Assembly (NCBI GenBank): GCA_038087875.1 | Contig: CM075988.1 | Span: 25,546,001 to 25,610,000 of the forward strand | From: Malacoraja senta | Lineage: Eukaryota | Direction of reading: 5' to 3' | Length of the DNA: 64,000 bases | Shown: piece by piece, positions 1-64,000 of the stretch | Layout of the letters: each line of letters opens with the position of its first letter | Numbering within the stretch: position 1 is the first letter of the stretch | Program-made: the position numbers and the translations under genes | The notes under the pieces: model-generated | Told to the model about the DNA's origin: nothing | Databases searched by the model: none | The model's input: the letters and a program-made list of their open reading frames with translations, nothing else

Positions 1-1091
1 TACAGCTAATTGACATTCTTGGAGATGACCTGCGTTTTGATTTTTAGAGGGATGTGCGTTTTGTTTCTCTGGTATGTTTGTGAGAATACTGACAGTTACT
101 GTTAGAGATTTGCTGCTTTCAGTGCGAGCTTTATCTTCTGAATTCTACATTTTAGAGATGAGTTATATAGGTTTCAATATATAACAATATTGGCATGCAA
201 TGATCTCCCATGATGTGTACATCATCAGCTTGAGGAACATTTTACAAAGAACCCTGATATCCTTCCTGTTTCATTCTTTTGACTTTCAAATTTAAGTTTG
301 AGTTATTTTTGAGCTGATGTTCAAGAACATCCAAATCCAGCAAATATATCTTTGAAGTCTGGTCCATGGGACAGATTGGCAACAGTGGCTTTTAAAAACA
401 AAATATTTTAAAGAATTAGACGTTGAATGTGTCTGAAATCACTTGAGTAAAGAGATAATGGTGTTTTTGCCTCTGCAGCTTTCCTTACCAGCCGGCTGAG
501 ACGCTTACATTTCGTATTGTAGGGTAGAGTTAATTATTCCTTGGCCTGTTTCAGTTTGTAAAACAAAAAATGTTAGTTGTTGTATATTATGGATCAAACC
601 TGTGCCATTTTAAACCCATTATCACTTGTGTTCTCTTGTGGATTAAGGGCTGATGCAGCAGGTCTTGCGTGTGAAGCTGGTTTATATATAATCAGGTACG
701 GTGTGCTTCAATTGCTCTCAGTAATGCATGGGAAGGGGGCCCTTCCTGCAACACCCAGTACACAGTAGCCTATTGAGTTGAAGGCCCTTTTTGTTTTCTT
801 CTGCTTATCTTGGCTTGATTGTGGTGTCACTGTGTGCATAGTAGACTTAAAAAATGTTTACAGATATACATTGGTATAATTCGTGTACTGTACCAAGCAC
901 ATTTGTGGGAAAAGTGCTGCAATGTCACAACAGTCAAAAGTTAACATCTATTGTTTGGGAAAACCGGTAGAATTACATAGGTAAATATGAAAATATTGGC
1001 ATGTCAAATGGTAAGCTAATTGAGTTCATTGTTAAACCTAGGGTTTAATTCTCCAACTCTAACATAAAAACATTTCCATTTGTTTCCTCAG

Positions 1092-1250
1092 ACCTTCTGG
1101 TCCAAGCAAAGCCTTAAAACTTGGAGCAAAAGGAAAAGATGTGGAGAATTTCGTAGATAAACTGAAACTAGAAGGAGAACAAATCAGTTCCTCGACAAAG
1201 CGTTTGTCAGAAGCAGCTAAAGTGCTGTCACCTCCCATTAACGTAGAAAG
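1092..1250 (+). CDS. ARCN1: ARCN1 (coatomer subunit delta) internal coding exon; upstream exons lie outside the window
   Basis: ctcag|A...GAAAG|gtgggt. Encodes (R)PSGPSKALKLGAKGKDVENFVDKLKLEGEQISSSTKRLSEAAKVLSPPINVE(S), matching the delta-COP linker as recalled. 159 nt, phase 2 to 2. Confidence 0.96.
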
Positions 1251-1329
1251 GTGGGTTTTGTTTCTCTGTACAGTATCCAAATATATATTTTTCCGCAGGT
1301 GATGTATTTTCGTCTTGTACAGTTTCTTG

Positions 1330-2700
1330 TCACTGTTAAGCCATGCTTATCAACCATACATCCACTGTCTCGTCACCCACAACTAGAAAACCACGTTATT
1401 CCCAGGGTGCCTCAGCTACTTTAATCGCAAACGTTTTAAAGAATAGATACCAGCCCGACTGTAATAGCAGAATGGTTTCTCTGCTGACTGCTACGCGTGT
1501 ATGTTGCCAAACCAGTGGCTAATGAGCTGGTCCCTGAATCGCAGTTTGGATTCTGCCATTTGGTGGATATGCCCCTCATGGAACTAATCCAAGAAAAATG
1601 AAAGAAGTAGCACCTTCATAGCGTTTTTATTACTTTTATCCATCAGTGAAAGACCATCCTTAAATTTGGCTCCATTTTCCGCTTGCACCACGATGCAATG
1701 AATTAACCAGCAGACGTGCAACACAGTTCTATCTTGTAAACACAGGAAGTGCCTGAGAAGGTGATTCTGATAAGTTTCACCAGTGAGATACCAGGATTAG
1801 AGTCATGGAGTGATACAGTGTGGAAGCAGGCCTTTCGGCCCAACTCGCCCACACCGGCCAACAATATCCCAGCTACACTAGTCCCACTTGCCTGCGCTTG
1901 GTCCATAACCCTCCAAACCCGTTCTATCCATGTACCTGTCCAACTGTTTATTAAACGATGGGATAGTCCCAGCCTCAACTACCTCCTCTGGCAGCTTGTT
2001 CCATACACCCACCACACTTTGTGTGGCACAGGTTTGATGAAATAACTTTTTCATCCTGAGTTGGTGGTGATTTGTTGACTCTCCTCTGAGTTGTGGAGCT
2101 TGATGCAAAGCAAGGCTAACTTTAATTGCACCTGATGATGATGACACTGAAATGAAATTGTGGATCTACTTCTGACACATTATCAAGCAATTTAACTCTT
2201 TTCACTTGTCAGTGTTGCATCAGGGGAAATGACAAGATGGATTGCCAAGCACTGATGTCCTCACCAGCAGCAGTGTAATTGGTGTGAGGCCACGCTAAAA
2301 AAAAACCTTGTTGCAGTGACCAATGTGTGTTGTATGTGTGACTGATCATCTCATTTTCAAAGCTGTCCACTGCAGTGCAACTGTCTCATTTTCATTATAG
2401 GAAGTAGAAAAAATGCTCTGAGGTCATTAAAGGATGCTTTGAAATCCCCCCTCGTGTTACCTACCCAATAGATTATTGCAGCAAGATACTGGCCATGTTG
2501 GTTCAAATTAATTTGAGGTTGCAGAGCGTTGAAACTAAGTGTAAAGCACCCCGGTGGAAAAAGGTACATGGTATCTCTGAATTTGAAATCCTATTGAGCA
2601 GAGATGCCTATAATACATTGAAAGGGTGATACTCCACCAGTTTAGCTGGCATTACTTGCTAATGCTGCCCAATGGATCTAATCCTTTGGCACCAGTTTGT
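1330..2700 (+). mobile_element. Highly degraded RTE-like LINE remnant, interrupted by a CR1 3' fragment (about 1798-2024, -)
   Basis: Residual RT motifs ELVPESQFGF (1524-1553) and a KQG..IAP-like segment near 2105. The CR1 tail is recognisable from LPEEVVEAG..LDRYMD..YGPSAGKWD. Boundaries approximate. Confidence 0.45.
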
Positions 2701-3723
2701 TTTCCTGATGACCCCAGAAATTTAAAATTTGAATGTCTTTTAGTTGCTGCCAATATAAAAATTCAATATGTATGAAATGTATCAGGTTGTAATTTTGTTT
2801 TTGCCATTTGTTTATATGGTAATCATAAGGTAATGTTTTTTTTGTTCAACCTTCTCCTCCTGGTTGCTTGTTAAAGATTATGCTTCTGGACTTTTGTGCT
2901 TTCTTTTATTTTACACCTACTTTTGGAAATATTAGCAAACTGTGCTGGAATGGGGAAAGGTCCTGTACCTGCCAAGCCTGTATCTTCCTGCTGAGAGCAG
3001 CTGATCTGGCACAGGCTATGGTTAGTGATGGCTTTTTCTATGTACCTTTACAGATTAATAGAGACCCACTCCTCTATCTCCAGACTATTACTCCTGGCTC
3101 ATGTGATATAGGCTTGAGATCAGGAGAAATGTCTTCAACCAAGCTTGTGAAATGTTGTTTTTATCCCAACGGAGTAAAGGTACTCGGTGGTCAAGTATTT
3201 ACAGGGAAATTGAGGAGTGCAGGGTTAAGGGAGAAAGTGAACATGAAGTAAGGGGTTGGCAGTGATTGTCAGTTTTCCCCCTTTTGTCCCTTGTGTAAAT
3301 ACTCCACCACTGAGCACCCATATTCCTCTGAGATGAAGAAAAATATATAATTTAACAACTGGCACCTACTTTGCCATTAAAATACTGAGCAATGACTAGG
3401 TGTGTCTTCTGTACTGCAAAAAAATCCATTGTGCCTGTCCTACCTCATTGAGTATTGGAATTTGGGCCTTCAGTTTGTTTGCAGCAAAAAGCTACTTCTG
3501 TTAAAAATCCAAACGCGGTCATAGCATCAGTAGAGGGCCTTGTCAACAAACCCAAGCCACGTTAGCAGGCTGGGTTCAAGCCAGATGTTGGGTCCATAAT
3601 CCAATGTTGTATTTCAGGAGTGTATGTATTTCAGTCTGATCCGTTGCATGCCAAAGAAAGATTTTTTTTTGCGGAGTTTAGATTGTTCTGGTGATGTTAA
3701 TATTTTCCTTGCAACCGATGCAG

Positions 3724-3889
3724 CGTACATCTGAAGATTGAAGAGAAAATCACGTTGGTATGTGGCCGGGATGGTGGCCTGCAAAACATGGAGGTACACG
3801 GCATGATCATGCTGCGAGTTACTGATGAGAAACAGGGCAGAATTCGTCTTCAAGTGGAGAATGATGACAAAAAAGGAATTCAGCTACAG
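3724..3889 (+). CDS. ARCN1: ARCN1 coding exon, start of the mu-homology domain
   Basis: gcag|C...CAG|gtaaaa. VHLKIEEKITLVCGRDGGLQNMEVHGMIMLRVTDEKQGRIRLQVENDDKKGIQLQ. 166 nt, phase 2 to 0. Confidence 0.97.
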
Positions 3890-4806
3890 GTAAAAGTAAT
3901 GCTGTATCTGTGAGAATGCATCTCTTAATTGTTTGTGACAATCGGGGGGTGGGTCTCCCCGTCAGTTTGGGTGTCGTTTGATCTATTTTGGAGTTTGTTG
4001 TAGACTCATGCAAAGCAGCTGATTCCAATAAATATTTTATGCCGCAGTTTTGCAAATGTAAAACCAGTTTGTCCTCTAGCCACCAATGTACAGGTGACCT
4101 GCAGTTTAGTTGCGAGTAGATTTCATTCACATGTTTAAACTGTAATGTTTTATTATTAATGTTTAATGTTTTATGTGTCATTCTTAATTGTTACTGTATG
4201 TCATGTTGTTACTTGCGAGCGGAGCACCAAGGCAAATTCCTTGTATGTGAACATACCTGGCCAATAAACTCATTCATTCATTTTACATATTGCCTCAAGT
4301 ACAGAGGCAGCAGGGTTGAGAGGGGAAGAACTTCAGGGCTTAGAGCCTTGGCAACTAAGGTCACAGTCATAACAACGAAGCAATTAAAATCAATGGTGGT
4401 GGGGGCAGTAGTGCTCATGACCAAAGTTGGAAGTGTGCAGATCACCCTGAGACTGGAGCAGATTTGTTGATATTATGTAGGAAAGAACTGCAGATGCTTG
4501 TTTACATCGAAGATAGACACAAAATGTTGGGCAGGCAGCACCTCTGGAGAGAAGGAATGGGTGGCGTCTCGGGTCGAGACCCTTCTTCAGACTATTTGTT
4601 CATTCATTTGCATATTTTTAAGTATGGGTTCCGATGCAAAACTGCAAACATGATGCAAGGTAGAAATTAGATTTGGTTTTCTGGGCCTCTATTCAAAACT
4701 CTTCTTAATTCCTGGTCGAGCAACCCTTTACTGGAACCACAGATTGTACTGATTTGTGTTTAGGTAATTGATGTTTGGTTTTAAATTATTTTATTTTTGT
4801 ATCCAG

Positions 4807-4954
4807 ACCCACCCAAATGTGGACAAGAAGCTTTTCACTGCAGAATCGTTGATCGGCTTAAAGAACCCTGAAAAATCCTTCCCACTAAATAATGATGTTG
4901 GCGTCCTGAAGTGGAGGTTGCAAACCACTGATGATACCTTTGTTCCCCTCACCA
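4807..4954 (+). CDS. ARCN1: ARCN1 coding exon
   Basis: atccag|ACC...ACCA|gtaagt. THPNVDKKLFTAESLIGLKNPEKSFPLNNDVGVLKWRLQTTDDTFVPLT. 148 nt, phase 0 to 1. Confidence 0.97.
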
Positions 4955-6189
4955 GTAAGTTTAAAAAAAAAATCCTGTGGTAGGAAGATGAACAAGCAGC
5001 AATGCTATCAGCAGAAGAAAATGTTTTCAGCGTTTCATGGGGTGATTGATCATTCTTTGCTCTTAACTCCCATGAACTTCTGGATCTTCCTTTTTGATTA
5101 AGATTTTATTCACTAGGCCTTGCCATGGTGTGCCATGGTGTAAAATTGTGAAGAAAGACACAATGCTGGAGTAACTCAGCGGGACAGGCAGCATCTCTGG
5201 AGAGAAGGAATGTGTGACGTTTCTAGTTGAGACCCTTCTTCAGACAGATGTAAAAATGGAAAATTGATGAGATTACAGAAACCTGGGTGTTTCGTATTTA
5301 AAAATGCTCTATGTGCAATTTGAGGTAAATTAAACACAATTGCTCCAAGAAGCAGAATTTAAAGAAGTAATCCTTCATTTTCCAGTGGCTGCTTATAAAT
5401 ACAAGGGTTCCTCGAAACATGGATGACATGACTTAAAAAATCCCACTTTACACTAATTCTCCCTTGTGTTTTAACATACGATATTTGTTGATGTGGACAT
5501 TTCTGAAAAACACAGGTGAAACATTCCCTTTTCCATGCAGGGCAATGTCAAAGCTACACCATCATCTCTCGCAGATGGATGGATGGGTGCCAATATAATA
5601 TCCCGTCGCTATAACGGGACATATGATTGTCTACCATAACCGAATAAGGGGGTTAATATCTACAGTACTGTCGCAATGTCTTTGTCTTTGCCATGTTGGA
5701 GGAAAGACAGCATCATTGTGGTAGTTCTATCCTACACACTGAATTGTCCCTACTGTGTAGGAGAGAACTAGTGTATGGGGTGATTGTGGTTGGTGCAGAG
5801 TTTGTGTTTCCATGCTGTATTTCTAAACTGAAGATGAAGTGGTTCAAAAACACCATTTGCTCCATCCGCCCAGTGGTCATTCATGAAACAACGAGCTTGG
5901 TCTACAACAGATTTTGTCTGCTGTAACCTAAACCCATTATAAAGGGGTGCGTTGAAACGAGGGTTTACTCTACACACGGCTGACACACAAAGAGATTGGC
6001 TAATGGATAGTTCCCTTTGCATAATCCTGGGACTGCCAGTAGTGTGATTTGTTACTTGAAACTGGCAACCTTAAGTCTCATAATACAAAATCGTTAAGTT
6101 CAAATGTAGAAACCTGTGAAGTTGTCCACCACTTTGTTCAGGAACGATGCAAAGCAATTTCACTTCCTCCATACATGCATTTCACTGCT

Positions 6190-7706
6190 TACAATTGACG
6201 ATTTAGACGAGGGAATTAAATGTGACCTACAAGTTTGCGGATGACACCAAGCTGGGTGGCAGTGTGAGCTGTGATGAGGATGCTATGAGGCTGCAGGTTG
6301 ACTTGGATAGATTGGGTGAGTGGGCAGATGCAGTATAATGTGGATAAATGTGAGGTTATCCACTTTGGTGGCAAGAACAAGGCAGATTATTATTTGAATG
6401 GTGACAGATTAGGAAAAAGGGAGGTGCAATGAGACCTGGGTGTGCTTGTACATCAGTCACTGAAAGTAAGCATGTAGGTTCAGCAGGCAGTGAAGAAAGC
6501 TAATAGCACGTTGGCCTTCATTGCAAGAGGATTTGAGTTTAGGAGCAACGAGGTCCTACTGCAGGTAGACAAAAATGCTGGAGAAACTCAGCGGGTGAGG
6601 CAGCATTTATGGAGCGAAGGAAATAGGCGACGTTTCGGGCCAAAACTCTTCTTCAGACTGATGTGGGGGTGGGGGCGGGGGGAGGCGGGAAGAAGAAAGG
6701 AAGAGGTGGAGCTGAGAAGGGGAGGAGAAAGTAAGGACTATCTGAAATTAGAGAAGTCAATGTTCATACCGCTGGGGTGTAAACTGCCCAAGCTAAATAT
6801 GAGGTGCTGCTCCTCCAATTTACGATGGTCATGGAGGAGGCCGAGGACAGAAAGGTCAGATTCGGAATGGGAGGGGGAGTTGAAGTGTTGAGCCACCGGG
6901 AGATCAGGTTGGTTATTGCGAACCGAGCGGAGGTGTTCGGCGAAACGATCGCAAGCCTCCGCTTGGTCTCACCGATGTAGAGCAGCTGACATCTAGAGCA
7001 GCGGATGCAATAGATGAGGTTGGAGGAGGTGCAGGTGAACCTCTGCCTCACCTGGAAAGACTGCTTGGGTCCTTGAATGGAGTCAAGGGGGAGGTAAAGC
7101 GACAAGTGTAGCATTTCTTGCGGTCCTACTGCAGTTGTACAGGGCCCTGGTGAGACCGCACCTGGAGTATTGTGTGCAATTTTGGTCTCCTATTTTGAGG
7201 AAGGACATTATTGTTATTGAGGGAGTGCAGCGTAGGTTCACCAGGTTAATTCTCGGGATGGTGGGACTGGCGTATGATGAAAGAATGGATCGACTGGGCT
7301 TGTATTCACTGGAATTTAGAAGGATGGGAGGGGATCTTATAGAAACATAAAATTCTTATAGGATTGGACAGGCTAGATGCAGGAAAAATGTTCCCAACGT
7401 TGGGCGAGTCCAGAACCAGGGGTCCCAGTTTAAGAATAAGGGGTCGGCTATTTAGGACTGAGATGAGGATAAACTTCTTCACCCAGAGAGTTGTGAATCT
7501 GTGGAATTCTCTGCCACAGAAGACAGTGGAGGCCAATTCACTGGATGTTTTCAAGAGAGAGTTAGCTCTTAGGGCTAACGGAATCAAGGGATATGGGGGA
7601 AAAAGCAGGAACGGGGTACTTATTTTAGATGATCAGCCATGATCATATTGAATGGCGGTGCTGGTTCGAAGGGCCGAATGGCCTACTCCTGCACCTATTT
7701 TCTATG
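6190..7706 (+). mobile_element. CR1 LINE 3' fragment in an ARCN1 intron, interrupted by a Penelope insert
   Basis: [22 protein letters not shown] and FFTQRVVNLWNSLP motifs, plus the CR1 3' end (gaagggccgaatggcctactcc). Confidence 0.92.
6565..7121 (-). mobile_element. Penelope-like element 3' fragment (GIY-YIG endonuclease plus pseudo-LTR)
   Basis: NLIYCIRCSRCQLLYIGETKRRL. 13-bp target duplication GGTCCTACTGCAG at 6552-6564 and 7122-7134. Confidence 0.9.
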
Positions 7707-8126
7707 TGCTCCTTTAATATCAATGCTGTGGGCCAGATACACACAACTTGCTGGAGTAACACAGCCTGTGGCCCAGGCTCCTACTTTATTTCTGAAGCTA
7801 ATTGTCCTGCACATCGCTGTGTGGAATATTATCCCAAGTCGTTCACTCCTCCATTCATAACCAGAACTCTATTTTGTGTAAAATGTGCAATTAGTAAACA
7901 CTGGTTTTCTGATTTGACGAATCGATGGAACAATAGAAATGCATTTCCAATGGAGGTGTTAAATCAGATCTACTTGTTTTCTGCAAATGTTTTGAAGATT
8001 TCGGTTTACAGCAATGAGTAATTTGATTGTGTGGACGGGCTTGAGCTGCTTCGAAGCAGGAGGTTCAAAGTTAAGAGATTGTTGTTGTCTTTGAGATGTT
8101 TTCATGACTTTCTCTCTCTGCATTAG

Positions 8127-8235
8127 TTAACTGTTGGCCTTCAGAGAGTGCCACGGGCTGCGATGTAAATATTGAGTACGAGTTGCAGGAGAGCAGTCTG
8201 GAACTAAATGATGTGGTCATCGCCATCCCACTTCC
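8127..8235 (+). CDS. ARCN1: ARCN1 coding exon
   Basis: cattag|TT...CTTCC|gtacgt. (I)NCWPSESATGCDVNIEYELQESSLELNDVVIAIPL(P). 109 nt, phase 1 to 2. Confidence 0.97.
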
Positions 8236-8736
8236 GTACGTTTTGTTTTTTGTTTAATCAACTGCAAATGTTTGTTTTCACTTTCCGATTATTCCTGTGA
8301 TGTAACTAGCAGCAATATTCCTGTCGCCTCAGTTTCTCTAAGGAGACGGTGCTTGGCTTCGGGAAACCTCTGAGATACGGCGAAAATATTTTATAATATT
8401 TTTTTCCAACCATGAATCGTCATGTCCGATGGCGATCGTCTGTATTTCAGTGGCTTCCTATCTAAAAGAACTCCAACCACTCTGCAAGTGAGGCAATGTA
8501 GTTGGTGGAGAACAAACGAGTGTATCAGGCTGATGGCCTTTTGTTCTCTTGTTTCCTCCCTACCTCACCATATTGCCTGCTGATTCTTTACATTTTTGAC
8601 ACCTAGGTCTTGTACCTTGCTTTAAAATTTAAAAAATATATATATTAATGCTCTAAATGCAGCTGAGACATTCAAACAATTGTACCAAAGCAATAGCTGT
8701 TGCCCTGATCCCATTGTTCACTTCTGTTGTACCTAG

Positions 8737-8941
8737 GGCTGGTGCTGGAACTCTATTAATTAATGAACTCGAAGGCGAGTATCACCACGACAGTCGAAAA
8801 AACATACTCGAGTGGTGTCTGCCGGTCATCGACGCCAAAAACAAGTCTGGCAGCATGGAGTTCAGTATTCCAGGACAACCCAATGATTTCTTTCCAATCA
8901 ATGTGTCCTTCGTATCCAAAAAGAATTACTGCAATATACAG
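8737..8941 (+). CDS. ARCN1: ARCN1 coding exon
   Basis: cctag|G...CAG|gtatga. AGAGTLLINELEGEYHHDSRKNILEWCLPVIDAKNKSGSMEFSIPGQPNDFFPINVSFVSKKNYCNIQ. 205 nt, phase 2 to 0. Confidence 0.97.
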
Positions 8942-10039
8942 GTATGAACTCTTATTAAAATGCCAGACCAATTCAGGGAAACTCCCTCGGGTATATCCTA
9001 CAAGTTGTTCATGTGATGGGATCAGAATTAGGCCATTCGGCCCATCATGTCCACTCCGCCATTCAATCATGGCTGATCTAAATTCCACTCTCAACCCGAT
9101 TCTCCTGCCTTCTCCCCATAACCACTGACACCCGTACTAATCAAGAATCTATCTATCTCTGCCTTAAAAAATATCCATTGACTTGGCGTCCACAGCTTTC
9201 TGTGTAGAATCTGTGCTGAAGGAATTTCTAGGATGCAGCCAGTTGATTGGGTTTAGTGGAGAATCTGTTGGCCCTTCTAATTGACCAATTTTCCTAATTG
9301 TCTACATGTATTTATGATGTACATCTAACATTCAGTATGTTGTGAATTTACACATGGTGGTTTGGTTTACCCGAACCGCGTCGCAGATATTCAAGTTCCT
9401 AACCCAGAAATGCTCATTAAAATGTTGCTAGCGCAGCTGTTGAGTAGAAATTTGGATCAATACATTTTCTCATTGGTGACAATGCTTGATGTAAAAAGCA
9501 TCTAGTCCACCCATTACCTTTTTAGAGAATAGAGTCTACCATCCTTTGTGGCTGTCCCCCCCCCCCCCCCCCCCCCCCCCCGGCCCCAATGACATCAACT
9601 CAACTCTCAAGTGCAGTCTGGCCCAACACTTAAGAATGGGCAACAAATGGTAGTGATCCCCTCATCCCATGTAGCAAATATTTTGGAAGCAATAAATTGA
9701 ATGTCATGCAGTCACCACAATATCAAGTGATCTTAAAACCAAATATTAACTGTAATGTAATAAGTTTAAGATTAGTGTCTATTTCTGGAACATGAACTCT
9801 CCCCAATAAAAAAATATCTGCATGAATTTTCACTTTCACTGTCCAAAGGTGCACTTATTGTGTGTGTGGGTAACAGTGATTGTGCTTGTGATTTGCTGCC
9901 TGGACACTGAAGCTGAAGAGTCGTAGCTGAAGTAACCAGAAGCTACCCGAGGGGTAGATTATTGTCTGATTTAAAAAAAAATGTTTTTGGAAGAAATGGA
10001 GAGAATGTTGGAGATAAGTTTATATCCTTGTGTCTTTAG

Positions 10040-10129
10040 GTGAGCGGAATAAATCATGTTGAGAGCAACAGTCCTGTGAGGTTCTCCCTGGAAACCATGT
10101 TCTTGGTTGACAGATACGAGATACAGTAA
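10040..10129 (+). CDS. ARCN1: ARCN1 last coding exon with stop codon
   Basis: tctttag|GTG...TAA. VSGINHVESNSPVRFSLETMFLVDRYEIQ*, matching the recalled delta-COP C-terminus (SPVRFSTETTFLVDKYEIL). Confidence 0.96.
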   Translation: MSGINHVESNSPVRFSLETMFLVDRYEIQ

Positions 10130-10879
10130 CACCAACACAAGAAATATCCAGAAGACACAAGAGCAGGTGTACACAAGAACATAGACTGCAAAATTCAAAA
10201 ATAGAATTGCCCGGTGTATAGGGGAAAGATTCTGAGTGCTTGCAGAGCGATGTGGTTTATTATCTGTTGTCCAAACATGCTGACTATTCTCGGATCGCAA
10301 AAAGAGTTTGATATTAATACTTTAATTAATCAACAAGTAAATATGTCTTTGTTTTCAAAGGGGAGGTGTGGGAGGGATGACATTTGATTGCATCAACAGC
10401 ATCACGTATGTGAACCACAGCTCCACTTGTCCCCCATTGTATTGCCTCGTTGGCTGTAATGATCTTTTTAGACCTTTTTTTTGTTGAATTAGTTTTCCAG
10501 GTGAAGTGAAATTTTTTTCTTTTCCTTTTTTTTGTTCCTTGATTTGGATGAAAAATGATCGAAGCAGATTTTGTAACCCTGTAAAATGTATGAGGGAATA
10601 TGACAACATTCCAATGTAAAAAGACTTTAAAAAAAAATGTAATCTTTAAGATGATTAAAAGTATATTGTAAAACAATGATGTTGCTTTGTTTCTCTCTGG
10701 GCTAGTCATGACCACTAGTGGGAAACTTTCATCATTATATAGGGAACGTACGAACAAAAATGTAGTGACATGCCCGGAAATCACCCATGAACTGGTGTGG
10801 CAAGTGGTAGTGGGGTGAATTGGACAGTGGGATTGCAGTGGTCTAATCACTTGCATCAAAATCCATGAGTTTTCGTTCT

Positions 10880-11600
10880 TGATAGACACAAAAACGCTGG
10901 AGTAACTCAGCGGGTCAGACAGCATCTCTGGAGAAAAGGAATAGGTGACGTTTTAGATTGAGACCCTTCTCAAGCGCTAGTACCTCCACCAATGTAAAGC
11001 ATTTTGGCCAACGAGAGTTGTTTTTTTAAATGTGCTATACAAATAAAAGTGACTTGACTTGACTTCTCCAAACTGGAGAAGAAGGGTCTCAACCCTAGAC
11101 ATCACCTATTCTTTTTCTCCAGAGATGCTGTCGGACCTACTGTGTTACTCCAGCTTTTTGTGTTCATCTTTGGTTTAAACCAGCATCTGCAGTTCCTTCC
11201 TACATTCTTGAATTGTGTAGTAATTCAACCTTGAAACCAAGATTGTTAAGGGTTTGGACACGCTAGAGGCAGGAAACATGTTCCCGATGTTGGGGGAGTC
11301 GAGAACCAGTGGCCACAGTTTAAGAATAAGGGGTAAGCCATTTAGAACGGAGACGAGGAAACACTTTCTCACAGAGAGTGGTGAGTCTGTGGAATTCTCT
11401 GCCTCAGAGGGCGGTGGAGGCAGGTTCTCTGGATGTTTTCAAGAGAGAGCTAGATAGGGCTCTTAAAGATAGCGGAGTCAGGGGATATGGGGAGAAGACA
11501 GGAACGGGGTACTGATTGGGGATGATCAGCCATGATCACATTGAATGGCGGTGCTGGCTCGAAGGGCCGAATGGCCTACTCCTGCACCTATTGTCTATTG
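10880..11600. mobile_element. Cluster: Penelope-derived inverted repeat with an inserted L2 tail (about 10975-11065), followed by a CR1 3' fragment (about 11240-11600, +)
   Basis: Arms ctggagtaactcagc.. and ..gttactccagc. L2 tail ending (TTGAC)n. CR1 MFPMLGESRT..WNSLP and 3' end. Confidence 0.8.
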
Positions 11601-12442
11601 AAACAATAATATCAAGGAATTGGATAATTTTTTACAGTTAATGTTCAGGATTTACTTAGGGTTGTGCTGGACGTTCCCAATCCATTTCCTTTCTGCAGTG
11701 TCTGTTTACACTCTCTTGATGCACTTGGGTATGTTTTAGACACCTTCAGAACATGAAGGGCTGTCTGCTTCATCGTCATGTTGAATTGAATTATGCACCT
11801 TGGGAAATTTGACGGGATTGTCATTTTAGAATTTGCAAATTTCCTTTGCCCGAACCCGGGTGCCTGGTGCTGCAAGGCAGCAACTCAACAGCTGCGCTAC
11901 CGTGCTGTCCTCACGGGAAAGTTTACTGCTATCGACAACAAAGCAGAAAGACAGAAGCAAAGACTACCTTTAAGGAAAATAATGCTGCAGACTGCCACGA
12001 CAGGAATCCCAGGGGACTCAACCCATCGGTGGATCAAAACCCTGGGGTTTCGAAATTATATATTAACTTGCTGTTACTGGTTCTGAAAAATTATCAGCCA
12101 GAAACTTCGTTCTCTGCTGATGTTTTGAGAAGCCAACATCCTGGTAGACTGTTCTCATGGTTCCAAGAATTGAGAATAATAGGAGAGGAAGGAAATATGT
12201 GCTTGACCCATGGAAATGAACTGACATTTGTTGGCATTGTTGATTTTTAAAAGGCAAATCGAAAGCAACATTTTTGGTCCATTTCGTCGAGATCCTTCAA
12301 GTCAAGTTGACTTTATTTGTCACATACACATACAAGATGTACAGAAAGTGGCAGTGCTTGCGGAATTGTGCAAAACAGAACAGAACCAGTATTTACATTT
12401 AAAAAAAGACGCAACAGTATTTACGCCCTAGTGAGATCTGAG

Positions 12443-13961
12443 TGTACAACTGCTGCTGTCACACCAATCTTAAAGAAACCTGGTCTTGATCCCTCCTCTC
12501 TCATTAACTACCACCCTATCTCAAACCTCCCCTTTCTTTCAAACACCCTGGAGCGTATCGTCGCGTCACAACTTCATTCCCACCTCCTCGCGTATAACCT
12601 ATTCGAACCCCTCCAATCTGGCTTTCGCCCCCTCCATAGCACAGAAACTGCTCTCCTCAAAGTCCTTAATGACCTCCTTACCTCTGCTGACACTGGCACC
12701 CTCAATATCCTCATCCTCCTCGACCTGAGTGCAGCCTTCGATACCGTGAACCATAACATCCTGCTCACCAGACTTAGGGACCTTGGCATTGAAGGTTCTG
12801 CACTCAGCTGGTTCCGTTCCTACCTTTCCAACCGATCCCACTTCATCTCTCTCCATAACCACACCTCTGCCACAGCCACTCACTCAAGGCGTTCCCCAAG
12901 GCTCTGTTCTTGGCCCCCTCCTCTTCATCATCTACATCCTCCCCCTTGGTCATATACTCCGTCACTTCAACCTGGACTTCCACTGCTATGCTGATGACAC
13001 CCAGATCTATCTCAGCACCAAATCTCCCCACCACCCCCCTCTCTCCCATATCAACTCCTGCCTGTCAGCCATCAAATCTTGGATGCAACTCAACTTCCTT
13101 AAATTAAACAGTAACAAAACAGAATTTCTCCTCATTGGCTCCAAATCAACACTCACTAAAATTAACAACCCCACTCTCACTATTGACGGCACCACTGTCT
13201 CCCCATCTCCTCAGGCCCGCAACCTTGGCGTGATCTTTGACTCAACCCTCTCCCTTGAGCCTCCCATCCGCCATGTTGTCAAAACATCATTTTTTCACCT
13301 CCGCATCATTGCCAAAATCAGATCCTCTCTCACACCCCCCGCTGCTGAAAGACTCATCCATGCCTTCATCTCCTCCCGACTGGACTACTGTAACTCTCTT
13401 CTCTTTGGCATCAATTCCAGCAACATCAACCGACTCCAACTGGTCCAGAACGTTGCCGCCCGACTCATTACCCACACCAAATCCTGGCACCACATCACCC
13501 CAGTTCTCAAAGAACTTCACTGGCTTCCCATTTCCCACCGGATCATCTACAAAATCCTGGTCCTCACCTACAAAGCCCTCAACCACTTGCCCCCCCCCCT
13601 TATCTCACTGACCTCCTCTCCCCCTACCAACCCTCACGGTCCCTCAGATCCACATCAGCTGGTCTCCTCTCCACTCCGAAATCAAACCTCTGCGCTTTTG
13701 GAGGCAGAGCCTTCTCCAGGGCAGCTCCCAGGCTCTGGAATTCCCTCCCACAACCGGTCCGAAATTCTGAGTCCCTCACCATCTTCCAGTCCCGCCTCAA
13801 GACCCATCTCTTCACCTCTGCATACCCTTAGTCCCATGTTCCCCTCCCCTTTGCATCTCTGTCTTACTGCTCTATTTTGTTTTGTTTATTCTTGACTCTC
13901 AATGTAAAGCGACTTTGAGTACTTGAAAAGCACTATATAAATAAAATCTATTATTATTATT
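12443..13961 (+). mobile_element. L2-clade LINE, 5'-truncated and frameshifted
   Basis: RT motifs [38 protein letters not shown] and SRLDYCN. L2 3' stem-loop (gtaaagcgactttgag..aaaagcactata) and (ATT)n tail. Confidence 0.93.
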
Positions 13962-14435
13962 ACAGTCCTGATGGCCTGTGGGAACAAACTCCGTCTCGGC
14001 CTCTGTTTATGCTGCATGACAGCGGAGGCACTTGCCTGATCGTAGCAGCTGGAACAGTCCGTTGCTGGGGTGGTAAGGGTCCTTCATGATCTTGCTAGCT
14101 CTGGATCTGCATCTCCTGGAGTATAGGTCCTGCAGGGGAGGGGGGGGGGGGGGGGAGTGTAGTTAGCCGCCACCTCCAGGTAGGTCTCGCTGTTATCGGC
14201 GATCAGGTCCACCACCACTGTCATCAGCAAACTTAATGATGGAGTTGGAGCTGAACCTGGCCACACAGTCATGTGTGTGTAGGGAGTACAGTAGGGGGCT
14301 GAGGACGCAACCCTGGACCCAGGCACACGGGGGGGGGGGGGGGGGGGGTGTTCAGTCCCAGTTACAGCAGCTTCTCAGCAAGGCTGGTGGGGACAATGGT
14401 GTTGAAAGCTAAACTGAAATCAATGAACAGCATCC
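13962..14435 (-). mobile_element. Degraded Rex1/Babar-like LINE fragment
   Basis: The minus strand contains [22 protein letters not shown]-like sequence with frameshifts. Confidence 0.65.
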
Positions 14436-14811
14436 TCAGCCCCCCTTCTGGTCCCAGCGCAAATTGGAGGAACAGCACCTCATATTTCACTTGTCGACAA
14501 AAATGCTGGAGAAACTCAGAGGGTGAGGCAGCATCTATGGAGAGAAGGAAATAGGCGAGGTTTCAGGTCAAGACCCTTCTTCAGACCCATATTTCGCTTG
14601 GGTAGTTTACACCCCAGTGGCATGAAGTGGAATCACTTGTCAGCCCAGACTTAAATAATGGTCTGAGCCTCTGCTTTTCCTAACTTGGTGTTTGTGTCAT
14701 CAGTCTTTGACGATCTTCTCGATTATTTGGTAGCTGAGGGGAGATTTGATTAAAGATCATAAAATTGTGAGAGACAGAGAGTGAACTGACCATGGCTTCT
14801 CTGAAAGTGCT

Positions 14812-15078
14812 TCATTCTTTTAAATTAACTGGGAATGATAATTCGTGAGAATTAAGATGAATATTTGACAGGGTAGAAGGATCTTCTAACGTATCCAAGC
14901 TGATGGCTATCTTTTCGTCCGTCCCATCAGCAATCTTCATAGCAAGAGTGTGATCTTTGGTGCATAAGAACCATCCCTGTGCCCATGCAGATTCAAACTT
15001 GTGATATTGTCCATTTAAAGACTGCTGGAAAAAGATAATGTTCATATTCCGTTTAACGTTAGCTGGAGCTTCACCTTC
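14812..15078 (-). CDS. IL18: Interleukin-18-like gene, last coding exon
   Basis: Acceptor ttgtttacag|GAA, phase 0. EGEAPANVKRNMNIIFFQQSLNGQYHKFESAWAQGWFLCTKDHTLAMK...*. Carries the IL-1 family signature F-x(n)-FES-x3-G-W/Y-FL. Compare human IL-18 EMNPPDNIK..IIFFQRS..FESSSYEGYFL. Confidence 0.9.
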   Translation of the reverse strand, partial: EGEAPANVKRNMNIIFFQQSLNGQYHKFESAWAQGWFLCTKDHTLAMKIADGTDEKIAISLDTLEDPSTLSNIHLNSHELSFPVNLKE

Positions 15079-15523
15079 CTGTAAACAAGACAATTTCTGT
15101 TTAGAATCTTGTAAGTAAGTTTATTGACCAAGTATTCACATACAAGGAATTTGCCTTGGTGCTCCACCCACAAGTAACAACAGGACATACAGTGACAGTT
15201 ACGAATGACTCAGAAAACACTAAACATTAATAATAATAAAACATTAATGATAAAACACCATTGATCAAGCATGTGAACCAACAAAATACCAGATCAAAGG
15301 GAGGCTACAGATTTTTGGCTGTTGAGTAGAGCAACTACTCGTGGATAAAAACTGTTTTTATGTCTGGCTGTGGCAGCTTTGACAGACCAATCTTGCAGAC
15401 CAAAACACATGTAGTTGCGTTTAGTTTTATTGTGTGTACCGAGGTACACTGAAAAGCTTTTGTGTGCTAACCAGTTAGCGAAAGACAATACATGATTAAC
15501 AATTGAGCCATCCAGTGTACAGT

Positions 15524-15712
15524 GTTCTTATGCACCAAAGGTCACTCTCTGGCTATGAAGATTGTTCATATAATGAACATGACATGATAATGAATGAATA
15601 AGTTTATTGGTCAAGTAGTCACATACAAGGAATTTGCCTTGGTGCTCTGCCCACAAGTGACAATGACATTCATTCATTCATGATAGCCATCAGCTTGGTT
15701 AAATTATAAGAT
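15524..15712 (+). pseudogene. Inverted, diverged fragment of the IL-18-like last exon, interrupted by a short repeat tail
   Basis: + strand reads FLCTKGHSLAMKIVHIMNMT..[insert ~15590-15680]..IAISLVKL*. The functional exon reads FLCTKDHTLAMKIADGTDEKIAISLDTLE. Confidence 0.85.
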
Positions 15713-16522
15713 TGGATAAGTTATAAGTATTCTGCCAAACATTCATAATCTCCCTGCTTTAACAACATACCATGTTTAGTGCAAGGTCAGGCCCCAATCA
15801 AGATAGTCCGAGGAGCTCCAATAAGGTAGACAGTAGCTCAAGACTGCTCTTTAGTTGTTGGTAGGATGGTTCAACAGCAACTGAACCATTCTAAAAACAA
15901 CTAGAGAGCAGTCGTGAGCTATTATTTACTATTGGAGATACTTCACTGCTTGAATGATTATCAGTTAAGGATATATTTATATATTTTACATCTGTTTGTT
16001 GAAACTGTGAAACAGGGCATTGAGGATGTGGTCAATTAAAGACTCAATAGTTTATCTGCAACAATTGGGTTGTGAAAGAGACAAATTAAAGTCAAAGACA
16101 GATACAAAAAGTTGGAGTAACTCAACGGGACAGGCAACATCTCTGAAGAAGGGTCTCGACCCGAAATGTCTCCCATTCCTTCTCTCCAGAGATGCTGCCT
16201 GTCCCGCTGAGTTACTCCAGCTTTTTGTGTCTATCTTTGGTTTAAACCACCATCTGCAGTTCCTTCTTACAAATTAAAGTCAAATCGAGTTAAGGTACAG
16301 AAATGAAAGGACACAGTAAGAAGATAACACGAAAACACACTGAGCATTTTTATATTTGTGCTGCAGGAACCCCTGTGAATGTTTCACAAAGACAGTGCGT
16401 TAATGGAAAATGTTGGGCACCTGGGTGCTTGCCATCGCCGTCCTGTGGTACAAGTTTGAACTGCAGGTCATTTTAAGGAGGAAGTCTAAACCGAAGATAC
16501 AAAAGAAAATTAATACCCAGAT

Positions 16523-17140
16523 AAGGAGCAGCACAGCGGTAGAGCTGCTGCCTCACAGGGCCTGAGACCCGTGTTTGATCCTAACTATGGGTGCTGTCTG
16601 TGCATGTTCTCCCTGTGACTGCGTGGGTTTCCTCCGGGTGCTCTGGTTTCTTCCCACATTCCAAAGATGGGCAGGTTTGTAGGTCAGTTGGCCTCTGTAA
16701 ATTGTCCCTACTGTGTAGGATGCGAAAGTGGGATAACATGGAACTAGTGTGAGGATGACCAATGGTCGACATGGATTTGTTGGGCCGAAGGGCCTGTTTC
16801 CACGCCAACTCTCTGAACTAACCTAAACCAAACTAAGTTGTTTTCACCACATTATAATTGACTAGTTGAACTTATATGACACACCAGTGAATTTTGTTGT
16901 CACAGTGAATGAAGGGACAATTTCTTTAAGGTTAAACTTCGTTGGGTTCTCCCCGTGGGTTTTCTCCGAGATCTAGTTTCCTCCCACACTCCAAAGACGT
17001 ACAGGTTAGTAGGTTAATTGGCTTGGTAAAATTGTAAATCGTTCCAAGTGTGTGTAGGATAGTGTTAATGTGCGGGGATCGCTGGTCGGTGCGGACTCAG
17101 TGCGCCGAATGGCCTGTCTCTGTGCTATATCTCTAAATTA
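16523..17140 (+). mobile_element. Two tRNA-derived V-SINE copies (HE1/MER6-like)
   Basis: A/B-box-like head (agcggtagagctgctgcc..gtttgatcc), V-domain-like gttctcccNgtg..gggtttNctccg, and a CR1-like 3' tail ending (CTAAA)n. Confidence 0.8.
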
Positions 17141-17144
17141 AGAC

Positions 17145-20100
17145 TATCTTGGGGGGAGGGACTCGAATAGGGAAAGCTAGTAGTCAGGGTGTGAGGCAGG
17201 AGGCAGAGAAGGGAAGCACTCGGACCCAAAATGTAGGGGAGAAAGAAAAAAGATAATAAACAGAGAATAAGCGGTGGTGGGTTTCTTAAATGTGTATATT
17301 TAAATGCTAGGAGCATTGTAAGAAAGGTGGATGAGCTTAAAGCCTGGATTGACACCTGGAAGTATGATGTTGTGGCGGTCAGTGAAACATGGTTGCAGGA
17401 GGACTGCGAGTGGAAACTAAATATTACAGGATTTCGTTGCTTCAGGGGTGATAGAATTGGAGGGGCAAGAGGTGGGGGTGTTGCATTGCTTGTCGAGGAA
17501 GATCTTACAGCAGTGCTTTGGCAGGATAGATTAGAGGGCTCGTCTAGGGAGGCTATTTGGGTGGAACTGAGAAATGGGAAAGGGGTAGCAACACTTATAG
17601 GGGTGTATTATAGACCATCTAATGGAGAGCGAGAATTGGAAGAGCAAATATGTAAGGAGATTGCAGATATTAGTAGTAAGCACAAGGTAGTGATTGTGGG
17701 AGATTTCAATTTTCCACACATAGACTGGGAAACACATTCTGTAAAAGGGCTGGATGGTTTGGAGTTTGTAAAATGTGTGCAGGATAGTTTTTTTCAGCAA
17801 TACATAGAGGTACCTACTAGAGAAGGGGCAGTGCTGGACCTCCTGTTAGGAAATGAGACAGGGCAGGTGGCGGAGGTAAGCGTTGGGGAGCACTTTGGGT
17901 CCAGTGATCACAATACCATTAGTTTCAATATAATTATGGAGAGGGTCAGAACTGGACCTAAGGTTGAGATTTTTGATTGGAGAAAGGCTAACTTTGAGGA
18001 GATGCGAAAGGATTTAAAAGGAGTGAATTGGGACATGTTGTTTTATGGGAAGGATGTAGAAGAGAAATGGAGGACATTTAAAGGTGAAATTTTAAGAGTA
18101 CAGAATCTTTATGTCCCTGTTCGGTTGAAAGGAAATAGTAAAAACTGGAAAGAGCCATGGTTTTCAAGGGAAATTGGACACTTGGTTCGGAAAAAGAGAG
18201 AGATCTACAATAATTATAGGCGGCATGGAGTAGATGAGGTGCTGCAGGAGCATAAAGAATGTAAAAAGAATATTAAGAAAGAAATTAGAAAAGCTAAAAG
18301 AAGATATGAGGTTGCTTTGGCAAGTAAGGTGAAAGTAAACCCAAAGGGTTTCTACAGCTATATTAATAGCAAAAGGATAACAAGGAATAAAATTGGTCCA
18401 TTAGAGAGTCAGAGTGGACAGCTATCTGCAGAGCCAAAAGAGATGGGGGAGATATTGAACAATTTCTTTTCTTCGGTATTCACGAAGGAGAAGGATATGG
18501 AATTATGTGAGGTAAGGGAAACAAGCAGAGTACCAATGGAAACTGTGAGATTCAAAGAAGAGGAAGTGTGGACACTTTTGAAAAATATGAAAACGGATAA
18601 GTCTCCAGGTCCTGACAGGATATTCCCTAGGACATTGAGGGAAGTTAGTGTAGAAATAGCAGGGGCTATAAAAGAAATATTTCAAATGTCATTAGAAACG
18701 GGAATAGTGCCGGAGGATTGGCGTACTGCGCATGTTGTTCCGTTGTTTAAAAAGGGTTCTAAGAGTAAACCTAGCAATTATAGACCTGTTAGTTTGACGT
18801 CAGTGGTGGGCAAATTAATGGAAAGGATACTTAGGGATAATATATATAAGCATCTGGATAAGCAGGGTCTGATTAGGAACAGTCAACATGGATTTGTGCC
18901 TGGAAGGTCATGTTTGACTAATCTTCTTGAATTTTTCGAAGAGGTTACTAGGGAAATTGATGAGGGTAAAGCAGTGGATGTTGTCTATATGGACTTCAGT
19001 AAGGCCTTTGACAAGGTTCCTCATGGAAGGTTGGTTAAGAAGATTCAATTGTTGGGTATTAATGGTGGAGTAGCAAGATGGATTCAACAGTGGCTGAATG
19101 GGAGATGCCAGAGAGTAATGGTGGATGGCTGTTTGTCAGGTTGGAGGCCGGTGACTAGTGGGGTGCCTCAGGGGTCTGTGTTGGGTCCACTGTTGTTTGT
19201 CATGTACATCAATGATCTGGATGATGGTGTGGAAAATTGGATTAGTATGTATGCAGATGATACTAAGATAGGTGGTGTTGTGGATAATGAAGTAGATTTT
19301 CAAAGTCTACAGAGAGATTTAGGCTATTTGGAAGAGTGGGCTGAAAGATGGCAGATGGAGTTTAATGCTGATAAATGTGAGGTGCTACATTTTGGCAGGA
19401 CAAATCAAAATAGGACGTAAATGGTAGCGAATTGAGGAATGCAGTTGAACAGAGGGATCTAGGAATAACTGTGCATAGTTCCCTGAAGGTGGAATCTCAT
19501 GTAGATAGGATGGTAAAGAAAGCTTTTGGTGTGCTGGCCTTTATAAATCCGAGCATTGAGTATAGAAGTTGGGATGTAATGTTAAAATTGTACAAGGCAT
19601 TGGTGAGGCCAATTCTGGAGTATGGAGTACAATTTTGGTCGCCTAATTATAGGAAGGATGTCAACAAAATAGAGAGAGTACAGAGGAGATTTACGAGAAT
19701 GTTGCCTGGGTTTCAGCAACTAAATTACAGAGAAAGGCTGAACAAGTTAGGTCTTTATTCTTTGGAGCGCAGAAGGTTAAGGGGGGACTTGATAGAGGTC
19801 TTTAAAATGATGAGAGGGATAGACAGAGTTGACGTGGTTAAGCTTTTCTCATTGAGAGTAGGGAAGATTCAAACAAGAGGACATGACTTGAGAATTAAGG
19901 GACAGAAGTTTAGGAGTAACATTAGGGGGAACTGCTTTACTCAGAGAGTGGTGGCTGTGTGGAATGAGCTTCCAGTGGAAGTGGTGGAGGCAGGTTAGAT
20001 TTTATCATTTAAAAATAGATTGGATGGGTATATGGATGAGAAAGGAATGGAGGGTTATGGTCTGAGTGCAGGTAGATGGGACTAGGGGAGAAAAAGTGTT

Positions 20101-20160
20101 CGGCATGGACTTGAAGGGCCGAGATGGCCTGTTTCCATGCTGTAATTGTTATATGGTTAT
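17145..20160 (+). mobile_element. CR1 LINE, 5'-truncated; nearly complete ORF2 (APE endonuclease plus RT) with late disablements
   Basis: 697-aa ORF with SETWL, GDFN, SDH, QHGF, YMDFSKAFDKV and YADD. A 7-nt deletion near 19418 relative to the 27.5-kb copy. (GGTTATAT)n tail. Confidence 0.96.
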
Positions 20161-21439
20161 ATCTTACCCCGCGAGTTTCCAGAATCACCGTGAAAAAAAG
20201 TTTACAAAAGAAAAATGATAAAGTATAGTGAACTATAATTTCCAATGCCAATTGTACAAATAAATGCGTGCAAATTAAATGCAAGAGTTGGCCAGTCTTT
20301 CTAATCTACCCTGCCATTTATATGGACAGGCACATGGAAGTGTAGTGGATAGAGTGATATGAATCATGTATGCGCAGATAAGATCAGTTTAACTTAGCAT
20401 CCTATTTAGCACCAACATTGTGATATGGGCCAAGCGCAGTCAGGTGGGACTAGTCTGGCTGGGACATGTTGGCCGGTGTGGGCAAGCTGGGCCGAGAGGA
20501 CACCCGTTTCCTTATCTCGGTTTGGTTTCCATTTAACTCGGGGTAAGGTTTCACTTCTATCTAATTGAATTTATCTATATGTTCCTGAACAATATATTCA
20601 CTTGTTTGCTTGTTGATTTCCAAGTACATATCAGGATGCAAGCTTAATCCATTAACCAGCCCATTATAAAGTACATTGCAGTCATTACTTCATGTTTTGG
20701 GTAATATTTTCTTTTTTTTGGTTTAAAATGACATTAAATCCCAATTTTCCACAACAAATAATATGCAAACCGACTGGTTGAATTTCCAGCTTGATGCTGG
20801 AGTAAAACCAAGTTAGTGCATTTGGGTTTGCGCAGCACAGCAAGAGGCCCTTCGGCCCACAATGTTGGTGCTGAACACACTGCCAAGTTAAACTGATCTT
20901 ATCTGCCCCTCTATTTCCTTCACTTCCATGTGCCTGTCCATGAGCCTCTTAATCACCAATCTGGTATCTGCCTCCACCACCACCTCTGGCAGTGCGTTTC
21001 AAACCCCCACACAAAAATTGTCCCTCACATCTCCAATAAACCTTTCCCCTCTCACCTTCTGTCTGCGCCCTTTAGTGTTGGGCATTACAACCCTTGGGGA
21101 GGGGGAGGGGGGGGGGAAGGTTGCGACTGTCTACCCTATCTTTGCCTCTTTTCATTTTATATACATCTATCAAGTCTTCTCTCTTCCTCTGATAATCCAG
21201 AGAAATCAATCCAAGTCCATCCAACCTCTGTCTCATCAAGCAGCCGTCTGGTACACCTCCTCCGATAGTTGCATCATGCCTTCCCAACTCTTGTGCTCAA
21301 TGCCCCTTGCAATGATACCCTGTGCTTCGTTTACCACCCTACCCACTTGTGCTGCACCTTCGGTGAGCTATGAATTTGAACTTCAAGATACCTCTAGGCA
21401 ACAATGCTACCAATGCTACGTAGAGTCGGTATGTCAAGG

Positions 21440-23960
21440 AGGACTCTCTCTAACGTCTACAGGTGCACAGTAGAGAGCATGCTGTGGCTTGGTTCGGCAA
21501 CTTGAGTGCCCTGGAGAGGAAAAAGACTACAAAAAGTAGTAAACACTGCCCAGTCCATCATCGGCTCTGACCTCCCTTCCATCGAGGGGATCTATCGCAG
21601 TCGCTGCCTCAAAAAGGCTGGCAGTATCATCAAGGACCCACACCATCCTGGCCACACACTCATCTCCCTACTACCTTCAGGTAGAAGGTACAGGAGCCTG
21701 AAGACTGCAACGACCAGGTTCAGGAATAGCTACTTCCCCACAGCCATCAGGCTATTAAACTTGGCTCGGACAAAACACTGAACATTAATAGCCCATTATC
21801 AGTTTATTTGCACTTTGAACTCCTGAAAAATAATCTTGTCAAATACCAGGAAGCAGTAAAATCTGCAAGAACTAAATATTTTTCCACCCTTATCTCCAAA
21901 AACGTGCAAAATTGCAAGGTCCTCTTTAGCACCATCACCTCCATCATCTGTCCTGCCACCAGCACCAGCCTAACTGGGTCCCCTGCTAAGTGCAAGGAAT
22001 TTACCACATTTTTCACCAGCAAGGTAAAGAATATAAGAACGAATATTTCCCCTCCCACCCGTGACCTGGCTGTCTCATTGGTCTGCTCTTCAAAATTAGA
22101 CAGTTTCCAACCCGTTACTCTACCCTCCCTTGTAAAACTGATCACCACCATGAAACCTACTACCTGCCCCCTCGACACTGTCCCCTCTGCCCTCCTAAAG
22201 GACGTCATTACAACAGCTGGTCCCAGCATCCTCGCCATCTTCAACAGCTCTCTGACCACTGGCACTGTACCGACCTGCTTCAAGCATGCGGTGGTCCAAC
22301 CACTCCTGAAAAGACCTAACCTCGACCCCACCTTGCCAAGCAACTACAGACCCATTTCTAAACTGCCTTCCCTCTCAAAAGCCCTTGAAAAGGTAATTTT
22401 AAGTCAACTTATACCTTACCTTCACCAAAACACTATCTTGGAAACTTTCCAATCAGGTTTCAGGACTCACCATAGCACAGAGTCTGCCTTGTTGAAGGTA
22501 CACAATGACCTACTGCTCACCGTTGACTCCGGCGTCTGTGCAATCCTGCTCCTTCTTGACCTCAGCGCAGCATTTGATACTGTCGACCACACCATCCTAA
22601 TTGACCGTCTCCTGTACGGGGTTGGTATTGATGGCACTGCCCTGAGCTGGTTCATCTCCTACCTCAAAGGTAGGAGTTTCTCGACTAACATAGGCAACTC
22701 ATTCTCCTCCCCAGCTAATCTCTGCTGTGGGGTTCCACAAGGTTCCATCCTTGGCCCCATTATCTTCTCCCTGTATATGTTCCCCTTAGGCCAAGTCATT
22801 AAAAGGCACAGCATTTCCTTCCATTGCTACGCAGACGATACACAACTCCATCTCCCCCTGAAGCCCCAAAACCAATCAAATCTGTTTAACCTTACCCACT
22901 GCCTCAAGGATATAAAGTGTTGGATGGCCCAGAACTTCCTCCAACTAAACGAGAGTAAGTCTGAGGTCATCCTTCTCGGCCCCTCGGACTCAATCAAAAT
23001 GATAGCAGGCAGCCTTGGAAGCCTTACCCCACTACTCAAACCCCACGTCAAAAACCTTGGCGTGATATTTGACTCAGCACTGAAATTTGACAAACAAGTC
23101 AATGCCGTGGTAAAAGCTAGCTTCTTTCAGCTTCGGACGATAGCTAAAATAAAACAATTCCTCCAGTTTGATGACCTCGAAAAGATCATCCACACATTCA
23201 TCTCCTCCCGCCTAGATTACTGCAACTCCCTTCACACTGGCATCAGCCAATCTTCCCTGTCCCGCCTGCAACTGGTCCAAAACGCCGTAGCGAGACTCCT
23301 GACGGGCACCCGAAAAAGGGACCACATCACCCCGATCCTGGCCTCTCTCCACTGGCTCCCTGTGCGGTTCCGTATAAACTTCAAGATCCTCCTCCATGTC
23401 TACAAAGCCCTCAATGGGCTTGCCCCCACCTACATAAAAAGTCTTCTTACCCATCACTCCACCTCCAGGCCCCTCAGATCGGCCGACTTGGGGTTGCTGA
23501 ATATCCCACGGTCTAGGCATAAGCTCAGGGGCGACCGCTCCTTTGCGGTTGCAGCCCCTAGACTGTGGAACAGCATCCCCTTTCCCATCAGAACTGCCCC
23601 CTCCATCGACTCTTTTAAGTCAAGACTAAAGACTTATCTATACTCCCAAGCCTTTCCTGACGTCCTCTGAGTGAGGGCTACATGTACATATGTATGTAGT
23701 TTGTTTTGTTGTGCTATTCTTATAACAAATGTAAAGCACTTTGGCCAACGAGAGTTGTTTTTTAAATGTGCTATATAAATAAATGTGACTTGACTTGACT
23801 TTTTTCGTTTTATTTATTCATGTGTGTATATATTTATAATCATGGTATATGGACACACTGATCTATTCTGTAGTCAATGCCTTCTATATTCTGTTGTGCT
23901 GAAGCAAAGCAAGAATTTCATTGTCCTATCTGGGACACATGACAATAAACATCTTGAATC
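21440..23960 (+). mobile_element. Rex1/Babar-like LINE 3' end, split by the L2 insertion
   Basis: [31 protein letters not shown], near-identical to the C-terminus of the 40421-41659 element. The 3' UTR resumes after about 23781. Confidence 0.8.
21803..23780 (+). mobile_element. Young L2-clade LINE, 5'-truncated, with an uninterrupted 620-codon ORF2 segment
   Basis: ORF 21808-23670 with all RT motifs. L2 3' tail gtaaagcactttggccaacgagagttg..(TTGAC)n. Confidence 0.95.
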
Positions 23961-24201
23961 TAACGTATTTAGTTGTGTAACCTCCAATCTAAGGAGGATT
24001 GTAATTCTGTACTCTAGTGCATTCTTTCCCCAGTATTAGTGGCTGTTTATTCAGCTGCCTGGGCCCAATGCCCTTGGAAATGAATTTATCTACTGCCTGT
24101 TTTGATGGTATCGAATTTTCTTTGATAATATTACTTTGCAGTACCAATGAAATGAAGGACATTTTATTGTATAAAGTCTGCTAAATGCAGTTTGGAATTA
24201 C

Positions 24202-24359
24202 CTTAAACATCAAGATCTGTCTGCTTCCTTCCATAGTGCAACACAAGTGATAGTCCAACCCGTTAACTTTAATCTGGAACACGACCGGGATCCCAATGGG
24301 CGTCTTACGTTTTACGTTGATTTTGTACCATTTAATGTTGAATTCTACGCCGTCTTTAT
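24202..24359 (-). CDS. IL18: Interleukin-18-like gene, penultimate coding exon (not in the ORF track)
   Basis: ttttcaacag|AT...TTTAAG|gtaatt. (D)KDGVEFNIKWYKINVKRKTPIGIPVVFQIKVNGLDYHLCCTMEGSRQILMFK. 158 nt, phase 1 to 0. Has the same FK|E junction as human IL-18. Confidence 0.88.
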
Positions 24360-24679
24360 CTGTTGAAAATGAGCATAATAGGTGCTAGAATTATTTAAAG
24401 TCACAAAGGTACAGACACAGCTTTATAATTTAGAACATATGATTGTTGTCATTCTTTTATTTCCCCAAATTTATGGCAATTAAACTGCTGTTCTGTTTTC
24501 TAAAGCTCCATCGCCTTCTGGCCCAGCTGCATGTTTAAGCTCCGTGTACCTATCCAATCTCCCTTTGAAGGCACTGATTTCACTTGCACCATCCTTACAG
24601 TCAATAAATCGGAGGTTGGAACCATTCTCTACATGAACCATTCTCTACATTCTCATCTATATAATCATCTATTATCAGG

Positions 24680-24906
24680 GTGACACAGTGGCGCAGCGGT
24701 AGTGTTGCTGCCTTACAACGCCAGAGACCCGGGATCGATCCGGACTTTCCAAAGGTGCTGTCTGTACGGAGTTTGTACGTTCTCCCCGTGGCTTTTCTCC
24801 AGGATCTCCGGTGTGGGATAGTGTTAATGTGCAGGGATCGCTGGTCGGCGTAGACTCGATGGGGCGAAGGGCCTGTTTTTGTGCTGTATCTCTAAACCAA
24901 GCTAAA
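24680..24906 (+). mobile_element. V-SINE (HE1/MER6-like), internally deleted
   Basis: Head gtggcgcagcggtag..gggatcgatcc and tail gaagggcctgttt..ctaaa. Confidence 0.8.
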
Positions 24907-25387
24907 CCTGTAGACATTCGAAAAGAGCATTCGTTGGCATAGAGTCACCTCAGTCATCTCAGAAAGTAGAGGCGTTGATGAGCTTTCTTTGTGACAGATC
25001 TTTTGAGACGTGCATGCCCAGGACTTGAGGCTGTAGCCTCTCTCCATTCCATTCCCAGTGTAGACGGGTTCACCATCCCTCGGCACGCTCTTCCTGCTCT
25101 GAGCAGAGGGAAGTTCCTCTCCAGAATGACGCACTTGCTGTTTCATTACTGTGCAGCTGTGCAAGAGTCACAATGCAGGCCGTTGTCATCAATGCACACT
25201 CACAGATAGACTTTGACAACCCAACAAGGCTCTGCTGAGATCCATAGTCAGGGCGACTCTCTCAATACCCGCGGCTTAGGATATAATGTTTAGGAGCTGC
25301 TCCTTCCCGGGTCGACCAAGCTCGCGGCCGATAGCCCCTGGGTCTGTGGAGCCCGTGGCTGGCGCCTGGCTTTGCACCATGGAGGCA

Positions 25388-25836
25388 TTAGACAATAGAC
25401 AATAGGTGCAGGAGTAGACCATTCGGCCCTTCGCGCCAGCACCGCCATTCAATGTGATCATGGCTGATCATCCCCAATCAGTACCCCGTTCCTGCCTTCT
25501 CCCCATATCCCCTGACTCCGCTATTTTTAAGAGCCCTATCTAGCTCTCTCTTGAAAGCATCCAGAGAACCGGCCTCCACCACCCTCTGAGGCAGAGAATT
25601 CCACAGACTCACCACTCTCTGTGAGAAAAAGTGTTTCCTCGTCTCCGTTCAAAATGGCTTACTCCTTATTCTTAAACTGTGACCCCTGGTTCTGGACTCC
25701 CCCTCCCCTCCTCCTCCTCTCATCCTTCTAAACTCCAGAGTGTACAAGCCCAGCTGTTCCATTCTCTAAGCATATGACAGTCCTGCCATCCCGGGAATTA
25801 ACCTTGTAAACCTACGCTGCACTCCCTCAATAGCAA
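25388..25836 (-). mobile_element. CR1 LINE 3' fragment
   Basis: (TCTATTG)n tail and the C-terminal WNSLP region on the minus strand. Confidence 0.85.
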
Positions 25837-26599
25837 GGATTTTTCTATTAAATAACTAAATAAGGTCCCAAATGAACTCCAAGGTTGCATGAAGTAAGAG
25901 AGATAAGGCAAGGCAAAAGAAGGATTTGCAATAAATGAAAGGATTGCGAGTGATTTTGGTTCAGACTGCGGCCAGCGACAAAGATGGATTATTGCAAGGA
26001 ATGTCTGTGGTGAAAACAATGGTTGAGTTAATATCAACTCATGTCACACGTGGGTAGACGAAAATGCTGGAGAAACTCAGCAGGTGAGGCAGCATCTATG
26101 GAGCGAAGGAAATAGGTGACGTTTAGTGTCTCGACTCTATTCCTTCGCTCCATAGATGCCGCCTCACCCCCTGAGTTTCTCCAGCATTTTTGTCTACCTT
26201 CGATTTTTCCAGCATCTGCAGTTGCTTCCTAATCGTGTCACTCACGAGTCAGCGCCAAATGGGATGCATGGGCAACCATCGATGGTCTTTGAGAGATACA
26301 ATCAAAGCAAACAAACAGAGAGGGAGAGGTGTGCCAATCTTCCATGATGTAATCTAGAGACTTTGCCTGAAAGTTGCAAACAGAAGCAGTAATTACTTTC
26401 AAAATGAAATTTGTTAAATGCATGATTTTCTTCCCCTCACATTTTTGGATAAAGAGCAGTGAGGTTGGATGAATTGGATAGATAGATCTTTATATGTAAA
26501 TAGCATTGATTAGGAGGGCCGAAGAGCCTTCCTTCTGTGTCACTCGACGGCGTCACCTCATCGCCAGGTGAATAATGTATGATAAGAAAAAATACAAAC

Positions 26600-26749
26600 C
26601 TGCTTTTGACCTTGGGACTGGTCGCTGCGCAAAGGCGGTCGTAAGGTCTTGTGTTCCATCGGCATACACCCGGAGAATTTCATGGTTGATATTTCTGATC
26701 ATCCTAAAGCGATCACTTTGGTCGTAGATCTTAAAATCACTTTCGTCCA
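26600..26749 (-). CDS. IL18: Interleukin-18-like gene, exon with the predicted caspase site and start of the mature domain
   Basis: ctctcctcacaag|TG...GCAG|gtttgt. xDESDFKIYDQSDRFRMIRNINHEILRVYADGTQDLTTAFAQRPVPRSKA. 150 nt, phase 1 to 1. Aligns with human [24 protein letters not shown]. Confidence 0.88.
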
Positions 26750-26884
26750 CTTGTGAGGAGAGACAAAAGGCCCGGCATTAGTTCAGCTCCAGCCGGAAAA
26801 CATTTTGTAAACTGGAGAACATTTCCTTAACCGTACGAGTAAGGATATTATCACTAACCATTAGGTTTTACCAAGGTATCTTTC

Positions 26885-27335
26885 ATTTTGTGTTATGCGG
26901 GGGGTTGGGGGAAACTTTCTTTCATCTCTTTCCTCGACGGAGATCTCCGTCCGCACTGTGGCCTAACATCGTGGAGCTGGCGGCCTCTTGCTGGGGATCG
27001 ACCTTGGGAGCTCCAACCGCGGGAGCCTGCGGGCTTAATATCATGGAGCCCGCGATCCCTTGGTTAGGGACCAACTTCGGGAGCTCCAAGCTGCAGGAGC
27101 TTCGATCGCCCCGATCGCGGACTTCCCCGACCGCGGAAAAAAGAGGGAGGGAGGGAAGATGAGACTTTATTGCCTTCCATCAGTGGGGAATGTAGGGAAT
27201 CTGCTGTGGTGGATGTTTATGTTAACTTTTATGTAGTTGTGTGCCTTGTTGCTTTTTTTAGTATGCCTGTATGGTAAATCAAATATCACTGTCCCTTATT
27301 TGGTACGGGTGACAATAAAATACCCTTTGAACCTT
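26885..27335 (+). mobile_element. Unclassified GC-rich interspersed repeat (retroelement 3' end)
   Basis: A second copy lies at about 58140-59075 and a stub at about 54880-54925. Ends with gacaataaa and a short tandem tail. Confidence 0.7.
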
Positions 27336-27465
27336 TAATTATTTCTCGAAACTCTCCAGATAAAGGCTAGGACTGGATTGCCTGCACTCTCTTTAGGTCC
27401 CATGTGGAGTATTGTGTTCTGTTTTGGACACCCTCCAAAAGGAAGGATGTTGTCCAGTTCTAAAG

Positions 27466-30400
27466 TTGCAGGAGGAGGAGCAGCGTCCGGGTAAGGAGTA
27501 GTTAAACAGCGCGGGGCTTTGCTTTCCAGACGCTCAGGGACCGTTGCAGGAGGAGGAACCAAAACTGCAACGTTCCATTCAGGTTTCCTATGTGAGGAAG
27601 CAGCTGATTGGGAGTCAGATCCCTGCAGATTTCCTCCACCAGTTTGTATTGTATCCAGGGTAAGGGGGGAGAATGAGGGCCAGGGCAGTTTACTGTTCTG
27701 GATGTCAGATGTGGGAGGTCATGGAGTCCGATACCCCTCCAGACGTCCACATCTGTGTCAGGTGCGTAGAGATGGGGTTCCTAAGGGATCGTGTTAGGAA
27801 CCTGGAGCAGCAGCTCGATGACCTCTGTCTGCTCAGGGAGAGTGAGGAGGTCATAGAAAGGAGTTATAGGGAGGTGGTCACTCCAAGACCACGGGAGGCA
27901 GACAAGTGGGTCACAGTTAGGAAGGGCAAGGGGCAGAGGCAGGGACTAGCGAGTACCCCAGTGGCTGTACACCTAGAAAATAAGTACTCCTGTTTGAGTA
28001 CTGTTGCGGGGGACAGCCTTTCTGGGGGTAGCGACAGCGGCCGGGCCTCCGGCACAGAGACCGTGCTATTACTCAGAAGGGTAGGGAAAAGACGAGGAGG
28101 GCAATAGTAATAGGGGACTCTATGGTTAGGGGGTCGGATAGGCGATTCTGTGGACGCAGTCAGGAGACCCGGATGGTAGTTTGCCTCCCTGGTGCCAGGG
28201 TCAGGGATGTGTCTGAACGTGTCCAAGATATCCTGAAATCGGAGGGAGAGGAGCCTGAGGTTGTGGTACATATAGGTACCAATGACATAGGCAGAAAAAG
28301 AGAAGAGGTCCTGAAAGGAGAATTTAGGGAGTTGGCAGGAGAGTTAAAGAGAACGTCCGCAAAGGTAACAATCTCAGGATTACTACCTGTGCCACGCGAC
28401 AGTGAGAGCAGGAACGAAATGAGGTGGAGGATAAATGCGTGGCTGAAGGACTGGTGCAGCGAGCAGGGATTCAAATTTCTGGATCATTGGGACCTCTTTT
28501 GGGGAAGGTGTGACCTGTACAGAAAGGACGGGTTGCACTTGAACCTGAGGGGAACCAATATCCTGGCAGGGAGATTTGCAAAGGCTACTGGGGAGACTTT
28601 AAACTAGAACGGTTGGGGGGAGGGACTCAAATAGAGAAAGATGGTAGAAAATGTGGGAGGCAGGAGGCAGAGAAGGGAAGCACTCGGACCCAAAATGTAG
28701 GGGAGAAAGAAGAAAAAGATAATAAACAGAGAATAAGTGGTGGTGGGTTTCTTAAATGTGTATATTTTAATGCTAGGAGCATTGTAAGAAAGGTGGATGA
28801 GCTTAGAGTCTGGATTGATACCTGGAAGTATGATGTTGTGGCGATCAGTGAAACATGGTTGTAGGAGGGCTGTGATTGGAAACTAAATATTCCAGGATTT
28901 CGTTGCTTCAGGGGTGATAGAATTGGAGGGGCAAGAGGTGGGGGTGTTGCATTGCTTGTCAAGGAAGATATTACAGCAGTGCTTTGGCAGGATAGATTAG
29001 AGGGCTATTTCTAATCCCTAGAGGTCTAGGGAGGCTATTTGGGTGGAGCTGAGAAATGGGAAAGGTGTAGCAACACTTATAGGGGTGTATTATAGACCGC
29101 CAAATGGGGAGCGAGAATTGGAAGAGCAAATATGTAAGGAGATAGCAGATATTAGTAGTAAGCACAAGGTAGTGATTGTGGGAGATTTCAATTTTCCACA
29201 CATAGACTGGGAAACACATTCTGTAAAAGGGCTGGATGGTTTGGAGTTTGTAAAATGTGTGCAGGATAGTTTTTTGCAGCAATACATAGAGGTGCCTACT
29301 AGAGAAGGGGCAGTGCTGGACCTCCTGTTAGGAAATGAGACCGGGCAGGTGGCGGAGGTAAGCGTTGGGGAGCACTTTGGGTCCAGTGATCACAATACCA
29401 TTAGTTTCAATATAATTATGGAGAGGGTGAGAACTGGACCTAGGGTTGAGATTTTTGTTTGGAGAAAGGCTAACTTTGAGGAGATGCGAAAGGATTTAAA
29501 AGGAGTGAATTGGGACATGTTGTTTTATGGGAAGGAGGTAGAAGAGAAATGGAGGACATTTAAAGGTGAAATTTTAAGAGTACAGAATCTTTATGTACCT
29601 GTTCGGTTGAAAGGAAATAGTAAAAATTGGAAAGAGCCATGGTTTTCAAGGGAAATTGGACACTTGGTTCGGAAAAAGAGGGAGATCTACAATAATTATA
29701 GGCAGCATGGAGTAAATGAGGTGCTTGAGGAGTATAAAGAATGTAAAAAGAATATTAAGAAAGAAATTAGAAAAGCTAAAAGAAGATACGAGGTTGCTTT
29801 GACAAGTAAGGTGAAAGTAAATCCAAAGGGTTTCTACAGCTATATTAATAGCAAAAGGATAACAAAGGAATAAAATTGGTCCATTAGAGAGTCAGAGTGG
29901 ACAGCTATCTGCAGAGCCAAAAGAGATGGGGGAGATACTGAACAATTTCTTTTCTTCGGTATTCACCAAGGAGAAGGATATGGAATTATGTGAGGTAAGG
30001 GGAAACAAGCAGAGTAGCTATGGAAACTATGAGATTCAAAGAAGAGGAGGTGCGGACACTTTTGAAAAAGATGAAAACGGATAAGTCTCCAGGTCCAGAC
30101 AGGATATTCCCGAGGACATTGAGGGAAGTTAGTGTAGAAATAGCAGGGGCTATGACAGAAATATTTCAAATGTCATTAGAAACGGGAATAGTGCCGGAGG
30201 ATTGGCGTACTGCGCATGTTGTTCCGTTGTTTAAAAGGGTTCTAAGAGTAAACCTAGCAATTATAGACCTGTTAGTTTGGACATCAGTGGTGGGCAAATT
30301 AATGGAAAGGATACTTAAAGATAATATATATACGCATCTGGATAAGCAGGGTCTGATTAGGAACAGTCAACATGGATTTGTGCCTGGAAGGTCATGTTTG

Positions 30401-31621
30401 ACTAATCTTCTGGAATTTTTCAAAGAGGTTACTAGGGAAATTGATGAGGATAAAGCAGTGGATGTTGTCTATATGGACTTCAGTAAGGTCTTTGACAAGG
30501 TTCCTCATGGAAGGTTGGTTAAGAAGATTCAATTGTTGGGTATTAATGGTGGAGTAGCAAGATGGATTCAACAGTGGCTGAATGGAGATGCCAGAGAGTA
30601 ATGGTGGATGGCTGTTTGTCAGGTTGGAGGCCGGTGACTAGTGGGGTGCCTCAGGGGTCTGTGTTGGGTCCACTGTTGTTTGTCATGTACATCAATGATC
30701 TGGATGATGGTGTGGAAAATTAGATTAGTAAGTATGCAGATGATACTAAGATAGGTGGTGTGGTGGATAATGAAGTCGATTTTCAAAGTCTACATAGAGA
30801 TTTAGGCCATTTGGAAGAGTGGGCTGAAAGATGGCAGATGGAGTTTAATGCTGATAAATGTGAGGTGCTACATCTCGGCAGGACAAATCAAAATAGGACG
30901 TACATGGTAAATGGTAGAGAATTGAGGAATGCAGTTGAACAGAGGGATCTAGGAATAACTGTGCATAGTTCCCTGAAGGTGGAATCTCATGTAGATAGGG
31001 TGGTAAAGAAAGCTTTTGGGGTGCTGGCCTTTATAAATCAGAGCATTGAATATAGAAGTTGGGATGTAATGTTAAAATTGTACAAGGCATTGGTGAGGCC
31101 AATTCTAGTATGGAGTACAATTTTGGTCGCCTAATTATAGGAAGGATGTCAACAAAATAGAGAGAGTACAGAGCAGATTTACTAGAATGTTGCCTGGGTT
31201 TCAGCAACTAAGTTACAGAGAAAGGTTGAACAAGTTAGGTCTTTATTCTTTGGAGCGCAGAAGGTTAAGAGGGACTTGATAGAGGTCTTTAAAATTATGA
31301 GCGGGTTAGACAGAGTTGACATGGATAAGCTTTTTCCATTGAGAGTAGGGAAGATTCAAACAAGGGGATATGACTTGAGAATTAAGGGACAGAAGTTTAG
31401 GGGTAACATTAGGGGGAACTTCTTTACTCAGAGAGTGGTGGCTGTGTGGAATGAGCTTCCAGTGGAAGTGGTGGAGGCTGGTTTGATTTTATCCTTTAAA
31501 AATAGATTGGATGGGTATATGGACGGGAAAGGAATGGAGGGTTATGGTCTGAGTGCAGGTAGATGGGACTAGGGGGAAGTATTTATTAAAAAAATAATAA
31601 TAATAAAATAAAAAAAATAAA

Positions 31622-31652
<31 letters not shown>

Positions 31653-31713
31653 TTCGGCACGGACTTGAAGGGCCGAGATGGCCTGTTTCCGTGCTGTAAT
31701 GGTTATATGGTTA
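27466..31713 (+). mobile_element. Apparently full-length CR1 LINE (5'UTR, zinc-finger/esterase ORF1, ORF2, 3'UTR), disabled and nested in an older CR1
   Basis: ORF1 has CSGC..CVRC, IGDSMVRG, VHIGTND and DGLHL. ORF2 fragments span 28613-31572. Short direct repeat TAAAG at 27461-27465 and 31714-31718. The host CR1 sequence continues across the insertion. Confidence 0.93.
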
Positions 31714-31919
31714 TAAAGAATGCAGAGACGATTTACTGGGATGTTGCCGGGACATGAGGTCCTGAACTACAGGGAGAGGTTGAGCAAGCCATGACTTCAC
31801 TCCATGGAGCACAGAATGATGAAGGGCAATCTCGTAAACATGCACAACGGGAATAGATAGGATGAATGCTCAAAGTCTATTACCCAAAATACGGGAATCA
31901 AGACCAGTAACACGTAAAA

Positions 31920-32603
31920 TGGACAAGGGAGAGAGAGCCAGTGGATGTAGTGCACCTGGACTTTCAGAAAGCCTTTGATAAGGTTCCACACAGGAGATTA
32001 GTGGGCAAAATTAGAGCACATGGTATTGGGGATTGGGTTTGACATGGATAGAAAATTGGTTGGCAGACAGGAAACAAAGAGTAGGGATTAACGGGTCCCT
32101 TTCAGAATAGCAGGCAGTGACTAGTTGGGTGCGGCAAGGCTCGGTGCTGGGACCGCAGCTTGTATTCACTGGAATTTAGAATGATGAGAGGGGATATAAT
32201 AGAAATATATAAAATTATTAATGGATTGATTATTAAGTGCTTTCAAGAGAGAGCTAGATTGGGCTCTTAAAAATAGTGGAGTCAGGGGATATGGGGAGAA
32301 GGCAGGAACGGGGTACTGATTGGGGATGATCAGCCATGATCACATTGAATGGCGATGCTGGCTCGAGGGGCCGAATGGCCTACTTCTGCACCGATTGTCT
32401 ATGTATTACTGTCTAAATTACTCTCTAATGGCATCAAGTTGGGAAAAGGGGAAGTACAATGGGATTTGGGGGTCCTTGTTCATCAGTCTGGGGAGAAGAC
32501 AGGAACAGGGTACTGATTGGGGATGATCAGCCATGATCACATTGAATGGCGGTGCTGGCTCGAAGGGCCGAATGGCCTACTCCTGCACCTATTGTCTATT
32601 GTC
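31920..32603 (+). mobile_element. Rearranged CR1 fragments with two 3' ends
   Basis: LDFQKAFDKVPH motif and repeated gatgatcagccatgatcacattgaatggcg tails. Confidence 0.8.
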
Positions 32604-32682
32604 CATCGCGTAGCGGCACATAATGGTTAGGCCACTCCTCCTATGCAAACCCTCGACAACCCTGGGAAAGAGTCACGAGAGT

Positions 32683-34786
32683 CTCTGTCTCTGTCTCTGT
32701 CTCTGTCTCTGTCTCTGTCTCTGTCTCTGTCTCTGTCTCTGTCTCTGTCTCTGTCTCTGTCTCTGTCTCTGTCTCTGTCTCTGTCTCTGTCTCTGTCTCT
32801 GTCTCTGTCTCTGTCTCTGTCTCTGTCTCTGTCTCTGTCTCTGTCTCTGTCTCTGTCTCTGTCTCTGTCTCTGTCTCTGTCTCTGTCTCTGTCTCTGTCT
32901 CTGTCTCTGTCTCTGTCTCTGTCTCTGTCTCTGTCTCTGTCTCTGTCTCTGTCTCTGTCTCTGTCTCTGTCTCTGTCTCTGTCTCTGTCTCTGTCTCTGT
33001 CTCTGTCTCTGTCTCTGTCTCTGTCTCTGTCTCTGTCTCTGTCTCTGTCTCTGTCTCTGTCTCTGTCTCTGTCTCTGTCTCTGTCTCTGTCTCTGTCTCT
33101 GTCTCTGTCTCTGTCTCTGTCTCTGTCTCTGTCTCTGTCTCTGTCTCTGTCTCTGTCTCTGTCTCTGTCTCTGTCTCTGTCTCTGTCTCTGTCTCTGTCT
33201 CTGTCTCTGTCTCTGTCTCTGTCTCTGTCTCTGTCTCTGTCTCTGTCTCTGTCTCTGTCTCTGTCTCTGTCTCTGTCTCTGTCTCTGTCTCTGTCTCTGT
33301 CTCTGTCTCTGTCTCTGTCTCTGTCTCTGTCTCTGTCTCTGTCTCTGTCTCTGTCTCTGTCTCTGTCTCTGTCTCTGTCTCTGTCTCTGTCTCTGTCTCT
33401 GTCTCTGTCTCTGTCTCTGTCTCTGTCTCTGTCTCTGTCTCTGTCTCTGTCTCTGTCTCTGTCTCTGTCTCTGTCTCTGTCTCTGTCTCTGTCTCTGTCT
33501 CTGTCTCTGTCTCTGTCTCTGTCTCTGTCTCTGTCTCTGTCTCTGTCTCTGTCTCTGTCTCTGTCTCTGTCTCTGTCTCTGTCTCTGTCTCTGTCTCTGT
33601 CTCTGTCTCTGTCTCTGTCTCTGTCTCTGTCTCTGTCTCTGTCTCTGTCTCTGTCTCTGTCTCTGTCTCTGTCTCTGTCTCTGTCTCTGTCTCTGTCTCT
33701 GTCTCTGTCTCTGTCTCTGTCTCTGTCTCTGTCTCTGTCTCTGTCTCTGTCTCTGTCTCTGTCTCTGTCTCTGTCTCTGTCTCTGTCTCTGTCTCTGTCT
33801 CTGTCTCTGTCTCTGTCTCTGTCTCTGTCTCTGTCTCTGTCTCTGTCTCTGTCTCTGTCTCTGTCTCTGTCTCTGTCTCTGTCTCTGTCTCTGTCTCTGT
33901 CTCTGTCTCTGTCTCTGTCTCTGTCTCTGTCTCTGTCTCTGTCTCTGTCTCTGTCTCTGTCTCTGTCTCTGTCTCTGTCTCTGTCTCTGTCTCTGTCTCT
34001 GTCTCTGTCTCTGTCTCTGTCTCTGTCTCTGTCTCTGTCTCTGTCTCTGTCTCTGTCTCTGTCTCTGTCTCTGTCTCTGTCTCTGTCTCTGTCTCTGTCT
34101 CTGTCTCTGTCTCTGTCTCTGTCTCTGTCTCTGTCTCTGTCTCTGTCTCTGTCTCTGTCTCTGTCTCTGTCTCTGTCTCTGTCTCTGTCTCTGTCTCTGT
34201 CTCTGTCTCTGTCTCTGTCTCTGTCTCTGTCTCTGTCTCTGTCTCTGTCTCTGTCTCTGTCTCTGTCTCTGTCTCTGTCTCTGTCTCTGTCTCTGTCTCT
34301 GTCTCTGTCTCTGTCTCTGTCTCTGTCTCTGTCTCTGTCTCTGTCTCTGTCTCTGTCTCTGTCTCTGTCTCTGTCTCTGTCTCTGTCTCTGTCTCTGTCT
34401 CTGTCTCTGTCTCTGTCTCTGTCTCTGTCTCTGTCTCTGTCTCTGTCTCTGTCTCTGTCTCTGTCTCTGTCTCTGTCTCTGTCTCTGTCTCTGTCTCTGT
34501 CTCTGTCTCTGTCTCTGTCTCTGTCTCTGTCTCTGTCTCTGTCTCTGTCTCTGTCTCTGTCTCTGTCTCTGTCTCTGTCTCTGTCTCTGTCTCTGTCTCT
34601 GTCTCTGTCTCTGTCTCTGTCTCTGTCTCTGTCTCTGTCTCTGTCTCTGTCTCTGTCTCTGTCTCTGTCTCTGTCTCTGTCTCTGTCTCTGTCTCTGTCT
34701 CTGTCTCTGTCTCTGTCTCTGTCTCTGTCTCCTGTCTCTGTCTCTGTCTCTGTCTCTGTCTCTGTCTCTGTCTCTGTCTCTGTCTC
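32683..34786 (+). repeat. (CTCTGT)n microsatellite, about 2.1 kb, nearly perfect
   Basis: Direct reading. One extra C near 34731. Flanked by TCACGAGAGT on both sides. Confidence 0.98.
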
Positions 34787-34828
34787 TCACGAGAGTGTCC
34801 TGCCACCGCAGCAGGAGCTCAACTGAGC

Positions 34829-35028
34829 NNNNNNNNNNNNNNNNNNNNNNNNNNNNNNNNNNNNNNNNNNNNNNNNNNNNNNNNNNNNNNNNNNNNNNNN
34901 NNNNNNNNNNNNNNNNNNNNNNNNNNNNNNNNNNNNNNNNNNNNNNNNNNNNNNNNNNNNNNNNNNNNNNNNNNNNNNNNNNNNNNNNNNNNNNNNNNNN
35001 NNNNNNNNNNNNNNNNNNNNNNNNNNNN
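34829..35028. other. Assembly gap (200 N)
   Basis: Run of N. The round length suggests a scaffolding gap of unknown true size. Confidence 0.99.
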
Positions 35029-35750
35029 AGCGAAGGAAATAGGCAACATTTCGGGGCGAAACCCTTCTTCAGACTGATGCAGGGTGGAGAAGAAGAAAGG
35101 AAGAGGAGGAGCCAGAGGGCTGAGGGAGAGCTGAGAAGGGGAGGAGACAGCAAGGGCTACCGGAAATTGGAGAAGTCAATGTTCGGGCCACCGGGATGCA
35201 GAAATATGAGGTGCTGCTCCTCCAATTTCCAGTGGTGCTCACTCTGGCCATGGAGGAGGCTCAGGACAGAAAGGTCGGATTCGGAATGGGAGGGGAGTTG
35301 AAGTGCTGAGCCACCGGGAGATCTCTACTGGCCGTCACATACAACAAGTGATCCTCCGTCAGTTTCGCCACCTCCAACGTGACCCCACCACTCGCCACAT
35401 CTTCCCATCTCCCCACCTGTCTGGCTTCTGCAAAGACCGCTCCCTCCGTAACTCCCTGGTCAATTCTTCCCTTCCCTCCCGCACCACCCCCTCCCCGGGC
35501 ACTTTCCCTTGCAACTGCAAGAGATGCAACACTTGTCGCTTTACCTCCCCCCTCGATTCCATTCAAGGACCCAAGCAGTCGTTCCAGGTGCGACAGAGGT
35601 TCACCTGCATCCCCTCCAACCTCATCTATTGCATCCGCTGCTCTAGATGTCAGCTGATCTACATCGGTGAGACCAAGCGGAGGCTTGGCGATCGTTTCGC
35701 CGAACACCTCCGCTCGGTTCGCATTAAGCAACCTGATCTCCCTGTGGCTC
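35029..35750. mobile_element. Penelope-like element fragments in inverted arrangement (- about 35029-35325, + about 35325-35750)
   Basis: The + part encodes CNCKRCNTC..FTC..NLIYCIRCSRCQLIYIGETKRRLGDRFAEH (GIY-YIG). The - part matches the 6565-6900 pseudo-LTR. Confidence 0.9.
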
Positions 35751-35987
35751 AGACAGGAAGCAAGCCATTCGACAAACTTTAGCTGACGTGGTCAGGTCTC
35801 CCAGATTTATTTGTGGAATGATCACTGTAGATTAGATTGTCGACGTTTTTATAAAAATGGAGTATGCCTGCTCTGTTGTGGATTGTTGAGGGGGATTGTG
35901 AGCCAAAATTTCTACCAGGAACTCACACCTTCGCTCACTTTCAGCTTATTTGTTCACAGCGATTAGATAATGCAAAATTGTCCATGG

Positions 35988-36240
35988 GTCAAGTCAAGTC
36001 AAGTCACTTTTATTTCTATAGCACATTTAAAAAACAACTCTGGTTGACCAAAGTGCTTCACATTGGTGGAGGTACTAACGTTATACAACAGTGGTTCATA
36101 GATTAAGTACATACATAAATACAGACATATAGCCCTCCCCTCAGAGGACGTCAAGAAAGGCTTGAGAGTAAAGATGAGTTTTATGTCTCGACTTAAAAGA
36201 GTCGATGGAGGGGGGCAGTTCTGATGGAAAGAGGGATGCT
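35988..36240 (-). mobile_element. L2 3' fragment; a sister copy lies on + at about 37392-37594
   Basis: (TTGAC)n tail and the L2 3' stem-loop. Same family as 21803-23780. Confidence 0.85.
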
Positions 36241-36355
36241 GTTGCATAAAGAGCTTTTGCATAAAGTTGAACAGTCCTAGACTAGCATAGACTTGATGGG
36301 CCAAATGGCCCACTTGTGCGCTGTTAGGATCCGGCAGGATTCCATTGTAATTTAC

Positions 36356-36447
36356 TTAATTGAGAATCTTTGCAGTTGACTGCAGATCCCGGGATAAATT
36401 TTTGGAATGTCACTAACTCCAATTGTGTGGCATCAACAGCTATGTTT
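36356..36447 (-). CDS. Candidate IL-18-like pro-peptide exon
   Basis: tccttcgatatccag|A...TTAA|gtaaat. NIAVDATQLELVTFQKFIPGSAVNCKDSQL, no stops. 92 nt, phase 2 to 1, which fits the 26749 acceptor. LVTFQKFI loosely resembles human pro-IL-18 NFVAMKFI. Lies across the assembly gap. Confidence 0.55.
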
Positions 36448-37789
36448 CTGGATATCGAAGGACCAATGAATCATTCCATTCAATGCATTTGGCTGGCAGC
36501 TTTCCAACGGGAGATAATTAATCAGTATTTGTACATATCCATCTCACACTAAATAACGCTGCAATTAGACAGTCTAGTCATTGCTTTCCCCCATTATATA
36601 GAGGGCAAGGAGTTGCATTCCTTGACGCTGTATTGGTAGACAAAGGGGCAACTTGGCTGGCTACTAGCACCTTCATCTTTGAATCTAAGTTGAGAGTTCC
36701 AGTCTCTCTTCGGAGTCTCGGACGCATTGGAGTGCGTGCACATTCCAACCAGTGAAAGATTTACAGTTACTATTGTAATGTAGGAAATGTAGCAGTTAAT
36801 TAATGCACAGGAACATGGAGCAATGACACACAACTTGTTCGAAAGTTAGTCCGGCCCGCTCCAAAGAGTCGGTACACAAGAGGGTTTTTTAAGCAGGTAT
36901 AAAAGATTCTGCCGTGTTATTTTGAAGGAGGCAGGAGAGATATGCCTGGCGTCCTTGCAAAGATTTGTCCCCCTATTTACACCACGAAAGTGTCATTGCT
37001 ATATGTTGCTGTGTATGAATTAGCTGCTACATTTCCTACGTTATAATGCTAACTGTAAATCGTTCACTGGCTGGAATGCGCTTTAGGTCTAAATGAGATC
37101 ACGGTGATTGATGAATGTGGTTGCTTTCTGGGTGAAATATGTGGAATAATATTTGGAAATGGAAGAGAAGAGATGGAGTTGAGGGAACTGCAGCAACTGG
37201 GCAAGTGTCCGTCTACCAGTTGGCATGGCAACAGTTGGAACGGTTTGGATACCAGGATCTGATCATTAAAGTAGTTCACGTTCTCAGGAGATTCCGATCC
37301 TCAGCCCTACCCCCCCCACACACACACCCCCCCTACCCCCCCACCCCCCCATGCAGTCAGCGAGGAATCGAGTAGAAGCTTGCCCTTGCAACCGAGACTT
37401 AAAACTCATCTTTACTCTCAAGCCTTTCTTGACGTCCTCTGAGGGAGGGCTATATATGTATGTATTTATGTATGTACTTAATCTATGAACCACTGTTGTA
37501 TAACGTTAGTATCTCCACCAATGTAAAGCACTTTGGTCAACGAGAGTTGATTTTTAAATGTGCTATAGAAATAAAAGTGACTTGACTTGACTTGAATATC
37601 TGCAAATTATTTTTCTCTCTGCTTGTGAGTGGGCGTTGAATAACAACAGGTGTAGAGTAAAGCCTGGCCTGAGAACGTCCAAGTCCTGTGTGAACATTGC
37701 CAATCATGCACCCGCTCAGAAACTGGAACCACTGCGGGCGGCTCTGCCTGCGTGGCTCAGATTACTAGCCTGCTCCTCACTTCACTTAC

Positions 37790-37800
37790 TGCTCTTCCAT
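37790..37800 (-). CDS. Candidate IL-18-like start-codon exon (coding part ATG GAA GAG CA)
   Basis: Strong Kozak context gcagtcATGG and a perfect GTAAGT donor. Phase 2 fits the 36447 acceptor, giving MEEQ. Confidence 0.4.
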
Positions 37801-38039
37801 GACTGCAGTCTTCTGAATGATCCTGTCGGATTTCGAAGTGCAAACCTCGATTGGGCATTGTGTGAATAAGTAAACGCCTGCCTGCTTTCCTCAGCCAGAC
37901 ATGGGAAATAGATTGTCTTTCTTTCGCAAGACTCTGAAGGACAAGAAACTAGTCGCTATGTACTTTAAGGTATTTCAACTTAGTTACTATCATGTTTTGT
38001 TTTCATCGTTGCAATTTCGTTTTTATTGGGGAAATACAG

Positions 38040-38345
38040 AAGAGCGCTCTCTGTCTCATACAGACCGTTATCAAATAATATACAAGGAAACAATTCAGAT
38101 GGCCTTCCCTAATGTGGAAGCAATCTTGCGGCTGTTTCTTAGCTTAATGGTCACCAACTGCTCGGGAGAGAGAGGTCTTTTTCAAGACTCAAAAGAATTT
38201 AAAATGAATTAAGATCCGCAATGTCTCAAGAGAGGTTGTATGCACTGAGCATTGTGTGCATTGAGAGTGACAAACTTAGACAAACATCTTGGTGAACCTC
38301 TGGATGATTTCGCTATGAAGAAGGCGAGAAAAAAAACATTTTTGC
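38040..38345 (+). mobile_element. hAT transposase relic (C-terminal dimerisation domain), frameshifted
   Basis: FPNVEAILRLFLSLMVTNCSGER..FSRLKRIKNELRSAMSQERL..LSI..IESD..DDFAMKKARK across frames. Confidence 0.8.
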
Positions 38346-39006
38346 TCTTAGTGTATTTGTAGTTTCTTTATTTCTTAATATTCCACATTCAATTCAAGAG
38401 ACAATTATTCTCACATGCACCAATTGGTACAAATGAAATTTGGGGTCACCATCCGACGTCGGAACGGTAGAACATTCTCAGCGTTTTCATTTGTTATCTT
38501 GGATGAAAAAATCATTGATACAAATGCAGCAGAAAGATAGAACAGCCTTGGCATGTTCCCGATGTTGGGGGAGTCCAGAACCAGGGGCCACAGGTTTAAG
38601 AATAAGGGGTAAGCCATTTAGAAAGGAGACGATGAAACACTTTTTCTCACAGAGAGTGGTGAGTCTGTGGAATTCTCTGCCTCAGAGGGTGGTGGAGGCC
38701 AGTTCTCAAAAGAGAGTTAGATAAGGCTCTTAAAGATAGCGGATATGGGGAGAAGGCAGGAACGGGGGTACTGATTGTGGATGATCAGCCATGATCACAG
38801 TGAATGGGCCTACTCCTGCACCTATTGTCTATTGTCTATTGTCTAACTGGGGGGTTTGTTTTGCTGTGGCTCCTATAATCAGTTTCATTGCTGGGTCACC
38901 ACTCAACATGTGGAGCTGCCTTTAGTCTCAGCTCCTGTCGGATGTATATCTTTCCAAAGTTTCTGCTGGAACCTTTCAGCAGTGGCACTGTCATGTGGAG
39001 CCCAGA

Positions 39007-39130
39007 CACACACACACACACACACAGACACACACACACACACACCCACGCACGCACACACACACACACACACACCCACGCACGCACACACACACACACA
39101 CACACCCACACATGCACACACGCACACACC

Positions 39131-39172
<42 letters not shown>

Positions 39173-39187
39173 TGCACGCACGCACGG

Positions 39188-39261
<74 letters not shown>

Positions 39262-39333
39262 CCACGCATGCACGCACGCAACACACACATACACACACAC
39301 ACACACACACACCCACACACACACACACACACA

Positions 39334-39386
<53 letters not shown>

Positions 39387-39509
39387 GCACGCACGCACAC
39401 ACACACATACACACACACACACACCCACACACACACACACCCACACACACACCCACACACACCCACACACACCCACACACACACACACACACCCACACAC
39501 ACCCACACA

Positions 39510-39540
<31 letters not shown>

Positions 39541-39549
39541 CCACGCACG

Positions 39550-39580
<31 letters not shown>

Positions 39581-39745
39581 CCACGCACGCGCACGCATGC
39601 ACGCACGCACGCACGCACGCACGCACGCGCACGCACATACGCACGCACGCACGCCACGCACGCACGCACGCACACACGCACACACGCGCACACACACACA
39701 CACGCACACACACACACACGCACACACGCATGCACGCACGCACGG

Positions 39746-39803
<58 letters not shown>

Positions 39804-39822
39804 GCACGCACGCACCCACGCA

Positions 39823-39877
<55 letters not shown>

Positions 39878-39884
39878 GCACCCA

Positions 39885-39930
<46 letters not shown>
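39007..39930 (+). repeat. Compound (CA)n/(CACG)n microsatellite
   Basis: Direct reading. Confidence 0.98.
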
Positions 39931-39939
<9 letters not shown>

Positions 39940-40242
39940 CACTTTGATCGCTTCCTCTCCAGAGCATGGAGAGGGGAAGGAGGCTGTGTGATTTACTCAT
40001 TCCTCTCCCTATTTCCCGGTGTGTGTGGGAGTGAATGGAAAGGCCACGTAGAGTCGGTGTTCAGAGTAAAGGGCGATTTATTACAGTTTTTTGTCAATCG
40101 CTTTGACACTAGTTTCAGTATCTTGATGTCATTTTTCACAACTCTAGATACAAAACTCAAAACGGTCACCACTTGTATCACAGGCTGTCCAACGTGCAAA
40201 ACATTGCATTGTGTATTCATATCTTTAAAGATAGCTTGCACG

Positions 40243-41656
40243 CAAGTCAAGTCAAGTGAGTTTATTGTCATGTGTCCCTGGTAGGACAATGAAATTCTTG
40301 CTTTGCTTGAGCACAACAGAACATAGTAGGCATTTACTACAAGGCATTCTATAAATATATACACAATGGTCAATATACTGATAAAATGCAAATAACAGTA
40401 TTGGCTAGTAAAGTTCAGTGTTATGTCCGAGCCAGGTTTAATAGCCTGATGGCTGTGGGGAAGTAGCTGTTCCTGAACCTGGTCGTTGCAGTCTTCAGGC
40501 TCCTGTACCTTCTACCTGAAGGTAGCGGGGAGGTGAGTGTGTGGCCAGGATGGTGTGGGTCCTTGATGATACTGCCAGCCTTTTTGAGGCAGCGACTGTG
40601 ATAGATCCCCTCGATGGAAGGGAGGTCAGAGCCGATGATGGACTGGGCAGTGTTTACTACTTTTTGTAGTCTTTTCCTCTCCAGGGCACTCAAGTTGCCG
40701 AACCAAGCCACGATGCAACCGGTCAGCATGCTCTCTACTGTGCACCTGTAGAAGTTAGAGAGAGTCCTCCTTGACAAACCGACTCTCCGTAATCTTCTCA
40801 GGAAGTAGAGGCACTGATGTGCTTTCTTAATAATGGCATCATTGTTCTCGGACCAGGAAAGATCTTCAGAGATGTGCACGCCCAGGAATTTGAAGCTCTT
40901 GACCCTTTCAACCATCGACCCGTTGATATAAACGGGACTGTGGGTCCCCATCCTACTCCTTCCAAAGTCCACAATCAGTTCCTTGGTTTTGCTGGTGTTG
41001 AGGGCCAGGTTATTGTGCTGGCACCATATGGACAGTTGCTCGATCTCTCTTCTATACTCTGACTCATCCCCATCAGTGATACGTCCCACAACAGTGGTGT
41101 CATCAGCGAACTTGATGATGAAGTTTGCACTATGTCCGGCTACGCAGTCATGAGTATAGAGTGAGTACAGCAGGGGGCTGAGCACGCAGCCTTGAGGTGC
41201 TCCCGTGCTGATTGTTATCGAGTCTGACACATTTCCACCAATACGAACAGACTGTGGTCTGAGAGTGAGGAAGTCGAGGATCCAATTGCAGAGGGATGCG
41301 CAGAGACCCAGTTCTGCGAGTTTGGTAACCAGCTTGGAGGGGATGATTGTGTTAAATGCCGAGCTGTAATCGATGAATAACAGCCTTACATATGAGTTTT
41401 TGTTGTCCAAGTGGTCCAGAGCGGAGTGGAGGGCCAGCGAGATCGCATCCACCGTTGATCTGTTGTGGCGGCAAGCGAAATGCAGTGGGTCCAGGTTTTT
41501 GTCGAGGTAGGAGTTGATCTGCGTCATGATCAACCTCTCAAAGCACTTCATCACCACAGGCGTTAGTGCCACAGGTCGATAGTCATTGAGGCACGTCACC
41601 TTACTCTTCTTGGGCACTGGTATAATTGATGCCCTTTTGAAGCAGGTGGGGCCAAT
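40243..41656 (-). mobile_element. Rex1/Babar-clade LINE (5'-truncated, intact 412-codon RT frame) inserted in the DNA transposon
   Basis: [53 protein letters not shown] and KFADD. (TTGAC)n tail. Confidence 0.92.
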
Positions 41657-42047
41657 CACAGAATCATTGGTTCAAACAACTCATTTATCATGAAATACCA
41701 TAGGGACATTTCTTTAGATCACCCACACACAACATACACATAGTTTCACTGTTTAGTTGTTCGTACAACCATTAAATATTGTAGTACAAAATATGTGATA
41801 CATGTTTCATCCTGTGCTGCATGTAATGTCACTGTAAAAGGATTAGTAGAGAGAATACCACAGACACAGTGGAATCATTGAACAAAGCTGAAATTTATTG
41901 ATGAATACAAACTAAATGACAACATAGGTTGAATGAAAGCAACAATTACTGTAACAAAACAAAAAAAAAGTCCTGCAAAACCAACTGCCGTGTTCCTCAC
42001 CTGGCTACTGTACAGTAAGAAAAAAAAGCTAAACAAAGGATCAACAA

Positions 42048-44829
42048 TCACTCGTCATCCCCATCAACCCTGTCTTGTGGATTGGGCCACAGGTTCTCAT
42101 CCACATCCGCATAGATGTTTTCGTTTGCCAAACATCTTGGAAAGTACCTTCGCGCATGGCGAATCCAGGCCTGACACTGGTCTGCTGTAATGTCATCGCA
42201 GGCATTGTCCATGGCCTGAAGAAGGGTCACTTGTTGATGCGGATGCCGATCGTACACTTTCCACCTCCATGTGGAGAAAAATTCCTCAATGGGGTTAAGG
42301 AAAGGAGAGTATGGGGGCAAGTACACAGTGAGGAACTGTGGATGGGCCTGAAACCATGCCTGCACCAGATGAGCGTGGTGGAACCTGACGTTGTCCCACA
42401 CAATGACATAAATTACACCAACAGCTCTACAGACTAGAGTTAGCTCATCAAGAAATGCAATGCGCCAATCTCTGTATGCGCCAATCAGAGATCTACGCCC
42501 TACCACACCATCTTCTGATATCGCCGCACACATACTGATGTTGGCCCCACGTCGTGCAGGTACTTGTATGGTTGCCCGCTGGCCAATTAAATTTCGCCCT
42601 CTCCTCCTTGTCTTGGCCAGCTTGAAGCCTGCCTCATCCACAAAAACAAATTTGTGATGATTGTCATCTGCATCCAGGGCCATCACCCTCTATGTACAAA
42701 AAGACATGTTGGAAAGAGAATTACTGTACAGTATTGATTACAGTACAATGATGGGGAATTTTTCACAAACAGGCATCATGAAACTGAACATACCTGAACA
42801 TACTCAATCCTCAGTTGCTTCACTCTGTCTGCATTTCTTTCAAAAGGCACACGGTACAACTGTTTGAGGGACACCTGGTGCCTTTTCAGAAGACGTGCAA
42901 TGGTCGGCAAACTTATGGCTTCCACATTCCTGAAGAGATCTTCATCGTCCAGGATGTTCTGTCTGATTTCTCTAAGCCGAATGTCATTTCTGGCCCAGAC
43001 CATGTTGACCACAGCCCGTTCCTGTTCCTCAGTGAGGAGTCTGCCTCTGCCTCCACTATTGGGTCTTGTCTCAATTCTGTAGGGAATATGACGGGAAGGA
43101 CATGTCATCATACTGTAGAACACATTATCATAGTCACATTACCTACTCTGTGCTGCACATTGGCTACTCTGTGCTGCACATTGGCTACTCTGTGCTGCAC
43201 ATTACCTACTCTGTGCTGCACATTGGCATGCAGTGTACAATCATTTGACAATTACAGTAAGAGTAGCCTACAGTACTGTAATGTTTACTGTAGTGCATGC
43301 TGAAGACTTACCGGTTCTCATTGCGGAAAGTTCTAATGATTGAGGCCACGGTTGATCTTCTAAGGTTTGGTTGTATCATTCTCGCTGCCTCAATCATTGT
43401 CATGCCATGATTGATGTCATGATCTACAACCATTGCTCTAATCTCATTGGAGACTCTTTGCCGTTGCTGTCTTGGTCCTTGTCCTCGACCCCATTCCACC
43501 ACACCTCTCAAACAGGGCCCATGGCCACCTCTCAAACGGGGCCCCATGGCCACCTCTCAAACAGGGCCCATGGCCACCTCTCAAACGGGGCCCCATGGCC
43601 ACCTCTCAAACGGGGCCCATGGCCACCTCTCAAACGGGGCCCCATGGCCACCTCTCAAACGGGGCCCATGGCCACCTCTCAAACGGGGCCCCATGGCCAC
43701 CTCTCAAACGGGGCCCATGGCCACCTCTAAAACGGGGCCCATGGCCACCTCTCAAACGGGGCCCCATGGCCACCTCTCAAACGGGGCCCATGGCCACCTC
43801 TAAAACGGGGCCCATGGCCACCTCTCAAACGGGGCCCATGGCCACCTCTCAAACAGGGCCCATGGCCACCGCTCAAACGGGGCCCATGGCCACCTCTCAA
43901 ACGGGGCCCATGGCCACCTCTCAAACGGGGCCCCATGGCCACCTCTCAAACGGGGCCCATGGCCACCTCTCAAACGGGGCCCATGGCCACCTCTCAAACG
44001 GGGCCCCATGGCCACCTCTCAAACGGGGCCCATGGCCACCTCTCAAACGGGGCCCATGGCCACCTCTCAAACGGGGCCCCATGGCCACCTCTCAAACGGG
44101 GCCCATGGCCACCTCTCAAACGGGGCCCCATGGCCACCTCTCAAACGGGGCCCATGGCCACCTCTCAAACGGGGCCCCATGGCCACCTCTCAAACGGGGC
44201 CCATGGCCACCTCTAAAACGGGGCCCATGGCCACCTCTCAAACGGGGCCCCATGGCCACCTCTCAAACGGGGCCCATGGCCACCTCTAAAACGGGGCCCA
44301 TGGCCACCTCTCAAACGGGGCCCATGGCCACCTCTCAAACAGGGCCCATGGCCACCGCTCAAACGGGGCCCATGGCCACCTCTCAAACGGGGCCCATGGC
44401 CACCTCTCAAACGGGGCCCCATGGCCACCTCTCAAACGGGGCCCATGGCCACCTCTCAAACGGGGCCCATGGCCACCTCTCAAACGGGGCCCCATGGCCA
44501 CCTCTCAAACGGGGCCCATGGCCACCTCTCAAACGGGGCCCATGGCCACCTCTCAAACGGGGCCCCATGGCCACCTCTCAAACGGGGCCCATGGCCACCT
44601 CTCAAACGGGGCCCCATGGCCACCTCTCAAACGGGGCCCATGGCCACCTCTCAAACAGGGCCCCATGGCCACCTCTCAAACGGGGCCCATGGCCACCTCT
44701 CAAACGGGGCCCATGGCCACCTCTCAAAAGGGGTGCTTGTCCCCTGCCATTCCTTTGACCACGTCTTCCTCCTCTTCCTCCTCTTCCTTCTCCTACTTGA
44801 CCTCTATGGTGCCCACCTGCCTGCTCCAT
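42048..44829 (-). pseudogene. Three-exon transposase gene (44829-43312, 43076-42794, 42689-42048); exon 1 disrupted by a minisatellite
   Basis: GT-AG introns 43311-43077 (CG|gtaagt..ctacag|A) and 42793-42690 (CAG|gtatgt..acatag|AGG) join in frame. HTH-like N-terminus, then VDEAG..WDNVRFH-(35 aa from D to E)-PFLNPIE. Confidence 0.88.
43503..44728 (+). repeat. 24/25-bp GC-rich minisatellite (ATGGCCACCTCTCAAACGGGGCCC[C]), about 50 units, with a 486-bp higher-order duplication
   Basis: Direct reading. Identical ORF pairs are offset by 486 nt (43727/44213, 43800/44286). Confidence 0.97.
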
Positions 44830-46199
44830 GTTGTATCACTACAGATGTTGTTGTGGATGCCACTTACACCCATACCACAAGGCCAGATCAATCATCAGTA
44901 ACGAACTGGTGTCACAGGTGGTGTCAATCATTGTCGTCATCCTGAAACTTTCATGATCTGAACATGCTCATCCTCAGTTTCCATAAGACTATGCTTTAAG
45001 AGTAATGCAACAGTTACTTGTCATTTTGAGCAGTTGTATCAATTGATAGTTAGATTATTGTAATGAAATGAATAGACAGTCATCTCAAATGTAATGTGTA
45101 AATTGCATTTTGAAATGGTTATACTTTGATGTTAAGTTGTGTCATTTTGAACAGGTGATTATAGTTCAATGGACAAATGATCTTTGGTTTATGTGAATTG
45201 TATCCAAGAAATTGGAAAAAGTGTTAGAGTTTTGAAAAAAGTGCATTTTGATCATTGGTTGTGAGTTTTGTATCTAGAGTTGTGAAAAATGACATCAAGG
45301 TTCTGAAACTAGTGTCAAAGCGATTGACAAAAACTGTATTAACACCGTTGTGCACCGACCAGTCAATGCTTCTCTGAGCGTTTATTGGTACAGCATTTAT
45401 ATTCTCAACGGACAAGATTACACGTAAACTTGATCAACAGTAAAACTAGCACTTGACTACAGAATGGAGGTGGCAGGAAGACTAAATCAGTTATTAAACT
45501 AGATCTCAATTACCACATGGAGGTTACAGAAAGACTTAATTAGATAACAAGCTAAGTCTTGATAATAGAATAAAATGATTATCCACAAGTCTAAGTTGGT
45601 TGACAGTAGATCCAGTTTTCTGCTGCAATGATGGGCATACGTTAAAACATCATTAATGACGAGCCTGAAACTTGGACGTCGATACTGCTGTATTCCATGT
45701 CTTTACATTTAGCCTTTGTGGTTCCCTGTCACCACATTAGGACAATCCACCTCCCCATGCACTTGTTATGAGCTCCCACTATTCATTCATCTACAGTAAG
45801 CAGCAAATAATTTAATGAATCAGAACCCTCTGGGGGGATGTTAGGGAAATTCTCGCGCTCGAGTTTTTTGGATGGCAGGGTGTGGCGGACCTGGGCCCCT
45901 GCAGTCAGGATGTGACATATCCCATGGCCCAGGCTCATGTTCATTCACACACTCTGATATTACTCAGGGAAAACCTGCTGTCACTTTCCGTTCTTCCATG
46001 TTAATCTGGAGAGAATGCGTTTGGAGATTAGTTCCTCAATCAGAGTGTTAAATTTAGCCGGACTCTAAACCACAGGATGTTGTGGAGCTTCTGACTTGTG
46101 ACTCTTCCTCCAGTTGATGTGCACATAATTACTCGAGCAGGAGACCCGCAGGGCAAGAGATGGACATCCAATGGGTACAAAGTGTGTTATCAAATGGAG

Positions 46200-46780
46200 A
46201 GAGACACAAAATGCTGGAGTAACTCAGCGGGACAGGTAGCATCTCTGGACAGAAGGAATGGATGACATTCCAGATCAATAGACAATAGACAATAGGTGCA
46301 GGAGTAGGCCATTTGGCCTTCTAGCCAGCACCGTCATTCATTGTGACCATGGCTGATCATCCCCAATCAGTACCCCGTTCTTGCCTTCTCCCCATATCCC
46401 CTGACTCCACTATCTTTAAGAGCCCTATCTAGCTCTCTCTTGAAAGCATCCAGAGAACCTGCCTCCACCGCCCTCTGAGGCAGAGAATTCCACAGACTCA
46501 CCACTCTCTGTGAGAAAAAGTGTTTCCTCTTCTCCGTTCTAAATGGCTTACCCCTTATTTGTAAACTGTGGCCCCTGTTTCTGGACTCCCCCAACATCGG
46601 GAACATGTTTCCTGCCTCTAGCGTGTCCGAACCCTTAACAAGGGTCGAGACTCTTCTTCAGACTCGACCTGAAACGTCACCCATTTCTTCTCTCCAGAGA
46701 TGCTGCCTGTCCCACTGAGTTACTCCAACACTTTGTGTCTATCTTCGGTGTAATCCAGCATCTGCAGTTCCTTCCTACAC
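46200..46780. mobile_element. Penelope-derived inverted repeat with a CR1 3' fragment (about 46275-46640, -) inserted
   Basis: Arms tgctggagtaactcagcgggacagg and cctgtcccactgagttactcc. CR1 WNSLPQRAVEAG and (TCTATTG)n tail. Confidence 0.8.
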
Positions 46781-49387
46781 CTCTAAGCACCCAGCTGTGG
46801 ACTCGATGGGCTGAAGGGCCTGTTTCTGTGCTGTATCTCTATACTAAACTTAACTAAATGGAGGCTAATGATTAAAAATCAGTCAATTAGCTTAAAGGTT
46901 CATAATCTTTGACAATCCATCAAATAGAATGGAGTTCAAGAGATAATGACATTGCAAGCCTCTTCTCTGTTGCTTAGCTATGGTGAGACAGTTCATTGTT
47001 TTTTCCACTTTTACCATCTGATCTAACCCAGAGAACCTCTCTCTTTCCCACATGGAGACTGAAGAAGGGTCTGCCAGATCCACGCCTGGATCCGAACATA
47101 ACACACACACTTCAAGCTTTCTTCTTCCCGCCCCCCCCCCCCCCCCACCCCTCCCCACCCTACATCAGTCTGAAGAAGGGGTTCGGCCCAAAACGTCGCC
47201 TATTTCCTTCGCTCCATAGATGCTGCCTCACCCGCTGAGTTTCTCCAGCATTTTTGTCTACCTTCAATTTTCCAGCATCTGCAGTTCCTTTTTAAACATC
47301 ATAAGTGATAGGAGCAGAATTAGGCCATTCGGCCCATCAAGTCCACTCCGCCATTCAATCATGGCTGATCTATCTCTCTCCCCTATCCCCATTCTCCTGC
47401 CTTCTCCCCATAACCTCTGGCGCCTGTCTCACAGTAACACTTGAAACATTTAAATACTTTTACCATGACATTGTCCCAATGTGAAGCACCGTCAGTCCCT
47501 TCCCTCCACAGATGCTACCTGGCCCGCTGAGTTTCTCCAGCACTTTACTATTTATTCTCTCGTTCCCACCTCCTCACTGACCCAGGCAAGCTCTACCTCG
47601 CTCAATGCCTGCATTATTCTAGACAACCCCCAATCCAAACGTTAGTATTGTTTCTCTGGTTAGCAAGCAACAAAAGCTTTTCACGTGACAATAAACTAAA
47701 TTAAAATCAGTGCCATATCTTTGCTAATATTAACTACAAATGCAGAGGTAAATGAATATAAAAGTCAGGTTATAGAATACACAATCAATAATTCAACTTA
47801 GACAAAAATGCTGGAGAAACTCAGCGGGTGAGGCAGCATCTATAGAGTGAAGGGCAGCTCCGTAGATGCTGCCTCACCTGCTGAGCCTCTCCAGCATTTT
47901 TGTCTACCAATAATTCAACTTAGTGTTTTGGCCAGAGAAGTAGGGAAAGTTATTTTCTGTTCCTGTTTCATTTTCCACACGTGTGAGGATCCTTTTGATC
48001 CAAGTCATGAACATAGACAATGGGAGATTGCAACCTTCACGTGTTTCGACGAATGCAATCAACCTGGCGTGCACAATCAAATAAGTTCAAATAGAACAAG
48101 TTGTGCTACAACTTTAGGCTGTGCACGCCATACGCAAGAAGGAGAGGAACACAGATAATAAATACTGCTGAGCTATTGAAGGGACGATAGGTGTTAATGA
48201 AGCTAAATCAGGCTTGCCTTTACTCCACTGCTTTTTTTAACAGACAATAGACAATAGACAATAGGTGCAGGAGTAGGCCATTTGGCCCCTCGAGCCAGCA
48301 CCGCCATTCAATGTGATCATGGCTGATCTTCCCCAATCAGTACCCTGTTCCTGCCTTCTCCCATATCCACTGACCCCGCTATTTTTAAGAGCCCTATCTA
48401 GCTCTCTCTTGAAAGCATCCAGAGAACCTGCCTCCACCGCCCTCTGTGGCAGAGAATTCCACAGACTCACCACTCTCTGTGAGAAAAAGTGTTTCCTCGT
48501 CTCCGTTCTAAATGGCTTACTCCTTATTCTTAAACTGTGGCCCCTGGTTCTGGACTCCCCCAACATCGGGAACATGTTTCCTGCCTCTAGCGTGTCCAAG
48601 CCCTTAACATTCTTATATGTTTCAATGAAGGTAGATAGCTGATAGCTTCAATGGCTAGATGGCTTTAGTAAATGTAGATGACGCTATAAGGAGATTGAGA
48701 TAATTGAAGTGAATGGGAAAGAATTTGCCAAATGGAGTATGGTGTGGGAAAATGGACATTTACCACTTTTGGCATGAGAATTTAGTTTAGTTTAGAGATA
48801 CAATGCGGAAACAGGCCCTTCAGCCCATCGAGTCCATGCCGACCAGCGATCCCCGTACACTAAGGACAATTTACAAGTTTACCGATGCCAATTAACCTAC
48901 AAACCTGTACGTCTTTGGAGCGTGCGAGGAAACCAGAGATCCCGGAGAAAACCCACGCAGGTCACGGGGAGAACGTACAAACTCCGTACACACAGCACCC
49001 ATAGTCAGGATTGAACCCGGGTCTCTGGCGCAGTAAGGCAGCAACTCCACCGCTGCCCGCCTGTGCCAAACTACAAAAAGCATATTATGGAAATAGTGAT
49101 GAAGAGTTGAGAACATGGGATCTGGGGCGAGTTGGCCAAACTTTGGATACAACAATGGCTTGAAGGTGGGATAGAGAGAGTCTTGGCCGAGGGTGTTTTT
49201 TCATCTTGGAGGCCTGTAACATGGTGTAGCACAGTGATCAGTGCTGGATCCACCGTTTGTCAATATTTATATTGATGACTTTGGAGGTGAATGTGGGTGG
49301 CATGTTAGTAAGTTTGTGGTTGACACTAAAATCAGTGATATAGCAGCCAATCTAATTGTTCAAGTGAAGTATCTAGGTTATCTATAG

Positions 49388-52347
49388 AAACATAGAAACA
49401 TAGAAAGTAGGTGCGAGAGTAGACCACCAGGCCCATCGAGCCCGCACCGCCATTCGCTCATGGCTGAACACTAAACAGACACCCTTACCCACAAACAGTA
49501 GACACAAGACACAGAACACAAGACACTACCCTCCCCTTTATATCGCTATCACCCCTCTCCACCCCAAGAACCGCGTGATCTCCTGGGGGAGGCAAAAAAC
49601 CGGATAAAAACCCAGGTCCAATTCGGGAAAAAAATCCGGGAAATTCCTCTCCGACCCCAATCCAGGCGATCGACACTTGTCCAGGAGATCACTCAGGTCT
49701 TACTATACTAACCATACCTAGGTCCATATCCCTGCCCTCTCCCCGTAGCCCCTTATCCCCTTGGCAGCTAAAAAACCATCTATTTTAGACTTAAATATAT
49801 TTAATGTTTCTGCTTCCACTGCTCCCTGGGGCAGTGAATTCCATAAATTAACCACCCTCTGGGTGAAGAAGTTCTTCCTCATCTCAGTTTTAAAAGAGCC
49901 CCCTCTTATTCTACAACTATGTCCCCTAGTTCTAGTTTCCCCGATCATTGGGAACATCCTCGGTGCATCCACCCGATCAAGGCCCCTCACGATCTTATAT
50001 GTTTCAATGAGATCGCCTCTCATTCTTCTAAACTCCAAAGAGTAGAGTTCCAGCCTACTTAACCTTTCCTCATATGTCAATCCCCTCATTGCAGGAATTA
50101 ATCTTGTAAACCTTCGCTGCACTGCCTCCAGGGCCAGTACATCCTTTCTTAAGTATGGACCCCAGAACTGTACACAGTATTCCAAATGTGGTCTCACTAA
50201 TACTGTGTACAGCTGCAGCAAGACCTCCGTGTTTTTATACTCAATCCCCCTAGCAATAAAGGCCAAAACTCCATTGGCCTTCCTGATTGCTTGCTGCACC
50301 TGCATACTAACTTTTAGTGATTCATGTACTACTACCCCTAGATCCCTTTGCGTTGCATTACAACGCAGCTCCACCTCATTTAGAAAATAACTTGCCCTAT
50401 CATTTTTTTTCCCAAAGTGAATGACTTCACATTTATTAGTATTAAATTTCATCTGCCAAGTTGTTGCCCACTCACCTAGCTTATCTATATCCTTTTGCAG
50501 ACTCTTCCTATCCTCCTCATCCCCTACTTTTCCTCCCATTTTTGTATCGTCCGCAAATTTTGATATATTACACTTGGTTCCCTCCTCCAAATCATTTATA
50601 TAAATTGTGAACAACTGGGGTCCCAGCACCGACCCTTGCGGAACCCCGCTAGTTACCGGTTGCCATCCCGAATATGAACCATTTATCCCCACTCTCTGCT
50701 TCCTATTTGTTAGCCAATCCTCTACCCATGCTAATATATTACCCCAATCCATAATTTTTTATTTTTAGCAATAGTCTCTTATGTGGCACCTTGTCAAAAG
50801 CCTTTTGGAAGTCCAAGTATACCACATCCACCGGTTCCCCTTTATCCACCCGGGTTGTTACTTCCTCAAAGAATTCGAGCAGATTCGTTAAACAGGACTT
50901 CCCCTTCACAAAACCATGCTGGTTCTGTCCGATGAAGTCATGTTTATCCAAGTGCCCCGTTAGTGTTTCTTTAATAATTGTCTCTAACATTTTACCCACC
51001 ACCGATGTTAGACTAACCGGTCTATAGTTACCCGCCTTCTGTTTACTTCCTTTTTTAAATATAGGTGTTACGTTGGCCATTTTCCAATCCACTGGACCGT
51101 TCCTGCCTCCAGGGAGTTTTGGAAAATTATCACCAATGCATCCACAATCCCCACCGCTATCTCCCTCAAGACCCTTGGATGTAATCCATCAGGCCCAGGG
51201 GATTTATCCTCCTTCAGTCTCATTAATTTCCCTAATACCACCTCCTTGGTGATCTTAATAGTATTTAGCTCCTCCATCCTACCGCCCCCTGTTTATCCAG
51301 CGTTGGAATATTTTTTGTGTCTTCTATGGTGAAGACTGATACAAAATACTCGTTTAATGCCTTTGCCATTTCCATGTTCCCCACCAACAACTCTCCAGTC
51401 TCACCCTCCAATGGACCAACGTTCACCTTAGCCACCCTTTTTCTTTTTATATAGCTATAAAAACTCTTACTATAGTTTTATGTTGTTCGCTAAATTCCTT
51501 TCATAGTCTATTTTCCCCGTCTTAATTAATCTCTTAGTTATTTTTTGCTGACCTTTAAATGCTTCCCAATCCTCTACCCTCCCACTATCTCTAGCTACCT
51601 TATATGCCCTTGCCTTCAGCCGAATACTATCCTTTATAGTTTTACTGAGCCATGGCTGACTGTTCTTTCCCTTACCCCTTTTTTTCTTCATAGGAATAAA
51701 TTTTTCTTGAAGGTTATACAGTAGATCCTTAAACGTACACCACTGCTCATGTACCGTCTTATTCTTGAGTCTGCTATCCCAGTCAACTTTGATCAGCTCA
51801 GTCCTCATACCTTCATAATCCCCCTTATTTAGACTAAGTACCCTAGCCTGAGTTTCAACCTGCTCCCCTTCTATTTGAATATGGAATTCGACCATATTGT
51901 GGTCACTTGTTCCCAACGAGTCCCTAACTATGACATTTTTAATTAATCCTGCTTCATTACACAGGACCAGATCCAAGATTGCCTCCCTCCTTGTCGGTTC
52001 TGTGACATACTGTTCTAGGAACCCGTCTCTAATACATTCTATAAACTCTTCCTCTAGTCTACCCTGCCCAGTTTGGTTTGCCCAATTAATATGAAAATTG
52101 AAGTCCCCCATGATTACAGCAGTTCCCTTTTTACATGCGTCAACTATTTGCAGATTTATGTTCTGACTAACAGCGTCACAGCTATTTGGAGGTCTATAAA
52201 TTACACCCACTAGTGTTTTTTTCCCCTTGTTATTCTCTATCTGTACCCAAGCTGTTTCACTATCCTGATCCTTCAACGCAATATCTTCCTCTCTATTGCC
52301 GTTATTCCCTCCCTTATTAAAAGGGCCACCCCTCCTCCCTTTCTTTC
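49388..52347 (-). mobile_element. CR1 LINE (distinct subfamily with a long 3'UTR), inserted after the duplication
   Basis: APE/RT ORF fragments 52276-49718, (TTTCTATG)n tail, and TSD CTATAG at 49382-49387 and 52348-52353. Empty site in unit B. Confidence 0.95.
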
Positions 52348-52923
52348 CTATAGTTAGTGTAGGATTTTGATCAACTGGGCCAATGGGCAGAGGAATGGCA
52401 GAAGGAATTTAATTCAGATTAACTTCCGCCGCAGATGCTGCCTGACCCTCTGAGTTATTCCAGTACCTCTCCTTTTCTTGCTTGGAATGTCATCATCTGT
52501 GGTCATTTATGCCTTCAAGGGTTGACTGTAACCGATCAGAGCGTTACACATCACAGAGACAAAACCACAAGCTTGTTAAACATACGGGAAGTCAGATTTG
52601 TCTTTTTAGCTTAGTTTAGAGATACAGCGCAGAAACAGGCCCTTCGACCCACCGGGTCCGCGCCGACCAGCGATCCCCGCACACACCAGAGACAATTTTC
52701 ACATTTACCAACCCAATTAACCTACATAGCTGCACGTCTTTGAAGTGTGGGAGGAAACCGAAGATCTCAGAGAAAACCCACGCCGGACATGGGGAGAACG
52801 TACAAACTCCGCACAGACAGGATCGAACTCCGTAGTCAGGATGGAACCCGGGTCTCCGGCGCTGCAAGCGCTGTAAGGCAGCAACTCTACCGCTGCGCCA
52901 CCGTGCCGCCCCTTGGCTAAGTG

Positions 52924-54136
52924 GTCCCACATAAGAGATTAGTATACAAACTTAAAGCACACGGTATTGGGGGTTCAGTATTGATGTGGATAGAGAACTG
53001 GCTGGCAAACAGGAAGCAAAGAGTAGGAGTAAACGGGTCCTTTTCACAATGGCAGGCAGTGACTAGTGGGGTACTGCAAGGCTCAGTGCTGGGACCCCAG
53101 CTATTTACAATATATTAATGAACTGGATGAGGGAATTGAAGGCAACATCTCCAAGTTTGCGGATGACACTAAGCTGGGGGGCAGTGTTAGCTGTGAGGAG
53201 GATGCTAGGAGACTGCAAGGTGACTTGGATAGGCTGGGTGAGTGGGGAAATGTTTGGCTGATGCAGTATAATGTGGATAAATGTGAGGTTATCCACTTTG
53301 GTGGCAAAAACAGGAAAGCAGACTATTATCTAAATGGTGGCCGATTAGGAAAAGGGGAGATGCAGCGAGACCTGGGTGTCATGGTACACCAGTCATTGAA
53401 AGTAGGCATGCAGGTGCAGCAGGCAGTGAAGAAAGCGAATGGTATGTTAGCTTTCATAGCAAAAGGATTTGAGTATAGGAGCAGGGAGGTTCTACTGCAG
53501 TTGTACAGGGTCTTGGTGAGACCACACCTGGAGTATTGCGTACAGTTTTGGTCTCCAAATCTGAGGAAGGACATTATAGCCATAGAGGGAGTGCAGAGAA
53601 GGTTCACCAGACTGATTCCTGGGATGTCAGGACTTTCATATGAAGAAAGACTGGATAGACTTGTGGCAACTGTGGTTGTTTAAAGTGCTTTATAAATAAA
53701 GTTATTATTATTATTATACTCGCTAGAATTTAGGAGATTGAGAGGGGATCTTATAGAAACGTACAAAATTCTTATGGGGTTGGACAGGCTGGATGCAGGA
53801 AGATTGTTCCCGATGTTGGGGAAGTCCAGGACAAGGGGTCACAGCTTAAGGATAAGGGGGAAAACCTTTAAGACCGAGATGAGAAAAAACTTTTTCACAC
53901 AGAGAGTGGTGAATCTCTGGAACTCTCTGCCACAGAGGGTAGTTGAGGCCAGTTCATTGGCTATATTTAAGAGGGAGTTAGATGTGGCCCTTGTGGCTAA
54001 GGGGATCAGGGGGTATGGAAGAAGGCAGGTACGGGATACTGAGTTGGATGATCAGCCATGATCGTATTGAATGGTGGTGCAGGCTCGAAGGGCCGAATGG
54101 CCTACTCCTGCACCTATTTTCTATGTATCTATGTAT
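52924..54136 (+). mobile_element. CR1 LINE 3' part, inserted after the duplication; contains a ~55-bp L2-tail-like insert near 53661-53716
   Basis: RT C-terminal motifs and TSD CTAAGTG at 52917-52923 and 54137-54143. Empty site in unit B. Confidence 0.95.
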
Positions 54137-55724
54137 CTAAGTGCCAGACTACAAACAGTTAATGTACAGGAAAGATTTCAGAAAGAGTCGCCCAGCTGAT
54201 TCCAAATGTCAGGGGAGTGACTGGAAACATGTGCATATTCTGGTCTTAATATTGCTTCTCATAATATATCTGATTTGGTGATAATCCAGCAATTAATATC
54301 ACTGCAGCAAATCCTCAGATTGATTTCCCAGCATATATACGCTATGACGAATGTTTCAAAATGCAGTTTAAGAAAATAACCCTGTTGTCACTCTGAAATA
54401 TTGCAGCATTCTTGGGATGAGTTTTGTTTTCTGTAGTTTATAGTAAGTTAGTTTAATTTATTGTCACGTGTACCGAGCTACAGTTACCTGCTAACCAGTC
54501 AGCAGAAAGACGGTACATGATTACAATTGAGCCATCCATTGTGTACAGACAAGCGATAAAAGGAATAACTAAATGTTCTGTAAACTGCTGTTGATATGTT
54601 AGAAATTATTTTTGCAAGACTTTTCAATTTGGATAATGTGACTATAAATAATGTTCAAACGTTTCCTGCTCGCTCATCAACTAATCTTTGCAGAAAGATG
54701 CTGCTTCCTGTAAATCCTGCCATGTCTCTATTTCATTAATACACACGGTGACATTAAGGTATACACTGCCTATTGTAAGGCCAAGATGATCAGAATTTGC
54801 AGTGGCATTGTCTGTCTCGTCCCTTCCTTCTCTGTTAGTTGTTTGTTTGTGTGTGTTAAATGTATGTTTTAGTGTTCCTTAGCTTGTGTTATGTGGGGAG
54901 GGGGGGGGGTTAGGGGAAACTTTTTTAAAGCCCTATCTAGCTCTCTCTTGAAAGCATCCAGAGAACCAGCCTCCACCGCCCTCTGAGGCAGAGAATTCCA
55001 CAGACTCACCACTCTCTGTGAGAAAAAGTGTTTCCTCGTCTCCGTTCTAAATGGCTTACTCCTTATTCTTAAACTGTGGCCCCTGGTTCTGGACTCCCCC
55101 AACATGGGGAACATGTTTCCTGCCTCTAGCGTGTCCAAGCCCTTAACAATCTTATATGTTTCAATGAAGGTAGATAGCTTCAATGGCTAGATGGCTTTAG
55201 TAAATGTAGATGACTTTAGTAAAGGGATTGGATTGTCTAGTTTGGGGGTCTGCGTATGTGATGGCCGGTGTTGTTTGTGGTCTTGTGTTGTTTGCGGGTT
55301 CCTCCTCACTCTCAGCAGCAGGGGTTCCCATCGGCACGGTTGTTCGGGGACGAGTCCTTGGTCCGTGATGCACGATACAACGGAAGAGACAATGATTTCG
55401 GCAAAGGTCAGCATCACTTTGTCAAATAGAAACCAACTTTTGGGGAATTCTTTCAAGCGATTACAGAACATGTGCTGTGATAAAGGAGAAATGGTGGTCA
55501 TATTCTACTTAGATGTACATAACACATTAGATGATATCCTGTGTCAACCCTATTGCAGAACTAAAAGTTTGTGGTGATGGAGATGATATCAGTGCAGTTT
55601 GCCTGGCTGATGAGAAATAGGCATAATTAGGTATTTTCCCGATAAACAGGAGACTGTGAATATTGCAGAATCATAATATCATGTAAGCAGGGCCCTTCAG
55701 CCCCACTCGCTCAGGGACGAGGCT

Positions 55725-56030
55725 ATCACTGGCGCAGCGGTAGAGTTGCTGCCTTACAGCGCCAGAGACCGGGGTTCGATCCTGACTGCGGGCGCTGTCA
55801 GTACGGAGTTTGCACGTTCTCCCCGTGACCTGCGTGGGTTTTCTCCGGAATCTCCGGTTTGCTCCCACACTCCAAAGACGTACAGGTTTGTAGGTTAATT
55901 GGCTTGGTAAACTTGTAAATTGTCCCTAGTGTGTGTAGAATAGTGTTAGTGGGCAGGGATCCCTGGCCTGTGCGGACACGGTGGGCCAAAGGGCCTGTTT
56001 CCCAGCTGTATCTGTAAACTAAACTAAACT
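55725..56030 (+). mobile_element. V-SINE (HE1/MER6-like); other copies on - at about 48781-49066, 52608-52910, 56231-56517, 57090-57393 and 63521-63920
   Basis: tggcgcagcggtagagttgctgcc (A box-like), ggttcgatcc (B box), V-domain-like core and (CTAAA)n tail. Confidence 0.85.
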
Positions 56031-58586
56031 TGTCACCATTTATGTAAATGTCAGATCAATGGTTGCGTTGGCTAATTGTTGCCTAATTTGCTGAAGAGAA
56101 AAGAAAAATTAAGTTTCAAAAAGGAGTTACGGTTATAAGGAGATTGAGATAATTGAAGTGAATGGGAAAGAATTTGCCAAATGGAGTATGGTGTGGGAAA
56201 ATGGACATTTACCACTTTTGGCATGAGAATTTAGTTTAGTTTAGAGATACAATGCGGAAACAGGCCCTTCAGCCCATCGAGGCCACGCCGACCAGCGATC
56301 CCCGTACACTAAGGACAATTTACAAGTTTACCGATGCCAATTAACCTACAAACCTGTACGTCTTTGGAGCGTGCGAGGAAACCAGAGATCCCGGAGAAAA
56401 CCCACGCAGGTCACGGGGAGAACGTACAAACTCCGTACACACAGCACCCATAGTCAGGATTGAACCCGGGTCTCTGGCGCAGTAAGGCAGCAACTCCACC
56501 GCTGCCCGCCTGTGCCAAACTACAAAAAGCATATTATGGAAATAGTGATGAAGAGTTGAGAACGTGGGATCTGGGGCGAGTTGGCCAAACTTTGGATACA
56601 ACAATGGCTTGAAGGTGGGATAGAGAGAGTGTTGGCCGAGGGTGTTTTTTCATCTTGGAGGCCTGTAACATGGTGTACCACAGTGATCAGTGCTGGATCC
56701 ACCGTTTGTCAATATTTATATTGATGACTTTGGAGGTGAATGTGGGTGGCATGTTAGTAAGTTTGTGGATGACACTAAAATCAGTGATATAGCAGACAAT
56801 CTAATTGTTCAAGTGAAGTATCTAGGTTATCTATAGTTAGTGTAGGATTTTGATCAACTGGGCCAATGGGCAGAGGAATGGCAGAAGGAATTTAATTCAG
56901 ATTAACTTCCGCCGCAGATGCTGCCTGACCCTCTGAGTTATTCCAGTACCTCTCCTTTTCTTGCTTGGAATGTCATCATCTGTGGTAACTTATGCCTTCA
57001 AGGGTTGACTGTAACCGATCAGAGCGTTACACATCACAGAGACAAAACCACAAGCTTGTTAAGCATACGAGAAGTCAGATTTGTCTTTTTAGCTTAGTTT
57101 AGAGATACAGCGCAGAAACAGGCCCTTCGACCCACCGGGTCCGCGCCGACCAGCGATCCCCGCACATACTAGAGACAATTTTCACATTTACCAAGCCAAT
57201 TAACCTACATAGCTGCACGTCTTTGAAGTGTGGGAGGAAACCGAAGATCTCAGAGAAAACCCACGCCGGACATGGGGAGAACGTACAAACTCCGTACAGA
57301 CAAGATCGAACTCCGTAGTCAGGATGGAACCCGGGTCTCCGGCACTGCAAGCGCTGTAAGGCAGCAACTCTACCGCTGCGACACCATGCCGCCCCTTGGC
57401 TAAGTGCCAGACTACAAACAGTTAATGTACAGGAAAGATTTCAGAAAGAGTTGCCCAGCTGATTCCAAATGTCAGGGGAGTGACTGGAAAACATGTGCAT
57501 ATTCTGGTCTTAATATTGCTTCTCATAATATATCTGATTTGGTGATAATCCAGCAATTAATATCACTGCAGCAAATCCTCAGATTGATTTCCCAGCATAT
57601 ATACGCTCTGACGAATGTTTCAAAATGCAGTTTAAGAAAATAACCCTGTTGTTACTCTGAAATATTGCAGCATTCTTGGGATGAGTTTTGTTTTCTGTAG
57701 TTTATAGTAAGTTAGTTTAATTTATTGTCACGTGTACCGAGCTACAGTTACCTGCTAACCAGTCAGCAGAAAGACGGGACATGATTACAATTGAGCCATC
57801 CATTGTGTACAGACAAGCGATAAAAGGAATAACTAAATGTTCTGTAAACTGCTGTTGATATGTTAGAAATTATTTTTGCAAGACTTTTCAATTTGGATAA
57901 TGTGACTATAAATAATGTTCAAACGTTTCCTGCTCGCTCATCAACTAATCTTTGCAGAAAGATGCTGCTTCCTGTAAATCCTGCCATGTCTCTATTTCAT
58001 TAATACACGCGGTGACATTAAGGTATACACTGCATATTGTAAGGCCAAGATGATCAGAATTTGCAGTGGCATTGTCTGTCTCGTCCCTTCCTTCTCTGTT
58101 AGTTGTTTGTTTGTGTGTGTTAAATGTATGTTTTAGTGTTCCTTAGCTTGTGTTACATGGGGTGGGGGGGGTGGGTTAGGGGAAACTTTTTTAAATCTCT
58201 TACCTCGACGGAGATGCAATTATTTTCCGTATCGTATACACGTCCGCACTGCGGCCTAACATTGAGGAGTTGGCGGCCTCTTGCTGGGGATCGACTTTAG
58301 GAGCTCCAACCGCGGGAGCCTGCGGACTTTAACATTGTGGAGCTCGTGGTCCCTGGTTAGAGACCGACTTCGGGAGCTCCAAGCCGCAGGAGCTTCGATC
58401 GCCCCGACGCGGGGGCTCCGATCGCCGGCTGCGGGAGCTCCGATGGCCCCGACTGCGCATGGTTCGTGTCCCCCGATCGCGGGAGAATAACGAGGAAGGA
58501 GATTGGACTTCATTGCCTTCCATCACAGTGGGGAATGTGGGGAATCCGCTGTGGTGGATGTTTGTCAACTTTTATGCAGTTGTGTA

Positions 58587-58993
58587 GCAAAGATCCTATA
58601 GCGGAGCAAGATAGACCACTCCTGCTAAATGCAATGGGCTGACGTGTAGTACGCAACGGAACGAAACGTGGACCTTTTTTTCATCCATTTCCGTAACCGG
58701 ACCCGACCCGACTCGCATGGTAATCAACGTTGCGGGGAAACAATTTCTGTTAATAAATTAAAATTCTGAAAATGAGGAGAAGATTTTTACCAAATAACTT
58801 TTATTTTTACGAGGATGTTTCCGTAACCGACTTCCGTCTCCGCACTAGTTATCTTTGCTCCGCTATGGGATCTTTGGTGTGGAGACGGAAGCCGGTTACG
58901 GAAATGGGGCCGAAAATGACCCATGAATCTGCCTTTGACCGTACTACATCTTTTTCGTCGAGTGATCTATCTAGCTCGCTATAGGATCTTTGC
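58587..58993. mobile_element. Non-autonomous DNA element (MITE) with ~28-bp imperfect TIRs, inserted in the GC-rich repeat
   Basis: GCAAAGATCCTATAGCGGAGCAAGATAGA ... TCTATCTAGCTCGCTATAGGATCTTTGC. Absent from the sister copy at 27230. Confidence 0.8.
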
Positions 58994-59852
58994 CTGTGTG
59001 TCTTGTTGCTTCTTTTTAGTGTGGCTGTATGGTAATTTGAGATTCACTGTATCTTAACGTTACAATAAACTGACCTTCGAGCCTTTGAAATGCTGTTTGA
59101 AGATATTACTGTGCAGTGTCTTCGGGCACTTTGCCAGCTGAAAGTTGCGACACATGCAGAATTTGGGTGAGAGGTTGTGATGCAGATCAGAACAAGAAAA
59201 GGCACATGGTGAGTTTGTAATCGGGTTATAGCGGACACTGTGTCCCTGAATGCCATTGTGACTCAAAATGACACTGCCATGGAAAATCCCATTCATATCA
59301 GCCTTTCATTAACCAACGTGTACATTGACATTGCAGCTGGACACAAAATGCTGGAGTAACTCAGAATGACAGACCTTCAGAAGCAGGGTCTCGACCCGAA
59401 ACGTCACCCATTACTTCTCTCCAGACATGCTGCTTGACCGGCTGAGTTACTCCAGCACTTTGTGTCTATCTTCGGTTTAAACCAGCATCTGCAGTTCCTT
59501 CCTTGATATCGCACTGTTCATGTTCATAAGTGATAGGAGCAGAATTAGGCCATTCGGCCCAACAAGTCTACTCCGCCATTCAATCACGGCAGAATTATCT
59601 CTTCTTTTTAACCCCATTCTCCTGCCTTCCGCCCATAATCCTGACACCCGTACCAATAAAGAATCAATCTGTCTCTCTGCCTTAAAAATATCCATTGCCT
59701 TGGCCTCCACCGCCGTCTGTGCCAATGAGTTCCAGCATGAACGAGTGAATTGAAACATATAAGGTTGTTAAGGGCTTGGACACGCTAGAGGCAGGAAACA
59801 TGTTCCTGATGTTGGGGGAGTCCAGAACCAGGGGCCACAGTTTAAGAATAAG

Positions 59853-61649
59853 TAGTTCTTAAGTAATTATTGAATTGGTCTGCCATGTCCTTGTTCCCCA
59901 TGATCAATTCAGAAACAGGTGAATTGATCATGGGGAACAAGGACATGGCAGGCCAATTGAATAACTACTTTGGTTCTGTCTTCACTAAGGAAGACATAAA
60001 TAATCTGCCGGAAATAGCAGGGGACCGGGGGTCAAAGGAGATGGAGGAACTGAGTGAAATTCAGGTTAGTCGGGAAGTGGTGTTAGGTAAATTGAATGGA
60101 TTAAAGGCCGATAAATCCCCAGGGCCAGATAGGCTGCATCCCAGAGTACTTAAGGAAGTAGCCCCAGAAATAGTGGATGCATTAGTGATAATTTTTCAAA
60201 ACTCTTTAGATTCTGGAGTAGTAGAGAGAAAACGGGGAATTACAGACCAGTTAGTCTAACATCGGTAGTGGGGAAACTGCTGGAATCAGTTACTAAAGAT
60301 GGGTTAGCAGCACATTTGGAAAGTGGTGAAATCATTGGACAAAGTCAGCATGGATTTATGAAAGGTAAATCATGTCTGATGAATCTTATAGAATTTTTTG
60401 AGGATGTAACTAGTAGAGTGGATAGGGGAGAACCAGTGGATGTGTTATATCTGGACTTTCAGAAGGCTTTCGACAAGGTCCCACATAAGAGATTAGTATA
60501 CAAACTTAAAGCACACGGTATTGGGGGTTCAGTATTGATGTGGATAGAGAACTGGCTGGCAGACAGGAAGCAAAGAGTAGGAGTAAACGGGTCCTTTTCA
60601 CAATGGCAGGCAGTGACTAGTGGGGTACCACAAGGCTCAATGCTGGGACCCCAGCTATTTACGATATATATTAATGATTTGGACGAGGGAATTGAATGCA
60701 ACATCTCCAGGTTTGCGGATGACACGAAGCTGGGGGGCAGTGTTAGCTGTGAGGAGGATGCTCGGAGGCTGCAAGGTGACTTGGATAGGCTGGGTGAGTG
60801 GGCAAATGCATGGCAGATGCAGTATAATGTGGATAAATGTGAGGTTATCCACTTTGGTGGCAAAAACAGGAAAGTAGACTATTATCTGAATGGTGGCCAA
60901 TTAGGAAAAGGGGAGATGCAACGAGACCTGGGTGTCATGGTACACCAGTCATTAAAAGTAGGCATGCAGGTGCAGCAGGCTGTGAAGAAGGCGAATGGTA
61001 TGTTAGCATTCATAGCAAAAGGATTTGAGTATAGGAGCAGGGAGGTTCTACTGCAGTTGTACAGGGTCTTGGTGAGACCACACCTGGAGTACTGCATACA
61101 GTTTTGGTCTCCTAATCTGAGGAAAGACATTCTTGCCATAGAGAGAGTACAGAGAAGGTTCACCGGACTGATTCCTGGGATGTCAGGACTTTCATATGAA
61201 GAAAGGCTGGATAGACTCGGTTTGTACTCGCTAGAATTTAGAAGATTGAGGGGGGATCTTATAGAAACGTACAAAATTCTTAAGGGGTTGGACAGGCTAG
61301 ATGCAGGAAGATTATTCCCGATGTTGGGGAAGTCCAGAACTAGGGGTCACAGTTTAAGGATAAGAGGGAAGTCTTTTAGGACCGAGATGAGAAAATCATT
61401 TTTTACACAGAGTGGTGAATCTGTGGAATTCTCTGCCACAGAGGGTAGTTGAGGCCAGTTCATTGGCTATGTTTAAGAGGGAGTTAGATGTGGCCCTTGT
61501 GGCTAAAGGGATCAGGGGGTATGGAGAGAAAGCAGGTACAGGATACTGAGTTGGATGATCAGCCATGATCATATTGAATGGCGGTGCAGGCTCGAAGGGC
61601 CGAATGGCCTACTCCTGCACCTATTTTCTATGTTTCTATGTTTCTATGT
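59853..61649 (+). mobile_element. CR1 LINE, 5'-truncated with an inverted 5' segment, nested in another CR1 3' fragment (about 59750-59852 and 61650-61940)
   Basis: 394-aa RT ORF. AATAAG repeated at 59847-59852 and 61650-61655. (TTTCTATG)n tail. Confidence 0.93.
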
Positions 61650-62714
61650 AATAAGGAGTAAGTCATTTAGAACGGAGACGAGTAAACACTTTTTCTCACT
61701 GAGAGTGGTGAGTCTGTGGAATTCTCTGCCTCAGAGGGTGGTGGAGGCAGGTTCTCTGGATGCTTTCAAGAGAGTGCTTGAAAGGGCTCTTGAAATTAGC
61801 GGAGTCAAGGGATATGGGGAGAAGGCAGGAACGAGGTACTGATTGGGGATGATCAGCCATGATCACATTGAATGGCGGTGCTGGCCCGAAGGGCCAAATG
61901 GCCTACTCCTGCACCTATTGTCTATTGTCTATTGTCTATTGAATTGGAGATGGGGTGGTTCATGAGATCCAGTCTATTAGAGATGCCTGTTCTCAGGTGG
62001 TACAAGTCTTAATTTAAGAAATAAAAGTCAGACATTACGGAATCTCTAACCTGCTGTACCATTCAGTAAGATCATGGCTAATTTTTACCCTCGATTCCAA
62101 TTTGCTTCATGATGTCCACAGCTCACACTTCCCACAAAGGTTTTGGGTAACACAACGAACAGAAAATCCGTGGCCAATCCACAGCAACTTGCTGGTATTG
62201 ATCGGGTTCCATGCTGCACGAGGGGTCACGATGCTGAACACATTGTGTGGCTCCTGTTACCCCACATTGTGGACGGACAAGTCGAATGGATCGGTCAAGC
62301 CCAGAAGGTTTGCTGACAGGAGGAGATGAAGAAAGCGAATGAAGGAACCATTGCTGGCTGCCGGCTTTTATGCGCTCTGACAACACTCTGGAGTTTGAGT
62401 CTGAAGAAGGGTCTCGACCCGAAATGTCACCCACTCCTTCTCTCCAGAGGTGCTGCCTGTCCCGCTGAGTTACTCCAGCATTTTGTGTCTATTTCTGGAG
62501 TCGAGGCCAGACTCCAGAGATCCACACACGGCGTTCAGACCTGTGCTTGAAATCCTGTATTGGTGAGCGGTGAAGTACTGAGGGACCAGTGTCCAGAGCA
62601 TGCTACACTGGGTGACGCCAGCTGAGGGAGTATTGCACTGTGGAAGATCAAGGTCTAATGTACAGTCCAGGGAATGCGGCATGCATGTGGAGTTGGTATT
62701 CAGAGAGTGTTAAA

Positions 62715-62946
62715 GAAGGAACTGCAGATGCTGGAAAATCGAAGGTACACAAAAATGCTGGAGAAACTCAGCGGGTGCAGCAGCATCTATGGAGCGAAGG
62801 AAATAGGTAACGTTTCGGGCCGAAACCCTTCTTCAGACTCAAACTCCAGAGTGTTGAAGAAGGGTTTCGGCCCGAAACGTTACCTATTTCCTTCGCTCCA
62901 TAGATGCTGCTGCACCCGCTGAGTTTCTCCAGCATTTTTGTGTACC
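62715..62946. mobile_element. Palindromic Penelope-derived element with a target-site duplication
   Basis: About 95-bp perfect inverted arms. TTCAGAGAGTGTTAAA at 62699-62714 and 62947-62962. Confidence 0.85.
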
Positions 62947-63181
62947 TTCAGAGAGTGTTAAACTGTTGGAACAGCAATGCAGGGAGGAATCTGCATTCTT
63001 ACAGGAGCAGTGAGAAGTGTAGGAAGGAACTGCAGATGCTGGTCTACACTGAAGATAGACACAGAATGCTGGAGAAACTCAGCGCGGCAGGCAGCTTTGA
63101 GGAAGGGTCTTGACACCGAAAACGTCACCTCTCGTAACTCAGTGGGACAGGCAGCGGCATCTCTGGAGAGAAGGAATGGGT

Positions 63182-63209
63182 GACGTTTCGGGTCGAGACC
63201 CTTCTTCAG
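63182..63209 (-). ncRNA. Minimal hammerhead-ribozyme-like core in a Penelope-derived repeat
   Basis: The minus strand reads CUGAAGA-A-GGG-UCUCGA-CCC-GAAA-CG-UC, with conserved core boxes and a palindromic ACGU. Helix I pairing is weak. Confidence 0.55.
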
Positions 63210-63605
63210 AACTGTGTCTACTACTGTCAGCAGGACTGATGGAGTACAGCACAGAAGTTTGATGGGTGACATGCCGATTCCACGCAGACCTCTGCGGAAG
63301 GGGATGTGATGATGAGCTTTCATTGTGATTGCATCAACGTGCTGGGCCCACCAGGGATCATCAGTGAAGTGTACACAGAGGAACAACGCCGTTTAACTCT
63401 CTAGGACTGAGGCAACATGAGGAACTGAGGCCATGGTTACATCAGTCCTGGTCTTGAATAATGGAGCAGTCGAGGTGCAGAATGACTTGCCTCTGCCTCT
63501 GTTTTTAAATTTCTATCTTCAGCTTAGCTTAGAGTTACAGTGAGGAAACAGGCCCTTCGGCCCATCGAGTCGACACCGTCCAGCGATCCCCGCATATTAC
63601 CACTA

Positions 63606-63685
<80 letters not shown>

Positions 63686-64000
63686 GGGACAATTTACAAT
63701 TTTACTGAAGCCAATTAAGCTACAACCCTGCACGTCTTTGGAGTGAGGGAGGAAACCGGAGATCTCGGAGAAAACCCATGCGGGCCACGATGAGAACGTA
63801 CAAACTCTTTGTTTGTACGTGCTCATCGAGTTTGTACGTTCTCATTCCTCCCGCAGTCAGGATCGAACCTGGGTCTCCGGCGCTGTAAGGCAGCAACTCT
63901 ACCGCTGCACCACCGTGCTGTGTTTATATGTAAAGCTGATGAATCCATCATACGAGCTTTTTGCTTTGATATTTTCGACACTCAAAGACAATAAAATAAT

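What the first reader, a model, noticed from the sequence alone, without database searches (positions are those of the whole stretch)
14812..37800. Divergent IL-18-like cytokine gene reconstructed exon by exon, tail-to-tail with ARCN1
Seen: three minus-strand exons with canonical GT-AG sites and phases 1-1-0 splice into one frame. One of them (24202-24359) is absent from the ORF track. With the two candidate upstream exons the protein is 225 aa: MEEQNIAVDATQLELVTFQKFIPGSAVNCKDSQLMDESD|FKIYDQSDRFRMIRNINHEIL...ILMFK|EGEAPANVK..IIFFQ..FESAWAQGWFL... It has no signal peptide. Known: these motifs and intron positions match vertebrate IL-18 (ESD|, IRN.N, FK|E, IIFFQ, FES..G.FL). Human IL18 neighbours TEX12/BCO2/SDHD and is not directly next to ARCN1, although both are on 11q23. 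Inference: this may be a lineage-specific IL-18 paralogue, or an ancestral linkage, in a cartilaginous fish.
Basis: partly seen in the sequence, partly recalled or inferred. Interest (0 to 1): 0.8.

Follow-up and report, generated by a model that had tools for sequence, protein, structure and literature searches.

The report
Skate interleukin-18 gene beside ARCN1
This is a skate's copy of an interleukin-18 immune-signal gene already annotated in other skates, rays and sharks; its front end is unresolved, and it is likely switched on by a caspase cut, possibly by cell-death caspases rather than the usual inflammatory one.

Summary
Five minus-strand segments splice into a stop-free 225-codon frame, tail-to-tail with ARCN1. 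Exons 3-5 are IL-18 family: Pfam IL1; a relatives' profile matches human IL-18 at E 3e-20 against 2e-8 for IL-1beta; the thorny skate orthologue folds as an IL-18-type beta-trefoil. The gene is not new. RefSeq has skate orthologues at 75-79% identity, two named 'interleukin-18-like'. It sits in one clade with ray, shark and elephant shark IL-18 (97/94 support), so it is not skate-specific. Elephant shark has two further IL-18-like genes and zebra shark one. Exons 1-2 are unproven: annotated skate orthologues start differently, and no RNA run covered the exons. New details: the putative cut site is DxxD in 5 of 7 batoids, a caspase-3/7-type motif. A likely stop-loss adds a 24-residue tail; an inverted partial copy of exon 5 in intron 4 has TAA at that codon. 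Synteny in other genomes could not be tested.

The parts
37790..37800 (-). Candidate first coding exon (11 nt from ATG); unproven
   Evidence: Donor in top 2.5% and frame-compatible, but one of 11 distinct upstream donors that pass the same test (14 ATG-donor pairs); it is the nearest. No homology or RNA support.
36356..36447 (-). Candidate exon 2 (pro-piece); probably part of a real exon, limits and start codon uncertain
   Evidence: Acceptor and donor in top 6%. 36371-36330, in this frame and across the proposed donor, is the top codon-level match of 127,434 positions to the N-termini of three annotated skate orthologues (score 90, next 89, mean 59; BLOSUM rank 33 of 127,912). Tied 4th-5th of 37,250 upstream minus positions for a shark N-terminal profile; HMMER form E about 18, not significant.
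26600..26749 (-). Exon 3: putative caspase site DESD then first trefoil strands
   Evidence: HMM E 2e-7; 71-73% identical to skate orthologues
24202..24359 (-). Exon 4: middle of the beta-trefoil, ends at the phase-0 FK|E junction
   Evidence: HMM E 1.5e-16; donor in top 0.4%
14812..15078 (-). Exon 5: C-terminal trefoil strands plus a 24-residue tail
   Evidence: Pfam PF00340 E 7.6e-9, above cut-off; best PDB sequence hits are IL-18; 92% to Amblyraja over 73% of the exon
14815..14886 (-). 24-codon C-terminal extension, likely from stop-loss (TAA to GAA)
   Evidence: Skate and ray orthologues end at this position; the inverted copy has TAA at this codon; 0 differences in DNA run X24
15524..15750 (+). 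Inverted, interrupted partial copy of exon 5 inside intron 4 (15524-15564 and 15680 to about 15750, split by a repeat fragment)
   Evidence: 41 nt at 93% (E 4e-11) and 31 nt at 87%; reads FLCTKGHSLAMKIV and MIAISLVKL then stop; predicted to pair with exon 5 in pre-mRNA
1063..10129 (+). 3' part of ARCN1 (coatomer delta), convergent neighbour
   Evidence: Pfam Adap_comp_sub on frames at 3701, 8108 and 8735; delta-COP PDB matches

Best explanation
This is the skate orthologue of a chondrichthyan interleukin-18 gene, and it likely encodes a leaderless precursor that a caspase would cut after DESD to free a beta-trefoil cytokine predicted to signal through IL-18 receptor alpha and beta. Shown: exons 3-5, IL-18 family membership, orthology to the annotated skate, ray, shark and chimaera genes, the fold of the thorny skate orthologue, and the convergent position beside ARCN1. 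Inferred: cytosolic synthesis; cleavage after Asp39 (numbering of the 225-aa model); a charge switch from pI 5.9 to 8.4 on cleavage; non-classical release; receptor use. The P4 residue is Asp, not the Leu of human LESD, so caspase-3/7 are at least as likely as caspase-1 to be the activators.
For: Pfam IL1. Profile of 8 chondrichthyan relatives: human IL-18 E 3e-20, best IL-1beta 2e-8. AlphaFold model of Amblyraja XP_032905632.1 (79% identical): pLDDT 81.8; Foldseek top hits human IL-18, E 6e-10, IL-1beta 6e-6; VIA Z 23.0, rmsd 1.7 A over 148 residues, against 18.2 for IL-33 and 17.5 for IL-1beta, with the alignment starting at the Asp of the putative cut site and covering mature IL-18 1-156. 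Tree of 30 rows: skates 100/100, elasmobranchs 98/98, plus elephant shark IL-18 97/94. DxxD before the trefoil in 5 of 7 batoids including the window, and a P1 Asp in 7 of 7 sharks. Tongue sole IL-18 is activated by caspase-3/7 at DNID and gains positive charge on cleavage (PMC12953802, passages). IL18RAP is listed for elephant shark (PMC5861070 supplement).
Against: No spliced RNA evidence was obtained. The window's own protein was not folded whole; the fold is that of a 79% identical orthologue. The N-terminus disagrees with three annotated skate orthologues: the position matching their ATG reads AAA here and no GT lies where their exon would end. The two stingray orthologues and the elephant shark protein have no Asp at the cut position. 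No IL-1beta, IL-33 or teleost IL-18 rows were in the tree, so it is unrooted. Receptor-contact residues were not mapped.
Confidence: 0.7

Rival explanations
1. A recent skate-lineage duplicate moved beside ARCN1, with the true orthologue elsewhere next to the other IL-18 paralogues or BCO2/SDHD.
For: Long skate stem branch (0.62). Elephant shark's three genes share one 8.5 Mb scaffold and near-consecutive accessions, yet this 64 kb window holds only one. An inverted exon-5 fragment shows local duplication happened here.
Against: Three homologue searches and one exhaustive HMMER search of 50% cluster representatives gave one gene of this lineage per named species, none showing a second skate copy; the word-based searches are insensitive, so this is moderate evidence. 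The gene tree follows the species tree.
Confidence: 0.1
2. The gene is decaying in this species: start region and stop codon are damaged and no functional cytokine is made.
For: The orthologues' start position reads AAA and their implied donor is absent; stop-loss with a 24-residue tail; introns filled with LINEs.
Against: No stop or frameshift in exons 3-5; canonical splice sites; end branch 0.18 is close to the 0.13-0.15 path to Leucoraja and Amblyraja from the shared node; an in-frame ATG is available at the exon 2/3 junction or in candidate exon 1.
Confidence: 0.1
3. The protein is made but does not act as an IL-18R agonist; it is an antagonist, or an IL-33-like alarmin released without processing, while another paralogue does the classical job.
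For: Chondrichthyans have at least two other IL-18-like genes, one with an LESD motif like human's (P0013). Annotated batoid orthologues have only 9-19 residues before the trefoil and stingrays lack the Asp. Identity to human IL-18 is about 25%.
Against: Sequence and fold are clearly closer to IL-18 than to IL-33, IL-1Ra or IL-36Ra. The P1 Asp is kept in all 7 sharks and 5 of 7 batoids.
Confidence: 0.1

Closest known systems
RefSeq 'interleukin-18-like' of Amblyraja radiata (XP_032905632.1) and Leucoraja erinacea (XP_055516531.1); Rhinoraja LOC144608764 (XP_078282970.1)
   Same: 79%, 79% and 75% identical over exons 3-5; one clade at 100/100; DxxD before the trefoil
   Different: They are 179-181 aa, start with another 15-residue N-terminus and stop 24 residues earlier
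Callorhinchus milii interleukin-18 (XP_007910303.1 / XP_042199824.1)
   Same: Same lineage, 97/94 support; 41% identity over 114 aligned residues. Probably gene 103191153, the single C. milii IL18 used by Rivers-Auty 2018 (the gene-to-protein link is inferred from name and numbering)
   Different: No Asp at the cut position; shares a scaffold with two more IL-18-like genes
Human IL-18 (PDB 3WO2, 4XFS)
   Same: Beta-trefoil, rmsd 1.7 A over 148 residues for the orthologue model; IRN, FKE, IIFFQ and FES motifs align
   Different: About 25% identity; LESD versus DESD; recalled neighbours TEX12/BCO2/SDHD are not seen in the window; no 12-nt micro-exon found here
Tongue sole IL-18 (PMC12953802)
   Same: Non-LxxD cut region with a DxxD motif; pI rises on cleavage
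   Different: Cleavage and receptor binding were shown by experiment there; nothing is shown here
IL-1anc / nIL-1F (PMC13736523, PMC7144542)
   Same: Leaderless IL-1 trefoil cytokine present in skates
   Different: [quoted passage not shown]

Membership tests
IL-18 | IL-1/18 domain | tested here: met
   Pfam PF00340, 35.7 bits against cut-off 25 for exon 5 alone; 48 bits for full skate orthologues
IL-18 | Beta-trefoil closest to IL-18 among IL-1 superfamily folds | tested here: met
   On the 79% identical Amblyraja orthologue: Z 23.0, rmsd 1.7 A, 148 aligned to IL-18; 18.2 IL-33; 17.5 IL-1beta; Foldseek agrees
IL-18 | Sequence closer to IL-18 than to IL-1beta, IL-37, IL-1alpha, IL-36 | tested here: met
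   Profile search of PDB: E 3e-20 versus 2e-8 and weaker; exon 5 alone ranks IL-18 first
IL-18 | Groups inside a rooted IL-18 clade | tested here: inconclusive
   Groups with proteins named IL-18, but no IL-1beta or IL-33 outgroup and no teleost rows were available
IL-18 | No signal peptide | tested here: met
   Hydropathy only: best 11-residue mean 1.17 in the N-terminal 45 aa, best 19-residue mean 0.93 overall; depends on the unproven N-terminus
IL-18 | Asp at the pro/mature boundary | tested here: met
   DESD sits at the start of the region aligned to mature IL-18; cleavage itself untested
Mammalian IL-18 | LxxD caspase-1/4 tetrapeptide | tested here: not met
   P4 is Asp. PMC12953802 states LxxD is not kept in non-mammalian IL-18, so this does not bar family membership
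IL-18 | Six exons, five introns, with a short second coding exon | tested here: inconclusive
   Phases 1, 1, 0 for the last three introns agree with the recalled human pattern. The six-exon rule is from PMC4929537 and the short exon from PMC7144542. Only two weak 30-nt micro-exon candidates were found
IL-18 | Synteny with SDHD/BCO2/TEX12 | not testable with these tools
   No genome held; a Pfam scan of 139 selected frames found only ARCN1 and repeat-type domains besides weak hits
IL-18 | Signals through IL-18R alpha/beta and induces IFN-gamma | not testable with these tools
   Needs skate receptors and a cell assay
IL-1anc / nIL-1F | N-terminal PDZ domain | tested here: not met
   Only IL1 found by Pfam in the skate orthologues; at most 39 residues precede the trefoil

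The most novel reading that the evidence does not exclude
Cartilaginous fishes keep up to three IL-18 lineages that split before chimaeras and sharks parted, and the lineage next to ARCN1 has been rewired in batoids: pro-piece cut short and the activation site changed to DxxD, making an IL-18 released by apoptotic caspase-3/7 rather than the inflammasome (and needing no cut at all in stingrays). In this skate it also carries a new 24-residue tail and an intronic inverted repeat that could gate splicing of its last exon.
Probability: 0.2. Interest if true: 0.62.

Novelty: new member of a known kind. Interest (0 to 1): 0.3.

Why it matters
As a gene it is ordinary: orthologues are annotated in at least 14 chondrichthyan species. 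Its value is in what the comparison shows. A 2016 review calls fish IL-18 a single gene (PMC4929537) and a 2018 phylogeny lists one elephant shark IL18, yet databases hold three in elephant shark, two in zebra shark and two in coelacanth. A chimaera-only triplication is rejected, narrowly (AU p 0.033). I found no paper on this in ten full-text searches of an open-access library. If the batoid DxxD site is cut by caspase-3/7, skates offer a natural test of how IL-18 activation moved between inflammatory and apoptotic caspases.

Tried and rejected
RNA support: one run search listed no holder on record as RNA. Four runs were laid. The two possible RNA runs (X3, X15) had zero depth in the three exon bins and had been picked up through repeats; X1 was probably DNA. 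This says nothing for or against expression. Own-genome search: none held. Protein-level search for the orthologues' first 14 residues found nothing convincing; only the codon-level search pointed to 36371. HMMER with four shark N-termini did not single out exon 2 (E about 18). Micro-exon search: two weak candidates, not adopted. Folding exon 5 alone gave pLDDT 55.8, tail 43-49, uninformative without an alignment. P0004 (2,774 aa) is a bacterial Cna B repeat protein, a spurious hit; it was left out. Five two-domain IL-18-like proteins (P0008, P0014, P0016, P0018, P0019) and redundant isoforms were left out of the tree. Stegostoma LOC132206153 plus Callorhinchus LOC103191156 as one clade: neither shown nor rejected (p 0.43). 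Literature: 10 searches gave no paper on an IL18-ARCN1 link or on chondrichthyan IL-18 paralogues, judged from listings. My recollection that PMC6238376 covered IL-18 was wrong (0 occurrences). The elephant shark genome supplement held gave 0 hits. The synteny figure of PMC5861070 is not visible and its text and supplements do not name the neighbours. Earlier scan findings: none in three look-ups.
Full report
Observation. Joined through GT-AG introns of phase 2, 1, 1 and 0 they give 225 codons without a stop. All eight splice sites rank in the top 6% of GT or AG sites on that strand by a simple matrix. An HMM from 64 IL-18 relatives picks out exactly three of 2,527 stop-free frames in the window, exons 5, 4 and 3 (E 3e-22, 1.5e-16, 2e-7; next 6.6). 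ARCN1 lies on the plus strand and ends at 10129 (delta-COP matches), 4.7 kb from the cytokine's stop, so tail-to-tail is correct. A DNA run matches the three exon regions without differences, though it may be the source sample.

Family. Exon 5 passes the Pfam IL1 cut-off and ranks IL-18 first in the PDB. A profile of eight chondrichthyan relatives matches human IL-18 at E 3e-20 and IL-1beta at 2e-8. I folded the Amblyraja orthologue with a 19-row alignment (pLDDT 81.8), not the window's joined protein. Its best matches are human IL-18 by Foldseek and by VIA-align (Z 23.0, rmsd 1.7 A, 148 residues; IL-33 18.2, IL-1beta 17.5). It lacks the PDZ domain of IL-1anc/nIL-1F (family described in PMC13736523, passages and supplement rows seen).

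Relatives. RefSeq already has near orthologues: Amblyraja XP_032905632.1 and Leucoraja XP_055516531.1, both 'interleukin-18-like', and Rhinoraja XP_078282970.1, 75-79% identical over exons 3-5. The window is therefore from a skate, but not one of these three. Further orthologues come from sawfish, two stingrays, seven sharks and the elephant shark. In a 30-row tree the window groups with skates (100/100), then all elasmobranch copies (98/98), then the elephant shark protein named interleukin-18 (97/94). The single elephant shark IL18 used by Rivers-Auty 2018 is gene 103191153 (supplement row), which I infer is this same lineage from name and accession numbering.

Paralogues. That is not the case either. 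Holding the three chimaera genes together is rejected narrowly (AU p 0.033), so at least one duplication likely predates the chimaera-shark split. All 18 chondrichthyan rows form one side of a branch (92/91, not starred). The tree is unrooted, has three long branches and has no teleost or IL-1beta rows. Zou and Secombes 2016 describe fish IL-18 as a single gene (passages). Ten full-text searches gave no paper on these paralogues or on an IL18-ARCN1 link; the library lacks most subscription journals, and figures are not visible.

Synteny. It could not be tested: no genome is held. Within the window no other protein-coding gene was found upstream in a Pfam scan of 139 selected stop-free frames, apart from repeat-type domains; short exons would be missed. 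Lumpfish IL-18 lies near SDHD (PMC7144542, passages). The human TEX12/BCO2/SDHD neighbourhood and ARCN1's place on 11q23 are recalled, not from a call.

N-terminus. The three annotated skate orthologues have 19 residues before the trefoil and a different start. Their first 14 residues match the window best at 36371-36330, the top of 127,434 positions by codon distance (90, next 89; BLOSUM rank 33 of 127,912). This suggests the 36.4 kb segment is a real exon whose limits differ between skates. In the window the position of their ATG reads AAA and no GT lies where their exon would end. Exon 2 also resembles the long shark N-terminus weakly (tied 4th-5th of 37,250; HMMER not significant). Exon 1 has only a good donor and frame; 11 upstream donors pass the same test. 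If exon 1 is not coding, the first in-frame ATG is formed at the exon 2/3 junction, giving 191 aa. No RNA evidence was obtained.

Mechanism. IL-18 is made without a leader and is activated by caspase cleavage; human caspase-1/4 cut LESD36 and the tetrapeptide governs processing (PMC11158830, passages). Here the motif is DESD. DxxD occurs in 5 of 7 batoids (four skates and sawfish) and 0 of 7 sharks, which all keep the P1 Asp; two stingrays and the chimaera have no Asp there. In tongue sole, caspase-3/7 activate IL-18 at DNID49, caspase-1 and -6 at nearby sites, and cleavage raises the pI from 5.75 to 6.65-8.11 (PMC12953802, passages and section 20). The window's model goes from pI 5.89 to 8.42. 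I therefore infer a cytosolic precursor cut after DESD, by caspase-3/7 or caspase-1, released non-classically and acting on IL-18R alpha/beta. None of these steps is shown. The short batoid N-termini may partly reflect incomplete automatic gene models.

C-terminus and inverted copy. Skate and ray orthologues end where the window reads on for 24 more codons. Intron 4 holds an inverted partial copy of exon 5, at 15524-15564 (93%) and from 15680, split by a repeat fragment. The copy has TAA where the gene has GAA, and it keeps three residues seen in Rhinoraja but not in the window's gene. This supports an old duplication and a later stop-loss in the live exon. In the pre-mRNA the copy is predicted to pair with exon 5 (37 of 41 and 19 of 31 expected pairs; duplex -58 and -37 kcal/mol). 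No shuffle control was run, and no effect on splicing is shown.

Verdict. A real gene, correctly spotted and correctly assigned to IL-18, but already annotated in close relatives: a new member of a known kind. What remains of interest is the apparently undescribed set of chondrichthyan IL-18 paralogues, the batoid DxxD site and the untested ARCN1 linkage. Interest 0.3. Other papers opened and not relied on: PMC4275594 (passages), PMC6238376 (term search), PMC3964593 (supplement search).

Noticed in passing
window 15524-15564 and 15680-15750 (+): Inverted, repeat-interrupted copy of exon 5 within intron 4; has a stop codon where the live exon reads on and could form a hairpin with exon 5 in the pre-mRNA.
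   Followed up: partly
window 32640-34800 and 34829-35028: About 2.1 kb of a six-base microsatellite followed by a 200-base assembly gap, inside the intron between candidate exon 2 and exon 3; a small exon could be hidden in the gap.
   Followed up: no
window 42048-43300 (-): Tc1/mariner-like transposon remnant (DDE_3 E 2.5e-21), next to a 73-base-type tandem array at about 43500-44750.
   Followed up: no
window 12311-13895, 17237-20000, 21730-23670, 28000-31570: Long LINE reverse-transcriptase frames fill the intergenic space and introns, some several hundred codons open; class assigned from recall.
   Followed up: no
P0008, P0014, P0016, P0018, P0019: Proteins of 313-376 aa with two IL-18-like domains in tandem; P0008 has two Pfam IL1 stretches and no name on record. 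Source organisms unknown.
   Followed up: partly
P0009 and P0011: Coelacanth has two very different IL-18 genes on the same 32.2 Mb sequence.
   Followed up: partly
P0005 and P0030: Stingray orthologues as annotated have only 9 residues before the trefoil and no Asp at the cut position, so they may need no caspase, or the models lack a 5' exon.
   Followed up: partly
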